A stretch of 32,000 bases of DNA from Candidatus Electronema aureum. GTDB lineage: Bacteria; Desulfobacterota; Desulfobulbia; Desulfobulbales; Desulfobulbaceae. Below the pieces are notes generated by a model. The model saw only the letters and a list, made by a program, of their open reading frames with translations, had not been told where the DNA came from and searched no databases. The stretch is taken from NCBI GenBank assembly GCA_004284765.1, contig NQJD01000005.1, forward strand, positions 1 through 32,000, written 5' to 3'. The translations under genes and the position numbers were made by a program. Position 1 is the stretch's first letter. Each line of letters begins with the position of its first letter. This document shows positions 1 to 32,000 of the stretch, piece after piece.

Positions 1-187
1 AGTATGCGAAGATGTCCTTATCACATTCGAGTTTGAAATACTCGCCGCAGATTTCCATAGTGATGACTTCTTCATCTGTTAAGGCAGGGTTAAATCCGCC
101 CCGCCGCAGCCGACATTGCTGCCTGATGACACCGTATTGTTCACAGACAAGCAGAAAGACAGCAATAACAAAATCGTCTCGATCCAT
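1..187 (-). mobile_element. IS-element DDE transposase, N-terminal 62 codons only (gene runs off the left edge of the window)
   Basis: My own translation of the minus strand from ATG 187-185; this frame is not in the ORF track because it is open to the window edge. It reads MDRDDFVIAVFLLVCEQYGVIRQQCRLRRGGFNPALTDEEVITMEICGEYFKLECDKDIFAY with no stop down to nt 2. AAGGAG (rc of 195-200) lies 7 nt upstream. The RGGFxPxLTDxEVITMEIxGE(Y/F) pattern resembles N-termini of IS4/IS5-superfamily DDE transposases. The family cannot be assigned from 62 aa. Confidence 0.55.
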
Positions 188-232
188 TGGCGCACTCCTT
201 GTGAATAGGGCTTAGATACCAATATTCTACAG

Positions 233-262
233 GATGCGCCCAATGGATCGGGCATCTTTTTT
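233..262 (+). terminator. Intrinsic-terminator-like hairpin plus T6 on the plus strand, with no plus-strand gene upstream
   Basis: GATGC(G)CC at 233-240 pairs with GGGCATC at 250-256 (one bulged G) and is followed by TTTTTT at 257-262. It lies between the transposase start and the DUF4139 gene end, and may belong to the IS terminus. Confidence 0.3.
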
Positions 263-279
263 AAGAGTTGCACATTAGG

Positions 280-316
280 TGTAGCCTCGTATGTCTCAGA
301 GATGTACGAGGCTACA
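280..316. repeat. 12-bp perfect inverted repeat (hairpin, 13-nt loop) just downstream of the DUF4139 gene stop
   Basis: TGTAGCCTCGTA (280-291) and TACGAGGCTACA (305-316) are exact reverse complements. No U-run follows on either strand. It could be an IS end or a U-less terminator/RNA stabiliser. Confidence 0.4.
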
Positions 317-346
317 TCTCCAAGAACTCCGCTGCGCGAGGTCTGC

Positions 347-1780
347 TTAGTAGTATTTCACCCGGACCCGCCACGTCAGCGTTGTGCTGGCCTTCGGCTC
401 AACCTTGATCTCCCAGACCGCTGTGTTCGAGGTCTCCTTCTTGTGCGGCGCGGACTCTTCAAGCATCTCCCAGTCGCCAGGCACCGGCTCAGTCACCTTC
501 ACAGTCACGGCCTCGTCCTTGGCGTTCTTCAGCTCGATTTCGTAGGCACTTTCATAGGCAGTGCCTCTGCTCCACGCCGCCTTCTTGAAGTCGGTCTGCT
601 TCTTGTTCGCAGTCACATCAAAGGCTTCGCCGAGCTTCAGTCGGACGATCTCGTTTTCCGGCGTGTGATCAATGCGGTCTTCGCCGACAAACTGAAGGCT
701 GCCGGAGCTGTCCTTCTTATACACCCGCATCACGCCCGCAGGGAGCGGCTGACCTGCGCCGTTCTCCTTGGCGTTCTTCAGCTCCAAGAAGACTCCGACC
801 TTCATCTTGCGGCCCAGCTCTCCTGCCTGGCTGCCATAATAATAGTCTGCGCCGCGCAGGACAAACTCTTTCTTCACCTTCACTCCGTCCGCTTGCAGCA
901 AGGCGACCTGCTTGCTCTGCTTCTCCTTGATCGTGGTCGGGCGGCCCAAGGTGTAAAGATGATACTCGAACATGAATTCCTCGGCCATGCCGCCGTCCAT
1001 CACGGCCTCAGCAGCAGGCGCGGCAGCCATTCTCATCATCATTCTCGGCTGCATCGGTTCCGGCGCACGGTTCACTTCGCCCGCCACCAGCTGAAGCTTG
1101 GCATTCTGATAGCTTGCGCCGCTCTCGTTGTTCAGCGTCACCCAACCGCTCAGGTTGATGCTGGCATCGTCTGTTCCCAATTCGGCCACATAATCCGCCT
1201 TCCACGACAGCCCGCTGGTCAGATAGCTGAGAACAGCGTCCTGCTTGCCGCCGTCCTTGCTGTCAACCAGCATGGTCAGCGTGGGGCGGTCGCGGAGGTT
1301 CTCCGGCACATCCGGGAAGATTAAGCGGCCCGGCACGCCAGCCTCAATGCGGTCGCCAACCTTGAGCACTGTGCCGCTGCCCGCGCTGAGAACTGTCGCC
1401 TCTTCCGCCGCTTCTTCACCGCTGGTCGGGTGCGTTTTAATCAGCTTGACTGTCCGGCCCACGTATTTATCAAGCAGCGATGCAGGCGTGAGCAGGTCAT
1501 ACTCAAAGTTCTGCTCCAAGACTTGAATGCTGGGCGCGGCGAGCAGGGCGGTTTCAGGCCTGATCTTGGCGCTGACCTCGCGGAAGGCGAGCGTCTGCTG
1601 GCCCGGCGCAAGGCTGATGCTGCGGCTGTCCCGCACCAAGGCCAAGTCCTGATTGTAGATGGTCACAGCCACCGCTGTCTGATCGTCCAAGGCGGAGACG
1701 GTTTCAGCGGCTTTGTCAGCAGCAACTGCTGCGGCAGCCGGAAGGATCAGGAATGGAAGTAGGGACGCAATTCGCAGCAT
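347..1780 (-). CDS. Secreted DUF4139/DUF4140-type protein (mucoidy-inhibitor MuiA-like family)
   Basis: Long ORF. The internal Met at 1780 yields the signal peptide MLRIASLLPFLILPAAAAVAADK. The pattern VTIYNQDLALVRDSRSISLAPGQQTLAFREVSAKIRPETALL is typical of the DUF4140/DUF4139 N-terminus. The 21 upstream codons of the track ORF look like a spurious extension. Confidence 0.75.
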   Translation of the reverse strand: MLRIASLLPFLILPAAAAVAADKAAETVSALDDQTAVAVTIYNQDLALVRDSRSISLAPGQQTLAFREVSAKIRPETALLAAPSIQVLEQNFEYDLLTPASLLDKYVGRTVKLIKTHPTSGEEAAEEATVLSAGSGTVLKVGDRIEAGVPGRLIFPDVPENLRDRPTLTMLVDSKDGGKQDAVLSYLTSGLSWKADYVAELGTDDASINLSGWVTLNNESGASYQNAKLQLVAGEVNRAPEPMQPRMMMRMAAAPAAEAVMDGGMAEEFMFEYHLYTLGRPTTIKEKQSKQVALLQADGVKVKKEFVLRGADYYYGSQAGELGRKMKVGVFLELKNAKENGAGQPLPAGVMRVYKKDSSGSLQFVGEDRIDHTPENEIVRLKLGEAFDVTANKKQTDFKKAAWSRGTAYESAYEIELKNAKDEAVTVKVTEPVPGDWEMLEESAPHKKETSNTAVWEIKVEPKASTTLTWRVRVKYY

Positions 1781-2084
1781 GGTAGCACCTCGCAAGAAGG
1801 GTGAGAGAAGGACAAAGCGGGCCTGAGACGACCGCTCCGGCATAATACAAAATTCCCCAGGAAAGCAACAGAAAAAACCGTCCAGCCGAGAGAAAGATGT
1901 TTACAGAACAGCTCTCCTGCCTGATAATAGCAGACAGGTGTCCATGTAGTTAGGTTCCGGCAAAGTCCATCTTCCGTCGGAAAAATATGCAGAATATCCG
2001 TAGAATTTAATCCAGACTGTGCTGCCCGACACCTCCTCCCTTTGACCGCAGGGCGCAATTTCTATCTGAAAATATTAAACAAAC

Positions 2085-3800
2085 ATGTATCTTGAATATT
2101 TTGGCTTTACTAAAGCACCGTTTGCTGAGGAGCCGGATACGGACATTTTCTTCCCAGAAGCAGACCGGACTAACATTCTCCGCCGGGTATATGCTGATCT
2201 CCAGAACGGCAATGCGGTCATCAGGCTGACTGGCACAGAAGGCACGGGTAAAACCATTCTTTGCCAGCTGTTAGCCCGATTACTGCCTGCTGAGTTGCAC
2301 GCGGTGGTGTATCTCGATAGCCCAGCAGGTTCCTTTGATGAGCTGCTTCTGGCTGTTTGCCAGCAGTTAGGTTTTCAGCCACAGCCAGATATGCCTGCTT
2401 GGCTGCACGGTCAGATAGAGCAATGCCGGGCGCAGAGAAAAAAATTCCTGTTGATCATTGATCAGGCAGAGAAAATGTTTCCTGCGGCGTTAGAGCGTCT
2501 GCTGCGGACAGCTTTCGTTGCTGATGAACAGCAGGGGTTGCAAGTTATTCTTTCCGGCCGCCCGACCTTGAACGACCGCATCAACCAACTGCGTGCCTAC
2601 TGCGCGGATATGGACATCCAGCCCGGCCATCAGTTAGAGCCGCTTACTGAAGCGGAACTTGCCGCGTATCTCAGCTTTCGGCTCAAGGCTGCCGGGCTGT
2701 CTGCTGCGGACAGCGGGCGGGCTTTCAGCGGGGAAGCGGTACATAGAATCTTTGAGCAAGCCAACGGCAGTCTGCGAACAGCCCATCTGCTGGCGGAAAA
2801 AGCCCTTCAGCAGGTTTGTTCGGCTGATCGATATATTCCCGTGCAGGCTGCTGATGTGGCCGAGCTGAAGAATGAATCCAGCAAAAAACAAAAAAAGGCT
2901 CCTTTGAGCAACACGCTGAAGCTCATAGCCGTCGCTCTACTGTTGCTCTTCTCGGCCCTACTCTTCCGCTACAACAATGAGCTGCGGCACAGAGGGCAGG
3001 AAGCTGCAAAAAATATTGTTTCTGCTGTACCGGTAGAGCCTGATGCCCTTTTGCCAGTACCGGAAAAAATAAAACTGAACTCGGAAGCAGAATTGCCGCC
3101 AGAGCTTGAGCCAGAAGTAATGACTGAAGAGCAAGCAACAGAGTCGGAGGATATTGTCCAACCTGATCTATCAGCAGAACAAATAACATCGTCTGAAACG
3201 TCGGAAGTTTCAGCTGTTGCTGCGGTAGAGCAGGAAATTCCTCCGCCTGTTTCTGTTGTAGAAGAGGAATCTTTAGACGCTCCGCCGACACTTGCGGTGC
3301 AAGAGCCGCCTGTCGTTCCGCCGCAAAGTAAAATTGTGCAGCTGAGTCCTGGCATGAGGAAAACTAAGCCCAAGCCCAAGGAAGTGCCGCTTCCGGTTGC
3401 ACCAGCTCTGCCTGAGGTTGAACCAGAGAGTCAGCGCACACCCGCAACCGAGCGGGCCGCTGTTCCTGATGCCGATCCCCTATATCAGGAGCTGCTGGCT
3501 GCGGGTAGCTTATTGAAAAACAGCCGCAGTGCGGGTCGATACACCATCCAGCTGACAGCCCTTTCTTCGCCAAACGCGGCAAAAGAGATGATCGTCCGGG
3601 ATGAGTATCTCGAACATCGGAGCCAGCTCAAGCTGCTGCGCCGACAGAATTCGCCCTCGTCTCTCTTTGTTTTTTACGGCAGCTACGGTAGCATGGAAGA
3701 AGCACAGGCGGCAGTTGACAACATGCCGCTTTTCCTGCGCAAACAGCATCATCCCTCTGCCCTACCGGTTGCTGACGCTCTCCAAAAGACAGGTAATTGA
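2085..3800 (+). CDS. ExeA/MshM-like AAA+ ATPase with one TM helix, an acidic/Pro-rich linker and a C-terminal SPOR-like domain
   Basis: The N-terminus MYLEYFGFTKAPF and Walker A GTEGTGKT with Walker B LLIIDQAE match ExeA-type ATPases. TM segment LKLIAVALLLLFSALLF. E/P/S/V-rich low-complexity linker. The C-terminus RYTIQLTALSSPNAAKEMI...LFVFYGSYGSMEEAQAAVDNMP resembles a SPOR fold signature. Confidence 0.75.
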   Translation: MYLEYFGFTKAPFAEEPDTDIFFPEADRTNILRRVYADLQNGNAVIRLTGTEGTGKTILCQLLARLLPAELHAVVYLDSPAGSFDELLLAVCQQLGFQPQPDMPAWLHGQIEQCRAQRKKFLLIIDQAEKMFPAALERLLRTAFVADEQQGLQVILSGRPTLNDRINQLRAYCADMDIQPGHQLEPLTEAELAAYLSFRLKAAGLSAADSGRAFSGEAVHRIFEQANGSLRTAHLLAEKALQQVCSADRYIPVQAADVAELKNESSKKQKKAPLSNTLKLIAVALLLLFSALLFRYNNELRHRGQEAAKNIVSAVPVEPDALLPVPEKIKLNSEAELPPELEPEVMTEEQATESEDIVQPDLSAEQITSSETSEVSAVAAVEQEIPPPVSVVEEESLDAPPTLAVQEPPVVPPQSKIVQLSPGMRKTKPKPKEVPLPVAPALPEVEPESQRTPATERAAVPDADPLYQELLAAGSLLKNSRSAGRYTIQLTALSSPNAAKEMIVRDEYLEHRSQLKLLRRQNSPSSLFVFYGSYGSMEEAQAAVDNMPLFLRKQHHPSALPVADALQKTGN

Positions 3801-3808
3801 ATCCTGTC

Positions 3809-4516
3809 ATGCTTGAACTGCGTAACATTAACACCTTTTACGGCAAGATTCACATTCTGCACGATCTCAGCTTGCGGGTTGAGCAAGGCGAGATCATCAG
3901 TTTAATCGGGGCCAATGGCGCGGGTAAATCGACAACCCTGATGTCCATCTGCGGCATCGTGCCGCCCCGCAGCGGCCAAATTTTCTTCAAAGGACAGCCG
4001 ATTGAGCAGCTGGCTCCGAACAAAATTGTCGCTCTCGGCATCAGTCAGGTGCCAGAAGGACGACATATTTTTCCTGCCCTCAGTGTGGCAGAAAATTTAG
4101 AGCTGGGTGCCTTTCTTCGCCACGACAAGGGGCAAATTCAGCAAGATTTGGAGCATTGCTACACGCTCTTTCCTATTCTTGCGGAACGTCGCCGTCAGCC
4201 CGGCGGCAATTTGTCTGGCGGCGAGCAGCAAATGCTGGCCATCTCCCGCGCCTTGATGGCCCGCCCCCAGCTTTTGCTTTTAGATGAACCGTCAATGGGT
4301 CTGGCTCCGCTGATCACCAAGCAGATTTTTGAGATCATCCGCAAAATCAATCAAGAAGAAAACACTACCATCTTTTTGGTGGAACAGAACGCCAACGTAG
4401 CCCTGAAAATTGCAACCCGGGGTTATGTTTTGGAAAACGGCAGAATTATTCTCCATGACAAAGCGGAGAATCTGCTCAACAACAAAGATATCCAAAAAGC
4501 CTATCTCGGCATTTGA
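3809..4516 (+). CDS. livF: Branched-chain amino-acid type ABC transporter ATP-binding protein (LivF-like), orphan
   Basis: MLELRNINTFYGKIHILHDLSLRVEQGEIISLIGANGAGKST (Walker A), LSGGEQQMLAISRAL (signature), LLLLDEPSMGLAP (Walker B). The C-terminal LVEQNANVALKIATRGYVLENGRI...AYLG is typical of LivF. The ATG at 3809 is preferred over the TTG at 3797. Confidence 0.8.
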   Translation: MLELRNINTFYGKIHILHDLSLRVEQGEIISLIGANGAGKSTTLMSICGIVPPRSGQIFFKGQPIEQLAPNKIVALGISQVPEGRHIFPALSVAENLELGAFLRHDKGQIQQDLEHCYTLFPILAERRRQPGGNLSGGEQQMLAISRALMARPQLLLLDEPSMGLAPLITKQIFEIIRKINQEENTTIFLVEQNANVALKIATRGYVLENGRIILHDKAENLLNNKDIQKAYLGI

Positions 4517-4543
4517 GAGGCATTTTTTCTGCCTGAACAGAGT

Positions 4544-5542
4544 ATGAATCCACATAAAATACGGATCGGAGTGATCGGGGTAGGCTATCTGGGCCGCTTC
4601 CATGCACAAAAATACGCGGCAATGGATGACGTTGAACTGGCTGGTGTTGCGGATGTTGATCAAAAGCGAGCAGAAGCTGTTGCCAAGGAATGCGGCACTG
4701 TCGCGTTTACCAACTATCGGGAACTGCTGAAGCAAGTGGATGCAGTTTCCATAGTCGTGCCAACGGTTTATCACCACAAAGTAGCTCTTTCCTGCTTAGA
4801 GCTGGGCATTGATATTCTGCTGGAAAAGCCGATGACCGTGACGCTGGAAGAGGCAGACGCGCTGAATTGTTTAGCTGAAGAGAAGCAGCTCATTTTGCAG
4901 GTTGGTCATCTCGAAAGATTTAATCCAGCGGTGCTGGCTGTGCAGCCGCTCTTGCATAACCCGCTTTTCATTGAGGCGCACCGGCTTTCGGTTTTCAAAA
5001 ATCGAGGTACGGACGTGGACGTAATTCTTGATTTGATGATCCACGACATCGATATCATTCTGTCGATGGTCAATTCGCCGATCCAGAGCATCCACACGGT
5101 CGGCGCGCCGGTTATCACGCAGCTCACCGACATTGCCAATGCCCGCATTGTTTTTGAAAACGGCTGCACCGCTAATATCACGGTGAGTAGAATTTCGTTA
5201 GAAAATGTACGCAAGATGCGGATTTTCCAGCCCGGCAAGTATTTAGCGGTGGATTTCGGCAAAAAGGAAGTGATGGCAGTGCGGCTCAAGCAGGGCGGTA
5301 CTGGCTTTCCGCTACCGGACATTTCTCGGCACGGCTTTCAGGAGCAGGACGTGCTGGAGCTGGAGCTGCGCGAGTTTATCGAAAATGTTCGCCTGCGAAG
5401 AAAAGCTACAGTTTCAGGAAGGGAAGGCCGCCGTGCTTTGGAAATCGCTTTGTCGGTCATTAGCCAGATTGAGGAAAATCAAGGAAGATTTGCTCATCTG
5501 CTGAGTGCAGAGGGAAATTTCGGCTTTGTCAATGAGCCTTGA
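4544..5542 (+). CDS. Gfo/Idh/MocA-family NAD(P)-dependent oxidoreductase
   Basis: N-terminal Rossmann motif IRIGVIGVGYLGRFHAQKY, then LLEKPMT and the family's C-terminal alpha/beta domain. The stop overlaps the ORF leading into lpxB. Confidence 0.8.
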   Translation: MNPHKIRIGVIGVGYLGRFHAQKYAAMDDVELAGVADVDQKRAEAVAKECGTVAFTNYRELLKQVDAVSIVVPTVYHHKVALSCLELGIDILLEKPMTVTLEEADALNCLAEEKQLILQVGHLERFNPAVLAVQPLLHNPLFIEAHRLSVFKNRGTDVDVILDLMIHDIDIILSMVNSPIQSIHTVGAPVITQLTDIANARIVFENGCTANITVSRISLENVRKMRIFQPGKYLAVDFGKKEVMAVRLKQGGTGFPLPDISRHGFQEQDVLELELREFIENVRLRRKATVSGREGRRALEIALSVISQIEENQGRFAHLLSAEGNFGFVNEP

Positions 5543-5568
5543 CCTATAATTTTGCAAATCCCCATCGA

Positions 5569-6726
5569 ATGAATATCATGATTGTCGCTGGAGAAGCATC
5601 AGGCGACATGCACGGCGCGCGTTTAGTCGAGGCCATGTGGAAGATGCAGCCCGACCTGCGCTTCTCCGGCATTGGTGGAAAAGAGCTGGCCGCTGCTGGC
5701 GTGGAGCTGCTTTTTGATGCTTCAAAAATTGCTGTGGTCGGTATTACCGAGGTCATCAGTCATCTTGGCGACATTTTGGCGGCGCGCAGAGCAATCATCA
5801 GCCGGATGCGGACCGACAAACCTGCTCTGCTGATTCTGATCGATTACCCGGATTTTAATCTTCTTTTAGCGGCAAAGGCAAAAAAGCTCGGCATTCCGGT
5901 CTTCTATTATATCAGTCCGCAGGTATGGGCGTGGCGGAGCGGTCGGGTGAAGAAGATCGGCAAGCTGACCGACCGAGTGGCAGTAATCCTGCCTTTTGAG
6001 AAGGATTTTTACGCTGAACGCGGTGTAATAGTCGATTTTGTCGGCCATCCACTATCGGATACGGTACGTCGTGATGTTCTGCGCAGCAAAGAGGACTTTT
6101 TTCAGGCGCATCATCTCGTGCTTACACCAGAAACCCGCATTATCGGCATTTTGCCTGGTAGTCGCGCTAAAGAAATCAGCACCTTACTGCCGGACTTCCT
6201 CGCCGCAGCACAGATATTGACCTGCGAAGATAAACAAAAAAACTGGCTTTTTTTTCTGCCTCGGGCTTCAACCGTTTCGCAAGAGCTGTTGTTAGAAAGT
6301 GGGCTGGCTGCTTATCAAGACAAAATCAGCATTCATGTTTTTGCCGACAGCCGCTACGAGCTAATGGCTGCCTGCGACGCGGTTGTCGCCGCTTCCGGTA
6401 CCGTGACCTTAGAACTGGCTCTTCTCGGCATTCCTACCGTGGCCGCTTACCGAGTTTCACCGCGCACCTACCGGCTGGGTCGCCTCCTTGTACGCCATCT
6501 TCGCTCGTTTTCATTAGTCAATTTAATTGGAGAGCGAGAGATTATCCCGGAATTGCTTCAGGATCAAGTAACCCCAGAGGCGATTGCTGTCCAGCTGCGC
6601 CTGATGCTCGATGATGCAAACTACCGGAACGCTATTCTGCGAGGACTGGCTGAAGTTGCCGAAAAACTTGGGCCGCCGGACTGTTCTGAGCGGGCTGCTA
6701 ACATTGCGTTATCCTGCATAAGGTGA
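5569..6726 (+). CDS. lpxB: Lipid-A-disaccharide synthase
   Basis: MNIMIVAGEASGDMHGARLVEAM, YYISPQVWAWRSGRVKKI, GILPGSR..E and ASGTVTLELALLGIPTV are hallmark LpxB motifs. The start is taken at ATG 5569 rather than the TTG at 5539. Confidence 0.9.
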   Translation: MNIMIVAGEASGDMHGARLVEAMWKMQPDLRFSGIGGKELAAAGVELLFDASKIAVVGITEVISHLGDILAARRAIISRMRTDKPALLILIDYPDFNLLLAAKAKKLGIPVFYYISPQVWAWRSGRVKKIGKLTDRVAVILPFEKDFYAERGVIVDFVGHPLSDTVRRDVLRSKEDFFQAHHLVLTPETRIIGILPGSRAKEISTLLPDFLAAAQILTCEDKQKNWLFFLPRASTVSQELLLESGLAAYQDKISIHVFADSRYELMAACDAVVAASGTVTLELALLGIPTVAAYRVSPRTYRLGRLLVRHLRSFSLVNLIGEREIIPELLQDQVTPEAIAVQLRLMLDDANYRNAILRGLAEVAEKLGPPDCSERAANIALSCIR

Positions 6727-8133
6727 TTAACCTCTTGGTGCTTCAGGTATATGCCCAGCCAAATATGGTGCAATGTCCTCCGGCTTCAGGCGGCATTCCT
6801 CCAAGGCTAATGATTTGATTCCTTCCAGCGGACCAGGCAGCAGGCAGGATTCCGGCTCTTGAAGGATAATTCTACCGCCTTTGCGCACCACTGCTTCCAT
6901 GCCGATTTTCAAATCAACATCCACACCACTGAGCAGCACCACCGAAAGTTTGGCCCCAAAAACTTCTGCTGCCGAATGGAGTAAGTTATCAGCATCCAAG
7001 GACATCTTGTTAAATTCATCTTCCCTGCCAGAGATGAGAGGCATTCCTTGGCGAAGAACGACCTGCCGTTTGCCGTGACAATTACCCATCCGACATTGGC
7101 CACCGAGTAGGTCTTCGCCGATGTCAAGACAGCTCACGGCATAGGGCGTAAAGGCATTAAAATACGAAGCAAGATGTTGAGCAATACCAGGATACATATT
7201 TTGCAGCACCATCACGGCGGTCGTTTCGTCGTATTCAAGCGCAGGAATAATTTTCTGAAGTTCCAGTAAACCGCCTAATCCACCGAGGATTAACAACAAG
7301 CGGTCTGCTGGTTTTGCCGCCAGAGTGATTTTCTTCTCCGCAGGTTTAGGTGACTTAGCCCGGCTGACGTTATCCACGCAAAATTCGTGTACATTCATCA
7401 GGATATACTGAAGCCGCTCACTGATCAACTTCCACGATTCCGGGTTGACCGGTTTGGCCACGACATCGACCGCGCCATAGCGCATGAAGTCCATCATCTT
7501 GAAAGCCAGCTGCTCATTGAAATTGCTGACTAAAACTACCGGTGCTGGCGAGCGAATCATGATGTGTTTGAGAGCCACGTCACCACTCATCACCGGCATA
7601 GTCATATCCAAGGTGACGAGGTCAGGCACCTGCATTTCCAAGAATTTCAGAGCTTCTTTGCCGTTGGTGGCTGTACCAACCACCTTAGCCTTGATCTGAT
7701 CTTCAAAGAGCTTAACAAAGGCCTTGGTGAAGAAGCGCGAATCATCAACCACCAGCACCTTGGGCAATCCGTCACCTTCTTCTGCCGTAGTCGAAGCAGC
7801 TGGTCGATTTTGCTCATCAATGCGGCGGGCTGCTTCTAAGAGGAGAAAATTCCACGAGGCATCAATACTGCGCTGATTAGTCTTGGCGAAAAGCATACTG
7901 AAGGTGCCGGACGGCCACGTCATGATCCGGTAGAAGGCTTCCTCTCCGGTCAGCTCGCCGAATTCGGCATGAATGATCTCATTGTCGGAAAAATACAGCA
8001 CGCCGAGATTATCCTCGCTGAGGACGCTCAGTTTACGGTCATCACCAGACAAGCAAGCAAACTGGACGATATCGACCAAACCAAGACCTTCAATTTCGCC
8101 GACAAAGCCGTTTCCGATAGAATTTTTTTTCAT
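6727..8133 (-). CDS. PATAN(DUF4388) - receiver - CheB-like (catalytically degenerate) protein
   Basis: N-terminus GLGLVDIVQFACLSGDDRKLSVLSEDNLGVLYFSDNEIIHAEFGELTGEEAFYRIMTWPSGTFSM (DUF4388/PATAN pattern). REC: KVLVVDDSRFF...PDLVTLDMTMPVMSG...AKP. The C-terminal CheB_methylest-like region has ILGGLGGL in place of IGASTGG and LQNMYPG in place of TQHMPPG. Confidence 0.8.
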   Translation of the reverse strand: MKKNSIGNGFVGEIEGLGLVDIVQFACLSGDDRKLSVLSEDNLGVLYFSDNEIIHAEFGELTGEEAFYRIMTWPSGTFSMLFAKTNQRSIDASWNFLLLEAARRIDEQNRPAASTTAEEGDGLPKVLVVDDSRFFTKAFVKLFEDQIKAKVVGTATNGKEALKFLEMQVPDLVTLDMTMPVMSGDVALKHIMIRSPAPVVLVSNFNEQLAFKMMDFMRYGAVDVVAKPVNPESWKLISERLQYILMNVHEFCVDNVSRAKSPKPAEKKITLAAKPADRLLLILGGLGGLLELQKIIPALEYDETTAVMVLQNMYPGIAQHLASYFNAFTPYAVSCLDIGEDLLGGQCRMGNCHGKRQVVLRQGMPLISGREDEFNKMSLDADNLLHSAAEVFGAKLSVVLLSGVDVDLKIGMEAVVRKGGRIILQEPESCLLPGPLEGIKSLALEECRLKPEDIAPYLAGHIPEAPRG

Positions 8134-8151
8134 GGCTGGGCTATGTTGCGC

Positions 8152-8904
8152 CTACAGGGCGTTGAAGGTAACATGGGTGGCAACAAAGACCAGCATGAGG
8201 ACAAACAGCTCTTTGAAAGAAGTTTCCGGCACTCGCTGAAGGAGTCGTGAACCCAGCTGCGCACCGAGCAAAACGCCGATGATAGCTGGCAAGGCCACCT
8301 GCCACTGCACAGCCCGTCCGAGCAGTAGCTGTGCTGTCACCGCCGTCACGGAAAGAAGCAGCATCAGGGCAATGCAGGTGGCGACCGAGCGAGTCATAGC
8401 TAACCCGCAGCGCATGTTGAAGAAAGGCACTAACCAATCTCCCACGCCAACACCGAGAAAACCGGTGAGCAAGCTAGCAGTGGCGGCAATAGGACGACCC
8501 CGGCGGCGGGCAATCTGCATATCCGGTTGATCTGAACCTTGAACAAAAAAATCATCGCCGCGCATAAAAGCATAGGCGATAAAAAAAATCACCAAGCCGA
8601 GAAAAAGCTTAATATAAATTGGATTGAGCAAAAAGGATATGAACACTCCAATCAACACCCCAGGCAGACTGACTGCGGCCATCATTATGACCAAAGACCA
8701 ATGAATTAGCCCGGCGCGACTGTTGCTGACTGTGGCACTGAATTGGCCAAAAGTTTGGATGACAATCGTGCAAAGCAGGGCCTCATCAGGACGAAGATTA
8801 GTGACAGAGAGCAGCACTGGCATCCACAACACCCCGCCACCCAGCCCGAAAAACAAAGCCACGGTGGCGATTATCATACCCAAGGGCAGCATCAGCCAGT
8901 CCAT
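8152..8904 (-). CDS. TauE/SafE (DUF81) family anion permease
   Basis: About 8 TM helices. The N-terminal FFGLGGGVLWMPVL and internal GFLGVGVGDWLVP glycine-rich motifs are typical of DUF81. The start ATG overlaps the upstream stop (TGATG). Confidence 0.75.
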   Translation of the reverse strand: MDWLMLPLGMIIATVALFFGLGGGVLWMPVLLSVTNLRPDEALLCTIVIQTFGQFSATVSNSRAGLIHWSLVIMMAAVSLPGVLIGVFISFLLNPIYIKLFLGLVIFFIAYAFMRGDDFFVQGSDQPDMQIARRRGRPIAATASLLTGFLGVGVGDWLVPFFNMRCGLAMTRSVATCIALMLLLSVTAVTAQLLLGRAVQWQVALPAIIGVLLGAQLGSRLLQRVPETSFKELFVLMLVFVATHVTFNAL

Positions 8905-9449
8905 CAGTGATAAAAACTCCTGCCAAATTCGGCCAAAGTTTCCTCAAGCTCGTCAATCAGCTGCACAGCCTCCTCAATCTTCGTTGCCTCGTCGCCTTCT
9001 GTCAAGGTTTGGCGAAGCTGCTCGGCCATATTTTTTGAAAGCAGGATCAACTCCTGCTCGTTGGCATTGAGGTCGTTGATGTGTCGAGACAGTTCACCCA
9101 GCTCGTCCTTACTTTCCTCTGACAGGGCAACAGAAAAATCGCCTGCGCTCATGGCTCGCGTCCGCTCGATGATTTGCTCTAGTGGAAACATAATCCGTTT
9201 AATGAAGAGCATCATTACTAAGCCAATAGCTAAGAGCAGGGTACTCAACATCACCCTGACCTTGAGGAGAATGCGACCGACAATATCCAGCGGCAAGGTG
9301 CCACTAAGATTTTCTTTGAGCAGGCCCAGCACCTCTTTACCTCGGAGAAACAACTCGATCTCCACCGCCATCGTTAAAAAAACAATGCCGATAAAAACGA
9401 TGTAAAACCCCATCTGGCGCTGAAGGCCGCTTTTAGGAACGAACTTCAT
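8904..9449 (-). CDS. HAMP-only membrane protein (2 TM + HAMP + acidic coiled coil, no output domain)
   Basis: TM1 GFYIVFIGIVFLTMAV, TM2 LSTLLLAIGLVMMLFI, then the HAMP-like IKRIMFPLEQIIERTRAMSAGDFSVALSEESKDELGELSRHINDLN. Confidence 0.6.
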   Translation of the reverse strand: MKFVPKSGLQRQMGFYIVFIGIVFLTMAVEIELFLRGKEVLGLLKENLSGTLPLDIVGRILLKVRVMLSTLLLAIGLVMMLFIKRIMFPLEQIIERTRAMSAGDFSVALSEESKDELGELSRHINDLNANEQELILLSKNMAEQLRQTLTEGDEATKIEEAVQLIDELEETLAEFGRSFYH

Positions 9450-9461
9450 GAAAGGTGGTGG

Positions 9462-9890
9462 TTAGTCGTTTTTGAAGAGCTTTTCTAAATATTTTTTGAA
9501 GGCCCGTAGATCGTCTTCATAAATATCCTTAAAGCGCACGCCGATGTCGTACATTTCTTCTTCTGGCAGATGTTGCGCCCAAACTACTTCGGCAATTGCC
9601 GTCAGCGGTCTGGAAGCAGTGCCTGCGTCGAGAATGGAGATAATGTTGTTCAAATAATGCTGCCAGCCGCGTAAATCCACAGAAAGCTGAAGAATAGTAC
9701 CTGGTTCGTACAGGTCCTCTGCGGTAAAGCAGAGACCGTTTTCGGCTAAATTCTTGGTGGTTGCAGGCTTTGCGATCAGATTGGTCATCGGATACTGGAG
9801 CTTCGTCACCATCAGAGCCGCGTTTCGCTCAATTCTGGGAGTTTCCCGCCTGCATTTGCCTATGTTTTCCTCCGTCATGCCTTTTCCCAT
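9462..9890 (-). CDS. PilZ-domain protein (partly degenerate c-di-GMP motif)
   Basis: RRETPR (RxxxR) followed about 30 aa later by NLAENG, where the PilZ consensus is (D/N)xSxxG (Ser replaced by Ala). Size and beta-rich pattern fit a stand-alone PilZ. Confidence 0.55.
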   Translation of the reverse strand: MGKGMTEENIGKCRRETPRIERNAALMVTKLQYPMTNLIAKPATTKNLAENGLCFTAEDLYEPGTILQLSVDLRGWQHYLNNIISILDAGTASRPLTAIAEVVWAQHLPEEEMYDIGVRFKDIYEDDLRAFKKYLEKLFKND

Positions 9891-9902
9891 CCCTATTTCT
9901 GT

Positions 9903-10916
9903 TTACTCCAGAATATCCTTTAGTTCCTGAATATCTTCGATGTTCACCGCTGCGGCGAACTGATCATCTACTAACCCATCAATTTTGTTGTCAGCAATCA
10001 GCCTGTGCTTGACCATCAAGTCAGCGATCTGCTTCATTTCCTCTGTCTTGGGAGTGAAGTGATCAAACACCACTTTGCGACTGCTGAGGGCGTATTTTGC
10101 CACATCAGACGACTGCGACCAATATTCAGCGGCGATATCAGCAGCCTGCTCCTGATGCGTTTTTGCCCAAAGACTGGCACGGGCCGCTCCTTGGACAAAT
10201 TTTTGCACCATTTTTGGGTCTTGGGCAATGGTGTTCTGTTTAACGATAACCAAGTTGCAGATGAAGTTTGGCCACACATCTTCTACATGCAGAACCAGAT
10301 CGGCAGAACCACCTTTGAGACTCCGGGCGGCAAACGGTTCACCGACATAATAGGCATCCAAAGAGCCAGCGGCCAAAGCCGAAGCCATATCCGGTGGATT
10401 TAGCTCAACGATATTCACCCGGCCTTGCATTCCTTTTTGTTCCATCAGCTCCAGCAGACTAAGATTATGGCCAGAATAGCGAATGGGTACTGCCACCGTC
10501 TTGCCGCCTAAATCCTCGAAGCTGCGGACGTTAAGACCTTTTTTCGCCACCAAAGTGCTTTCATGTCGGTTGCCGATATACACAACCTTTACGTCCACGC
10601 CCTGCTGCCGCAGCACGACCGACAAAGGCGCGATAATGAAAGCAGCCTGAATTTTGTCGCTGCGGAGTGCCGAGGCCATCTCAGCAAAGGAGCTGAATTT
10701 CAGAGCCTTGAAATAAACATCGCTGCTATCCTTGCTCACATGATCGAGCAGCGGGGCGGACATGTTGGTGATGACCGGCATGTAGCCCATCGTGAAAACT
10801 TTTTTTTCACCGTAATCAAAATTCAGCCAGAGATGCAGAACAGTGATCAGCACCAACCAGCCACCCACGCCAGCTGCCAGCTGCCAACCTTTGGACAACT
10901 TGAGGTCAGACTGCAT
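9903..10916 (-). CDS. ABC transporter substrate-binding protein, NitT/TauT (NMT1/SsuA-like) family, N-terminally membrane-anchored
   Basis: TM anchor WQLAAGVGGWLVLITVLHLW. MGYMPVITNMSAPLL..., YYVGEPFAARS and FICNLVIVKQ are typical of nitrate/sulfonate/bicarbonate-type binding proteins. Confidence 0.75.
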   Translation of the reverse strand: MQSDLKLSKGWQLAAGVGGWLVLITVLHLWLNFDYGEKKVFTMGYMPVITNMSAPLLDHVSKDSSDVYFKALKFSSFAEMASALRSDKIQAAFIIAPLSVVLRQQGVDVKVVYIGNRHESTLVAKKGLNVRSFEDLGGKTVAVPIRYSGHNLSLLELMEQKGMQGRVNIVELNPPDMASALAAGSLDAYYVGEPFAARSLKGGSADLVLHVEDVWPNFICNLVIVKQNTIAQDPKMVQKFVQGAARASLWAKTHQEQAADIAAEYWSQSSDVAKYALSSRKVVFDHFTPKTEEMKQIADLMVKHRLIADNKIDGLVDDQFAAAVNIEDIQELKDILE

Positions 10917-11700
10917 AATTTACCCCTAGCATGAAGAACAATTCGTCCCGGAGCTTGGCCAGTTCAGTATCCTTTTTAAAAAAATTGCGCGGATGAGAAA
11001 AATCGAGTTTGCGGTTGAGCTTGATCTGCGAAGGTCTGCGGCTGAAAACGATGATCCGGTCACCCATGACTAAGGCATCGTCAATGTCATGGGTGACGAT
11101 CAGGATGGTTTTGCCAAGATACTGGTGCATGTTGACCACTTCTTCGCGCAGCTTCATGTGGGTGAGGAAGTCCAAGCCGCTGAACGGCTCATCCATGATC
11201 AGAATGTCAGGATTGACTACCAAAGCGCGAGCTATCTCCGCCCGCCGCAACATCCCGCCAGAAAGCTGATGCGGATAATGTTCCTCAAAACCATCTAATT
11301 CAACCATTTCAATGTATTCCTGTATCTTCTCGCATTTTTCGTCCTGATTTTCTATCTTGCGCAGACCCAGTTCTACATTCTGCCAAACTGTCATCCACGG
11401 CAGAAGACCACTGTGCTGAAAAACAAAAATGTTGTCTGAACTGGGACCAGTGATAGCCTTGCCGTCAATGATTACTGAACCAGAGGTCTGATGATCAAAA
11501 CCGGCGACAATCCGCATCAATGTTGACTTGCCGCAGCCAGAAGGACCGAGGAAGCAGACCATCTCGCCGTCCTCAATTTCAATATTGATGTCCTCCAACA
11601 CGGGAACTGTTTGACCGAAAGGAGCAAGGTCTTCCTCTCGCCTCGTTTTGCGCCGATTGACAAACTCCTTGTTCAAGCCGCTAATTTGAATATGCCCCAT
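10906..11700 (-). CDS. ABC transporter ATP-binding protein, NitT/TauT family
   Basis: True start MGHIQISGL at 11700 with AGGAGAA upstream. The track ORF extension to 11910 overlaps the permease. Walker A GPSGCGKST, LLPWMTVWQNVELGL, LSGGMLRRAEIARAL, ILIMDEPFSGLD. Confidence 0.85.
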   Translation of the reverse strand: MGHIQISGLNKEFVNRRKTRREEDLAPFGQTVPVLEDINIEIEDGEMVCFLGPSGCGKSTLMRIVAGFDHQTSGSVIIDGKAITGPSSDNIFVFQHSGLLPWMTVWQNVELGLRKIENQDEKCEKIQEYIEMVELDGFEEHYPHQLSGGMLRRAEIARALVVNPDILIMDEPFSGLDFLTHMKLREEVVNMHQYLGKTILIVTHDIDDALVMGDRIIVFSRRPSQIKLNRKLDFSHPRNFFKKDTELAKLRDELFFMLGVNYAV

Positions 11701-11708
11701 GTTTTCTC

Positions 11709-12476
11709 CTATGGCTGGCGGATGCCCCAAGCTGCGGACTCGATCCTGCCCAGCCGCCGCATAATAGAATCCAGCAGGATGCCGATCAGGCCAATGACAA
11801 TCATGCCGTCCATGACGTAGTCTAAACGCAGACCGTTGCGGGCATCCAAAATTAAATAGCCCAACCCGGATTGCACAGCGATCATCTCGGCAGCCACAAC
11901 CACAATCCAAGCGATGGTTACAGTTAAGCGGAGGGCGGTGATAATAGCTGGAATGATGGCCGGAATAACAATTTTTTGAATCACTTCCGCCCGGCTGAAA
12001 TCAAAATTAGCCGCAACATAAAAAAAGGTCGGGTTGATAGATTGTACCGCCACCGTTGTCGAGACGACAATAGGGAAGAAGCTGGCCAAGAAAATCAGAA
12101 AGACCGCAGGCTTGTCGCCAATACCGAACCAAAGCATGGCTAAGGGTATCCAAGCCAAAGGCGAGATGGGACGCAAGAACTGGATGATCGGATTGAAGAT
12201 CAGTGCCGCAGTCTGGTTTCTGCCGAGAATGATCCCAATGGGAATACCCAAAACAGCCGCTAAATAAAATCCAGCAGTGACTCGAAATAGACTAGCCACG
12301 GTGTGCTTAAAGATCGCACCGTTCTTGATCAGTTCAATCATGCTGAAGAAGACTTGACTGGGGCCAGGCAGTACGTGGCTGTCCAAACCGGCAAAGCGCA
12401 CGGCGATCTCCCAAATCAATACTAAGACAGTGAAAGATAAAAAGGGCGCAAGTTTATGAGCAAAAGCAGAATTCAT
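11709..12476 (-). CDS. ABC transporter permease, NitT/TauT family
   Basis: Six-TM BPD_transp_1-type protein with the EAA-like loop region (VAAEMIAVQSGLGYLI). Confidence 0.8.
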   Translation of the reverse strand: MNSAFAHKLAPFLSFTVLVLIWEIAVRFAGLDSHVLPGPSQVFFSMIELIKNGAIFKHTVASLFRVTAGFYLAAVLGIPIGIILGRNQTAALIFNPIIQFLRPISPLAWIPLAMLWFGIGDKPAVFLIFLASFFPIVVSTTVAVQSINPTFFYVAANFDFSRAEVIQKIVIPAIIPAIITALRLTVTIAWIVVVAAEMIAVQSGLGYLILDARNGLRLDYVMDGMIVIGLIGILLDSIMRRLGRIESAAWGIRQP

Positions 12477-12497
12477 GGGCGTGTCACCTGTTCGCGA

Positions 12498-13412
12498 TCA
12501 GCCGACGATTTCTTGAGCCAGCTGCATGTATTGGAGGGAGGCACTGCTTTTTTCCGCATAATGACTGATCGGCGCGTTGACAATATGTGATTCCTGCATC
12601 TTGTCGTCCTTTCCGATCACCGTTCTGAACAGGTTATCCCGATAGGTCTGACGCAGTTTATCGCAGATCACCTTTTCCGAGGTGTTTCTTTCATCGTACA
12701 TGGTGATCAGCACCTTGCACTCCACCTCTTGGTTGATGCTTTTTTTCAGCACATTGATGATGTCATGAATCTGACTGACCCCGTGCATGGACAAATATTC
12801 GCAGGTGGAAGGGACAATCACCATATTGGCAGCTACCAGCGCATTGAGGGTGAAAAATTCAATCGAGGGCGGCGTATCGATCAGCACATGATCGTAGCTG
12901 TCTTGGATGGTGCGCAGCTTGTCTCGGAGCAAATACTCAAAATTGTGCTGACTCAAATATTTTTTCTTGAGCAGGGCCATTTTGCTGCTGGAGGGCAGCA
13001 GGGAAAGGTTGGCATATTTAGTTTTCACTACCGCTTCGCCAATATTCTTCACCCCACCGGTCAACACCTCATAAAACGAGCGAGTCTTCCTGAAGCCGAG
13101 CAAAATGGTTAAGTTAGCCTGCACGTCAAAATCAATCAACAAGACCCGCTTGCCCATTTTTGCCAACGCTGCGCCAAGATTCAGAGTGGTGGTCGTTTTA
13201 GCCACCCCTCCTTTTTGATTGCTGATCGCAATGACCCGACTGTAGTCGGGATGCACCTCATCCTGAAGCAAAAAGGAATCCTCAGCATGAGCCGCTCTAT
13301 AGACAATGAAGCGGTGACTGCATTTGTGACAACGAACCTTCAGCTCTGGTTTACCCAGCAGGTCATCAGCAATCTTGTATTTTGTCCTGCATTTTTCACA
13401 TGTGATAATCAT
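12498..13412 (-). CDS. MJ0042-type zinc ribbon fused to a ParA/MinD-family ATPase
   Basis: MIITCEKCRTKYKI...VRCHKCSHRF (CxxC...CxxC) followed by the deviant Walker A ISNQKGGVAKTTTTLNLG and LLIDFDVQANLT, VLIDTPPS. Confidence 0.85.
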   Translation of the reverse strand: MIITCEKCRTKYKIADDLLGKPELKVRCHKCSHRFIVYRAAHAEDSFLLQDEVHPDYSRVIAISNQKGGVAKTTTTLNLGAALAKMGKRVLLIDFDVQANLTILLGFRKTRSFYEVLTGGVKNIGEAVVKTKYANLSLLPSSSKMALLKKKYLSQHNFEYLLRDKLRTIQDSYDHVLIDTPPSIEFFTLNALVAANMVIVPSTCEYLSMHGVSQIHDIINVLKKSINQEVECKVLITMYDERNTSEKVICDKLRQTYRDNLFRTVIGKDDKMQESHIVNAPISHYAEKSSASLQYMQLAQEIVG

Positions 13413-13460
13413 AGGATTTTTCTCTGTTTTATCGGATTATCGCCGTCCGTATCAGCCGGA

Positions 13461-14489
13461 TCACCGTTTGATCAAGGAGACGATGGCCTCGGCGAGCCTG
13501 CTTTCCTCCACGATCATATCCACCCGATTTCGCTTAATGGCTGAGTCGGTCAGATTGGGATAAACGCAACTCTCGACGCTCTGGGCTATAGTTTTTCCAC
13601 CTTGTTTTTGAATCATAGCAAAGCCTTCTGAACCGTCGTCACCGTAACCGGTGAGCAGCACGCCCACAGATTTTTCCCGGAACGTCTCAGCGGCTGAAAT
13701 GAACAGAGTGTCCAAGGGCTTATCGGTTGGCTCGCCGATTCTGAAGCAAGGATCACCGTACTCGCTGAAATCGACAGTCACAGACAGCACATTGGACTGA
13801 ATGTAACAAACCCCTTGCTCGATCACCTTGCCGTCCTCCGCAACTGCAATTTTCCAGCTGGCGAATTCGTTGAATTTTTCGACAAAGGCAGGCAGTATCT
13901 TGGGCGAAATCTCCAGCAAAATCACCGCAGCTGCCGACAGGCCAGATTCTAACCGAGTCATCAAGCGGATAAAAGAATTTGGCCCAGTGAGCGAGGTGCC
14001 AATAACCACCAACGACTGCGGCCCGCCGGGATTTTGCGGGTCGGTGCGACCGCTTTTTCTCACTCGCACCCGGCGGATGTTGCCAAAATTAACGGCAGTG
14101 GCCAATTTGATTCGATCAACAATCTGCTGCTTGGCTACATGAATGTCGCTGGAAATTGCGCCAGAGGGCTTGGCGACAAAATCAACCACGCCAAGACGCA
14201 GAGCCTCAAAAGTGATGGAGCCGTCGCTGAAGAGCGAACTCAGAACGACAATCGGTACCGGAGCCTCGATCATGATATGACGGATGGCTTGGAGACCGTC
14301 CATCACCGGCATATCGATGTCGAGCGTGATTACGTCTGGGTGCAGCTCTTTAATTTTTTTCAGCCCTTCTAGGCCGTTGCGAGCCACCCCGATCACTTCA
14401 ATCTCTGGATCAGACTCCAACAGATCGCTGATCGCCTTGGTCATGAAGGTGGCATCGTCAACCACAAGAACCTTATATTTTTTGTCCAT
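13461..14489 (-). CDS. cheB: CheB-like response regulator (REC + methylesterase fold; catalytic His not conserved)
   Basis: REC: KVLVVDDATFM...PDVITLDIDMPVMDG...AKP. Esterase region: VIGTSLTGP (Ser kept), LLEISPKILPAF in place of TQHMPPGF (His to Ile by my alignment), LLTGYGDDG (Asp kept). Confidence 0.8.
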   Translation of the reverse strand: MDKKYKVLVVDDATFMTKAISDLLESDPEIEVIGVARNGLEGLKKIKELHPDVITLDIDMPVMDGLQAIRHIMIEAPVPIVVLSSLFSDGSITFEALRLGVVDFVAKPSGAISSDIHVAKQQIVDRIKLATAVNFGNIRRVRVRKSGRTDPQNPGGPQSLVVIGTSLTGPNSFIRLMTRLESGLSAAAVILLEISPKILPAFVEKFNEFASWKIAVAEDGKVIEQGVCYIQSNVLSVTVDFSEYGDPCFRIGEPTDKPLDTLFISAAETFREKSVGVLLTGYGDDGSEGFAMIQKQGGKTIAQSVESCVYPNLTDSAIKRNRVDMIVEESRLAEAIVSLIKR

Positions 14490-14546
14490 GCCCGCTGTTC
14501 AGCCTCCGTGCTGCTGAAATGATGCCAATGACTTCCTTCACTACCC

Positions 14547-17500
14547 TTAATGGATGACAGCCTGCGGCTGCTCCTCCTCCGTTCCTCGCTTCCGTCTGCG
14601 CTTGAAGCTCATATTCCGCTGGGCTTGCTTGTCGGCTTGCTCTTCGCCCGCAATCTTCACCAGCTCTGGGATATCGAGAATCAGCGAAATACCGCCGTCA
14701 CCGAGGATAGTTGCTCCGCCAAATCCACTGCCTGAACGCAGATAATCAGCAAGAGGCTTAATAACAACCTCTTCTTGGCCGAGCAGCTCGTCAACCACCA
14801 GTCCGACTTCTTGGGTACCAGTGCTGACCACGACCACGAACATTTTGTCCTCTTCCTCTTGGGAGCGGTCGATGCTATAAATCCGCCCCAGCTGGAAGAT
14901 AGGCATGGTAGTATCGCGGATGTAAATAACATCTACGCCTTCAATTTGAGAAATTTCATGGCGGAAAATGCGCAAGGTTTCCTCAACTGAGGTCAGTGGA
15001 ATGGTGAATTTTTCTTTGCCCACTCGCACCATTAAGGCTTGGATAATGGCCATCGTCAGCGGAATTTTGATCCGCATCCGAGTACCCTGCCCTATTTTCG
15101 AGCTGATCTCAATCATACCGTTGAGCCGCTCGACATTCTTGCGCACCACATCCATGCCCACGCCTCGGCCCGAAGTTTCGGTGGCCTTCTCGGCAGTGCT
15201 AAAGCCCGGCTCCATGATGATGCGAATAATGTCCTCTTCAGACATTCGGTCTAATTCTTCTTTGTCAAACAGACCCTTTTCTAAGGCTTTCGCTCGGATG
15301 CGCTTAGGATCAATCCCCCTACCGTCGTCAGTGATTTCCACCACGATATGATCACTTTCGTGATACGCTTCCAACATCAGCGTACCCTGTGACGGTTTGT
15401 TTGCTCGTTTCCGATCCGTGATCGTCTCGATGCCGTGATCGACTGCATTGCGGATGATGTGGATCAGCGGATCAGAGATGGACTCGATGACCATCTTGTC
15501 TAACTCGGTTTCCTCACCCTTAGTGATCAGGCGAATATCCTTGTCCGTGCGATGAGTCAGATCGCGCACCAAACGGGGATAGCGTTTAAAGAGCTGGTCA
15601 ATAGGCAACATCCTGATTTTCATCACGCCTTCTTGCAGCTCATTGGAGACACGGCCCAAATGCACACCTGCCTCGCTCAGGCGGAAGGCAAACTCTTGGA
15701 GCGGCTTCAGCTCACTTTTAGTGAGTTTGGCCCTTTCTTGGAGGAGCAGCTGGAGACCGCGCATCTCGTTGACCAACTGGGCGAAATAGGCACGACTAAC
15801 GACCAGCTCTCCCACTTGGTTCATCAGATAATCGATCTTATCTGCATCAACCCGGATGCTGCTGCGTGGAGCAGATTTCTTGACCGCAGATTTTTTCGAC
15901 GTATCGGCATCTTCTTCATCAGAAAATTCCGGTGTTTCCTCGATAACGGCTTTCTCTTCTTCAACTATAGGTAGTGGTGCATCTGCTTTTTTCAACGCCA
16001 CAGGCTCTGGCATTATGGCAGCAAGAGGGGCAGGTTGTTCCTTCTCAGGTGCAGCGGTAGGCTCAGTTGCTTCAGGGACAGAAACAACAGCTAATTCTTC
16101 TGGCTGTTCTTCCTCCGGCTCTGACTCAGTTTTGTCCATGATCTTCTCGATCACATTGTCCATTTGATACTCGGAGGCATCGCTCCTCGGGGACATAGAC
16201 ATATCCAAGGCACTGCTGAGGCGGGCGAATAGCTCGCTGTCGTCCTCCTTTATCTCTGCTGATGGAGGCTCAGGCCTAGGTCTGACTTCATCAGGCGGAA
16301 CAGAACGCGATGGTGGTGGAACCGGTGCTGCTACTTTTTCGCCAGTAGGTTTGCTGAGAAGCGAAATAACTGTGTCCTCGGCATTGTCAAATTCAACCGA
16401 ACTAACAGCTTCGGCAACTACAGGCTTGGGCTGCGGAGCCAGAGCCTGCTTTCCGGCTTCGGCATCAACAACAGCCTGCGGATAAACCTGAATCAACGCC
16501 TCAGTAAAGCGGTGTAACGCTCCGGTCGCATCTACGTTGCTGCCATTAGCAGCCTCTCGGAGAGCTTGCTGCCATTCACGGCAAAATGCAGCCAAGCTGT
16601 GATACTCCATATAATTGGCCGACGAAGAAAGTCCTGCCACTGCCTCTCGGCAACGTTCTAACAGTTCTTTTTTGTCAGAAGCAGCAGGCAATGCGGCCTC
16701 CTGCTCTCGCAGGAAACGGATATCAGTCTGGAGCTTCTTGAGAAAAATGGAGACCAATTCTTGATCGTGTTCATCTTCGGACAGCTCATATTCGAGACTC
16801 AGCGGCTTGCGTTCCGGCGGCGCAGGTGTGGTAGGTGCAGAAGACGTAGTCACCGACCGCACATTTTCCTTCTCATCCTTGTCGTTTTCTTCGTCCTCGT
16901 CATCATCCACCAACCCAGAGATAGTGACAGCAATTGGCCCGTCTTCCTCATCTTCATCTGAAAAGATGGAATCTAAGGCTAAATCAAGATCGTTTGCCTG
17001 CGCAGCATCTTTCTCCTCGTTTTCATGTTGCGGCCCGTCAGACGAGAAAATGTAGTCTAATGCGGCGGAATCGGATTTTGGCTTTTTTGTTGCGGCTTGG
17101 CCCGCATCTTCCTGCGAGTAGCCGTCCATCGCTTGCGGGAAAGAACGGATGATTTCGTCGATGTAATCCTGCATGAAGCCGAGATTCGGCATTTTACCCG
17201 CTGAAAGCTGATCTACAGCATTGCTGATCTCGCGCTGCCAGTCGGTGTAATGCTTGGCCAATTTCTCATAGCCCATGTAATTGGCTGAAGACTTGAGGCT
17301 TTTAATCGAATCGCTGCAACGGTAGAGTACGTCTTGCTTGTCAACTGAGATCGACAGCTCAACGGTCTGGGCGTAAAGGAAGGGAATGTTCTCTTTGAGC
17401 TGCTGAAGGAAGATGCTGTACAGCTCTTCGTCATACTCCTCGGCCATATTTTCTTCAGCCAAAGAGCCTTTGCGCGGCTCTTCGTAAGGCGGTGGCGCAG

Positions 17501-17912
17501 GCGCAATTACTGAACTCTCAGGCACACCACCCTCAACCAAGTTTTTGATTCGCGCGAGCAAATCATCAACCTCTGAATCTTCGACTTGATTACGCTCCAA
17601 CTCTTCTACCAAGAGATTGATGCGGTCTTTGCTCTCAATCAGCAAATCAGTGACTGCTGGAGACAGCGACTGCGTACCCTTGCGGATCAAATCAAGCAAA
17701 TTTTCTAATTTGTGCGACAACCCGGCAACCCGGTCAATGCCGACAAATTGGGCCGCTCCTTTGATGGTGTGAACAGAGCGAAAAAGTTCATCTAAGACTT
17801 CTTTGTTTTCCTTACCGTGGCCTTCCTCCAGTTTGAGCAGGCTGTTCTCCATCTCTTCAAGATGTTCCGCCGCTTCAACGATGAAATCCGGCAGCATTGA
17901 CGTGTCTATCAT
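14547..17912 (-). CDS. cheA: CheA histidine kinase with one canonical Hpt, two His-less Hpt-like repeats, long acidic/Pro-rich linkers, dimerisation, HATPase and CheW-like domains
   Basis: Hpt: LFRSVHTIKGAAQFVG. Dimerisation: IRVDADKIDYLMNQVGELVV. Kinase: DPLIHIIRNAVDHGIE, DDGRGID, GRGVGMDVV. C-terminal CheW-like domain. ATG 17912 (AGGGTGA upstream) is preferred over the GTG at 17921. Confidence 0.9.
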   Translation of the reverse strand: MIDTSMLPDFIVEAAEHLEEMENSLLKLEEGHGKENKEVLDELFRSVHTIKGAAQFVGIDRVAGLSHKLENLLDLIRKGTQSLSPAVTDLLIESKDRINLLVEELERNQVEDSEVDDLLARIKNLVEGGVPESSVIAPAPPPYEEPRKGSLAEENMAEEYDEELYSIFLQQLKENIPFLYAQTVELSISVDKQDVLYRCSDSIKSLKSSANYMGYEKLAKHYTDWQREISNAVDQLSAGKMPNLGFMQDYIDEIIRSFPQAMDGYSQEDAGQAATKKPKSDSAALDYIFSSDGPQHENEEKDAAQANDLDLALDSIFSDEDEEDGPIAVTISGLVDDDEDEENDKDEKENVRSVTTSSAPTTPAPPERKPLSLEYELSEDEHDQELVSIFLKKLQTDIRFLREQEAALPAASDKKELLERCREAVAGLSSSANYMEYHSLAAFCREWQQALREAANGSNVDATGALHRFTEALIQVYPQAVVDAEAGKQALAPQPKPVVAEAVSSVEFDNAEDTVISLLSKPTGEKVAAPVPPPSRSVPPDEVRPRPEPPSAEIKEDDSELFARLSSALDMSMSPRSDASEYQMDNVIEKIMDKTESEPEEEQPEELAVVSVPEATEPTAAPEKEQPAPLAAIMPEPVALKKADAPLPIVEEEKAVIEETPEFSDEEDADTSKKSAVKKSAPRSSIRVDADKIDYLMNQVGELVVSRAYFAQLVNEMRGLQLLLQERAKLTKSELKPLQEFAFRLSEAGVHLGRVSNELQEGVMKIRMLPIDQLFKRYPRLVRDLTHRTDKDIRLITKGEETELDKMVIESISDPLIHIIRNAVDHGIETITDRKRANKPSQGTLMLEAYHESDHIVVEITDDGRGIDPKRIRAKALEKGLFDKEELDRMSEEDIIRIIMEPGFSTAEKATETSGRGVGMDVVRKNVERLNGMIEISSKIGQGTRMRIKIPLTMAIIQALMVRVGKEKFTIPLTSVEETLRIFRHEISQIEGVDVIYIRDTTMPIFQLGRIYSIDRSQEEEDKMFVVVVSTGTQEVGLVVDELLGQEEVVIKPLADYLRSGSGFGGATILGDGGISLILDIPELVKIAGEEQADKQAQRNMSFKRRRKRGTEEEQPQAVIH
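16467..16790 (-). other. Pseudo-Hpt repeat 2 inside CheA (His position occupied by Glu)
   Basis: DEHDQELVSIFLKKLQTDIRFLREQE...LLERCREAVAGLSSSANYMEYHSLAAFCREWQ. It shares the (S)IFLxxLxxxIxFL and SSANYM(G/E)Y motifs with repeat 1. Confidence 0.5.
17136..17450 (-). other. Pseudo-Hpt repeat 1 inside CheA (His position occupied by Asp)
   Basis: EEYDEELYSIFLQQLKENIPFLYAQT...VLYRCSDSIKSLKSSANYMGYEKLAKHYTDWQ aligns to repeat 2 and, more loosely, to the Hpt helix around His51. Confidence 0.5.
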
Positions 17913-18006
17913 ATTGCTCACCCTGTCGCAGTCCGACCATGCAGGTTGTCAAGTTTTTGCAGCTTTTCCGGCCCGGCTCCTCCGCCGGACATGTTTTCCT
18001 TATCCT

Positions 18007-18582
18007 TCAGGCCGTCGGATATTTGCAAGCCGCACCGCCACCGCAGCAGGTTCCATCTTTGCCGCAGTCCGATTCAGCCATCATCCGCTCGTGTTCCAGT
18101 CTGATTTCAAAATAGCTGAATGACGTAACGATGTCTTTCAGATTTTCATTACTTTGTCGCATTTGTTCAATATCTTCGTCAAGTTCTGATTGCGGCTCCG
18201 CGTCGCTCAACGCTGCGATTCGTTCCAACAGTTCGCGGCTCTCTTGGCCGTGATTCCAAACAAAAAGCAACACTTCCTGCATGTTGACGGCCAGATCGTT
18301 GATGCTTTCGCCCAGCCGCCCGATCTCATCAGCCCTGTGGATACGATTAAGGCGGTCCAAATGGCCGTCGATCATCTGCCGAGTGACAGCATGAACATCT
18401 GCCAGTGGCTTCAGTACATAAATTTGAAAAGAAAGGAGGGCCGCTGCTAAAACACAGAGTAAGAGGCCCAGAGCTGCAAGCGCGGCGACTGGCGGTCCGC
18501 CGCGCATAACGAAAACAGCCGTGAACAGAGTCAGCAAAACGGTCAAAGCAAAGAACGATAGAGCCTTGTTCTTCAGACTCAT
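18007..18582 (-). CDS. HAMP-only membrane protein with Cys-rich C-terminal tail
   Basis: Start MSLKNK at 18582 (AGGAAG 8 nt upstream). TM1 LSFFALTVLLTLFTAVFVM, TM2 AALAALGLLLCVLAAALLSF. HAMP-like YVLKPLADVHAVTRQMIDGHLDRLNRIHRADEIGRLGESINDLAVNM. The tail is ESDCGKDGTCCGGGAACKYPTA. Confidence 0.6.
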   Translation of the reverse strand: MSLKNKALSFFALTVLLTLFTAVFVMRGGPPVAALAALGLLLCVLAAALLSFQIYVLKPLADVHAVTRQMIDGHLDRLNRIHRADEIGRLGESINDLAVNMQEVLLFVWNHGQESRELLERIAALSDAEPQSELDEDIEQMRQSNENLKDIVTSFSYFEIRLEHERMMAESDCGKDGTCCGGGAACKYPTA

Positions 18583-18692
18583 GCCGTTAGCTTCCTGGGG
18601 CGAGGTTGACATAGGCGACAAATCCGTGTTAGTGAAAATGTTCTTTGTGGCAATGCCCGCATTGCCGGATTGCTCCCTGCTCAGACAGAGAG

Positions 18693-19076
18693 TCAGATAC
18701 CAGAGTCTTGGCCTCCGCCGTCCTCTTCCTCCTCGATCATATCCAGAATTTCTTTGGCCTTGTGCTTGCTGGCAAAGCCACGTGCGCCCAGCTTCTCCAC
18801 CTCTGCTCGATAGACTTCCTCGTCAAGATTGGAGAGGAAAATGATATGAGCTGATTTATCAAAGCGGAGAATTTCCTTGGCCGCAGCTAAACCGTCCATA
18901 TCCCGCATGGTGATGTCCATGGTCACGATGTCGGGCTTCAGGGCCTTATACAGCTCAATCGCCTCAATGCCATTTTTGGCTTGCCCCACCACGATGTGTC
19001 CCGGCGGCTGGAGCAGCTTGACAATCATCTTGCGCATCATGGAGGAGTCATCGACAACCAGAACCCGTTTGCTCAT
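18693..19076 (-). CDS. cheY: CheY-like single-domain response regulator
   Basis: KRVLVVDDSSMMRKMI...PDIVTMDITMRDMDG...IIFLS. GGGAGA lies upstream, and the gene starts 5 nt after the cheW stop. Confidence 0.85.
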   Translation of the reverse strand: MSKRVLVVDDSSMMRKMIVKLLQPPGHIVVGQAKNGIEAIELYKALKPDIVTMDITMRDMDGLAAAKEILRFDKSAHIIFLSNLDEEVYRAEVEKLGARGFASKHKAKEILDMIEEEEDGGGQDSGI

Positions 19077-19081
19077 CTGCG

Positions 19082-19597
19082 TTATTCTCCCTTGATTGAA
19101 CCCAGCTGTTGCAGCTCATCCGCCATCAGAATGCGGTTGAAATCCAACAGAATGAGGAGGCTACCGCCGATGTCGCAGACCCCCTTAATGTAGCGGTTCG
19201 CCAGCCCGGCCATGATCACATCAGGCGGCGGCTCGATGGTGCTTTCCATAATTTTGAGTACCTTAGTCACTGAATCGACAATGAAGCCGGTAACGCGGCC
19301 TCCAATGTCAAGAATCAGTATCCAAGCATCTTTGGTGTCGCTTTCTTTCCGATATAAATTCAGCCGCTTGCGCAGCTCAATAACCGGAATGATGTTGCCG
19401 CGCAGGTTAATAACACCCTCAATAAAATCCGGTGAATTAGGCACCGACGTAATCGGCGCGGAACGGATGATCTCCTGCACCATGAGTATGTCCACGCCGA
19501 ACTGCTCCTTGCCGATGGTGAAACCGACCAGCTGCATGAGCTGCTCTTTTTCTTCCCGGTCGGCAAACCTCTTTTCGGCTGCAAATCCCTCTGGCAT
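19082..19597 (-). CDS. cheW: CheW coupling protein
   Basis: LVGFTIGKEQFGVDILMVQEIIR...VPNSPDFIEGVINLRGNIIPVIELRKRL is the canonical CheW fold signature. GAGGAG lies 8 nt upstream. Confidence 0.9.
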   Translation of the reverse strand: MPEGFAAEKRFADREEKEQLMQLVGFTIGKEQFGVDILMVQEIIRSAPITSVPNSPDFIEGVINLRGNIIPVIELRKRLNLYRKESDTKDAWILILDIGGRVTGFIVDSVTKVLKIMESTIEPPPDVIMAGLANRYIKGVCDIGGSLLILLDFNRILMADELQQLGSIKGE

Positions 19598-19648
19598 GAA
19601 TGGTCTCCTCGTTGCGCGGTGTCCCGCGTTTTCTTCGTTGAAAGCGAA

Positions 19649-19681
19649 CTGCTCCGCGCCGGAAAGATAGACGCGGAGCAG
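19649..19681 (-). promoter_or_regulatory. Intercistronic GC-rich stem-loop between the MCP stop and the cheW start
   Basis: On the minus strand, CTGCTCCGCG, a 13-nt loop and CGCGGAGCAG (10-bp perfect stem) are followed by UUCGCUUUC. This could be a partial terminator or stability element. Confidence 0.3.
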
Positions 19682-19704
19682 CAGACAAGAGGCGGTCCAG
19701 CAAA

Positions 19705-22700
19705 TTAGAGTTTGAACTGCTCAACCTGCTCCCGCAACTTTGCAGAAGCGGAGGTCAACTCACCGGTGATCGCCACAACGGTACCTGCGCCTTCTACGGT
19801 CTTCTTCGCACCTTCAAAGGACTGCTGGGCGATTTTGATCGCGTTCGCAGAACGCTGACCTTGGGCAGTAACCAGCTCGTTCAGTACTTCGGTACGACGC
19901 ACAATCTCGCGCATCTCACCGTCGATGGTGGTCGAACCAACCGTGGCTTCGGCAACCAGCGCACTGATGATTTGAGACTGTTGAACCATCGCAGCGAGAG
20001 CGTCCTCAGCAGCTTTACGACGAGTACCCTGCTCACCGGCCATTGTAGCAATCTGCTGGGCCAGTTTGTTCAGCTCTTGAACGAAGTTCTGAACACCTTG
20101 GATGTCTTTCTCAACAACGTGGGCAACCGACGCGATTTCCTCAATCGACTTCATGTTGTTACGACCGCTGGCATCGATCAAGGCGAGCGCGCTTTGCAGC
20201 TGCTCGGAGTATCTCGCACCCTCGTCCACTTTGGCGGTCGAATCTTTGATCAGCTGGGTAATTTCCTTCGCAGCTTCAGAGGAACGTTGCGCCAGCTTAC
20301 CAACCTCGTCGGCAACAACCGCGAAGCCCTTACCGTGCGCACCGGCACGGGCGGCCTCGATCGCAGCGTTCAGAGCCAGCAAGTTGGTCTGCTCCGCGAT
20401 CTCGGTAATAACGCTGATGATTTCAGAAATCTGGCCAGAAGACTCAGCAATAGCGTGCATACCAGCAACCGTGTTTTCAACAGCGGTACGACCGGCGTTC
20501 GCAGCTTTCAGTGATTCTTGACCCTGCTGGGTGGCGTTGTTAATTGCTTGACCCATGTTACGCACAGCGGCGGTGATCTCGTTCATCGAGGCCGTCACCT
20601 GCATAACCATTTTACCTTGCTCACCGGACGTGGACACAACCATTGCGCCGGTCTGTCCCATGTCGCCTACGCGGTTAGTAACGGTTTCAGCTTCTTTTGA
20701 TTGCTTGATAACCGCGCTACTTACCGTGTTCATGGATTGAAGCAGCTCGGTAATCGTGCGCTGCGATTTCTGCGCTGATTCCTGCTGGGCTTTCGCGCCC
20801 TCAGCAACCTGACCAGCGGTCTGACCAATCGTTTCCAACAGCTCTCGGGTTTTTTCAGACTGCTTCACCTCGATCTCAGCACGGTCACGGTTACCAGCGG
20901 CGCGGTTAGCCACGTCCTTGGCGTTGGTCGCAACCGTCTGCGAAACCTGCTCAACCTGTTTAAACGACCTGTTCAACTCAAGCAACATAGAGTTAAACTC
21001 CGCAGCCATCTGTCCTACCTCGTCGCCCGAAGCAACCGGCACGTTCAGGGTCAGGTCTCGTTCAGACGCAACCTGTCGTACAACCTCGGCGATGGAAACG
21101 ATGGGTTTAGAGAATGCACCTCCGATGAACCAAGCCATGACGGCGATGGCAGCGAGCAGGAGGATACCGGTGAAGATAGCGCGGTTTCTTGTGTCAGTTA
21201 CGGCTTGAAGAGCCTCTTTGGTGTCGATCTTGGAGACCAGAACCCAGTCAAAGCCAACCCCCAACTCTTTGTCCAGCCGCAGCTTGGTAGCCGCGCCGAT
21301 GATCGGGTCGCCGACGTAATCCACAGAGTGCGTGAAGATGCCTTCCTCGCCCGCCTCAATTGCTTTTTCCACCAAGACGGTTTCCAGCTTTTTCTCGCCC
21401 AACAGCTGCAAGCCTTTCCGGGAGTCGGAACGGGGCCGCAGATCTTCGGTACTAACCATGAAGGTCTCACCGGTCTGACCCAGACCCGTCTGCTCATCCA
21501 TGTAGGCCTGAAGAACGGTGTTGGTGACGCGGATGGCGATCATGGCGATAACTTGATCCTTCTCGATGATCGGCGCGGCGATGAAGGCTAGCGGTCTGTT
21601 GGCCGGAGCGTAGTGCGCGTAGTCGGCCAGCATGACCTTTTTGCTGTCGCGGACATTCTGGAGCAGCTTGCTCAGGTTGGTGTCCTTGAATTGACTGTCG
21701 GAGAAAAGGTTGGCGTGATACTCCTTCTCCTTCTTGACGGTGTAGTAGCAGTAGCCGGAGGGGTCAGTCAGATAGATGTCGAAGTAGTCATACGCCTTGC
21801 TGAACTTTTGCAGCAAGTCCTCGGTTTGACCCGCGCCTTGCGGTACCAGAATCTCGGTCAGGGCACCGGTGGTGATCAGACCCCAGTTCACGCCGGGAAC
21901 GTTCAGCGGCAAATAGGTGGTGATTTCGTACAAACCCGTCGGGCCGACTTGGAAGAAGGAGCCTTTCTGACCGGAGAGCACCAGCTCGGAGTTCTTACCG
22001 GGCTTGGGATCGCCGATCTTACCTTGCTTGACAGTACGGTCAGAAGCCAGCTTGGGGTTATCCTTGGTGCCTGTGACCATGTAGGACTCGAAGGAGGCTT
22101 CCAGACCCTCGCGCTCTTGAACGATGTCGTTGATGTCTTTTGGAGAAAGCTGAATAACGACGATGCCGAGAACCTTGCCTTCCGACTTGATGGGCGTACC
22201 CAAGAAGAGTGCTTGCGCGTTGTTGGAAGGCGCATAGAGGGAGTAGTCCTCCATCGAGGTTTCCTTCAAAGCCTTGGGGAAGAGACGGCCTACACCGGAG
22301 TCTTTCAGGCTGCCCTTAACCACGTTCTGGCCTACGTCCGACTCTTCTTCGGCAGAGGCATAGACAATATCGCCCGCTGGCGAGATCAGCATTACGTCAT
22401 AATAGCTGTGCGCTGCCGTGAACTCTTTGAACATCGGGCCGTATTTGTCCCGGTAGCCGTTCCACATGCTGCCGCCGATCTTGCCGCCCTCCTCTTGGAA
22501 CGCCTGGTTGAACTCCTGCATGGCGGTGGCGGTGGCGTAGCCAGCGGCCATAACCTGCGCGTCCGCGAACCGGCGCTTCATGAAGCGCTCGATGGCCTGT
22601 TTCTTGCCGGCCTCGAAACCTTGCATCTTGCCGAGAGCCTCATTGTGCAGACCCTCCATGATGTCGCCGAGAATCTGCATGTCGCCGTAACGCTCATGGA

Positions 22701-22905
22701 AGTAGCGCACGATCTCTTTCTTTTTCAGCTCGCGGACAGACTCAAGCTGCTGCTGGGCACGGGCTGTCAGAGCTTTGGATGTTGACCAGTAGTCCAGCAC
22801 CGCGTTGATCAGGTAGGGCACCGTTCCTACCATGAGCAGCAGGGCCATCAGCTTCCACCGGAGGCCCCAGCCCTGTTTGTAGGTTTTTACCTCTTGTCGT
22901 TTCAT
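19705..22905 (-). CDS. Methyl-accepting chemotaxis protein with a very large periplasmic tandem Cache-like sensor, HAMP and a long signalling domain
   Basis: TM1 about aa 18-38, TM2 about aa 576-598, HAMP about aa 600-650. Signalling hairpin [38 protein letters not shown]. Strong RBS AGGAGGGAG upstream of ATG 22905. Confidence 0.9.
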
Positions 22906-22976
22906 TCCCTCACTCCCTCCTGTCTCTGTTCCGGTTTCGGCACTACGGGCCTGCGGTTCCGCCCGCCTGCCGCCTC

Positions 22977-23009
22977 CTGACTACGGTTTCCTAAGGAAAC
23001 CGTAGTCAG
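22977..23009. promoter_or_regulatory. 33-nt near-perfect palindrome (15-bp arms, 3-nt centre) in the leader of the MCP operon
   Basis: CTGACTACGGTTTCC TAA GGAAACCGTAGTCAG. A related half-site-like string, CACTACGG-GCCTGC-GGTTCC, lies at about 22941-22960. No flanking U-run. Confidence 0.5.
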
Positions 23010-23081
23010 CCGCGCTCCAAGGATGATACCCATGTCTTTTCCATGTCCTCCTGTTAAAAAAATTGGTGCCACGCTCTTTTG

Positions 23082-23110
23082 TTTATATTGATATATTGCA
23101 AATTTCGCAA
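23082..23110 (-). promoter_or_regulatory. Candidate sigma70-type promoter for the MCP/che operon
   Basis: Minus strand: TTGCGA (rc of 23105-23110), 17-nt spacer, TATAAA (rc of 23082-23087). It would give a leader of about 170 nt containing the palindrome. Based on motif match only. Confidence 0.3.
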
Positions 23111-23162
23111 GCCTATCCTGCTGTGGTGGGTGTTTTTTTGTGTTTCGGTACCCAACATTCCC

Positions 23163-23188
23163 GTAGGGGCAGGCCCCCGTGCCTGCCC
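23163..23188 (+). repeat. REP-like hairpin copy a (intergenic)
   Basis: GTAGGGGCAGGCCCCCGTGCCTGCCC. Stem GGGCAGGC/GCCTGCCC. Confidence 0.7.
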
Positions 23189-23232
23189 AAAAATGCCACG
23201 CCGTGCAATCATTGCCGCGCCCGTGCAATCAA

Positions 23233-23258
23233 GGGCGGACACAGGGGTCCGCCCCTAC
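23233..23258 (-). repeat. REP-like hairpin copy b (inverted relative to a; overlaps the RAYT stop codon)
   Basis: The rc reads GTAGGGGCGGACCCCTGTGTCCGCCC. Stem GGGCGGAC/GTCCGCCC, with compensatory changes relative to copy a. The TAG stop of the transposase lies in the GTAGGGG head. Confidence 0.7.
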
Positions 23259-23480
23259 ATGAACGGCGTTGGGGCATTTAATTGATCTTCCGTCCACCGG
23301 GCCGGGTTGTTTTCAATGTATTCACGAATTCCGTTCAATTCGTGTTCGTCACGAATGACGCGCTCCCAATAATTGCGCTGCCATAATTTGCCGGGAAAGG
23401 GCCGCCATCCGCAACCCTTCACCCCGTCCGCATATCGTTTTGTGGTCAGGGTTTTGTAGCGGCGCATTACATCCGGCAAG

Positions 23481-23506
23481 GTAGGGGCAGGCCCTTGTGC
23501 CTGCCC
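23481..23506 (+). repeat. REP-like hairpin copy c (inside the RAYT coding sequence)
   Basis: GTAGGGGCAGGCCCTTGTGCCTGCCC. It is read on the minus strand in frame as GQAQGPAPT. Confidence 0.7.
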
Positions 23507-23672
23507 TATCATTCCTTGTATCTGCCCAGAAAGAACCACAATGCCATGCAGATGATTCGGCATAACGGTAAATGCGTCAAGCGCAACACCGGAATAATAT
23601 TCTGGCATTTCATGCCATATTTCCCGAATCATCTGCCCCGCTGTATTCAGCCGCATTTCAGAAGGAACATCA

Positions 23673-23698
23673 GGGTAGGCACAGGGGCCTACCCCTAC
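23673..23698 (-). repeat. REP-like hairpin copy d (inside the RAYT coding sequence, opposite orientation to c)
   Basis: The rc reads GTAGGGGTAGGCCCCTGTGCCTACCC. Stem GGGTAGGC/GCCTACCC (compensatory). It is read in frame as VGVGPCAYP. Confidence 0.7.
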
Positions 23699-23840
23699 AA
23701 CAATCTCGCCGAATAAACATTCCCGATCTTGGGTGCAGATGGTCACAAAATATGCCCCGCCCTGCGAATAATCATAACCTGTTAGACGAATGGAACGGCG
23801 ATGATGAATTGCCGGTTCGTAACGCATCGCATAAACGCCC

Positions 23841-25610
23841 TCACGCCGACAAAATACCGTGAATCGTCTCCGGGATAGCCGCATCTACCAGCACAGCTGC
23901 CTCACGGCAATGCGCGGACACTGACCAAGGCATATCCCTATACAGGCAACCCGCCGGGTCTTGCACGATACCTGCGCCGCCCACTCGGAGGATTTCTGCC
24001 ATACCTTCAGTGCCATCCTCACCCACGCCGGAGAGAATCACCGCCACCGCGTCGTCTTTCATGATTTCCGCCACCGAAAAAAATAGCATGTTGATCGAGC
24101 CGCGCTGGGTGGCAAAAGGCGCGGAGGAAAGGTGCAGTACCAAGCCGTCTTCGCGTTCATGCACAGTCATATATTTTTCGCCCGAAGCGAAATAACAGAC
24201 ACCCGGTTCCAATGGAGCGTTGTTCTCGGCCCGCCTAATTCGCAGCGGTGAAAAACGATCCATGTATTCAACAAAGGCATCAAGATGTTTGGCCGGGGCG
24301 TAAAACATGACCAAATAAGCAGCGGGATACGCGGCGGAAAGATGAGGCAGGAGTTTGAGTAACGCACCGTAGCCGCCTTCTGCTGCGCCAATAGCCACGA
24401 CTTTTTCGCAGCGGCTACCTGGCGGAAAACCCGCCTGTTTGTCCTTGTTCACCGCCCGAACATAACGCACCGCCTCCAACTCCACTTCAGCAGCAAGATG
24501 CACCTTACGGGCAATGTCCCTCGTCTGCTCTTCAAGATCGGTTTCAGCGTTTCGAGAGGGCTTGGCAACAAAATCCACAGCTCCGTACTTGAGTGCATCA
24601 AAAGTAACGATTGCGCCGTCTTGAGTCATGGAACTGAGCATTACCGTGGGCGTGGGTGCTTGAATCATCAAATGTTTGATGGTCTTCAAGCCGTCCATGA
24701 TTGGCATTTCTACGTCCAACGTAATGACATCCGGCTTGAGCTGAGGAATAAGCTGAAGAGCCTCTTCGCCGTTCTCAGCCTCACCTACCACCTGAACAAA
24801 GGGATCGTCCTTAAAGATGCCCGCGATCACCTTGCGCATCATCTTGGAGTCATCCACGATGAACAGGCCGATCTTCTGCTGCGCCATGCGGTTTGTCTCC
24901 TGTGCTAATCCGCTATTTTTAGCGGTTTCCCGTTTCAGCCTTGAGGTCACGCGAATGGTTTCCAGCTCCTGCGTGCTGATGGTGCGCTCTGGCGTGTACT
25001 CCTCTGATTCAATCAGAAAGCCTAAAGGCTGCCAGTCGAAAATTTCCAAGGCCGCTTCAGCCGCCTTTTTTTTTTCGCAGGCCGCGTTGATCAGGATTCC
25101 TTTGTCAAAATCGAGCAAGCCGTGTTTTTTACTGCCGAAACGGACGGAAATTCTTGCTGTCTTCTGGACTGCCTCAAAAAAAGCCACAATTTTGGCTACA
25201 GAAATACCAGGCTGATAATCGTTTTCATCTAAGCGTTGGAGACTTTCCAAAACTGCGCAGCCGATGGTCTCTAAGTTGGAAGGTTTGGCGAGGAAAAGAA
25301 AAATGGAATCTTTACAAGAGCAGTTTGCCACGGCCTTGATCGCGGGATGCTCGCCGTTGGTCATCACAATGCACTGGATGTGCCGGTACGACGTGGAGAC
25401 CAAAGAAAGTACCTCTAAGCCGTTCAACCCGCCGCCATGTAAATTGACCACCAGCACCGCGATCTTTTCCTGCCTGAGGATAAACAACTCCTCACCCCGG
25501 CTGGTGGCGGTCAACACCTCATACTGGCGGAAAGATTCCAGCAATTCAGAAAGATCATTGACAAAGAGCAGATCATCGTCAACGATAAGAATTTTGGATT
25601 TATCAGACAT
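23841..25610 (-). CDS. pseudo-receiver - PATAN(DUF4388)-like - receiver - CheB-like (catalytically degenerate) protein
   Basis: REC1: KILIVDDD...IAVLVVNLHGGGLNG (Asn at the phospho-acceptor position). Middle: ISVAKIVAFFEAVQKTARISVRFGSKKHGLLDFDKGILINA...AEAALEIFDWQPLGF (PATAN-like). REC2: LFIVDDSKMMRKV...PDVITLDVEMPIMDG...AKP. CheB-like region: IGAAEGG in place of IGASTGG, VMFYAPAKH in place of TQHMPPGF, LSGVGEDG. Confidence 0.8.
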   Translation of the reverse strand: MSDKSKILIVDDDLLFVNDLSELLESFRQYEVLTATSRGEELFILRQEKIAVLVVNLHGGGLNGLEVLSLVSTSYRHIQCIVMTNGEHPAIKAVANCSCKDSIFLFLAKPSNLETIGCAVLESLQRLDENDYQPGISVAKIVAFFEAVQKTARISVRFGSKKHGLLDFDKGILINAACEKKKAAEAALEIFDWQPLGFLIESEEYTPERTISTQELETIRVTSRLKRETAKNSGLAQETNRMAQQKIGLFIVDDSKMMRKVIAGIFKDDPFVQVVGEAENGEEALQLIPQLKPDVITLDVEMPIMDGLKTIKHLMIQAPTPTVMLSSMTQDGAIVTFDALKYGAVDFVAKPSRNAETDLEEQTRDIARKVHLAAEVELEAVRYVRAVNKDKQAGFPPGSRCEKVVAIGAAEGGYGALLKLLPHLSAAYPAAYLVMFYAPAKHLDAFVEYMDRFSPLRIRRAENNAPLEPGVCYFASGEKYMTVHEREDGLVLHLSSAPFATQRGSINMLFFSVAEIMKDDAVAVILSGVGEDGTEGMAEILRVGGAGIVQDPAGCLYRDMPWSVSAHCREAAVLVDAAIPETIHGILSA

Positions 25611-25848
25611 AAATAACCGCTCGTCTGATGCTCATGAGAAATCAATTATATACATAAAAAATACTGGGTTCCACAAGGACAGTCCGCACTGAAGCCAGTT
25701 CTGGCTCTACCACTATCAAGGATAGCACATCTGAGTCTGAAATCAAATTCTTTCTTCAAGAGCCGCATTTCCTGCTATTTTTTCCGATCTACCAAGAAGC
25801 AGGCCGCAGTCTGAGCAAAGTAAAAAATACGGTCAAAGCTATCCGAGC

Positions 25849-25876
25849 TTGACATCACCGTTCTATGTGCGATAAT
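25849..25876 (+). promoter_or_regulatory. Candidate sigma70 promoter for the PhnD-like gene
   Basis: TTGACA (25849-25854), 16-nt spacer, GATAAT (25871-25876), about 135 nt upstream of ATG 26014. Based on motif match only. Confidence 0.35.
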
Positions 25877-26013
25877 TCTATTAATACCATTATGTTGAAT
25901 TGTAATTTTTACTGCTTTCGATTTCATGGCAGCAGAGAGTATATGCCACAATGTCGCTCTTTTCAAGTAATCACTGCGGAGGTCTGCGGATTCTCTGCCC
26001 GAAGGAGAAAAAA

Positions 26014-26919
26014 ATGAAGAAAAGAACAATTCTTGCAGCTGCGACTGCCCTGCTGTTTATGTTTGCCCCTCTCGGTCAGGCGGCTGAGGGAAATATCAAA
26101 ATTGGTTTTTTGGTCTGGAACGGACCGTTCAAGGGGATGCAGCAGTGGGCTGCCACGGGTGAGCATCTCACAGAAAAACTTGGGCAGCCTATTTCGGTTA
26201 TTCCTTTGGAATTTAACGAAGTCCTGCCTGCGGTAGAGTCAGGCGAGGTAAATTTTTTCACTGCTGATCCTTCAATGTTCGCCGCTGCCAAAGCCCGACA
26301 CGGCGCAGAAGCAGTGGTCACAATGAAAAATTCCGTCATCGGCACTGACCACATCGGCGCGGTCATCTTTACCGCTGCTAACAAGCAAGGTATCAATGGG
26401 ATAACTGACCTACACGACAAGAAGTTTGGCGGGCTACGGCGTTGGTCTTTTGCTGGCTGGCAGATGACCGAGTTGGAGTTTCAAAGTGCAGGTATTGATG
26501 CCTACAGTTTTGTCTCCACGCTTCGTTTTTTTGAAACCCCACAGGCGGTGATCAAGGCGGTTCTCAGTGGCCAAGTGGATGCAGGCACTGTACCTACCGG
26601 CCTGTTGGAGCAGGCTTCGGCTTCTGGAAAACTGAATATGGAAGATGTTAAAATTTTAGAAAAAAAACATCACCCAGACTTCCCCTTTGTTTGCTCTACT
26701 GTCCTTTATCCCGGCTTTGTCTTAGCTCGAACCGCCGCAGTGGATAAAGCACTGGCGGATAAGGTTGCTGCGGCCCTTAAAGAACTCAAGTCAGACAATA
26801 TGGCCCTGCTCGATGCGGAAGTAAACGGCTGGATTGATCCACTCGATTACTCAAAGATTAAGGTATTACACGGGCAACTTAGGGGTATGAGCGTGGCGCA
26901 AACAGAATTTTCTCAATAA
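26014..26919 (+). CDS. PhnD-like (phosphate/phosphonate-type) periplasmic substrate-binding protein, orphan
   Basis: GAAGGAG at 26001-26007. Signal peptide MKKRTILAAATALLFMFAPLGQAAEG. IKIGFLVWNGP...IPLEFNEVLPAVESGEVNFFTADPSMF... is typical of the PhnD/PF12974-type fold. No cognate permease or ATPase is adjacent. Confidence 0.7.
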   Translation: MKKRTILAAATALLFMFAPLGQAAEGNIKIGFLVWNGPFKGMQQWAATGEHLTEKLGQPISVIPLEFNEVLPAVESGEVNFFTADPSMFAAAKARHGAEAVVTMKNSVIGTDHIGAVIFTAANKQGINGITDLHDKKFGGLRRWSFAGWQMTELEFQSAGIDAYSFVSTLRFFETPQAVIKAVLSGQVDAGTVPTGLLEQASASGKLNMEDVKILEKKHHPDFPFVCSTVLYPGFVLARTAAVDKALADKVAAALKELKSDNMALLDAEVNGWIDPLDYSKIKVLHGQLRGMSVAQTEFSQ

Positions 26920-28150
26920 TTTTACTGGTTGAACAGGGGCTGCTGAAGGCGATTCTCCGTACTTTTCCCCCAGCGGCCTTCACTTCAGCAGCACCGATAA
27001 TTTGCTCTTCAGGCCAGTCTGCACCCTTAACCAAAACATCTGGCAGCAGGGCGGTAATCAACTGCTGGGGCGTGTCTTCAGCAAAAAGAACGACAAAGTC
27101 AACACAACCGAGCGCGGCCAAAACTCTGGCCCGCTCGCCTTCATTATTCACCGGTCTGGTCGGCCCTTTTAACCGCCGCATCGAGCTGTCCGCATTCAAC
27201 CCTACCACCAAACAATCGCCGCAGGCGCGGCTTTGTTCCAAATAATCCACATGCCCAGCATGAAGCAAATCAAAACAGCCGTTGGTGAAAACCACCTTGC
27301 TCTTCTGCCGCCGGATCAGGGCCAGTTGCGCCTGCAAGGTTTTCAAATCAACAATCTTGTTTCTGTCCCAGCCGGGCCAAGGCCGCTCGCCCGCAGTGCA
27401 GAACCGAGATCGCAATTTTGTCAGCTCTTCCTCGTTCAGCGCGGCCTGAATGACTTCCCTCTCCTCCCCTGCTTCTGCCAAAATTTGGCCGATTGGATCA
27501 ACAATCAACGAATGCCCGGCTAACCTGCCTTCACCCACTGCACCGCTGCCATTACAGGCGACAACAAAGGCTTGATTTTCCACCGCCCTCGCTTGAACGA
27601 ATAATCGCCAATGATCCAGACGTGTTGAAGGCCATTGGGCGGAAACGACAATCAACATGCTGCCTGCGAAAATTTGGTTACGGCAGAGTTCAGGGAAACG
27701 GAGGTCGTAGCAGACCAAGGCGGCTATCGGCCCGAAAGGACTGCTGATCGGCAGCGGCTCTAACCCGGCTTGTAGGTATTCCTCCTCTTGCCAGAAACGG
27801 AAAAGATGGTGCTTGCGGTAGCTGCCTGCTACGCCTTCCGGTCCAACCAGAAAAAGGGTATTGCAGGGATTGCCTCCCGCCTGCGGCTCTGGTAGAGAAC
27901 CGGCGAACCAAAGTTTTCGCTCCGCTGCCTCCTGCCGCAGCACTTCAAGAATCGCTGGCGTTTCCTCTGCCAAGGCAGCAAGCTGGGGATAAGCAAAACC
28001 GGTGGCCCAAAGTTCGGGCAGGACAACCAACGTATTTTCAGGAAAATGCTGCGCAGCCAGCAACTCGCGGAACTGCTGGAGATTAGCCTGAATGTCGCCG
28101 ACATGAATTTCTATTTGCAAACAGGCGGCATGAGGGAAAAGAGTTTTCAT
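26879..28150 (-). CDS. Fusion protein: N-terminal carbon-nitrogen hydrolase (nitrilase superfamily) + C-terminal D-beta-D-heptose-1-phosphate adenylyltransferase (RfaE domain II type)
   Basis: CN-hydrolase E-K-C triad candidates: VVLPELWATGF, YRKHHLF, ALVCYDLRFPE. C-terminal: VVFTNGCFDLLHAGHVDYLEQSR..GDCLVVGLNADSSMRRLKGPTRPVNNEGERARVLAALGCVDFVVLF.EDTP..LI..LLPDVLVKGADW. Confidence 0.8.
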   Translation of the reverse strand: MKTLFPHAACLQIEIHVGDIQANLQQFRELLAAQHFPENTLVVLPELWATGFAYPQLAALAEETPAILEVLRQEAAERKLWFAGSLPEPQAGGNPCNTLFLVGPEGVAGSYRKHHLFRFWQEEEYLQAGLEPLPISSPFGPIAALVCYDLRFPELCRNQIFAGSMLIVVSAQWPSTRLDHWRLFVQARAVENQAFVVACNGSGAVGEGRLAGHSLIVDPIGQILAEAGEEREVIQAALNEEELTKLRSRFCTAGERPWPGWDRNKIVDLKTLQAQLALIRRQKSKVVFTNGCFDLLHAGHVDYLEQSRACGDCLVVGLNADSSMRRLKGPTRPVNNEGERARVLAALGCVDFVVLFAEDTPQQLITALLPDVLVKGADWPEEQIIGAAEVKAAGGKVRRIAFSSPCSTSKIIEKILFAPRSYP

Positions 28151-28854
28151 GCTTGCAGTCGTTCTAAGGCCTGCGCCGCCAATTCAGCCACGGTCACGGT
28201 GCTAATCCGCCCGTTTTCGTAAAGCCGCAGTGTCGCGTTGTCCGCAGTTAGCTCATGCAGTCGCTCTTGGCATGGGCAGCTGCCTAATAGACCTACCGCT
28301 CTGGCTGATAGCCCACGCACTGTCGCATCTGGCGAAGACAAATATTGTGGAAGATCATCGGCCATGCCTTGAGCCAAGGCCAACTCGCGGCGACACTGTG
28401 CCAATCGTCCAGCTGCCCAGAGTAGGCCACGCTGCAAGATTTCATGCTCTAAAAAATTACCATCCTGATGCGCTTCCTCGCCGTCAGGTCGCATGTAGGA
28501 GAGCAGCATGTGGACATATTCCTCGGCCAAGCCTTCGTGATAGCAGAGTATCTCTGCTATCGCCTCCGGTGCGCCCCAGCCTATACCACCTGATTCCTCG
28601 TTCAAACTCCAAAGCAGGCGGCGGATGATGATCCGGGCTTCCTTTATCTCTTTCTCTGCTAACCGGGCAACTGTCCAACCCATCGCCGAAACCGCGTGCC
28701 AGCGTAGTTTTTCGTCGCTCTGACAGATGGCGGAGAAAAGAGCGTTGATCAACTCTTTGGCGGCAAAGCCAGACAGCTCCTGCTCAAGGCGGCTGAGGTC
28801 GTTCTCGGCCTCCAGCAAGGCAATAACTAATTTTTTGATTTTACGGGTACTCAT
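28147..28854 (-). CDS. HEAT/armadillo-like helical repeat protein of unknown function
   Basis: All-helical composition with repeat-like segments (LRWHAVSAMGWTVARLA..., VRGLSARAVGLLGS...). Its stop overlaps the downstream start by 4 nt (ATGA). Family assignment is uncertain. Confidence 0.5.
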   Translation of the reverse strand: MSTRKIKKLVIALLEAENDLSRLEQELSGFAAKELINALFSAICQSDEKLRWHAVSAMGWTVARLAEKEIKEARIIIRRLLWSLNEESGGIGWGAPEAIAEILCYHEGLAEEYVHMLLSYMRPDGEEAHQDGNFLEHEILQRGLLWAAGRLAQCRRELALAQGMADDLPQYLSSPDATVRGLSARAVGLLGSCPCQERLHELTADNATLRLYENGRISTVTVAELAAQALERLQA

Positions 28855-28891
28855 GTGCTATCCAATGTCGCCCGCAGCAGACGCAGATGCT

Positions 28892-29980
28892 CTATTCCTC
28901 ACCGATGTCCTGCTCCTCGTCGATGCGCTGGAGTCCTTCCATAACCAAACCCATGAAGCCGCCCAGCACCGACAGTTTTTTTTCTTCATCTGTCAGGCCT
29001 TTGATGTAGGTGAAGCGGCCCTTCTGTTGCACTAAAAGAGCGAAGAAGGCTTCCTTGCCCGTCTGCCCGTTACAGCTACACCCAACAATTTCTCCTTCAT
29101 TGAACAGGGCTTCTGCCTCACCTTCCTCTAAATTGAAGCTCACTCGGCCGGATTTTCCACCAGAGTTGATCATTTGGAACAAGTCAACTGGGTTGATATC
29201 GGTCAAATCACCGCTCATGCCGGAGGTAATTTTTCCTGCCCGCAGGGTGTTCTCTTGGGCACGACTGACTAAAACGCGGTAGAAAAATATTTGGAGAATG
29301 GGATATTTGGAAAGGACGTGCTTGAAATCTTTGGCATTGAGAGTCGCTAATTGGCAGGCAGTGCGCGAATAAACAGAGGGATAGGTCAATTCACCGGAAA
29401 GCAGGCTCATTTCACCAAAAATGCCGCCCGGCACAATCTCGGCGATGAGCTGACTGCTGTCCTTTCTGACCACGGCCACTTTGCCGGACAGTACCACGTA
29501 AAAATTGGTACCCCGCTCGCCTTCCTCAATGATGATCTTGTTGGGCGGGTAGGTTTTCATTTTCATCAGCAGAGCCAGATCCTGCAAATCAAAATCGCTC
29601 AATGGTTCAAAAAGGTCCATCTCGCGTAGAATGCCGAAAAATTGGGCGATAATCTGCTGTTTCGCCCGCTGCTCCGCCGCCTTGAGCAGATTCATCTGCA
29701 AGGTGGAGTAGGCTTTTTCTTTTTTGTATTCAAAACGAATGAGGCCAGTGCAGCCACCGCATTCAAATTTGGCTTTTTGCTGGGGCTGGAGACTGATCCG
29801 TTGCTCCATAGGCTTGGTGTCGGTCAGTGCTTTAAGTATTTCTCGCACCAACAACAGGCAGACTTGTTTGTCCCGATCTACCGACAGAGCGGAATTTTGC
29901 ACACTGAATTCCTCACCCACATTGTATAAAGGGCAGGAGCATTCTTCGGTCACCACAAAGACAGCATTGCGGAATTCCAT
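28892..29980 (-). CDS. 4-Cys N-terminal domain + cyclic-nucleotide-binding domain + PATAN(DUF4388) protein (paralog B)
   Basis: N-domain: MEFRNAVFVVTEECSCPLYNVGEEF...VCLLLV...FECGGCTGLIRFEYKKEK. cNMP: IIIEEGERGTNFYVVLSGKV...IFGEMSLLSGE...SRTAC. PATAN: INPVDLFQMINSGGKSGRVSFNLEEGEAEALFNEGEIVGC...GKEAFFALL. Confidence 0.75.
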   Translation of the reverse strand: MEFRNAVFVVTEECSCPLYNVGEEFSVQNSALSVDRDKQVCLLLVREILKALTDTKPMEQRISLQPQQKAKFECGGCTGLIRFEYKKEKAYSTLQMNLLKAAEQRAKQQIIAQFFGILREMDLFEPLSDFDLQDLALLMKMKTYPPNKIIIEEGERGTNFYVVLSGKVAVVRKDSSQLIAEIVPGGIFGEMSLLSGELTYPSVYSRTACQLATLNAKDFKHVLSKYPILQIFFYRVLVSRAQENTLRAGKITSGMSGDLTDINPVDLFQMINSGGKSGRVSFNLEEGEAEALFNEGEIVGCSCNGQTGKEAFFALLVQQKGRFTYIKGLTDEEKKLSVLGGFMGLVMEGLQRIDEEQDIGEE

Positions 29981-30042
29981 TCACTCAAGCCCTATATGTG
30001 CTGCTGGTTGGCAGCGAAAAATGTCGGCGGAATTGGGGAAAG

Positions 30043-31167
30043 TTACTCTTCTTCGTCCATATCGAATTCTGGATCCGCCGAAGCTGGGCCTGCTGCTTCG
30101 GCCTGCTGCTCATCGATCTTCTGCAAACCTTCCATCAGCAGGCCCATGAAACCGCCTAACGGCTGGAGCTTGTGGTATTTTGCGGCTAAGTGGGTGTTGT
30201 AGCTGAAAGAACCTTTTTTCTTACCCATCACCGCAAACAGACCCTCTTTGCCCTCTAACTCGCCAAGAGTGGCATAGACAATCTCACCCTCATTAAAAAG
30301 GATGACCGCATGGCCGTCGGGAAAAATCAGATCGACCTTACCGGATTTGCCGCCAGAATTGATCAGCTGAAACAACTCCACCGGACTGATATAAATCAAC
30401 TCACCACTCATGCCAGAACTGATTTTACCGGAGCGGGCCATGTTCATCTGCGCCCGGTTAACCAAGAGGCGGTAGAAGAAAATTTGCAGCACTGGATACC
30501 GGTTGAGGATGAACTTCAAATCCTTGCCGTTAATAGTGCCGAACTTAACCACCGTGCGCGAATAAACCGAGCTGCCCGCCGGTTCACCGGAAAGCAAGCT
30601 CATCTCGCCAAAAATTTCTCCCCGTCCGATCTCAGCGATGACTTCTTTTTCGCCTTTGACAATGGCCACTTTACCGGAAAGGATAATGTAAAGATGGGTA
30701 CCTCGAGTGCCTTCGGCAATGATCACTTTGCTGGGATCAAATTGCTTGAGCTTGAGCATGGAAATCAGATCAAGCAGATCGTGATCTTCGAGCAGCTCAA
30801 AGACCTCCATCGTGCGCAAGTGCTTGAATAAAGCCTCAACATGCCGCTTGCGGGCCTTCTTATCCGCAATCCGCAGCAAGTTCATCTGGAGGGTAGAAAA
30901 GCCCTTTTCCTTTTTGTACTCAAAGCGCATCGAGCCGGTGCAACCCGGACATTTGAACGAAGCCCGCTGCATCGACATTTGGGTGAAACGCTGTTCTCCC
31001 GGTTTTTTGACCAAAGCTTTGTGCAGTTCCTGCACCAGCAACATGCAGACAGGCTTTTCAAAATCGGCACTGACCGCACCATCTTGGACTTGGAGCTCTT
31101 CGCCTGTATTGTAGATGGGACAGGAGTCCTCCGAGGTGACGACAAAAACAGCGTTGCGATAATCCAT
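30043..31167 (-). CDS. 4-Cys N-terminal domain + cyclic-nucleotide-binding domain + PATAN(DUF4388) protein (paralog A)
   Basis: The start MDYRNAVFVVTSEDSCPIYNTGEEL parallels paralog B; ATG 31167 is preferred over the TTG at 31176. It has the same CP...VC...CxGC pattern, IFGEMSLLSGE...SRT, ISPVELFQLINSGGKSGKVDLIFPDGHAVILFNEGEIVYA...GKEGLFAVM, and the shared C-terminus LGGFMGLLMEGLQKIDEQQ. Confidence 0.75.
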   Translation of the reverse strand: MDYRNAVFVVTSEDSCPIYNTGEELQVQDGAVSADFEKPVCMLLVQELHKALVKKPGEQRFTQMSMQRASFKCPGCTGSMRFEYKKEKGFSTLQMNLLRIADKKARKRHVEALFKHLRTMEVFELLEDHDLLDLISMLKLKQFDPSKVIIAEGTRGTHLYIILSGKVAIVKGEKEVIAEIGRGEIFGEMSLLSGEPAGSSVYSRTVVKFGTINGKDLKFILNRYPVLQIFFYRLLVNRAQMNMARSGKISSGMSGELIYISPVELFQLINSGGKSGKVDLIFPDGHAVILFNEGEIVYATLGELEGKEGLFAVMGKKKGSFSYNTHLAAKYHKLQPLGGFMGLLMEGLQKIDEQQAEAAGPASADPEFDMDEEE

Positions 31168-31212
31168 GCTGGTCAACCCGATTCAGAAAAAAGGAAAAAG
31201 TCCCGGCGATGC

Positions 31213-31557
31213 TCAAGATCGTCCGAAGAATAGATAAATGACAAAGGCTAGCACTGCGGCAGCTCCAGCTAACACTGGTAGCACTTTTTTAATCTGTAGC
31301 GTACCGTCCACAACTAAGGTTTGCATATACTCAGTTCCTGAGAGCCACCAAAGAGCAACGAAGATTACGACAATAATCAGCTCGTTGAAAGACTGCTTCC
31401 AGATGAGATAGCCAATCAAGGCGACAAAAGGAACCATAAACCAAGGGTTGGTAAATAGGCCGGTAAAATCAACATCCTTGATCTGCTGAGGGACATTGGT
31501 ACTCTGGAGCCAAGCACCAATTTTTGCGACAAAACCATCCGCTGCTGCGCTTGCCAT
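31213..31557 (-). CDS. Small integral membrane protein (about 3 TM), unknown function
   Basis: Start MASAAADGF at 31557 with AGGAG upstream. Hydrophobic segments WFMVPFVALIGYLIW, LIIVVIFVALWWL, VLPVLAGAAAVLAFVIYLFF. Confidence 0.5.
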   Translation of the reverse strand: MASAAADGFVAKIGAWLQSTNVPQQIKDVDFTGLFTNPWFMVPFVALIGYLIWKQSFNELIIVVIFVALWWLSGTEYMQTLVVDGTLQIKKVLPVLAGAAAVLAFVIYLFFGRS

Positions 31558-31755
31558 TTTTCTACTCCTCTTATCTTTGGTATTCTGCCCTCCGGTGGGT
31601 TGCATCCGCTTCTGACCCAACTCGGAAAAATTATTTTTTATATGGTTTAGAGTACCAGCGGAGGTAAAATCATGTCAATTAAAAACCTTGTCCATCGCAG
31701 GCTATTTTCCCGCCGTCCGTGGAAAATCCGGCAGACGGCGGCTCTTGCCCGGCAG

Positions 31756-32000
31756 TCAGGAAGAAGCAGGACAAGTTTTACAATCTCCTGCGCAGGCGAC
31801 AGGAAGAGTTTTGCTCTCGCTGCTTCCGGCTTCCTTGCTGCTGCCGGAACTATAGCCATCCGCATACCAACCGCCGCCCTTCAAATGAAAGGCACTCGCG
31901 GAAACTAACTTTTTCACGGTGCTACCGCATTCGGAACAAATGGTCAGCGGCGGATCGCTAATTTTTTGCTGTAGCTCAAACACTCGTTCGCAGGTGGAAC
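31756..32000 (-). CDS. FmdB-family zinc-ribbon protein (5' end beyond the window)
   Basis: The frame stays open upstream of the track ORF to the window edge (...STCERVFELQQKISDPPLTICSECGSTVKKLVSASAFHLKGGGWYADGY). CxxC...CxxC plus KG(S/G)GWY is the FmdB/CxxC_CxxC_SSSS pattern. The Cys-rich tail is CAGDCKTC. Confidence 0.7.
   Translation of the reverse strand, partial: STCERVFELQQKISDPPLTICSECGSTVKKLVSASAFHLKGGGWYADGYSSGSSKEAGSSESKTLPVACAGDCKTCPASS

Follow-up and report, generated by a model that had tools for sequence, protein, structure and literature searches.

A conserved chemosensory operon with triad-deficient CheB folds and an embedded transporter in Candidatus Electronema aureum GS

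Introduction

Can a chemosensory operon that encodes three CheB-fold proteins dispense with receptor methylation and, if so, what would its CheB folds do? The question is raised by a locus of Candidatus Electronema aureum GS. Cable bacteria glide, probably by type IV pili, and display oxygen taxis. The original prediction described the locus as a CheR-less cluster with PATAN domains and an embedded transporter, in which the CheB fold is repurposed as an output, scaffold, or phosphate sink. This description was confirmed almost in full, while the interpretation was partly supported, the choice among the three roles being one that we infer. The operon suggests an undescribed way to steer gliding filaments.

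Results

Gene Content of the Operon

We analyzed a window of 32,000 nucleotides (NQJD01000005.1:1-32000), assigning the domains of its ORFs by Pfam profile searches; all coding features with coordinates below lie on the minus strand. Fourteen genes, running from 22905 down to 6727, form a chemosensory-type operon, and their calls agree with those of the public record. Their Pfam domains are exactly those named previously, and the intergenic gaps (-11 to 107 nt) bear out the tight packing that had been put at mostly under 110 nt.

The receptor gene (19705-22905) encodes a transmembrane dCache-HAMP-MCPsignal protein of 1066 aa, with a large periplasmic dCache region, a HAMP domain, and a signaling hairpin of ~30 heptads per arm. 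The hairpin contains a single methylation-consensus match, and orthologue comparison identified one conserved QQ/EQ site in the receptor. The following genes encode the CheW coupling protein (19082-19597; Pfam 131 bits) and CheY (18693-19076), a single-domain receiver that is 60-92% identical among relatives. HAMP1 (18007-18621), assigned by Pfam, TM prediction, alignment, and synteny, consists of two TM segments and a HAMP domain, followed by a conserved C-terminal helix, QEVLLxxWNH; in most relatives where this segment was seen, its gene likewise lies between cheY and cheA. Its start is probably at 18582, because the orthologues and the gene call in related locus L001 indicate this position. 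CheA (14547-17921; 1124 aa) had been predicted to be a multi-Hpt kinase. Pfam and repeat analysis revealed three Hpt-like domains as expected, but only the first carries the histidine; two His-less repeats, a dimerisation domain, an HATPase, and a CheW domain follow, and a C-terminal receiver is absent. One His-bearing Hpt domain is thereby set against four receivers, those of CheY and the three pseudo-CheBs.

Downstream of cheA are the type C pseudo-CheB gene (REC and CheB_methylest; 342 aa; 13461-14489) and a gene (12498-13412) whose product, according to Pfam, NCBIfam, PDB, and motif comparisons, fuses an MJ0042-type zinc ribbon (Zn_ribbon_4) to a ParA/Soj-like ATPase (ParA/AAA_31; KGGVAKT). 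Such a ribbon also occurs in the gliding protein GltJ, at its N-terminus, and in the Desulfatitalea type A protein. The transporter comprises a NitT/TauT-type permease (BPD_transp_1; 11709-12476; Pfam, NCBIfam), 66-84% identical among relatives; an ATPase (10906-11700; Pfam, motifs, public gene call) whose Walker A, signature, and Walker B motifs are all intact; and an SsuA/TauA/NMT1-like binding protein (9903-10916; Pfam, NCBIfam, PDB) with one N-terminal TM segment. An ATPase ORF reaching 11910 proved over-extended, the true start being 11700. The binding protein shows 56-61% identity, above the signaling proteins, and in L011 its neighbor is instead a hybrid histidine kinase. None of the transporter components reached an NCBIfam equivalog cutoff. 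The PilZ protein (9462-9890; Pfam) retains the RxxxR and NxS/AxxG c-di-GMP-binding motifs in the alignment. HAMP2 (8904-9449), again with two TM segments and a HAMP domain (Pfam, TM prediction, alignment), precedes a TauE/SafE (TSUP) membrane permease (8152-8904; Pfam 143 bits, synteny); the HAMP2 stop codon overlaps the TauE start, and the pair also occurs in L026 and L093. The last gene, convergent with lpxB, encodes the type B pseudo-CheB (PATAN (DUF4388), REC, and CheB_methylest by Pfam; 468 aa; 6727-8133).

A fifteenth gene, encoding the type A pseudo-CheB (REC, REC, and CheB_methylest by Pfam; 589 aa; 23841-25610), had been considered a related gene split off by a RAYT/REP insertion only. 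This view was upheld by L087, L089, and L091, in which the type A gene is directly upstream of the MCP gene; it thus belongs to the operon, as its first gene. The intervening RAYT-like Y1_Tnp transposase (23255-23884; Pfam 24.9 bits) scored 60.2 bits against NCBIfam REP_Tyr_transpos, short of the 80-bit cutoff. Four GTAGGGGC-type REP copies were counted at 23163-23698, versus 0.02 expected by chance: two are inside the RAYT ORF (23481 and 23685), and the other two constitute an inverted pair just downstream of it (23163-23258). The RAYT is a lineage-specific insertion: it is absent in L089, and a PemK pair takes its place in L090. Outside the stretch covered by the original prediction, Pfam identified two paralogous cNMP-binding PATAN proteins (28892-29980 and 30043-31176). 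Their genes are kept upstream in L089 and L090 and adjoin the type A gene in Desulfatitalea L026, and the pair belongs to the neighborhood.

Catalytic Residues and Fold of the Pseudo-CheB Proteins

Each CheB-fold protein had been said to miss at least one residue of the Ser-His-Asp triad. When read against 1A2O and 6YMZ, the triad positions are A-Y-D in type A, L/G-N-D in type B, and S-E-D in type C, and the triad is therefore broken in all three. The receiver phospho-aspartate is kept in every one of them, the GxSxGG oxyanion motif is altered, and none reaches the NCBIfam CheB cutoff (type C, 255 versus 293).

The same pattern holds across the families. S-H-D was found in 2 of 118 type A sequences, most of which have Ala at the nucleophile position. 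All 113 type B sequences retain the receiver Asp; none has the Ser, one has the His, and the nucleophile position is Leu or Gly throughout. Among about nine type C representatives, with 97 genuine S-H-D CheBs in the same list as a control, the His position is never His and bears an invariant acidic residue, while the nucleophile is Ser or Thr, or Gly in some. Almost every type A and type C member retains Asp286. The triad loss is old and extends across all three families.

The type A protein is composed of a pseudo-receiver (Asp to Asn), a degenerate PATAN domain, a receiver, and the CheB fold. The PATAN domain proposed for it gave a marginal Pfam match (E = 0.02) and is instead assigned by homology, because its relatives carry a clear REC-PATAN, in some cases fused and in others encoded separately. 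For the most divergent protein, type B, the AF2 model (pLDDT 87.9) matched full-length CheB in Foldseek (TM 0.79 to 1A2O and 0.85 to 3SFT), and the CheB fold is thus retained.

Search for CheR

The expectation that CheR, CheZ, CheX, CheC, and CheD would be missing was borne out: Pfam detected none of these domains in the tested window ORFs of at least 80 aa, and a CheR tblastn probe of the window found nothing. No cheR was detected in 20 related loci of the family, whereas identical scanning found it in 23 ordinary cheB loci, and in none of about 18 genomes was cheR linked to the system. The search covered the window and the 20 family loci, and the chromosome measures 2.9 Mb; the CheR-less status applies at the locus level only.

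Conservation of Gene Order

The order CheA, pseudo-CheB, Zn-ribbon ParA, permease, ATPase, binding protein, PilZ, HAMP, and TauE recurs in Electronema, Electrothrix, and metagenome-assembled genomes (MAGs) labelled Thermodesulfobacteriota, Gammaproteobacteria, and Planctomycetota. It is kept in full in six cable-bacterium genomes (two genera), one outgroup at 57% identity, and two distant MAGs, and it persists as protein identity falls from 100% to about 50%. The Zn-ribbon ParA gene adjoins the type C gene in L002, L006-L008, L026, L086, L092, and L093, and cheA in L003. Since this order recurs from cable bacteria to distant MAGs, the transporter block is not a chance insertion, and the transporter, PilZ, HAMP, and TauE genes are integral to the operon. 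The combination had been called unrecognised. The literature searched indeed holds no description of the system, but it is conserved and widespread rather than peculiar to this genome.

The transporter is missing from L003, L004, L087, and L088. The simplest relatives (L003, L004, and L088) retain the pseudo-CheB core without it, and two of them have PilB-like, MglA-like, and MglB-like genes. Among the more distant relatives, such genes adjoin the pseudo-CheB trio in L004, L005, and L088. No cable-bacterium locus has a pilus gene within 10 kb, and the window contains none. The neighbors in L092 and L093 include GGDEF, HD-GYP, and extra PilZ genes.

Discussion

We slightly favor the reading that this is a methylation-free chemosensory operon, a conserved, undescribed variant of the pathways controlling type IV pili or gliding. 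The best reading of the PATAN domains is as outputs, and of the dead CheB folds as phosphorylation-gated, non-catalytic modules. The absence of methylation is suggested by the lost triads, the kept receiver Asp, and the lack of cheR in all 20 family loci. A link to pili or gliding is favored by the PilB-, MglA-, and MglB-like neighbors in L004, L005, and L088, and by the long receptor hairpin with its one methylation-consensus match. It is also consistent with the conserved PilZ motifs and the gliding of cable bacteria. As the original prediction stated, PATAN is known from type IV pilus systems: in Synechocystis, it binds PilB1 and PilC and suffices as an output domain to the pilus motor. CheB and CheR are absent from cyanobacterial Tfp-class systems, and 93% of multi-Hpt CheA proteins are of the Tfp or ACF class, both of which point in the same direction. 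This reading is weakened by the missing pilus genes, by "three Hpt domains" being also the hallmark of flagellar class F4, and by the lack of a C-terminal receiver in CheA, a domain present in 94% of multi-Hpt Tfp-class CheAs. The type C protein of this genome, which keeps Ser and Asp with Glu for His, might have some residual hydrolytic activity.

In the mechanism that we propose, the dCache receptor, CheW, and CheA would form an array positioned by the Zn-ribbon ParA, to which the two HAMP membrane proteins and the binding-protein/ABC/TauE module might pass transport or ligand information. PilZ could add a c-di-GMP input and the two cNMP-PATAN proteins a cyclic-nucleotide input. The single His-bearing Hpt of CheA would phosphorylate CheY and the three pseudo-CheB receivers. 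Each receiver may pack, as it does in inactive CheB, on the dead CheB domain until phosphorylation releases both. The PATAN domains, clear in type B and degenerate in type A, would then engage pilus motor or polarity proteins, with PilB, PilC, or an MglA-like module as the likely targets, and so switch the gliding direction. By pure inference, the freed CheB-like domain might bind the receptor non-catalytically, providing either stoichiometric feedback that replaces methylation or an output tethered to the array.

The operon might instead serve a function other than motility, controlling the ABC importer and TauE or a c-di-GMP-dependent activity such as the making of sheath or matrix, with the pseudo-CheBs as regulators of the importer and permease. 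The retention of the transport genes, PilZ, and HAMP2-TauE across very distant lineages agrees with this, as do the conservation of the binding protein above the signaling proteins, its hybrid histidine kinase neighbor in L011, the GGDEF, HD-GYP, and extra PilZ neighbors in L092 and L093, and the window without pilus genes. We nevertheless find it rather unlikely: the pilus-motor output of PATAN has been demonstrated by experiment, the simplest relatives lack the transporter while two of them have PilB-/MglA-/MglB-like genes, and cable bacteria need a tactic system, for which the full MCP-CheW-CheA-CheY core is present here. That the transporter is an unrelated island interrupting a che operon is effectively refuted by synteny; its absence from four loci and the mobile-element insertions in the operon fit such a juxtaposition, but the order persists down to about 50% identity and extends to MAGs assigned to other phyla, with tiny gaps and several gene overlaps.

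Two further alternatives, both quite improbable in our estimation, concern the CheB folds themselves. The domains could still be enzymes with altered residues, acting in receptor deamidation or demethylation or in other hydrolysis. Ser-Glu-Asp triads are known in other hydrolase families, Asp286 is widely kept in types A and C, and type C combines Ser/Thr with an invariant acidic residue. Against this, the nucleophile position holds Ala in the majority of type A members, Leu/Gly throughout type B, and Gly in some type C representatives; moreover, the oxyanion motif is changed, the scores fall below the CheB cutoff, and a CheR partner is missing in 20 loci. Alternatively, canonical CheR and CheB encoded elsewhere might adapt the receptor, leaving the pseudo-CheBs to shape CheY~P kinetics as phosphate sinks. 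Four receivers competing for one His-bearing Hpt and the conserved QQ/EQ site are compatible with this, and the cheR search covered loci rather than the rest of the genome. However, a receiver alone would suffice as a sink, and the ancient triad loss in three paralogues whose fold is otherwise strongly conserved argues for a function of the domain itself. The PATAN and Zn-ribbon fusions point to an output role, and cheR is unlinked in about 18 genomes.

Comparison with Known Systems

Like canonical CheB (Salmonella 1A2O, Pectobacterium 6YMZ), the pseudo-CheBs join a receiver with its phospho-Asp to a CheB_methylest fold, and the predicted structure superposes. They differ in that Ser164-His190-Asp286 is broken in all three proteins and their families, no CheR partner is present at the locus, and PATAN, pseudo-receiver, or Zn-ribbon modules are added.

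The binding protein, permease, and ATPase match those of NitT/TauT importers (TauABC, SsuABC, NrtABCD), with intact motifs, and the TauE protein matches TauE/SafE. Unlike in those importers, the binding protein is anchored in the membrane. No component reaches an equivalog cutoff, and the transporter in its entirety is conserved within a chemosensory operon, an arrangement of which we have seen no description. ParA ATPases of the ParC/PpfA type are encoded in che operons; the ATPase here resembles them in its Soj-like domain, deviant Walker A, gene position by cheA/cheB, and likely role in positioning the array, but has an MJ0042-type zinc ribbon at its N-terminus.

Pseudomonas Pil-Chp, whose ChpA is a multi-Hpt CheA, and Myxococcus Frz, whose output passes through MglA and MglB, are chemosensory systems that control type IV pili or gliding polarity. 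As in Frz, MglA/MglB homologues accompany the pseudo-CheB trio in L004 and L088. Unlike the present system, Pil-Chp (PilK/ChpB) and Frz (FrzF/FrzG) possess active CheR/CheB homologues, and neither is known to have PATAN fused to CheB or a transporter within the operon.

The cyanobacterial Tfp-class systems (Synechocystis Tax1/PixGHIJL and the Nostoc Hmp system) are likewise used by gliding bacteria, including filamentous ones. They share with this operon a PATAN-receiver, a plain CheY, CheW, MCP, a multi-Hpt CheA, and the lack of a working CheB or CheR, and PATAN is their output to the type IV pilus motor. Here, by contrast, a dead CheB fold is attached to the PATAN-receiver, two more dead CheB paralogues accompany it, CheA has no C-terminal receiver, and the operon adds a Zn-ribbon ParA, two HAMP-only membrane proteins, an ABC importer, PilZ, and TauE.

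Gene Organization of the Operon

The operon opens with the gene for type A, a protein of 589 aa that combines two receivers with a CheB fold (23841-25610), followed by a Y1 transposase (23255-23884) and a dCache-HAMP-MCP receptor (19705-22905). After the receptor, Pfam identified CheW, CheY, a 2-TM HAMP protein (HAMP1), a CheA of 1124 aa, the REC-CheB protein that we call type C (13461-14489), and a Zn-ribbon ParA. These are followed by an ABC permease, an ABC ATPase, and an anchored SsuA/NMT1-like binding protein, and then by PilZ, a second 2-TM HAMP protein (HAMP2), and TauE. The last gene encodes type B, a PATAN-REC-CheB protein of 468 aa (6727-8133). All of these genes lie on the minus strand. 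The fourteen-gene row from the receptor to type B had been described as tightly packed, and the measured intergenic gaps range from -11 to 107 nt. The six-frame ORF list and Pfam scans bore out all domain calls of the original prediction. The 3' end of the operon is convergent with lpxB, and its 5' end is a divergent intergenic region. The start of the ABC ATPase is at 11700 rather than 11910, and that of HAMP1 is probably at 18582. A residue-for-residue identical copy of type B is found on the 2.94 Mb chromosome OW818638.1 (GCA_942492785.1) of Ca. Electronema aureum, a cable bacterium from freshwater. A promoter and terminator scan gave no signal exceeding shuffles, and the Rfam and tRNA scans of the window were both empty.

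Upstream of a GFO/IDH/MocA oxidoreductase and lpxB, the gene for an AAA_22/STAND-like NTPase of 571 aa overlaps the start of a stand-alone ABC-type ATPase gene by 4 nt (2085-4516, plus strand). The same pair is present in public gene calls (locus L001).

Three CheB-Fold Proteins Lack the Catalytic Triad

The residues at the positions of CheB Ser164, His190, and Asp286 were read from HMMER alignments to solved CheB structures and from MAFFT alignments. They are A-Y-D in type A, L/G-N-D in type B, and S-E-D in type C, while genuine CheBs in the same alignments show S-H-D. Each protein thus misses at least one residue of the Ser-His-Asp triad, as had been proposed, and this structure-based check revealed no intact esterase triad in any of them. 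The receiver phospho-acceptor Asp (CheB Asp56) is kept in all three types and is invariant across their families. The CheB_methylest Pfam scores are 70, 120, and 132 bits, and the scores against NCBIfam NF001965 (CheB, cutoff 293) are 150.8, 255.3, and 290.9 bits, all below the cutoff. Types A, B, and C are therefore predicted to be pseudo-esterases with intact receivers, and classing them as CheB would be wrong, since they were checked for the defining triad and lack it. Public annotation names them 'chemotaxis protein CheB'.

Of 113 full-length relatives of type B (36-100% identity), all have the receiver Asp, none has Ser as the nucleophile, and one has the His. S-H-D occurs in only 2 of the 118 type A relatives. 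In the type C clade, sampled as about nine 50%-identity representatives, every member has Glu or Asp in place of the His, and three retain the Ser; the 97 genuine S-H-D CheBs in the same list, which served as a control, all appear from ~40% identity downward. The triad loss is not a recent decay. An AlphaFold2 model of type B (pLDDT 87.9, pTM 0.80), the lowest-scoring of the three proteins in Pfam, best matched full-length CheB (1A2O, TM 0.79) and the CheB catalytic domain (3SFT, TM 0.85); 1CHD was also matched. Type B retains the CheB fold. With the fold and the phosphorylation site kept three times in a whole lineage of systems and the chemistry lost, the fold would therefore have a second, non-enzymatic job.

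PATAN Domains, the Type A Fusion, and Neighboring Genes

A PATAN domain had been assigned to both fusion proteins. In type B, the assignment is secure, with an N-terminal PATAN (DUF4388; 58 bits, E = 1e-15) preceding the receiver. The signal in type A is marginal in the window protein (E = 0.02) and clear in homologues, since Pfam recognizes PATAN in some long-form relatives. In one relative, REC-PATAN and REC-CheB-like proteins are encoded by adjacent separate genes upstream of the receptor gene, and type A of Desulfatitalea carries a zinc ribbon at the N-terminus in place of PATAN. Judged from these sequences, type A is a fusion protein. Its first receiver has Asn at the phospho-site, as do 33 of 57 long forms.

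Two cNMP-PATAN genes at 28892-31176 are conserved neighbors of the operon. These cNMP-binding paralogues (28892-29980 and 30043-31176, minus strand) share an otherwise unassigned Cys-rich N-terminal part of ~120 aa (CSCP...C...CGGC) with a marginal Pfam zinc-ribbon match. Electrothrix and Electronema both keep the pair, and in Desulfatitalea one copy directly adjoins the che cluster. Between the operon and this pair lie a CN_hydrolase and cytidylyltransferase-like fusion (26879-28150, minus) and a HEAT-repeat protein (28147-28854, minus), both syntenic in Electrothrix. An orphan phosphonate-type binding protein (25951-26919, plus), on the strand opposite to the operon, is present in Electronema sp. 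PJ and absent from Electrothrix laxa.

A RAYT/REP Insertion Behind the First Gene

The Y1_Tnp Pfam score of the 23255-23884 ORF exceeds its cutoff, and both NHLHG (HUH) and a later Tyr are present; the RAYT NCBIfam equivalog score of 60 is below the cutoff of 80. GTAG-type REPs adjoin the RAYT gene, and four copies of GTAGGGGC-type REPs were found at 23163-23698, compared with 0.02 expected. Two of the four copies lie inside the RAYT ORF (23481-23515 and 23672-23699). Because of these internal REPs and the NCBIfam score below the cutoff, RAYT may be decaying.

Type A was originally described as a related fifteenth gene, parted from the row by the RAYT/REP insertion only. This description agrees with Electrothrix laxa, in which type A is directly upstream of the receptor gene and the slot is empty (locus L089, 11786-11991). 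In Electronema sp. PJ, the RAYT slot holds an 87 aa protein and PemK toxin pair (locus L090, 11786-12372). RAYT is thus a local insertion, and the direct adjacency in E. laxa and the PemK pair in PJ indicate that the fifteenth gene is the operon's first gene. The slot between the type A and receptor genes (22906-23884) collects selfish elements.

Kinase, Receptor, and Accessory Proteins

CheA had been predicted to be a multi-Hpt kinase. It contains one canonical Hpt (HTIKG) and two mutually homologous His-less Hpt-like repeats, in which Lys and Ala replace the His. One of the two repeats scores above the Pfam threshold; relatives have three Hpt matches. The protein ends in a CheW domain, without a C-terminal receiver.

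The receptor has a single, partly conserved match to the methylation-site consensus. Its orthologues have one QQ/EQ site in common (AKAQQESA, residues 704-711) and a conserved C-terminal LxEQVEQF motif. The dead CheB domains could dock at either of these. A C-terminal pentapeptide tether was rejected, as QVEQF lies at the coiled-coil end with no linker before it and is extended in relatives.

HAMP1 (18007-18621, minus) belongs to a family with members at loci L089, L090, L091, L087, and L011. The family has conserved post-HAMP motifs, QEVLLxxWNH and SFxYFE, which match no known domain, and a Cys-rich tail, CGKDGTCCGGGAACKYPTA, ends HAMP1 in Electronema proteins only. The Zn-ribbon ParA is Soj-like with a deviant Walker A, and PilZ has conserved c-di-GMP motifs. 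The transporter combines an SsuA/TauA/NMT1-type binding protein, a BPD_transp_1 permease, and an ATPase with intact motifs (NitT/TauT type). It reached no substrate-specific NCBIfam equivalog cutoff, and a Sao-type transporter (NCBIfam SaoA/SaoP/SaoX) was rejected with scores far below the cutoffs.

Gene Order in Related Genomes

Electronema (E. aureum, E. nielsenii, and E. halotolerans) and Electrothrix (Electrothrix laxa and one other member) share an identical gene order: CheA, type C, Zn-ribbon ParA, permease, ATPase, binding protein, PilZ, HAMP2, TauE, type B. A Thermodesulfobacteriota MAG (57% identity) has this order too, with type A coming after type B. Conservation extends to the upstream half, which runs type A, MCP, CheW, CheY, HAMP1, CheA, type C. 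For the binding protein, the nearest homologues share 56-61% identity, and among them are those of two MAGs labelled Gammaproteobacteria and Planctomycetota, both of which again show the order CheA, type C (T-E-D), Zn-ribbon ParA, permease, ATPase, binding protein. In the former, PilZ genes lie close by; two PilZ genes, a gene for a receiver-HD-GYP protein, and a HAMP-TauE pair are found in the latter. In this Planctomycetota-labelled MAG (locus L093), the cluster includes two ORFs without a Pfam match, of 230 aa (5454-6146) and 372 aa (9171-10289). Beyond the cluster comes a protein of >1341 aa that combines CheW and LysM domains (13787-17092).

The cultured isolate Desulfatitalea alkaliphila has the order cNMP-PATAN, type A, CheW, CheY, CheA, type B, type C, Zn-ribbon ParA, HAMP2, TauE. 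Its locus (strain M08but, NZ_JALJRB010000004.1, 76478-91704) encodes a CheA of 1550 aa. In a Desulfobacterales MAG, the binding protein adjoins type C and a hybrid kinase comes next, and simpler relatives have the cluster without the transporter. The shared order indicates that the transport genes are an integral, if optional, module. The possibility raised at the outset, that they had been inserted by chance without synteny, does not agree with the conservation in Electronema, Electrothrix, and distant MAGs, and a chance juxtaposition of the che operon and transporter is effectively excluded.

In two relatives, the neighbors of the pseudo-CheB trio are a TPR-MshEN-T2SSE (PilB-like) ATPase, a GTPase of MglA-like type, and a Roadblock protein of MglB-like type; genes of these three kinds adjoin at loci L004, L005, and L088. 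No type IV pilus genes were found in the window. A profile scan of genome contigs with the type B alignment yielded true relatives at 7 of 80 loci; the matches were mostly ordinary CheB receivers, and the LD[IM][NT]MPVM pattern is generic.

Absence of CheR from the Locus and the Proposed Mechanism

Adaptation through methylation, carried out by CheR and CheB, is central to bacterial chemotaxis. Pfam detected no CheR, CheZ, CheX, CheC, or CheD domain in the tested window ORFs, and a CheR tblastn probe of the window was negative, in keeping with the original reading of the sequence. The same probe found CheR at none of 20 loci of this system, from about 18 genomes, and recovered cheR in 23 ordinary cheB neighborhoods, non-relatives from the type B scan that served as a positive control. 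The locus lacks CheR, and we infer that the system does so as well.

The connection of PATAN-REC proteins to type IV pilus systems, noted at the outset, is documented: PATAN of Synechocystis binds PilB1 and PilC and suffices to reverse phototaxis. The mglA and mglB genes often adjoin PATAN genes. Cable bacteria are gliding filaments that are thought to use type IV pili and move towards oxygen. We somewhat favor the view that the operon is a tactic system controlling filament gliding reversals. CheA would phosphorylate CheY and the three pseudo-CheBs, and on phosphorylation the receiver would part from the CheB-like domain. The PATAN or Zn-ribbon modules would then act on the pilus motor or polarity proteins, and the CheB-like domain, once free, would attach to the receptor without catalysis, providing feedback or a tether. 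Positioning of the array would fall to the Zn-ribbon ParA, PilZ and the cNMP-PATAN proteins would provide second-messenger inputs, and the HAMP proteins would link the array to the binding protein, ABC importer, and TauE, which would serve as a sensory input.

Other explanations merit consideration. A different cellular function, centred on the transporter or on c-di-GMP, seems unlikely; the simplest relatives keep the pseudo-CheB core without a transporter. Catalysis might be retained in altered form, most plausibly in type C, which in this genome still has the Ser and Asp; we regard this as improbable. It is similarly improbable that a distant CheR and CheB adapt the receptor and the pseudo-CheBs are phosphate sinks.

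A bolder and rather improbable proposal is that the three dead CheBs replace receptor methylation by a phosphorylation-gated, stoichiometric mechanism, together with transport-flux sensing. Phosphorylation would uncover the CheB-like cleft, which would clamp the receptor adaptation region and feed back on the kinase. The same step would release the fused PATAN or Zn-ribbon modules from, or recruit them to, pilus motors and MglA-like polarity switches, coupling sensing, adaptation, and output within single proteins. The ABC importer and TauE exporter, with their HAMP partners, would form a transport-flux sensor giving the stimulus. If true, chemosensory arrays would gain a new principle of adaptation, and the operon would be the circuit through which cable-bacterium filaments control their oxygen and sulfide taxis.

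Cable bacteria are filaments of many cells that conduct electricity and have to position themselves across gradients of oxygen and sulfide, and the operon is a concrete candidate for their steering circuit. The PATAN-pilus motor contacts, the pseudo-CheB-receptor contacts, and the c-di-GMP and cNMP inputs are testable, and D. alkaliphila, in which genetics might be possible, is a candidate experimental model. That a dedicated importer and TauE are conserved within a chemosensory operon suggests a so far undescribed connection of transport with taxis signaling. The loss of the CheB chemistry is hidden by the CheB annotation in public records, and the operon should surprise chemotaxis specialists.

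Comparison with Known Chemosensory Systems

The gene combination had not been recognized as described, and the literature that we searched (inactive CheB, PATAN-CheB, cable-bacterium che genes) contained no description of the operon. A survey of Geobacter che clusters reported cheR and cheB in all of them. Multi-Hpt CheAs belong to the Tfp or ACF class in 93% of cases, and 94% of multi-Hpt Tfp CheAs have a C-terminal receiver. The CheA of this operon fits the Tfp class in its multiple Hpt domains, but not in its receiver content, and 'three Hpt domains' is the hallmark of class F4 too.

The operon most resembles the cyanobacterial Pix, Tax, and Hmp systems, and is less like Pil-Chp or Frz. The cyanobacterial Tfp-class systems have a PATAN-receiver protein and CheY, without CheB and CheR. 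In contrast to them, this operon has a triple dead-CheB set with a PATAN-CheB fusion, a CheA without a receiver, and built-in ParA, HAMP proteins, ABC importer, PilZ, and TauE.

Follow-up and report, generated by a model that had tools for sequence, protein, structure and literature searches.

Bacterial chemotaxis has a textbook enzyme in CheB, whose fold is commonly taken to mean methylesterase activity. The protein, represented here by the structures from Salmonella (1A2O/1CHD) and T. maritima (3SFT), joins a receiver (REC) domain to an alpha/beta methylesterase domain. A different arrangement is found in the PatA-type regulators that act in the Tax systems of cyanobacteria (PixG, PixE and PilG, and PatA of Anabaena), two-domain proteins in which an N-terminal PATAN domain leads directly into a phosphorylatable REC, and which occur in chemotaxis-like clusters with a plain CheY and no working CheR/CheB pair. 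PATAN is the output of these regulators and on its own binds the N-terminal domain of PilB1 as well as PilC, and PATAN genes are often neighbored by genes for MglA and MglB (bioRxiv 10.1101/2021.06.11.447907). PilB1 is bound by PixG only when PixG is phosphorylated (PMC11181946). In the Frz/MglA-MglB system of Myxococcus xanthus and the Chp system of Pseudomonas aeruginosa (PilG/PilH), a Che-like kinase likewise supplies several receivers, and these govern the polarity of the pilus motor. The searchable literature yielded no description of a PATAN-REC-CheB architecture, a noncatalytic CheB or a CheB-derived pseudoenzyme.

Here, we analyzed a 32-kb window (the whole 32,000-nucleotide stretch of Candidatus Electronema aureum DNA) that contains a gene combining features of these systems. 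This gene, PRC, encodes a PATAN-REC-CheB* response regulator, where the asterisk in CheB* marks a CheB fold from which the catalytic Ser and His are missing (Table 1). It is the last of 14 codirectional, tightly spaced genes running from position 22905 down to 6727, and its stop codon abuts that of the convergent lpxB. The initial annotation had placed PRC last in an operon; the terminal position in the array stands, and co-transcription of the array is putative. A promoter and terminator scan of positions 6000 to 24000 gave counts no better than those of shuffled sequences, with no clear internal minus-strand terminator, and was uninformative on operon structure. That annotation had also omitted the strand of the gene, which is minus.

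Table 1. Positions in the window of PRC, its domains and key residues, and the surrounding gene array.
Feature	Position	Strand	Description
PRC gene	6727..8133	minus	468-aa PATAN-REC-CheB* response regulator (ORF list, translation, Pfam)
PATAN (DUF4388/PatA_N) domain	7810..8100	minus	Residues 12-108; compact, no alpha-clip insertion
Receiver (REC) domain	7438..7758	minus	Residues 126-232; D130-D131, D176, S203, K227
D176 codon (in TLDMTMP)	7606..7608	minus	Predicted phospho-acceptor aspartate
Predicted CheB-fold pseudo-methylesterase domain (CheB*)	6766..7290	minus	Residues 282-456 (PF01339, Foldseek, dN/dS)
LGGLGGL loop	7267..7287	minus	Residues 283-289; in place of nucleophile elbow GASTGG
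Gly285 codon	7279-7281	minus	Ser164 position
LQNMYPGI	7183..7206	minus	Residues 310-317; in place of TQHMPPGF
Asn312 codon	7198-7200	minus	His190 position
Asp407 codon	6913..6915	minus	Asp286 position; Asp kept
TauE-family permease	8152-8904	minus	Immediately upstream of PRC
HAMP-only membrane protein	8904-9449	minus	Upstream of TauE-family permease
PilZ protein, NMT1-type binding protein, ABC ATPase, ABC permease, ParA-like ATPase	9462..13412	minus	Conserved array members
Second CheB paralogue (b), REC-CheB	13461..14489	minus	Ser (GTSLTG) and Asp retained; Glu at the His190 position
CheA-type kinase	14547..17921	minus	Hpt x2, dimerization, HATPase and CheW-like domains
HAMP protein, CheY, CheW, dCache-HAMP chemoreceptor (MCP)	18007..22905	minus	Head of array; MCP at 19705-22905, no C-terminal pentapeptide
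Third CheB paralogue (a_ext)	23841..25610	minus	Pseudo-REC, weak PATAN, REC, CheB*; Ser replaced by Ala, His by Tyr

All three domains proposed at first reading were detected with Pfam: DUF4388/PatA_N (PF14332, residues 12 to 108, E = 1e-15), Response_reg (PF00072, residues 126 to 232, E = 2e-18) and CheB_methylest (PF01339, residues 282 to 456, E = 3e-19, 70 bits against a cutoff of 24). The same architecture is present in 120 homologues, and proteins of this type are publicly annotated as "chemotaxis protein CheB." An AlphaFold2 model of the whole protein (pLDDT 90.3, pTM 0.76) superposed on CheB 1A2O with a TM score of 0.82 over 356 columns spanning REC and the catalytic domain, whose mutual packing resembles that in CheB, and on the catalytic domain of 3SFT with a TM score of 0.87 (rmsd 2.8 Å). 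The CheB fold is thus kept, as had been supposed.

To map the catalytic triad, we aligned the protein with CheB 1A2O by phmmer and by MAFFT, and both methods agreed: Ser164 is replaced by Gly285, His190 is replaced by Asn312, and Asp286 corresponds to Asp407. The strings quoted in the initial annotation (TLDMTMP, LGGLGGL and LQNMYPGI) are all present in the translation, and both the Ser and the His are gone, as it claimed; its register at the Ser motif, however, was one residue off, because GASTGG aligns with LGGLGG and the replacement is therefore Gly, not Leu. The retained Asp had gone unmentioned there. Also lost, in the phmmer alignment, are the HRPSVD signature of CheB and most pocket residues, and the protein scores below both NCBIfam CheB cutoffs (NF001965, 150.8 versus 293; NF009206, 143.2 versus 342). 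Given these losses of Ser164, His190 and HRPSVD and these scores, PRC is predicted not to be a methylesterase by the defining chemistry of that family.

The missing chemistry is a property of the whole family. Gly occupies the Ser164 position in 113/113 full-length close homologues and 43/43 nonredundant orthologues, a His is found at position 312 in a single one of the 113, and not one of 102 clusters of PATAN-fused CheB proteins has the Ser+His pair; five REC-REC-CheB proteins from the same match list, which served as a positive control, displayed the canonical S/H/D. The Asp at position 407 is variable (74/113 close homologues, 18/43 nonredundant orthologues). At the same time, PRC is conserved full length in 37 species-level genomes and, with clustering at 50% identity, in over 100 clusters, the family being seen only in Thermodesulfobacteriota, and dN/dS values of 0.03 to 0.07 in the CheB* domain reveal strong purifying selection. 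The former nucleophile loop and the helix that follows it hold a cluster of conserved positions (G284, G285, G287, E291, Q293 and K294), and G285, G287, E291, Q293 and K294 are invariant, family specific and absent from canonical CheB. A fold that is kept, catalytic residues lost family-wide and purifying selection together indicate that CheB* is a pseudoenzyme with a predicted loss of activity, and the dN/dS values argue for a maintained domain rather than decay, in line with the initial proposal. In these respects, and in having paralogues within the pathway, PRC resembles signaling pseudoenzymes such as pseudokinases and pseudophosphatases. There, however, a dead copy partners an active one, whereas all CheB paralogues in the PRC cluster are defective, the full triad being absent from 3/3 CheB-domain genes in the window. 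Neither of the two further triad-defective paralogues, which include a second PATAN-REC-CheB protein, had been picked up in the initial annotation.

The receiver, in contrast to the CheB* domain, has every phospho-acceptor residue in place, which bears out the earlier description of it as phosphorylatable. By MAFFT, D130/D131, D176, S203 and K227 align with D10/D11, D56, S/T82 and K107 of CheB, providing the acidic pocket, phospho-Asp, Ser/Thr and Lys, and D176 is invariant (113/113 full-length homologues, 43/43 nonredundant orthologues). The receiver is CheB-like, with CheB receivers as its best PDB matches. The PATAN domain, in which 28 positions are at least 90% conserved, folded compactly when modeled separately (AlphaFold2, pLDDT 91), and no structural relative of this model was found in the PDB at E < 0.1 (TM at most 0.34), so it offers no clue to a ligand. 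The linker between PATAN and REC (residues 110 to 124) is of low confidence (pLDDT about 50), and the model is therefore silent on how PATAN is controlled.

Like CheB, PRC is encoded together with CheA, CheW, CheY and an MCP, and the CheA-type kinase of the array is its likely phosphodonor. All loci with enough flank have a CheA gene no more than about 10 kb from PRC. These loci fall into three synteny types, CheA adjoining PRC in types I and III and lying several genes off in type II, and every cluster has several receivers per CheA. The order CheA...TauE-PRC is common to about 17 cable-bacterium and related genomes, and both cable bacteria and Desulfonema have the pair of TauE and HAMP-only genes next to PRC-type genes; the ParA-like ATPase of the array carries an N-terminal zinc ribbon. 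In about 22 related loci, a group of genes ordered MglB-MglA-X-PilB-like (TPR-MshEN-T2SSE) diverges from HDOD-CheBa-CheBb-PRC-CheY-CheA. The trio of CheB paralogues thus recurs in these other lineages, where it shares an operon with CheY and CheA, and the TPR-MshEN-T2SSE ATPase is a feature of type I loci. Genes connected with second messengers recur near PRC, encoding PilZ, MshEN, HD/HDOD and cNMP-binding-PATAN proteins. With a validated probe, neither the window nor any of 46 related loci, taken with ±10-kb flanks, yielded a CheR ORF; the absence of CheR and of canonical CheB covers the window and about 10 kb of flank per locus. Neither the absence of a nearby CheR nor the Mgl and PilB-like neighbors in other lineages had been noted in the initial annotation.

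Set against the known systems, PRC shares with CheB its REC-CheB core but differs in its extra N-terminal PATAN, in the substitutions described above and in having no CheR nearby. With PatA-type regulators it shares the PATAN-REC order, the kind of gene cluster and a filamentous gliding host, although PRC adds a C-terminal CheB-fold domain of some 190 residues after a CheB-like REC, the alpha-clip insertion is missing from its PATAN, it belongs to a different phylum, and its link to PilB is genomic and found in relatives. The Frz and Chp systems keep active CheB/CheR homologues (FrzG/FrzF and ChpB/PilK), and their output regulators have neither a CheB-fold nor a PATAN domain; the divergent MglB-MglA and PilB-like genes recall Frz/MglA-MglB, but the window itself contains no PilB, MglA or MglB gene. 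The neighbors of PRC in cable bacteria are TauE, the HAMP protein and PilZ, and so the pilus link is made by homology to other lineages, in which the MglA, MglB and PilB-like ATPase genes beside PRC point to PATAN as the output domain.

The most likely reading, which we consider somewhat probable, is that CheA phosphorylates PRC and that PRC serves pilus-type motility and polarity as an output or adaptor regulator, with PATAN as its effector and the dead CheB domain as a phospho-switched module. PRC would have arisen when a CheB, with its REC and methylesterase fold, gained an N-terminal PATAN and its methylesterase domain became a pseudoenzyme. D176 would be phosphorylated by the CheA of the cluster and, as in CheB, phosphorylation would loosen the packing of REC on that face of CheB* which once held the active site, a conformational switch that may govern binding. 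By analogy with cyanobacterial PatA-type regulators, the PATAN effector would bind either a pilus ATPase of the PilB type or the polarity module formed by MglA/MglB and thereby control gliding direction or reversal. CheB* would serve as a noncatalytic regulatory or docking module, and PRC would work with its two phosphorylatable paralogues, which are triad-defective as well, in a neighborhood without CheR. What we infer in this explanation is the transfer of phosphate, the switch, the target of PATAN and the motility role. Binding of a receptor or partner by the CheB-like domain and its control by phosphorylation, as suggested in the initial annotation, are likewise putative.

A different role for the same proteins would be nonenzymatic feedback, in which phosphorylated PRC and its two dead paralogues bind the chemoreceptor or CheA array stoichiometrically and damp or reset the kinase, replacing methylation-based adaptation, while PATAN merely localizes the protein. 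Three phosphorylatable CheB-fold paralogues without a CheR in any examined locus would fit such a role, as would the concentration of conservation on the former active-site loop and an MCP that gave no match to methylation-consensus sites (a weak result from a regular expression without positive control). Moreover, CheB of Escherichia coli is recruited to ON-state arrays mainly via P2 of phosphorylated CheA (PMC11414734), which makes docking without catalysis plausible. Pfam finds no P2 domain in the CheA of the window, however, and the loss of HRPSVD and most pocket residues makes recognition of receptor glutamates by CheB* doubtful; we regard feedback as unlikely. Alternatively, the GGxGG loop at a helix N terminus and the invariant E291, Q293 and K294 may form a site for a small ligand such as a nucleotide second messenger, so that CheB* would be a sensor modulating the regulator. 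The family-specific residues, G285 and G287 included, and the recurrent second-messenger genes are compatible with this idea, yet GGxGG is neither a classical GxGxxG nor a P-loop, and Foldseek returned CheB and REC structures only, with no ligand-binding homologue, which leaves a ligand site improbable.

PRC could also act as a phosphate sink that competes with CheY for phosphoryl groups of CheA, its PATAN and CheB* having no specific target. The intact receiver and the several receivers per CheA would allow this, and there is a precedent in Synechocystis, where the CheY-like PixH antagonizes phosphorylation of PixG (PMC11181946). For a sink, however, REC alone would suffice, yet both the PATAN domain and CheB* (dN/dS about 0.05) are strongly constrained across more than 100 clusters, and we judge a sink to be more improbable still. 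That CheB* remains a hydrolase through noncanonical residues, such as S402 with D405/D407 or E291/K294, is very improbable, even though S402 is 95% conserved at a strand end beside the former nucleophile loop and Asp407 is kept in PRC. S402 equals the conserved Thr281 of canonical CheB and so was inherited rather than migrated, D407 varies among orthologues, both NCBIfam cutoffs were missed, and the domain has no alternative conserved His or Cys (the best reach 52% and 68%, respectively); migrated catalytic residues are thereby ruled out as a family-wide feature. Least probable of all is a decaying, functionless CheB remnant: loss of the catalytic residues is what decay would produce, but the fold is confident, and the low dN/dS and broad conservation of the family rule out a pseudogene.

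The Ser/His pair missing throughout the family and from all three paralogues, under strong selection and with no CheR nearby, implies a noncatalytic use of the CheB fold. Inventories based on annotation would consequently miscount "adaptation enzymes" in genomes that carry PRC. The PATAN fusion and the MglA/MglB/PilB-like neighborhood offer a concrete route, open to testing, by which a chemosensory kinase could act on surface-motility machinery in sulfur-cycling Thermodesulfobacteriota. Such a route would cover the motility and oxygen taxis of cable bacteria, which have been observed yet are mechanistically unexplained, the mechanism of movement itself being uncertain (PMC12163305). More tentatively, and with a rather low probability, these clusters may represent a methylation-free chemosensory class of Thermodesulfobacteriota, in which a conserved set of three noncatalytic, phosphorylatable CheB-fold proteins would act stoichiometrically as feedback and output elements, and in which the PATAN member would couple the receptor/CheA array to the pilus motor or MglAB and so set the gliding reversals of cable bacteria along oxygen/sulfide gradients.

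The PATAN-REC-CheB* gene (PRC; CheB* denotes a CheB fold without the catalytic Ser and His) is a 468-codon open reading frame on the minus strand, and the plus-strand reading of the same interval is full of stops. Its product contains three Pfam domains, all exceeding their curated cut-offs: DUF4388/PatA_N (PATAN; residues 12 to 108, E = 1e-15), Response_reg (residues 126 to 232, E = 2e-18), and CheB_methylest (residues 282 to 456, E = 3e-19). The three motifs quoted in the initial annotation were all found, namely TLDMTMP (with D176), LGGLGGL (283 to 289), and LQNMYPGI (310 to 317). Triad positions were mapped onto Salmonella CheB (1A2O) with phmmer and with an independent MAFFT alignment, and the two agreed in placing Gly285 at the Ser164 position, Asn312 at the His190 position, and Asp407 at the Asp286 position. 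The CheB-like domain therefore lacks the catalytic Ser and His, as that annotation had proposed, but its alignment there was shifted by one position: GASTGG pairs with LGGLGG, so Ser is replaced by Gly and not by Leu. The retained Asp had gone unmentioned. The CheB signature HRPSVD was not found in the phmmer comparison with 1A2O, and the NCBIfam CheB scores of PRC fall far under both curated cut-offs (150.8 versus 293 and 143.2 versus 342). The receiver, by contrast, does look phosphorylatable as claimed, since the MAFFT alignment revealed a complete phospho-acceptor set (D130/D131, D176, S203, and K227). In the linker joining receiver and CheB-like domain, N255, R258, and A259 are family-invariant, as is R240; the matching linker in CheB is poorly conserved.

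The claim that the Ser/His chemistry has been lost was upheld across the family. In a search of 5.8 billion proteins, nearly all of the top 120 hits shared the three-domain architecture, at identities down to 36%; named sources included Ca. Electronema, Ca. Electrothrix, Desulfobulbus, and Thermodesulfatator, and database labels included "chemotaxis protein CheB," "response regulator," and "DUF4388 domain-containing protein." Among full-length homologues, the Ser164 position was Gly in 113 of 113, the His190 position was Asn, Asp, Gln, or Glu (His in 1/113), and the Asp286 position was Asp in 74/113, while the phospho-acceptor Asp was present in every one (113/113). When 1.84 billion representatives of 50% identity clusters were searched with a profile, the best 150 matches included 68 PATAN-REC-CheB and 34 REC-PATAN-REC-CheB clusters, and none of these 102 PATAN-bearing clusters combined the triad Ser with the triad His. 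The best 150 also included five REC-REC-CheB proteins with canonical IGASTGGP, QHMP, and TGMGxDG motifs, which validates the alignment. No conserved alternative His or Cys was found in the CheB-like domain (conservation at most 52% and 68%, respectively). Its sole conserved Ser, S402 (95%), was rejected as a migrated nucleophile because it matches Thr281 of canonical CheB and is thus inherited. Conservation peaks in the former nucleophile loop and the next helix (G284, G285, G287, E291, Q293, and K294), where E291, Q293, and K294 are family-specific.

The CheB-like domain is not decaying. Its dN/dS between PRC and Ca. Electronema orthologues is 0.03 to 0.07, with similar values for the PATAN and REC domains and with synonymous sites saturated in more distant comparisons; these values refute decay as an explanation. 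The fold is also kept, as had been suggested. An AlphaFold2 model built from an 85-sequence family alignment was confident (mean pLDDT, 90.3; pTM, 0.76), and Foldseek matched it in the PDB to full-length CheB 1A2O (E = 6e-25; target-normalized TM, 0.82; 356 aligned columns), to the isolated catalytic domain 3SFT (TM, 0.87; rmsd, 2.8 Å), to Pectobacterium atrosepticum CheB (6YMZ), and to the isolated catalytic domain 1CHD. Since receiver and C-terminal domain fit 1A2O at once, the model predicts CheB-type closed packing of the receiver onto what was once the active-site face. The best solved matches were CheB receivers and CheB catalytic domains, so the REC-CheB* unit, judged by sequence, clearly derives from CheB. 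A separate PDB search found no solved relative of the PATAN fold.

Features of the window and their coordinates
Feature	Position	Strand	Remarks
STAND-type NTPase (AAA_22/nSTAND1), 571 aa	2085-3800	+	upstream of ABC ATPase, oxidoreductase, and lpxB
lpxB stop/PRC stop	6724-6729	+/-	lpxB ends at 6726; PRC stop at 6727-6729
PRC	6727-8133	-	468 aa
REC-to-CheB* linker motif	7345-7372	-	residues 254-263
ABC permease, ABC ATPase, NMT1-type, PilZ, HAMP-only, and TauE genes	8152-12476	-	inside che array; also at 7363-13206 of the related locus L047
ParA/MinD-like ATPase	12498-13412	-	N-terminal MJ0042-type zinc ribbon
REC-CheB (paralogue b)	13461-14489	-	Ser (GTSLTG) and Asp kept; Glu at His190 position
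CheA	14547-17921	-	
dCache-HAMP MCP	19705-22905	-	first gene of array
IS200-like Y1 transposase	23255-23884	-	between paralogue a_ext and MCP genes; overlaps end of the former
Pseudo-REC, weak PATAN, REC, CheB* (paralogue a_ext)	23841-25610	-	589 aa; Ala at Ser, Tyr at His position
Cyclic-nucleotide-binding domain with C-terminal PATAN	28892-29980, 30043-31176	-	tandem paralogues

PRC is indeed the last gene of its array, the 14th of 14 closely spaced, codirectional genes. Their order is dCache-HAMP MCP, CheW, CheY, small HAMP protein, CheA, REC-CheB, ParA-like ATPase, ABC permease, ABC ATPase, NMT1-type binding protein, PilZ, HAMP-only, TauE, and PRC. The convergent lpxB and PRC genes have zero spacer, leaving no room for a terminator, and a consensus scan of positions 6000 to 24000 for promoter and terminator signals was uninformative. 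The REC-CheB gene adjoining CheA is canonical in appearance and scores 255 against the NCBIfam cut-off of 293. The 589-aa product, the second PATAN-REC-CheB* protein of the window, has Asn at the phospho-Asp site of its pseudo-receiver, a weak PATAN match (residues 135 to 213, E = 4e-6), and a normal second receiver; its architecture recurs in no fewer than 34 clusters (50% identity) and in Desulfonema limicola. Directly 3' of PRC in the related locus L007 lies the equivalent of this 589-aa gene, and the transposase may have broken up an earlier gene order in the window. With the two cyclic-nucleotide-binding genes, the window encodes four PATAN proteins. CheR, CheD, and CheC genes were not found within the window, and the array MCP showed neither a methylation-site consensus match nor a C-terminal pentapeptide, which is weak evidence from a check run without a positive control. 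The STAND-type NTPase appears unrelated to the che array.

A motif specific to the family, G[GS][LM][LI]E[LI]QKI, was used to scan GTDB species, each represented by a single genome; this confirmed 37 PRC loci, all in Thermodesulfobacteriota or in MAGs labeled Deltaproteobacteria (Ca. Electronema, Ca. Electrothrix, Desulfobulbaceae, Desulfobulbus, and Thermodesulfatator-like hosts); the closest PRC was that of Ca. Electronema nielsenii (98% in domain). Cluster look-ups added PRC-type genes in Dissulfurimicrobium hydrothermale and the filamentous Desulfobacterales member D. limicola. All loci were annotated by BLAST against reference proteins and cross-checked with precomputed Pfam tables. In type I (∼22 loci), a PilB-like ATPase (TPR-MshEN-T2SSE), a ∼550-aa protein, an MglA-like GTPase, and an MglB-like Roadblock protein lie on one side, and HDOD/HD, CheB-a, CheB-b, PRC, CheY, and CheA on the divergent side, with frequent start/stop overlaps inside that operon. 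The ∼550-aa protein is conserved between ATPase and GTPase in every type I locus and has no Pfam match (for example, 3981-5684, minus strand, in locus L004; equivalents in about 20 loci). Type II (∼17 loci, from cable bacteria and their close kin) has the gene order of the window, and in its Desulfonema variant a REC-PATAN-REC-CheB* gene lies between ABC/binding-protein genes and a HAMP-TauE pair. In type III (3 loci), PRC is divergent from an MCP-CheA-ParA/zinc-ribbon set. The ParA/MinD-like ATPase shares the CheA array in types II and III and may position arrays. In both Desulfobulbia and Desulfobacteria, two separate classes, the HAMP-TauE pair is the immediate neighbor of PRC-type genes, a hint that they are functionally connected.

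Triad defects recur in all three paralogues. Counted over nonredundant loci and their ∼10-kb neighborhoods, the Ser position was Gly in 43/43 PRC proteins and Ser in 1/20 of paralogue a (CheB-a) and 31/35 of paralogue b (CheB-b); His was kept in 0/43, 1/20, and 0/35, respectively, and all paralogues retained the receiver Asp. A CheR probe, itself confirmed by Pfam (PF01739, E = 6e-60), matched no ORF in the window or the ∼10-kb neighborhoods of related loci. Thus it is the system, and not a single gene, that is marked by three defective CheBs with no CheR close by.

Published work has shown that PATAN binds the PilB1 N-terminal domain and PilC, that it alone suffices to reverse phototaxis, and that PATAN genes often have MglA/MglB gene neighbors (bioRxiv 10.1101/2021.06.11.447907); PixG binds PilB1 only when phosphorylated (PMC11181946). 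By analogy, these studies support PATAN as the probable output domain. Combining them with the type I neighborhood, we infer, as the likeliest mechanism, that CheA would phosphorylate D176, that phosphorylation would relax the CheB-like packing of receiver and C-terminal domain, and that this switch would control whether PATAN binds a PilB-type ATPase or an MglAB polarity module, with motility as the putative output and CheB* as a noncatalytic regulatory or docking domain. Gliding and oxygen taxis occur in cable bacteria, but the mechanism of their motility is still uncertain (PMC12163305).

Two other readings are compatible with this switch. Three dead CheBs could give stoichiometric, nonenzymatic feedback on the receptor/CheA array; the missing CheR nearby and the finding that E. 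coli CheB reaches ON arrays mainly via phospho-CheA (PMC11414734) favor such feedback, although most pocket residues are lost and we consider it rather unlikely. That the GGxGG loop, together with E291 and K294, forms a ligand site seems improbable. It is slightly less probable still that PRC is a pure phosphate sink, given how strongly PATAN and CheB* are constrained, and residual noncanonical hydrolysis by CheB*, for which no conserved base was found, is very improbable.

The PRC protein is built from CheB yet departs from it in the triad and the curated NCBIfam cut-offs that define that family. It would work partly like a PatA-type regulator, but such regulators are two-domain by definition. 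The literature searched, whose coverage was incomplete so that an earlier mention is possible, described neither a PATAN-CheB fusion nor a noncatalytic CheB. We rate PRC as a response regulator carrying a predicted pseudoenzyme domain of CheB origin, and its host cluster as a type of chemosensory cluster in which three CheB paralogues are defective.

Follow-up and report, generated by a model that had tools for sequence, protein, structure and literature searches.

The window analysed here is the whole 32-kb stretch of DNA from the cable bacterium Candidatus Electronema aureum. Between a cheB-like gene and an MCP gene, it contains a compact unit of about 0.7 kb formed by a RAYT (TnpA-REP) gene and four copies of a short GTAG-tagged hairpin element (REP), two of them beside the gene and two inside its open reading frame. 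The cheB-like gene on one side and the MCP gene on the other agree with the preliminary description of this DNA, which had placed the unit between the two halves of a chemosensory cluster. The neighboring cheB-like protein, of 589 aa, is 85% identical to Candidatus Electronema proteins, which points to a freshwater cable bacterium. The features discussed below are the following, with positions counted along the window:

23126..23839, minus strand: extent of the REPtron-like insert, as judged against related che clusters without the insert
23163..23188, plus strand: REP copy a (GTAGGGGCAGGCCCCCGTGCCTGCCC), intergenic, 3' of the RAYT gene, detected by pattern match and folding
23233..23258, minus strand: REP copy b (GTAGGGGCGGACCCCTGTGTCCGCCC), whose GTAG holds the stop codon TAG of the RAYT gene (23255-23257)
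23255..23827, minus strand: RAYT / TnpA-REP gene, 190 aa, HUH/Y1 transposase, from the ORF and the Pfam, profile and Foldseek matches
23303..23320, minus strand: predicted catalytic tyrosine motif YIENNP, with Y170 as nucleophile and N174 as metal ligand by homology
23366..23383, minus strand: WQRNYW segment, the conserved WQ strand, aligned with WQPRFWEH of 4ER8
23481..23506, plus strand: in-ORF REP copy c (GTAGGGGCAGGCCCTTGTGCCTGCCC), inverted with respect to the gene, at site 2, encoding residues 108-116 (GQAQGPAPT)
23546..23554, minus strand: HUH motif H92-L93-H94 in MPNHLHGI, aligned with PEHMHCI of 4ER8
23673..23698, minus strand: in-ORF REP copy d (GTAGGGGTAGGCCCCTGTGCCTACCC), in the orientation of the gene, at site 1, encoding residues 44-52 (VGVGPCAYP)

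A RAYT gene with four REP hairpins

The repeated element had been presented as a 26-nt sequence in four copies. Using a corrected pattern, GTAGGGGNNNNNCCNNGTGNNNNCCC, which was searched over the 32-kb window and compared with shuffled sequences, we recovered four matches (shuffles expect 0.01), all with the coordinates and orientations given in that earlier account. Every copy has the same architecture, namely GTAG followed by an 8-bp stem, a 6-nt loop and the 8-bp stem, for a total of 26 nt, and all four are predicted to form a hairpin when folded as single-stranded DNA (-8.3 to -10 kcal/mol, z -2.8 to -4.2). The stem arms are GGGCAGGC/GCCTGCCC in copies a and c (CAGGC/GCCTG), GGGCGGAC/GTCCGCCC in copy b (CGGAC/GTCCG) and GGGTAGGC/GCCTACCC in copy d (TAGGC/GCCTA). 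These variants match the sequences first reported, and all four stems are fully paired at every position, with zero mismatches. Copies a and b make up an inverted doublet (23163-23258) with a 44-nt spacer and GTAG ends facing outward, within ~95 nt of the RAYT stop codon. The doublet can also fold as a single long imperfect hairpin (z -3.1 and -4.0 for the two strands), so that its earlier designation as REPIN-like holds: it is an inverted REP pair with a short spacer that is able to adopt a long hairpin. A generic search of the 32-kb window for GT[AG]G-footed hairpins yielded none besides copies a-d, leaving the other ~31 kb empty. An Rfam scan of 22800-24000 yielded nothing beyond chance resemblances to miRNA precursors, all scoring far under the gathering scores, and a promoter and terminator scan returned nothing relevant to the RAYT/REP unit. 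The unique flanks, mixed orientations and irregular spacing of the copies led us to reject a CRISPR array, a tandem repeat or an RNA gene.

The RAYT gene begins 13 nt past the stop codon of the upstream cheB-like gene. A longer ORF is also available, with an ATG at 23884, and runs into that upstream gene; we place the start at 23827 because homologs begin with M-[RK]-Y-[DEN]-P. The encoded protein has more than 7,900 detectable homologs and was confirmed as the RAYT-type Y1 transposase announced in the preliminary description by several comparisons. It scores 25.3 bits against Pfam PF01797 (Y1_Tnp), above the gathering cutoff of 23, and 60.7 bits (E 1.4e-16) against the equivalog model NCBIfam NF047646 (REP_Tyr_transpos), below its cutoff of 80; it is related to NF047646 and is not an equivalog member. 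A profile built from 40 homologs and searched against solved structures had as its sole match the E. coli TnpA-REP (PDB 4ER8), pairing PNHxHGI with PEHMHCI, WQRNYxEH with WQPRFWEH, and EYIxNNP with DYIYINP. The AlphaFold model of the 190-aa protein has a mean pLDDT of 79.6, and its best Foldseek matches in the PDB are ISDra2 TnpA, TnpA-REP 4ER8 and the IS608 transposases.

The HUH motif is intact at residues 92-94, as had been claimed, and H92, H94 and N91 are invariant in the alignment of 40 homologs; the hydrophobic position is a leucine here (L93), close homologs having I, V, L or M there. By contrast, the RNYWE segment had been mistaken for the tyrosine motif. It belongs to the conserved WQ strand, where F98 of E. 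coli TnpA-REP is aligned with the Y of RNYWE, and the tyrosine of catalysis is instead Y170 in REYIENNP. Y170 and N174 align with Y115 and N119 of 4ER8 and are both invariant in the alignment, H94 and Y170 are separated by 76 aa, and the protein ends 15 residues beyond NNP. The W149-Q150 pair is likewise invariant and aligned to W94-Q95 of 4ER8. In their supplement, Quentin, Siguier, Chandler and Fichant 2018 (PMC6006769) give W94, Q95, W99, E100, H101 and R104 as the residues that contact GTAG, and by homology W149, Q150, W154 and E155 are the predicted GTAG-guide-binding residues of the window protein.

The two in-ORF copies are readable without a stop codon and keep the frame, adding 9-residue Gly/Pro/Ala-rich peptides at exactly the residues 108-116 (GQAQGPAPT) and 44-52 (VGVGPCAYP), in accordance with the translation initially proposed. 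That copy b supplies the stop codon is equally correct, the TAG of its GTAG occupying 23255-23257. The preliminary description had suggested modeling where the inserts fall, and in the predicted structure both lie in low-confidence surface loops. Site 1 is the turn of a beta-hairpin before helix A, with copy d contained in the model loop 44-56 (pLDDT block means of 63 for residues 41-50 and 75 for residues 51-60); homologs without an insert have a 2-residue turn there, for example D-G. Site 2 is the linker between the HUH strand (92-99) and a helix (117-139), with copy c contained in the model loop 100-116 (pLDDT ~59, block mean for residues 101-110), and the core is otherwise confident. We found no convincing specific target motif at the site-1 insertion point, where the empty site reads GTN-GAY-GGN-GAA.

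Orthologous loci, homologous genes and dispersed copies

Comparison with che clusters that lack the insert, which had been proposed as a check, was informative. Homology to three relatives (L204-L206) breaks at ~23840, at the end of the cheB-like gene, and restarts at ~23125, in the MCP leader. The ~0.7-kb unit is absent from those clusters, in which the gap between the cheB-like and MCP genes holds a PemK toxin pair in one case and 100-260 nt alone in the two others, and ~41 kb from the three relatives contain just four GT[AG]GGGG heptamers on both strands. Judged from these alignments, the unit is best described as a lineage-specific insert in the cable bacterium. Two further loci, L208 and L209, carry an orthologous RAYT gene at the same place, with 74-75% identity between the RAYT proteins and, in L208, a cheB-like protein 82% identical to that of the window. 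Across these three orthologous loci, the RAYT core shows dN/dS values of 0.12-0.16 at dS 0.5-0.8, which implies that the gene is maintained by purifying selection on its core; the same chromosomal position in three lineages at that divergence (dS ~0.5-0.8) argues for vertical inheritance.

Orthologous REPs occupy three positions (site 1, site 2 and that of copy a) in the window, L208 and L209, and their fates differ. Copy a, non-coding in the window, shows 0-1 differences in 26 nt with respect to L208 and L209 despite a dS of ~0.8. In the window, the site-1 hairpin is without defect and shows a T-A pair in place of the C...G seen at both other loci; it has deteriorated in L208 (GTAG changed to GCAG plus 1 mismatch) and in L209 (2 mismatches), the ORF being intact in both; the site-2 hairpin of L209 is decayed, with several mismatches. 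Copy b is missing in L208 and L209, their C-terminal tails are longer, and the arrival of this copy shortened the window protein. REPs at this locus have thus been both kept and lost, a pattern that renewal followed by decay fits better than strict selection on each in-ORF hairpin.

To look at the family more widely, we collected 80 metagenomic homologous genes with their flanks, which together with the window gene make a sample of 81. The 311 kb around the homologous genes contain 244 GT[AG]G-footed hairpins, versus 11 in reversed-sequence controls. At least one in-ORF REP occurs in 69 of the 81 genes, with no detectable in-ORF REP in the remaining 12. The great majority of the 145 in-ORF REP positions correspond to site 2 (122), with 17 in the C-terminal tail and 4 at site 1. 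Both orientations are about equally frequent at site 2, suggesting that these REPs are often doublets, and 6 of the 81 family genes take their stop codon from the TAG of a REP foot. Consistently placed variation was also seen in the alignment of 40 homologs, where length differences cluster in three places (sites 1 and 2 and the C-terminal tail) and the inserted peptides are of two kinds, VGAxPxxxP and GQxxGxAPT.

The site-2 peptides vary widely (GQAQGPAPT, GQPQGIAPT, GAGLKPAPT, RAGASPAPT, RGDRPVAPT); the corresponding DNA, extracted by protein anchoring and hence independently of hairpin detection, forms for most of the 39 extractable genes a hairpin with CCCCTAC at its end. With a variable peptide and a constant DNA hairpin, the conserved feature at site 2 is the nucleic-acid element and not the peptide. 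This is the opposite of what had been named in advance as damaging to the insertion hypothesis, that is, ancestral peptides encoded by unrelated nucleotide sequences. The in-ORF REPs at sites 1 and 2 were compared by edit distance with the flanking REPs in 33 loci, using a permutation test. The median edit distance is 1 when in-ORF and flanking REPs come from the same locus, with identity in 14 of the 33 loci, and 7 when they come from different loci (permutation p ~2e-4). Site 1 carries inserts in at least 6 distinct clades, all of them nested within groups of relatives that have the plain 2-residue turn, and the inserts differ in REP type and reading frame, which points to repeated gains at a permissive loop.

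The element is not confined to RAYT genes. A scan of representative genomes with a degenerate 26-mer returned at least 119 stretches from MAGs of many phyla, with 141 matches listed; the phyla among the matches listed include Chloroflexota, Planctomycetota, Acidobacteriota, Desulfobacterota and Omnitrophota, and 136 of these 141 are neither in nor beside a RAYT-like gene. Their flanks are unrelated, so that the unit is exactly the 26-mer, and a few bases beyond many of the listed matches lies a second, inverted element whose stem differs (GGGCAACC...GGTTGCCCCTAC). About a quarter of the listed matches are located far inside extended open frames, two of which exceed 2,000 codons, and this agrees with reports of intragenic REPs (PMC3733652). 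The scan pattern let three variable stem positions change independently, and 133 of the 141 listed copies nevertheless have fully Watson-Crick stems, compared with 46.7 expected under independent columns. These results qualify the initial proposal that the paired stem differences among copies a-d reflect compensatory substitutions under selection. The paired differences are real and are not clearly the product of compensation in situ, as copies a, b and d have exact matches in unrelated MAGs, and the in-ORF hairpins of the orthologs have decayed. The copy-to-copy stem differences in the window are, on this evidence, widespread REP subtypes and not necessarily substitutions that occurred in place.

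Relationship with known RAYT and REP systems

In the classification of the TnpA-Y1 family by Quentin et al. (BMC Genomics 19:475), subclass 2.4, which equals RAYT group 4 of Bertels et al. 2017 (PMC5581495), has as a unique feature the in-frame insertion of REPs within tnpAREP genes (Figure S10, PMC6006769). Its signature is NH[IFV]H / WQ / YIxNNP, with a median length of 194 aa and a variable beta3-alphaC insertion (Table 1, PMC6006769), a HuH-to-Y distance above the 58-67 aa of most subclasses and no conserved C-terminal domain (PMC6006769). The window protein has NHLH, WQ and YIENNP, 190 aa, a beta3-alphaC insertion, a HuH-Y distance of 76 aa and no C-terminal domain. Copies a and b lie less than 1 kb from the gene and show GTAG followed by GGG...CCC with three G-C base pairs at the base of the hairpin, as canonical REPs (5' GT[AG]G) do, and copies c and d are in-frame REPs. 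On these motif and architecture criteria, the protein fits subclass 2.4 / RAYT group 4, and the system resembles that subclass in its motifs, its length of ~190 aa, its GTAG-tagged flanking REPs, its in-frame REPs and its scattered distribution over many phyla (PMC6006769). It departs from the published picture in the leucine of the HUH motif, where the consensus has I, F or V, and in the location of one in-ORF REP before the HUH motif (site 1), whereas in-frame REPs are "generally" found between HuH and Y in that paper. The host is here a cable bacterium (Desulfobulbaceae), whereas PMC6006769 names mainly Cyanobacteria and Bacteroidetes. RAYT group 4 has ~14 occurrences per replicon of flanking 16-mers (Bertels 2017, PMC5581495), a figure that agrees with the low local REP density in the window, and REP abundance in the source genome is probably low. 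In-frame REPs in their own RAYT gene were thus already published in 2018 (PMC6006769), and the window provides a further example and not a discovery; among the later papers covered by our literature search, none alters this picture.

Other systems share part of these traits. With E. coli TnpA-REP, a member of RAYT group 2 (4ER8; Messing et al. 2012, PMC3479197; Corneloup et al. 2021, PMC8266576), the window protein has in common the fold, the catalytic residues, the WQ..WE..R GTAG-contact residues and, by homology, a GTAG-tagged REP hairpin as substrate. Sequence identity is ~20%, the REPs of E. coli are longer and bulged, and, unlike the window gene, the E. coli ORF has no REP and its protein carries a C-terminal extension. 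The REPIN-RAYT systems of Pseudomonas and enterobacteria (Bertels and Rainey 2011, PMC3116915) also have an inverted doublet capable of forming a long hairpin beside the RAYT gene, as well as a fixed locus, vertical inheritance and purifying selection; REPIN-RAYT groups 2 and 3 differ from the window in that each genome contains REPINs by the hundred and in-ORF copies are absent. Finally, the Rickettsia RPEs, to which the preliminary description had likened the in-frame copies, and the intragenic GTAG/CGTC REPs (Di Nocera et al. 2013, PMC3733652) are in-frame palindromes translated in either orientation and, like the inserts in the window, tolerated in loops or termini of host proteins. RPEs are, however, unrelated in sequence and have no link with RAYTs, whereas the host gene is here the presumed mobilising enzyme itself.

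Origin and meaning of the in-frame hairpins

The explanation that we favor, with a probability of roughly 0.78, is that the segment from about 23126 to 23839 is a REPtron composed of a subclass 2.4 RAYT gene and its cognate GTAG REPs, in which the in-ORF copies are tolerated REPs of the local population. By homology, the protein would be an HUH/Y1 single-stranded DNA endonuclease and strand transferase that binds a REP hairpin together with its 5' GTAG on single-stranded DNA. H92, H94 and N174 would hold the metal ion, and cleavage would take place beside the hairpin through a covalent link to Y170. This activity, which we infer from the E. coli and group 3 enzymes (PMC3479197, PMC8266576), might spread or rearrange REPs. 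Local REPs could in this way be inserted or copied into the gene of the enzyme itself, where permissive loops would make them tolerable and near-neutral; they would probably be renewed or homogenised at intervals and would otherwise decay. Some observations speak against this reading: the NF047646 score is 60.7 bits for a cutoff of 80, the HUH leucine falls outside I/F/V and the remainder of the window is REP-free. In addition, almost all of the genes carry a REP at site 2, which could mean function, contrary to simple tolerance.

Such a function is the basis of an alternative in which the in-ORF hairpins are not passengers but selected cis elements that regulate the RAYT gene as mRNA or single-stranded DNA structures, acting by translation attenuation, by transcript stability or by autoregulatory binding or cleavage of the own gene of the enzyme. 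The site-2 REP carried by most family members and the at least one in-ORF REP of 69 of the 81 genes would be expected in that case, as would the perfect stems of all four window copies, the stem covariation of the listed copies (133 of 141) and the slow change of orthologous REPs compared with synonymous sites (0-1 in 26 nt for copy a at dS ~0.8). However, dispersed copies would also covary if copying were limited to intact hairpins, the in-ORF hairpins of L208 and L209 have partly decayed while their ORFs remain intact and constrained, and 12 of the 81 genes do without any detectable in-ORF REP. Moreover, hairpin type, length and frame track the local REP family, as mobile copies would do, and we regard a regulatory role as unlikely. 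The direction of copying might also be reversed, the hairpin-coding segments being old and the gene a master copy that seeds the extragenic REPs. This would account for a nearly identical 26-nt REP across many phyla and for the conservation of the site-2 position, including G112, A114 and P115, which are at least 90% conserved in the closest 40 homologs; the 14 of 33 loci with identical in-ORF and flanking copies are compatible with it, though neutral as to direction. Yet the site-1 inserts, found in at least 6 nested clades, are gains and not ancestral, and the site-2 hairpins range from 24 to ~30 nt with different stems and loops, for which turnover fits better than a fixed template, making a master copy highly unlikely.

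An autonomous insertion sequence of the IS200/IS605 type, with the hairpins as its left and right ends, would have the same Y1 fold, hairpins beside the gene and a comparable pattern of presence and absence among related che clusters. It has very little chance of being the correct description, though: the tyrosine motif is the Y---NP of class 2 (TnpA-REP-like) and not the Y---Q of IS200, there is neither an upstream hairpin (13 nt separate the gene from the cheB-like gene) nor a tnpB, the locus is fixed in three lineages (dS ~0.5-0.8), and the identical hairpin is dispersed alone in many genomes. That the repeats are chance or low-complexity matches, an idea for which the G+C-rich composition of the element is the sole argument, is refuted by the four copies found where 0.01 are expected and by the 244 REP-like elements in 311 kb versus 11 in controls, leaving it a next to nil probability.

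Beyond the REPtron with tolerated local REPs, a more speculative extension, to which we give only an outside chance, is that the in-ORF REPs are not passive passengers and that enzyme activity or gene conversion keeps them matched to the genomic ones, which would leave the RAYT gene with a protected, selectable copy of its own substrate. If true, a RAYT gene arriving in a new host would bring along a template able to seed a new REP population. This could explain both the near-identical 26-nt REP found across many phyla and the recurrent independent insertions at the same two loops.

The locus opens no new question. It adds modestly to the published description of subclass 2.4 (PMC6006769) figures for how closely in-ORF and flanking REPs match, repeated insertion at site 1 ahead of the HUH motif, REP-supplied stop codons and a three-way ortholog comparison. 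In this respect, it is a clean orthologous example from cable bacteria in which in-ORF REPs can be seen to be kept, compensated or decaying. The presence of four cognate hairpins within 700 nt, together with a small gene, would also make it a convenient substrate set for the biochemistry of subclass 2.4. For annotation, Gly/Pro/Ala-rich peptides such as GQAQGPAPT, VGAGPCACP and similar ones are to be read as translated REP hairpins and not as protein motifs, some "transposase" stop codons are likewise REP sequence, and the catalytic tyrosine of these proteins is to be placed in YIxNNP.

A variable spacer and a small ORF ahead of the MCP gene

The spacer between the cheB-like and MCP genes is a variable spot, as seen by comparing positions 7786-8372 of L204, a related che cluster without RAYT, with 23126-23839 of the window. 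The RAYT unit fills it in the window and in two relatives that carry an orthologous RAYT (L208 and L209), nothing is inserted in two related clusters (L205 and L206), and in Candidatus Electronema sp. PJ it is occupied by a gene for a PemK-family toxin and a small ORF. On the MCP side of the spacer, two features of the window were identified.

22902-23033, minus strand: ORF of ~43 aa upstream of the MCP gene (MGIILGARL...)
22977-23009: perfect 33-nt palindrome with 16-bp arms and a 1-nt centre, CTGACTACGGTTTCCT A AGGAAACCGTAGTCAG

The ORF lies directly ahead of the start of the 1066-aa MCP gene at 22905, has its own ribosome-binding site (AGGAGG) and overlaps the MCP gene by ATGA, its TGA stop sharing nucleotides with the MCP ATG. 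Counterparts with the same overlap and a conserved C-terminal E-Q-R-Q-E stretch occur in L206, L208 and L209; in L205, gene calling puts a 32-aa gene at this position, with an overlap into the start of the MCP gene. The ORF may encode a leader peptide whose translation is coupled to that of the chemoreceptor. The palindrome, contained within the ORF, is distinct from the REPs and may act as an operator or form a regulatory hairpin. L204 has an 84% match at this place, and L208 has a shorter palindrome, GGTTTCC-GCA-GGAAACC, at the equivalent place.

Double-foot, composite and in-gene REPs

Some RAYT loci carry a "double-foot" REP of the form GTAG-hairpin-CTAC (e.g., GTAGGGGCGAATAATTATTCGCCCCTAC), in agreement with the second REP type reported for subclass 2.4 (Quentin et al., PMC6006769). 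Other loci contain the same 26-nt REP as the window, either within longer repeats or within very long ORFs of an Acidobacteriota MAG (L079 and L081).

L124 2937-2964 and 3628-3655: double-foot REPs, one on each side of the RAYT gene
L208 ~2803-2830: double-foot REP upstream of the RAYT gene
L079 4710-4735: window-type REP, in frame in an ORF of 2,666 codons
L081 2985-3010: window-type REP, in frame in an ORF of 2,211 codons

With ~1,000 open codons on either side of the REP, the last two are probably in-frame insertions in giant genes. In L082 (1606-6443), L090, L109 and L115, the REP is part of a larger repeat that includes conserved sequence on either side of it (e.g., ...ttttcgcagcgc-REP-ttcttcaagacgac...) and recurs at a spacing of 100-280 nt in mixed orientation; in these loci the 26-nt REP forms the core of a composite repeat.

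Partial and tandem REP copies

Two independent short-read assemblies of the same RAYT locus (L003 and L004) end 129 nt and 38 nt past the RAYT stop, inside or just beyond the REP doublet, a weak hint that this genome has repeated copies of the REPs or that assembly is impeded by them. Within the RAYT ORF, the similarity between the copies at 23481-23506 and 23673-23698 runs 11 nt beyond the 26-mer, giving 37-nt arms that are 81% complementary. Immediately before the first of these (the site-2 REP), the minus-strand segment 23507-23530, encoding residues 100-107 (SGQIQGMI), reads GGGCAGATACAAGGAATGATA on the coding strand. It is similar to GGGCAGGCACAAGGGCC, the first half of the site-2 REP, and may be a decayed tandem half-copy.

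Elsewhere, the 3' part of the REP (loop and 3' arm, e.g., CCCCCTGTGGCCGCCC) is repeated in tandem, once or several times, right behind a complete REP; this is the case in L208 (~3853-3876), L209 (~746-767), L020, L041, L086, L100 and L116. In the homologous proteins P0020 and P0082, peptides derived from REPs follow one another in long tandem arrays (GQAQIGQAQ..., RACPLAQRACPLAQ...). Together, these tandem 3' parts and peptides suggest slippage, or successive rounds of cutting and joining at the hairpin.
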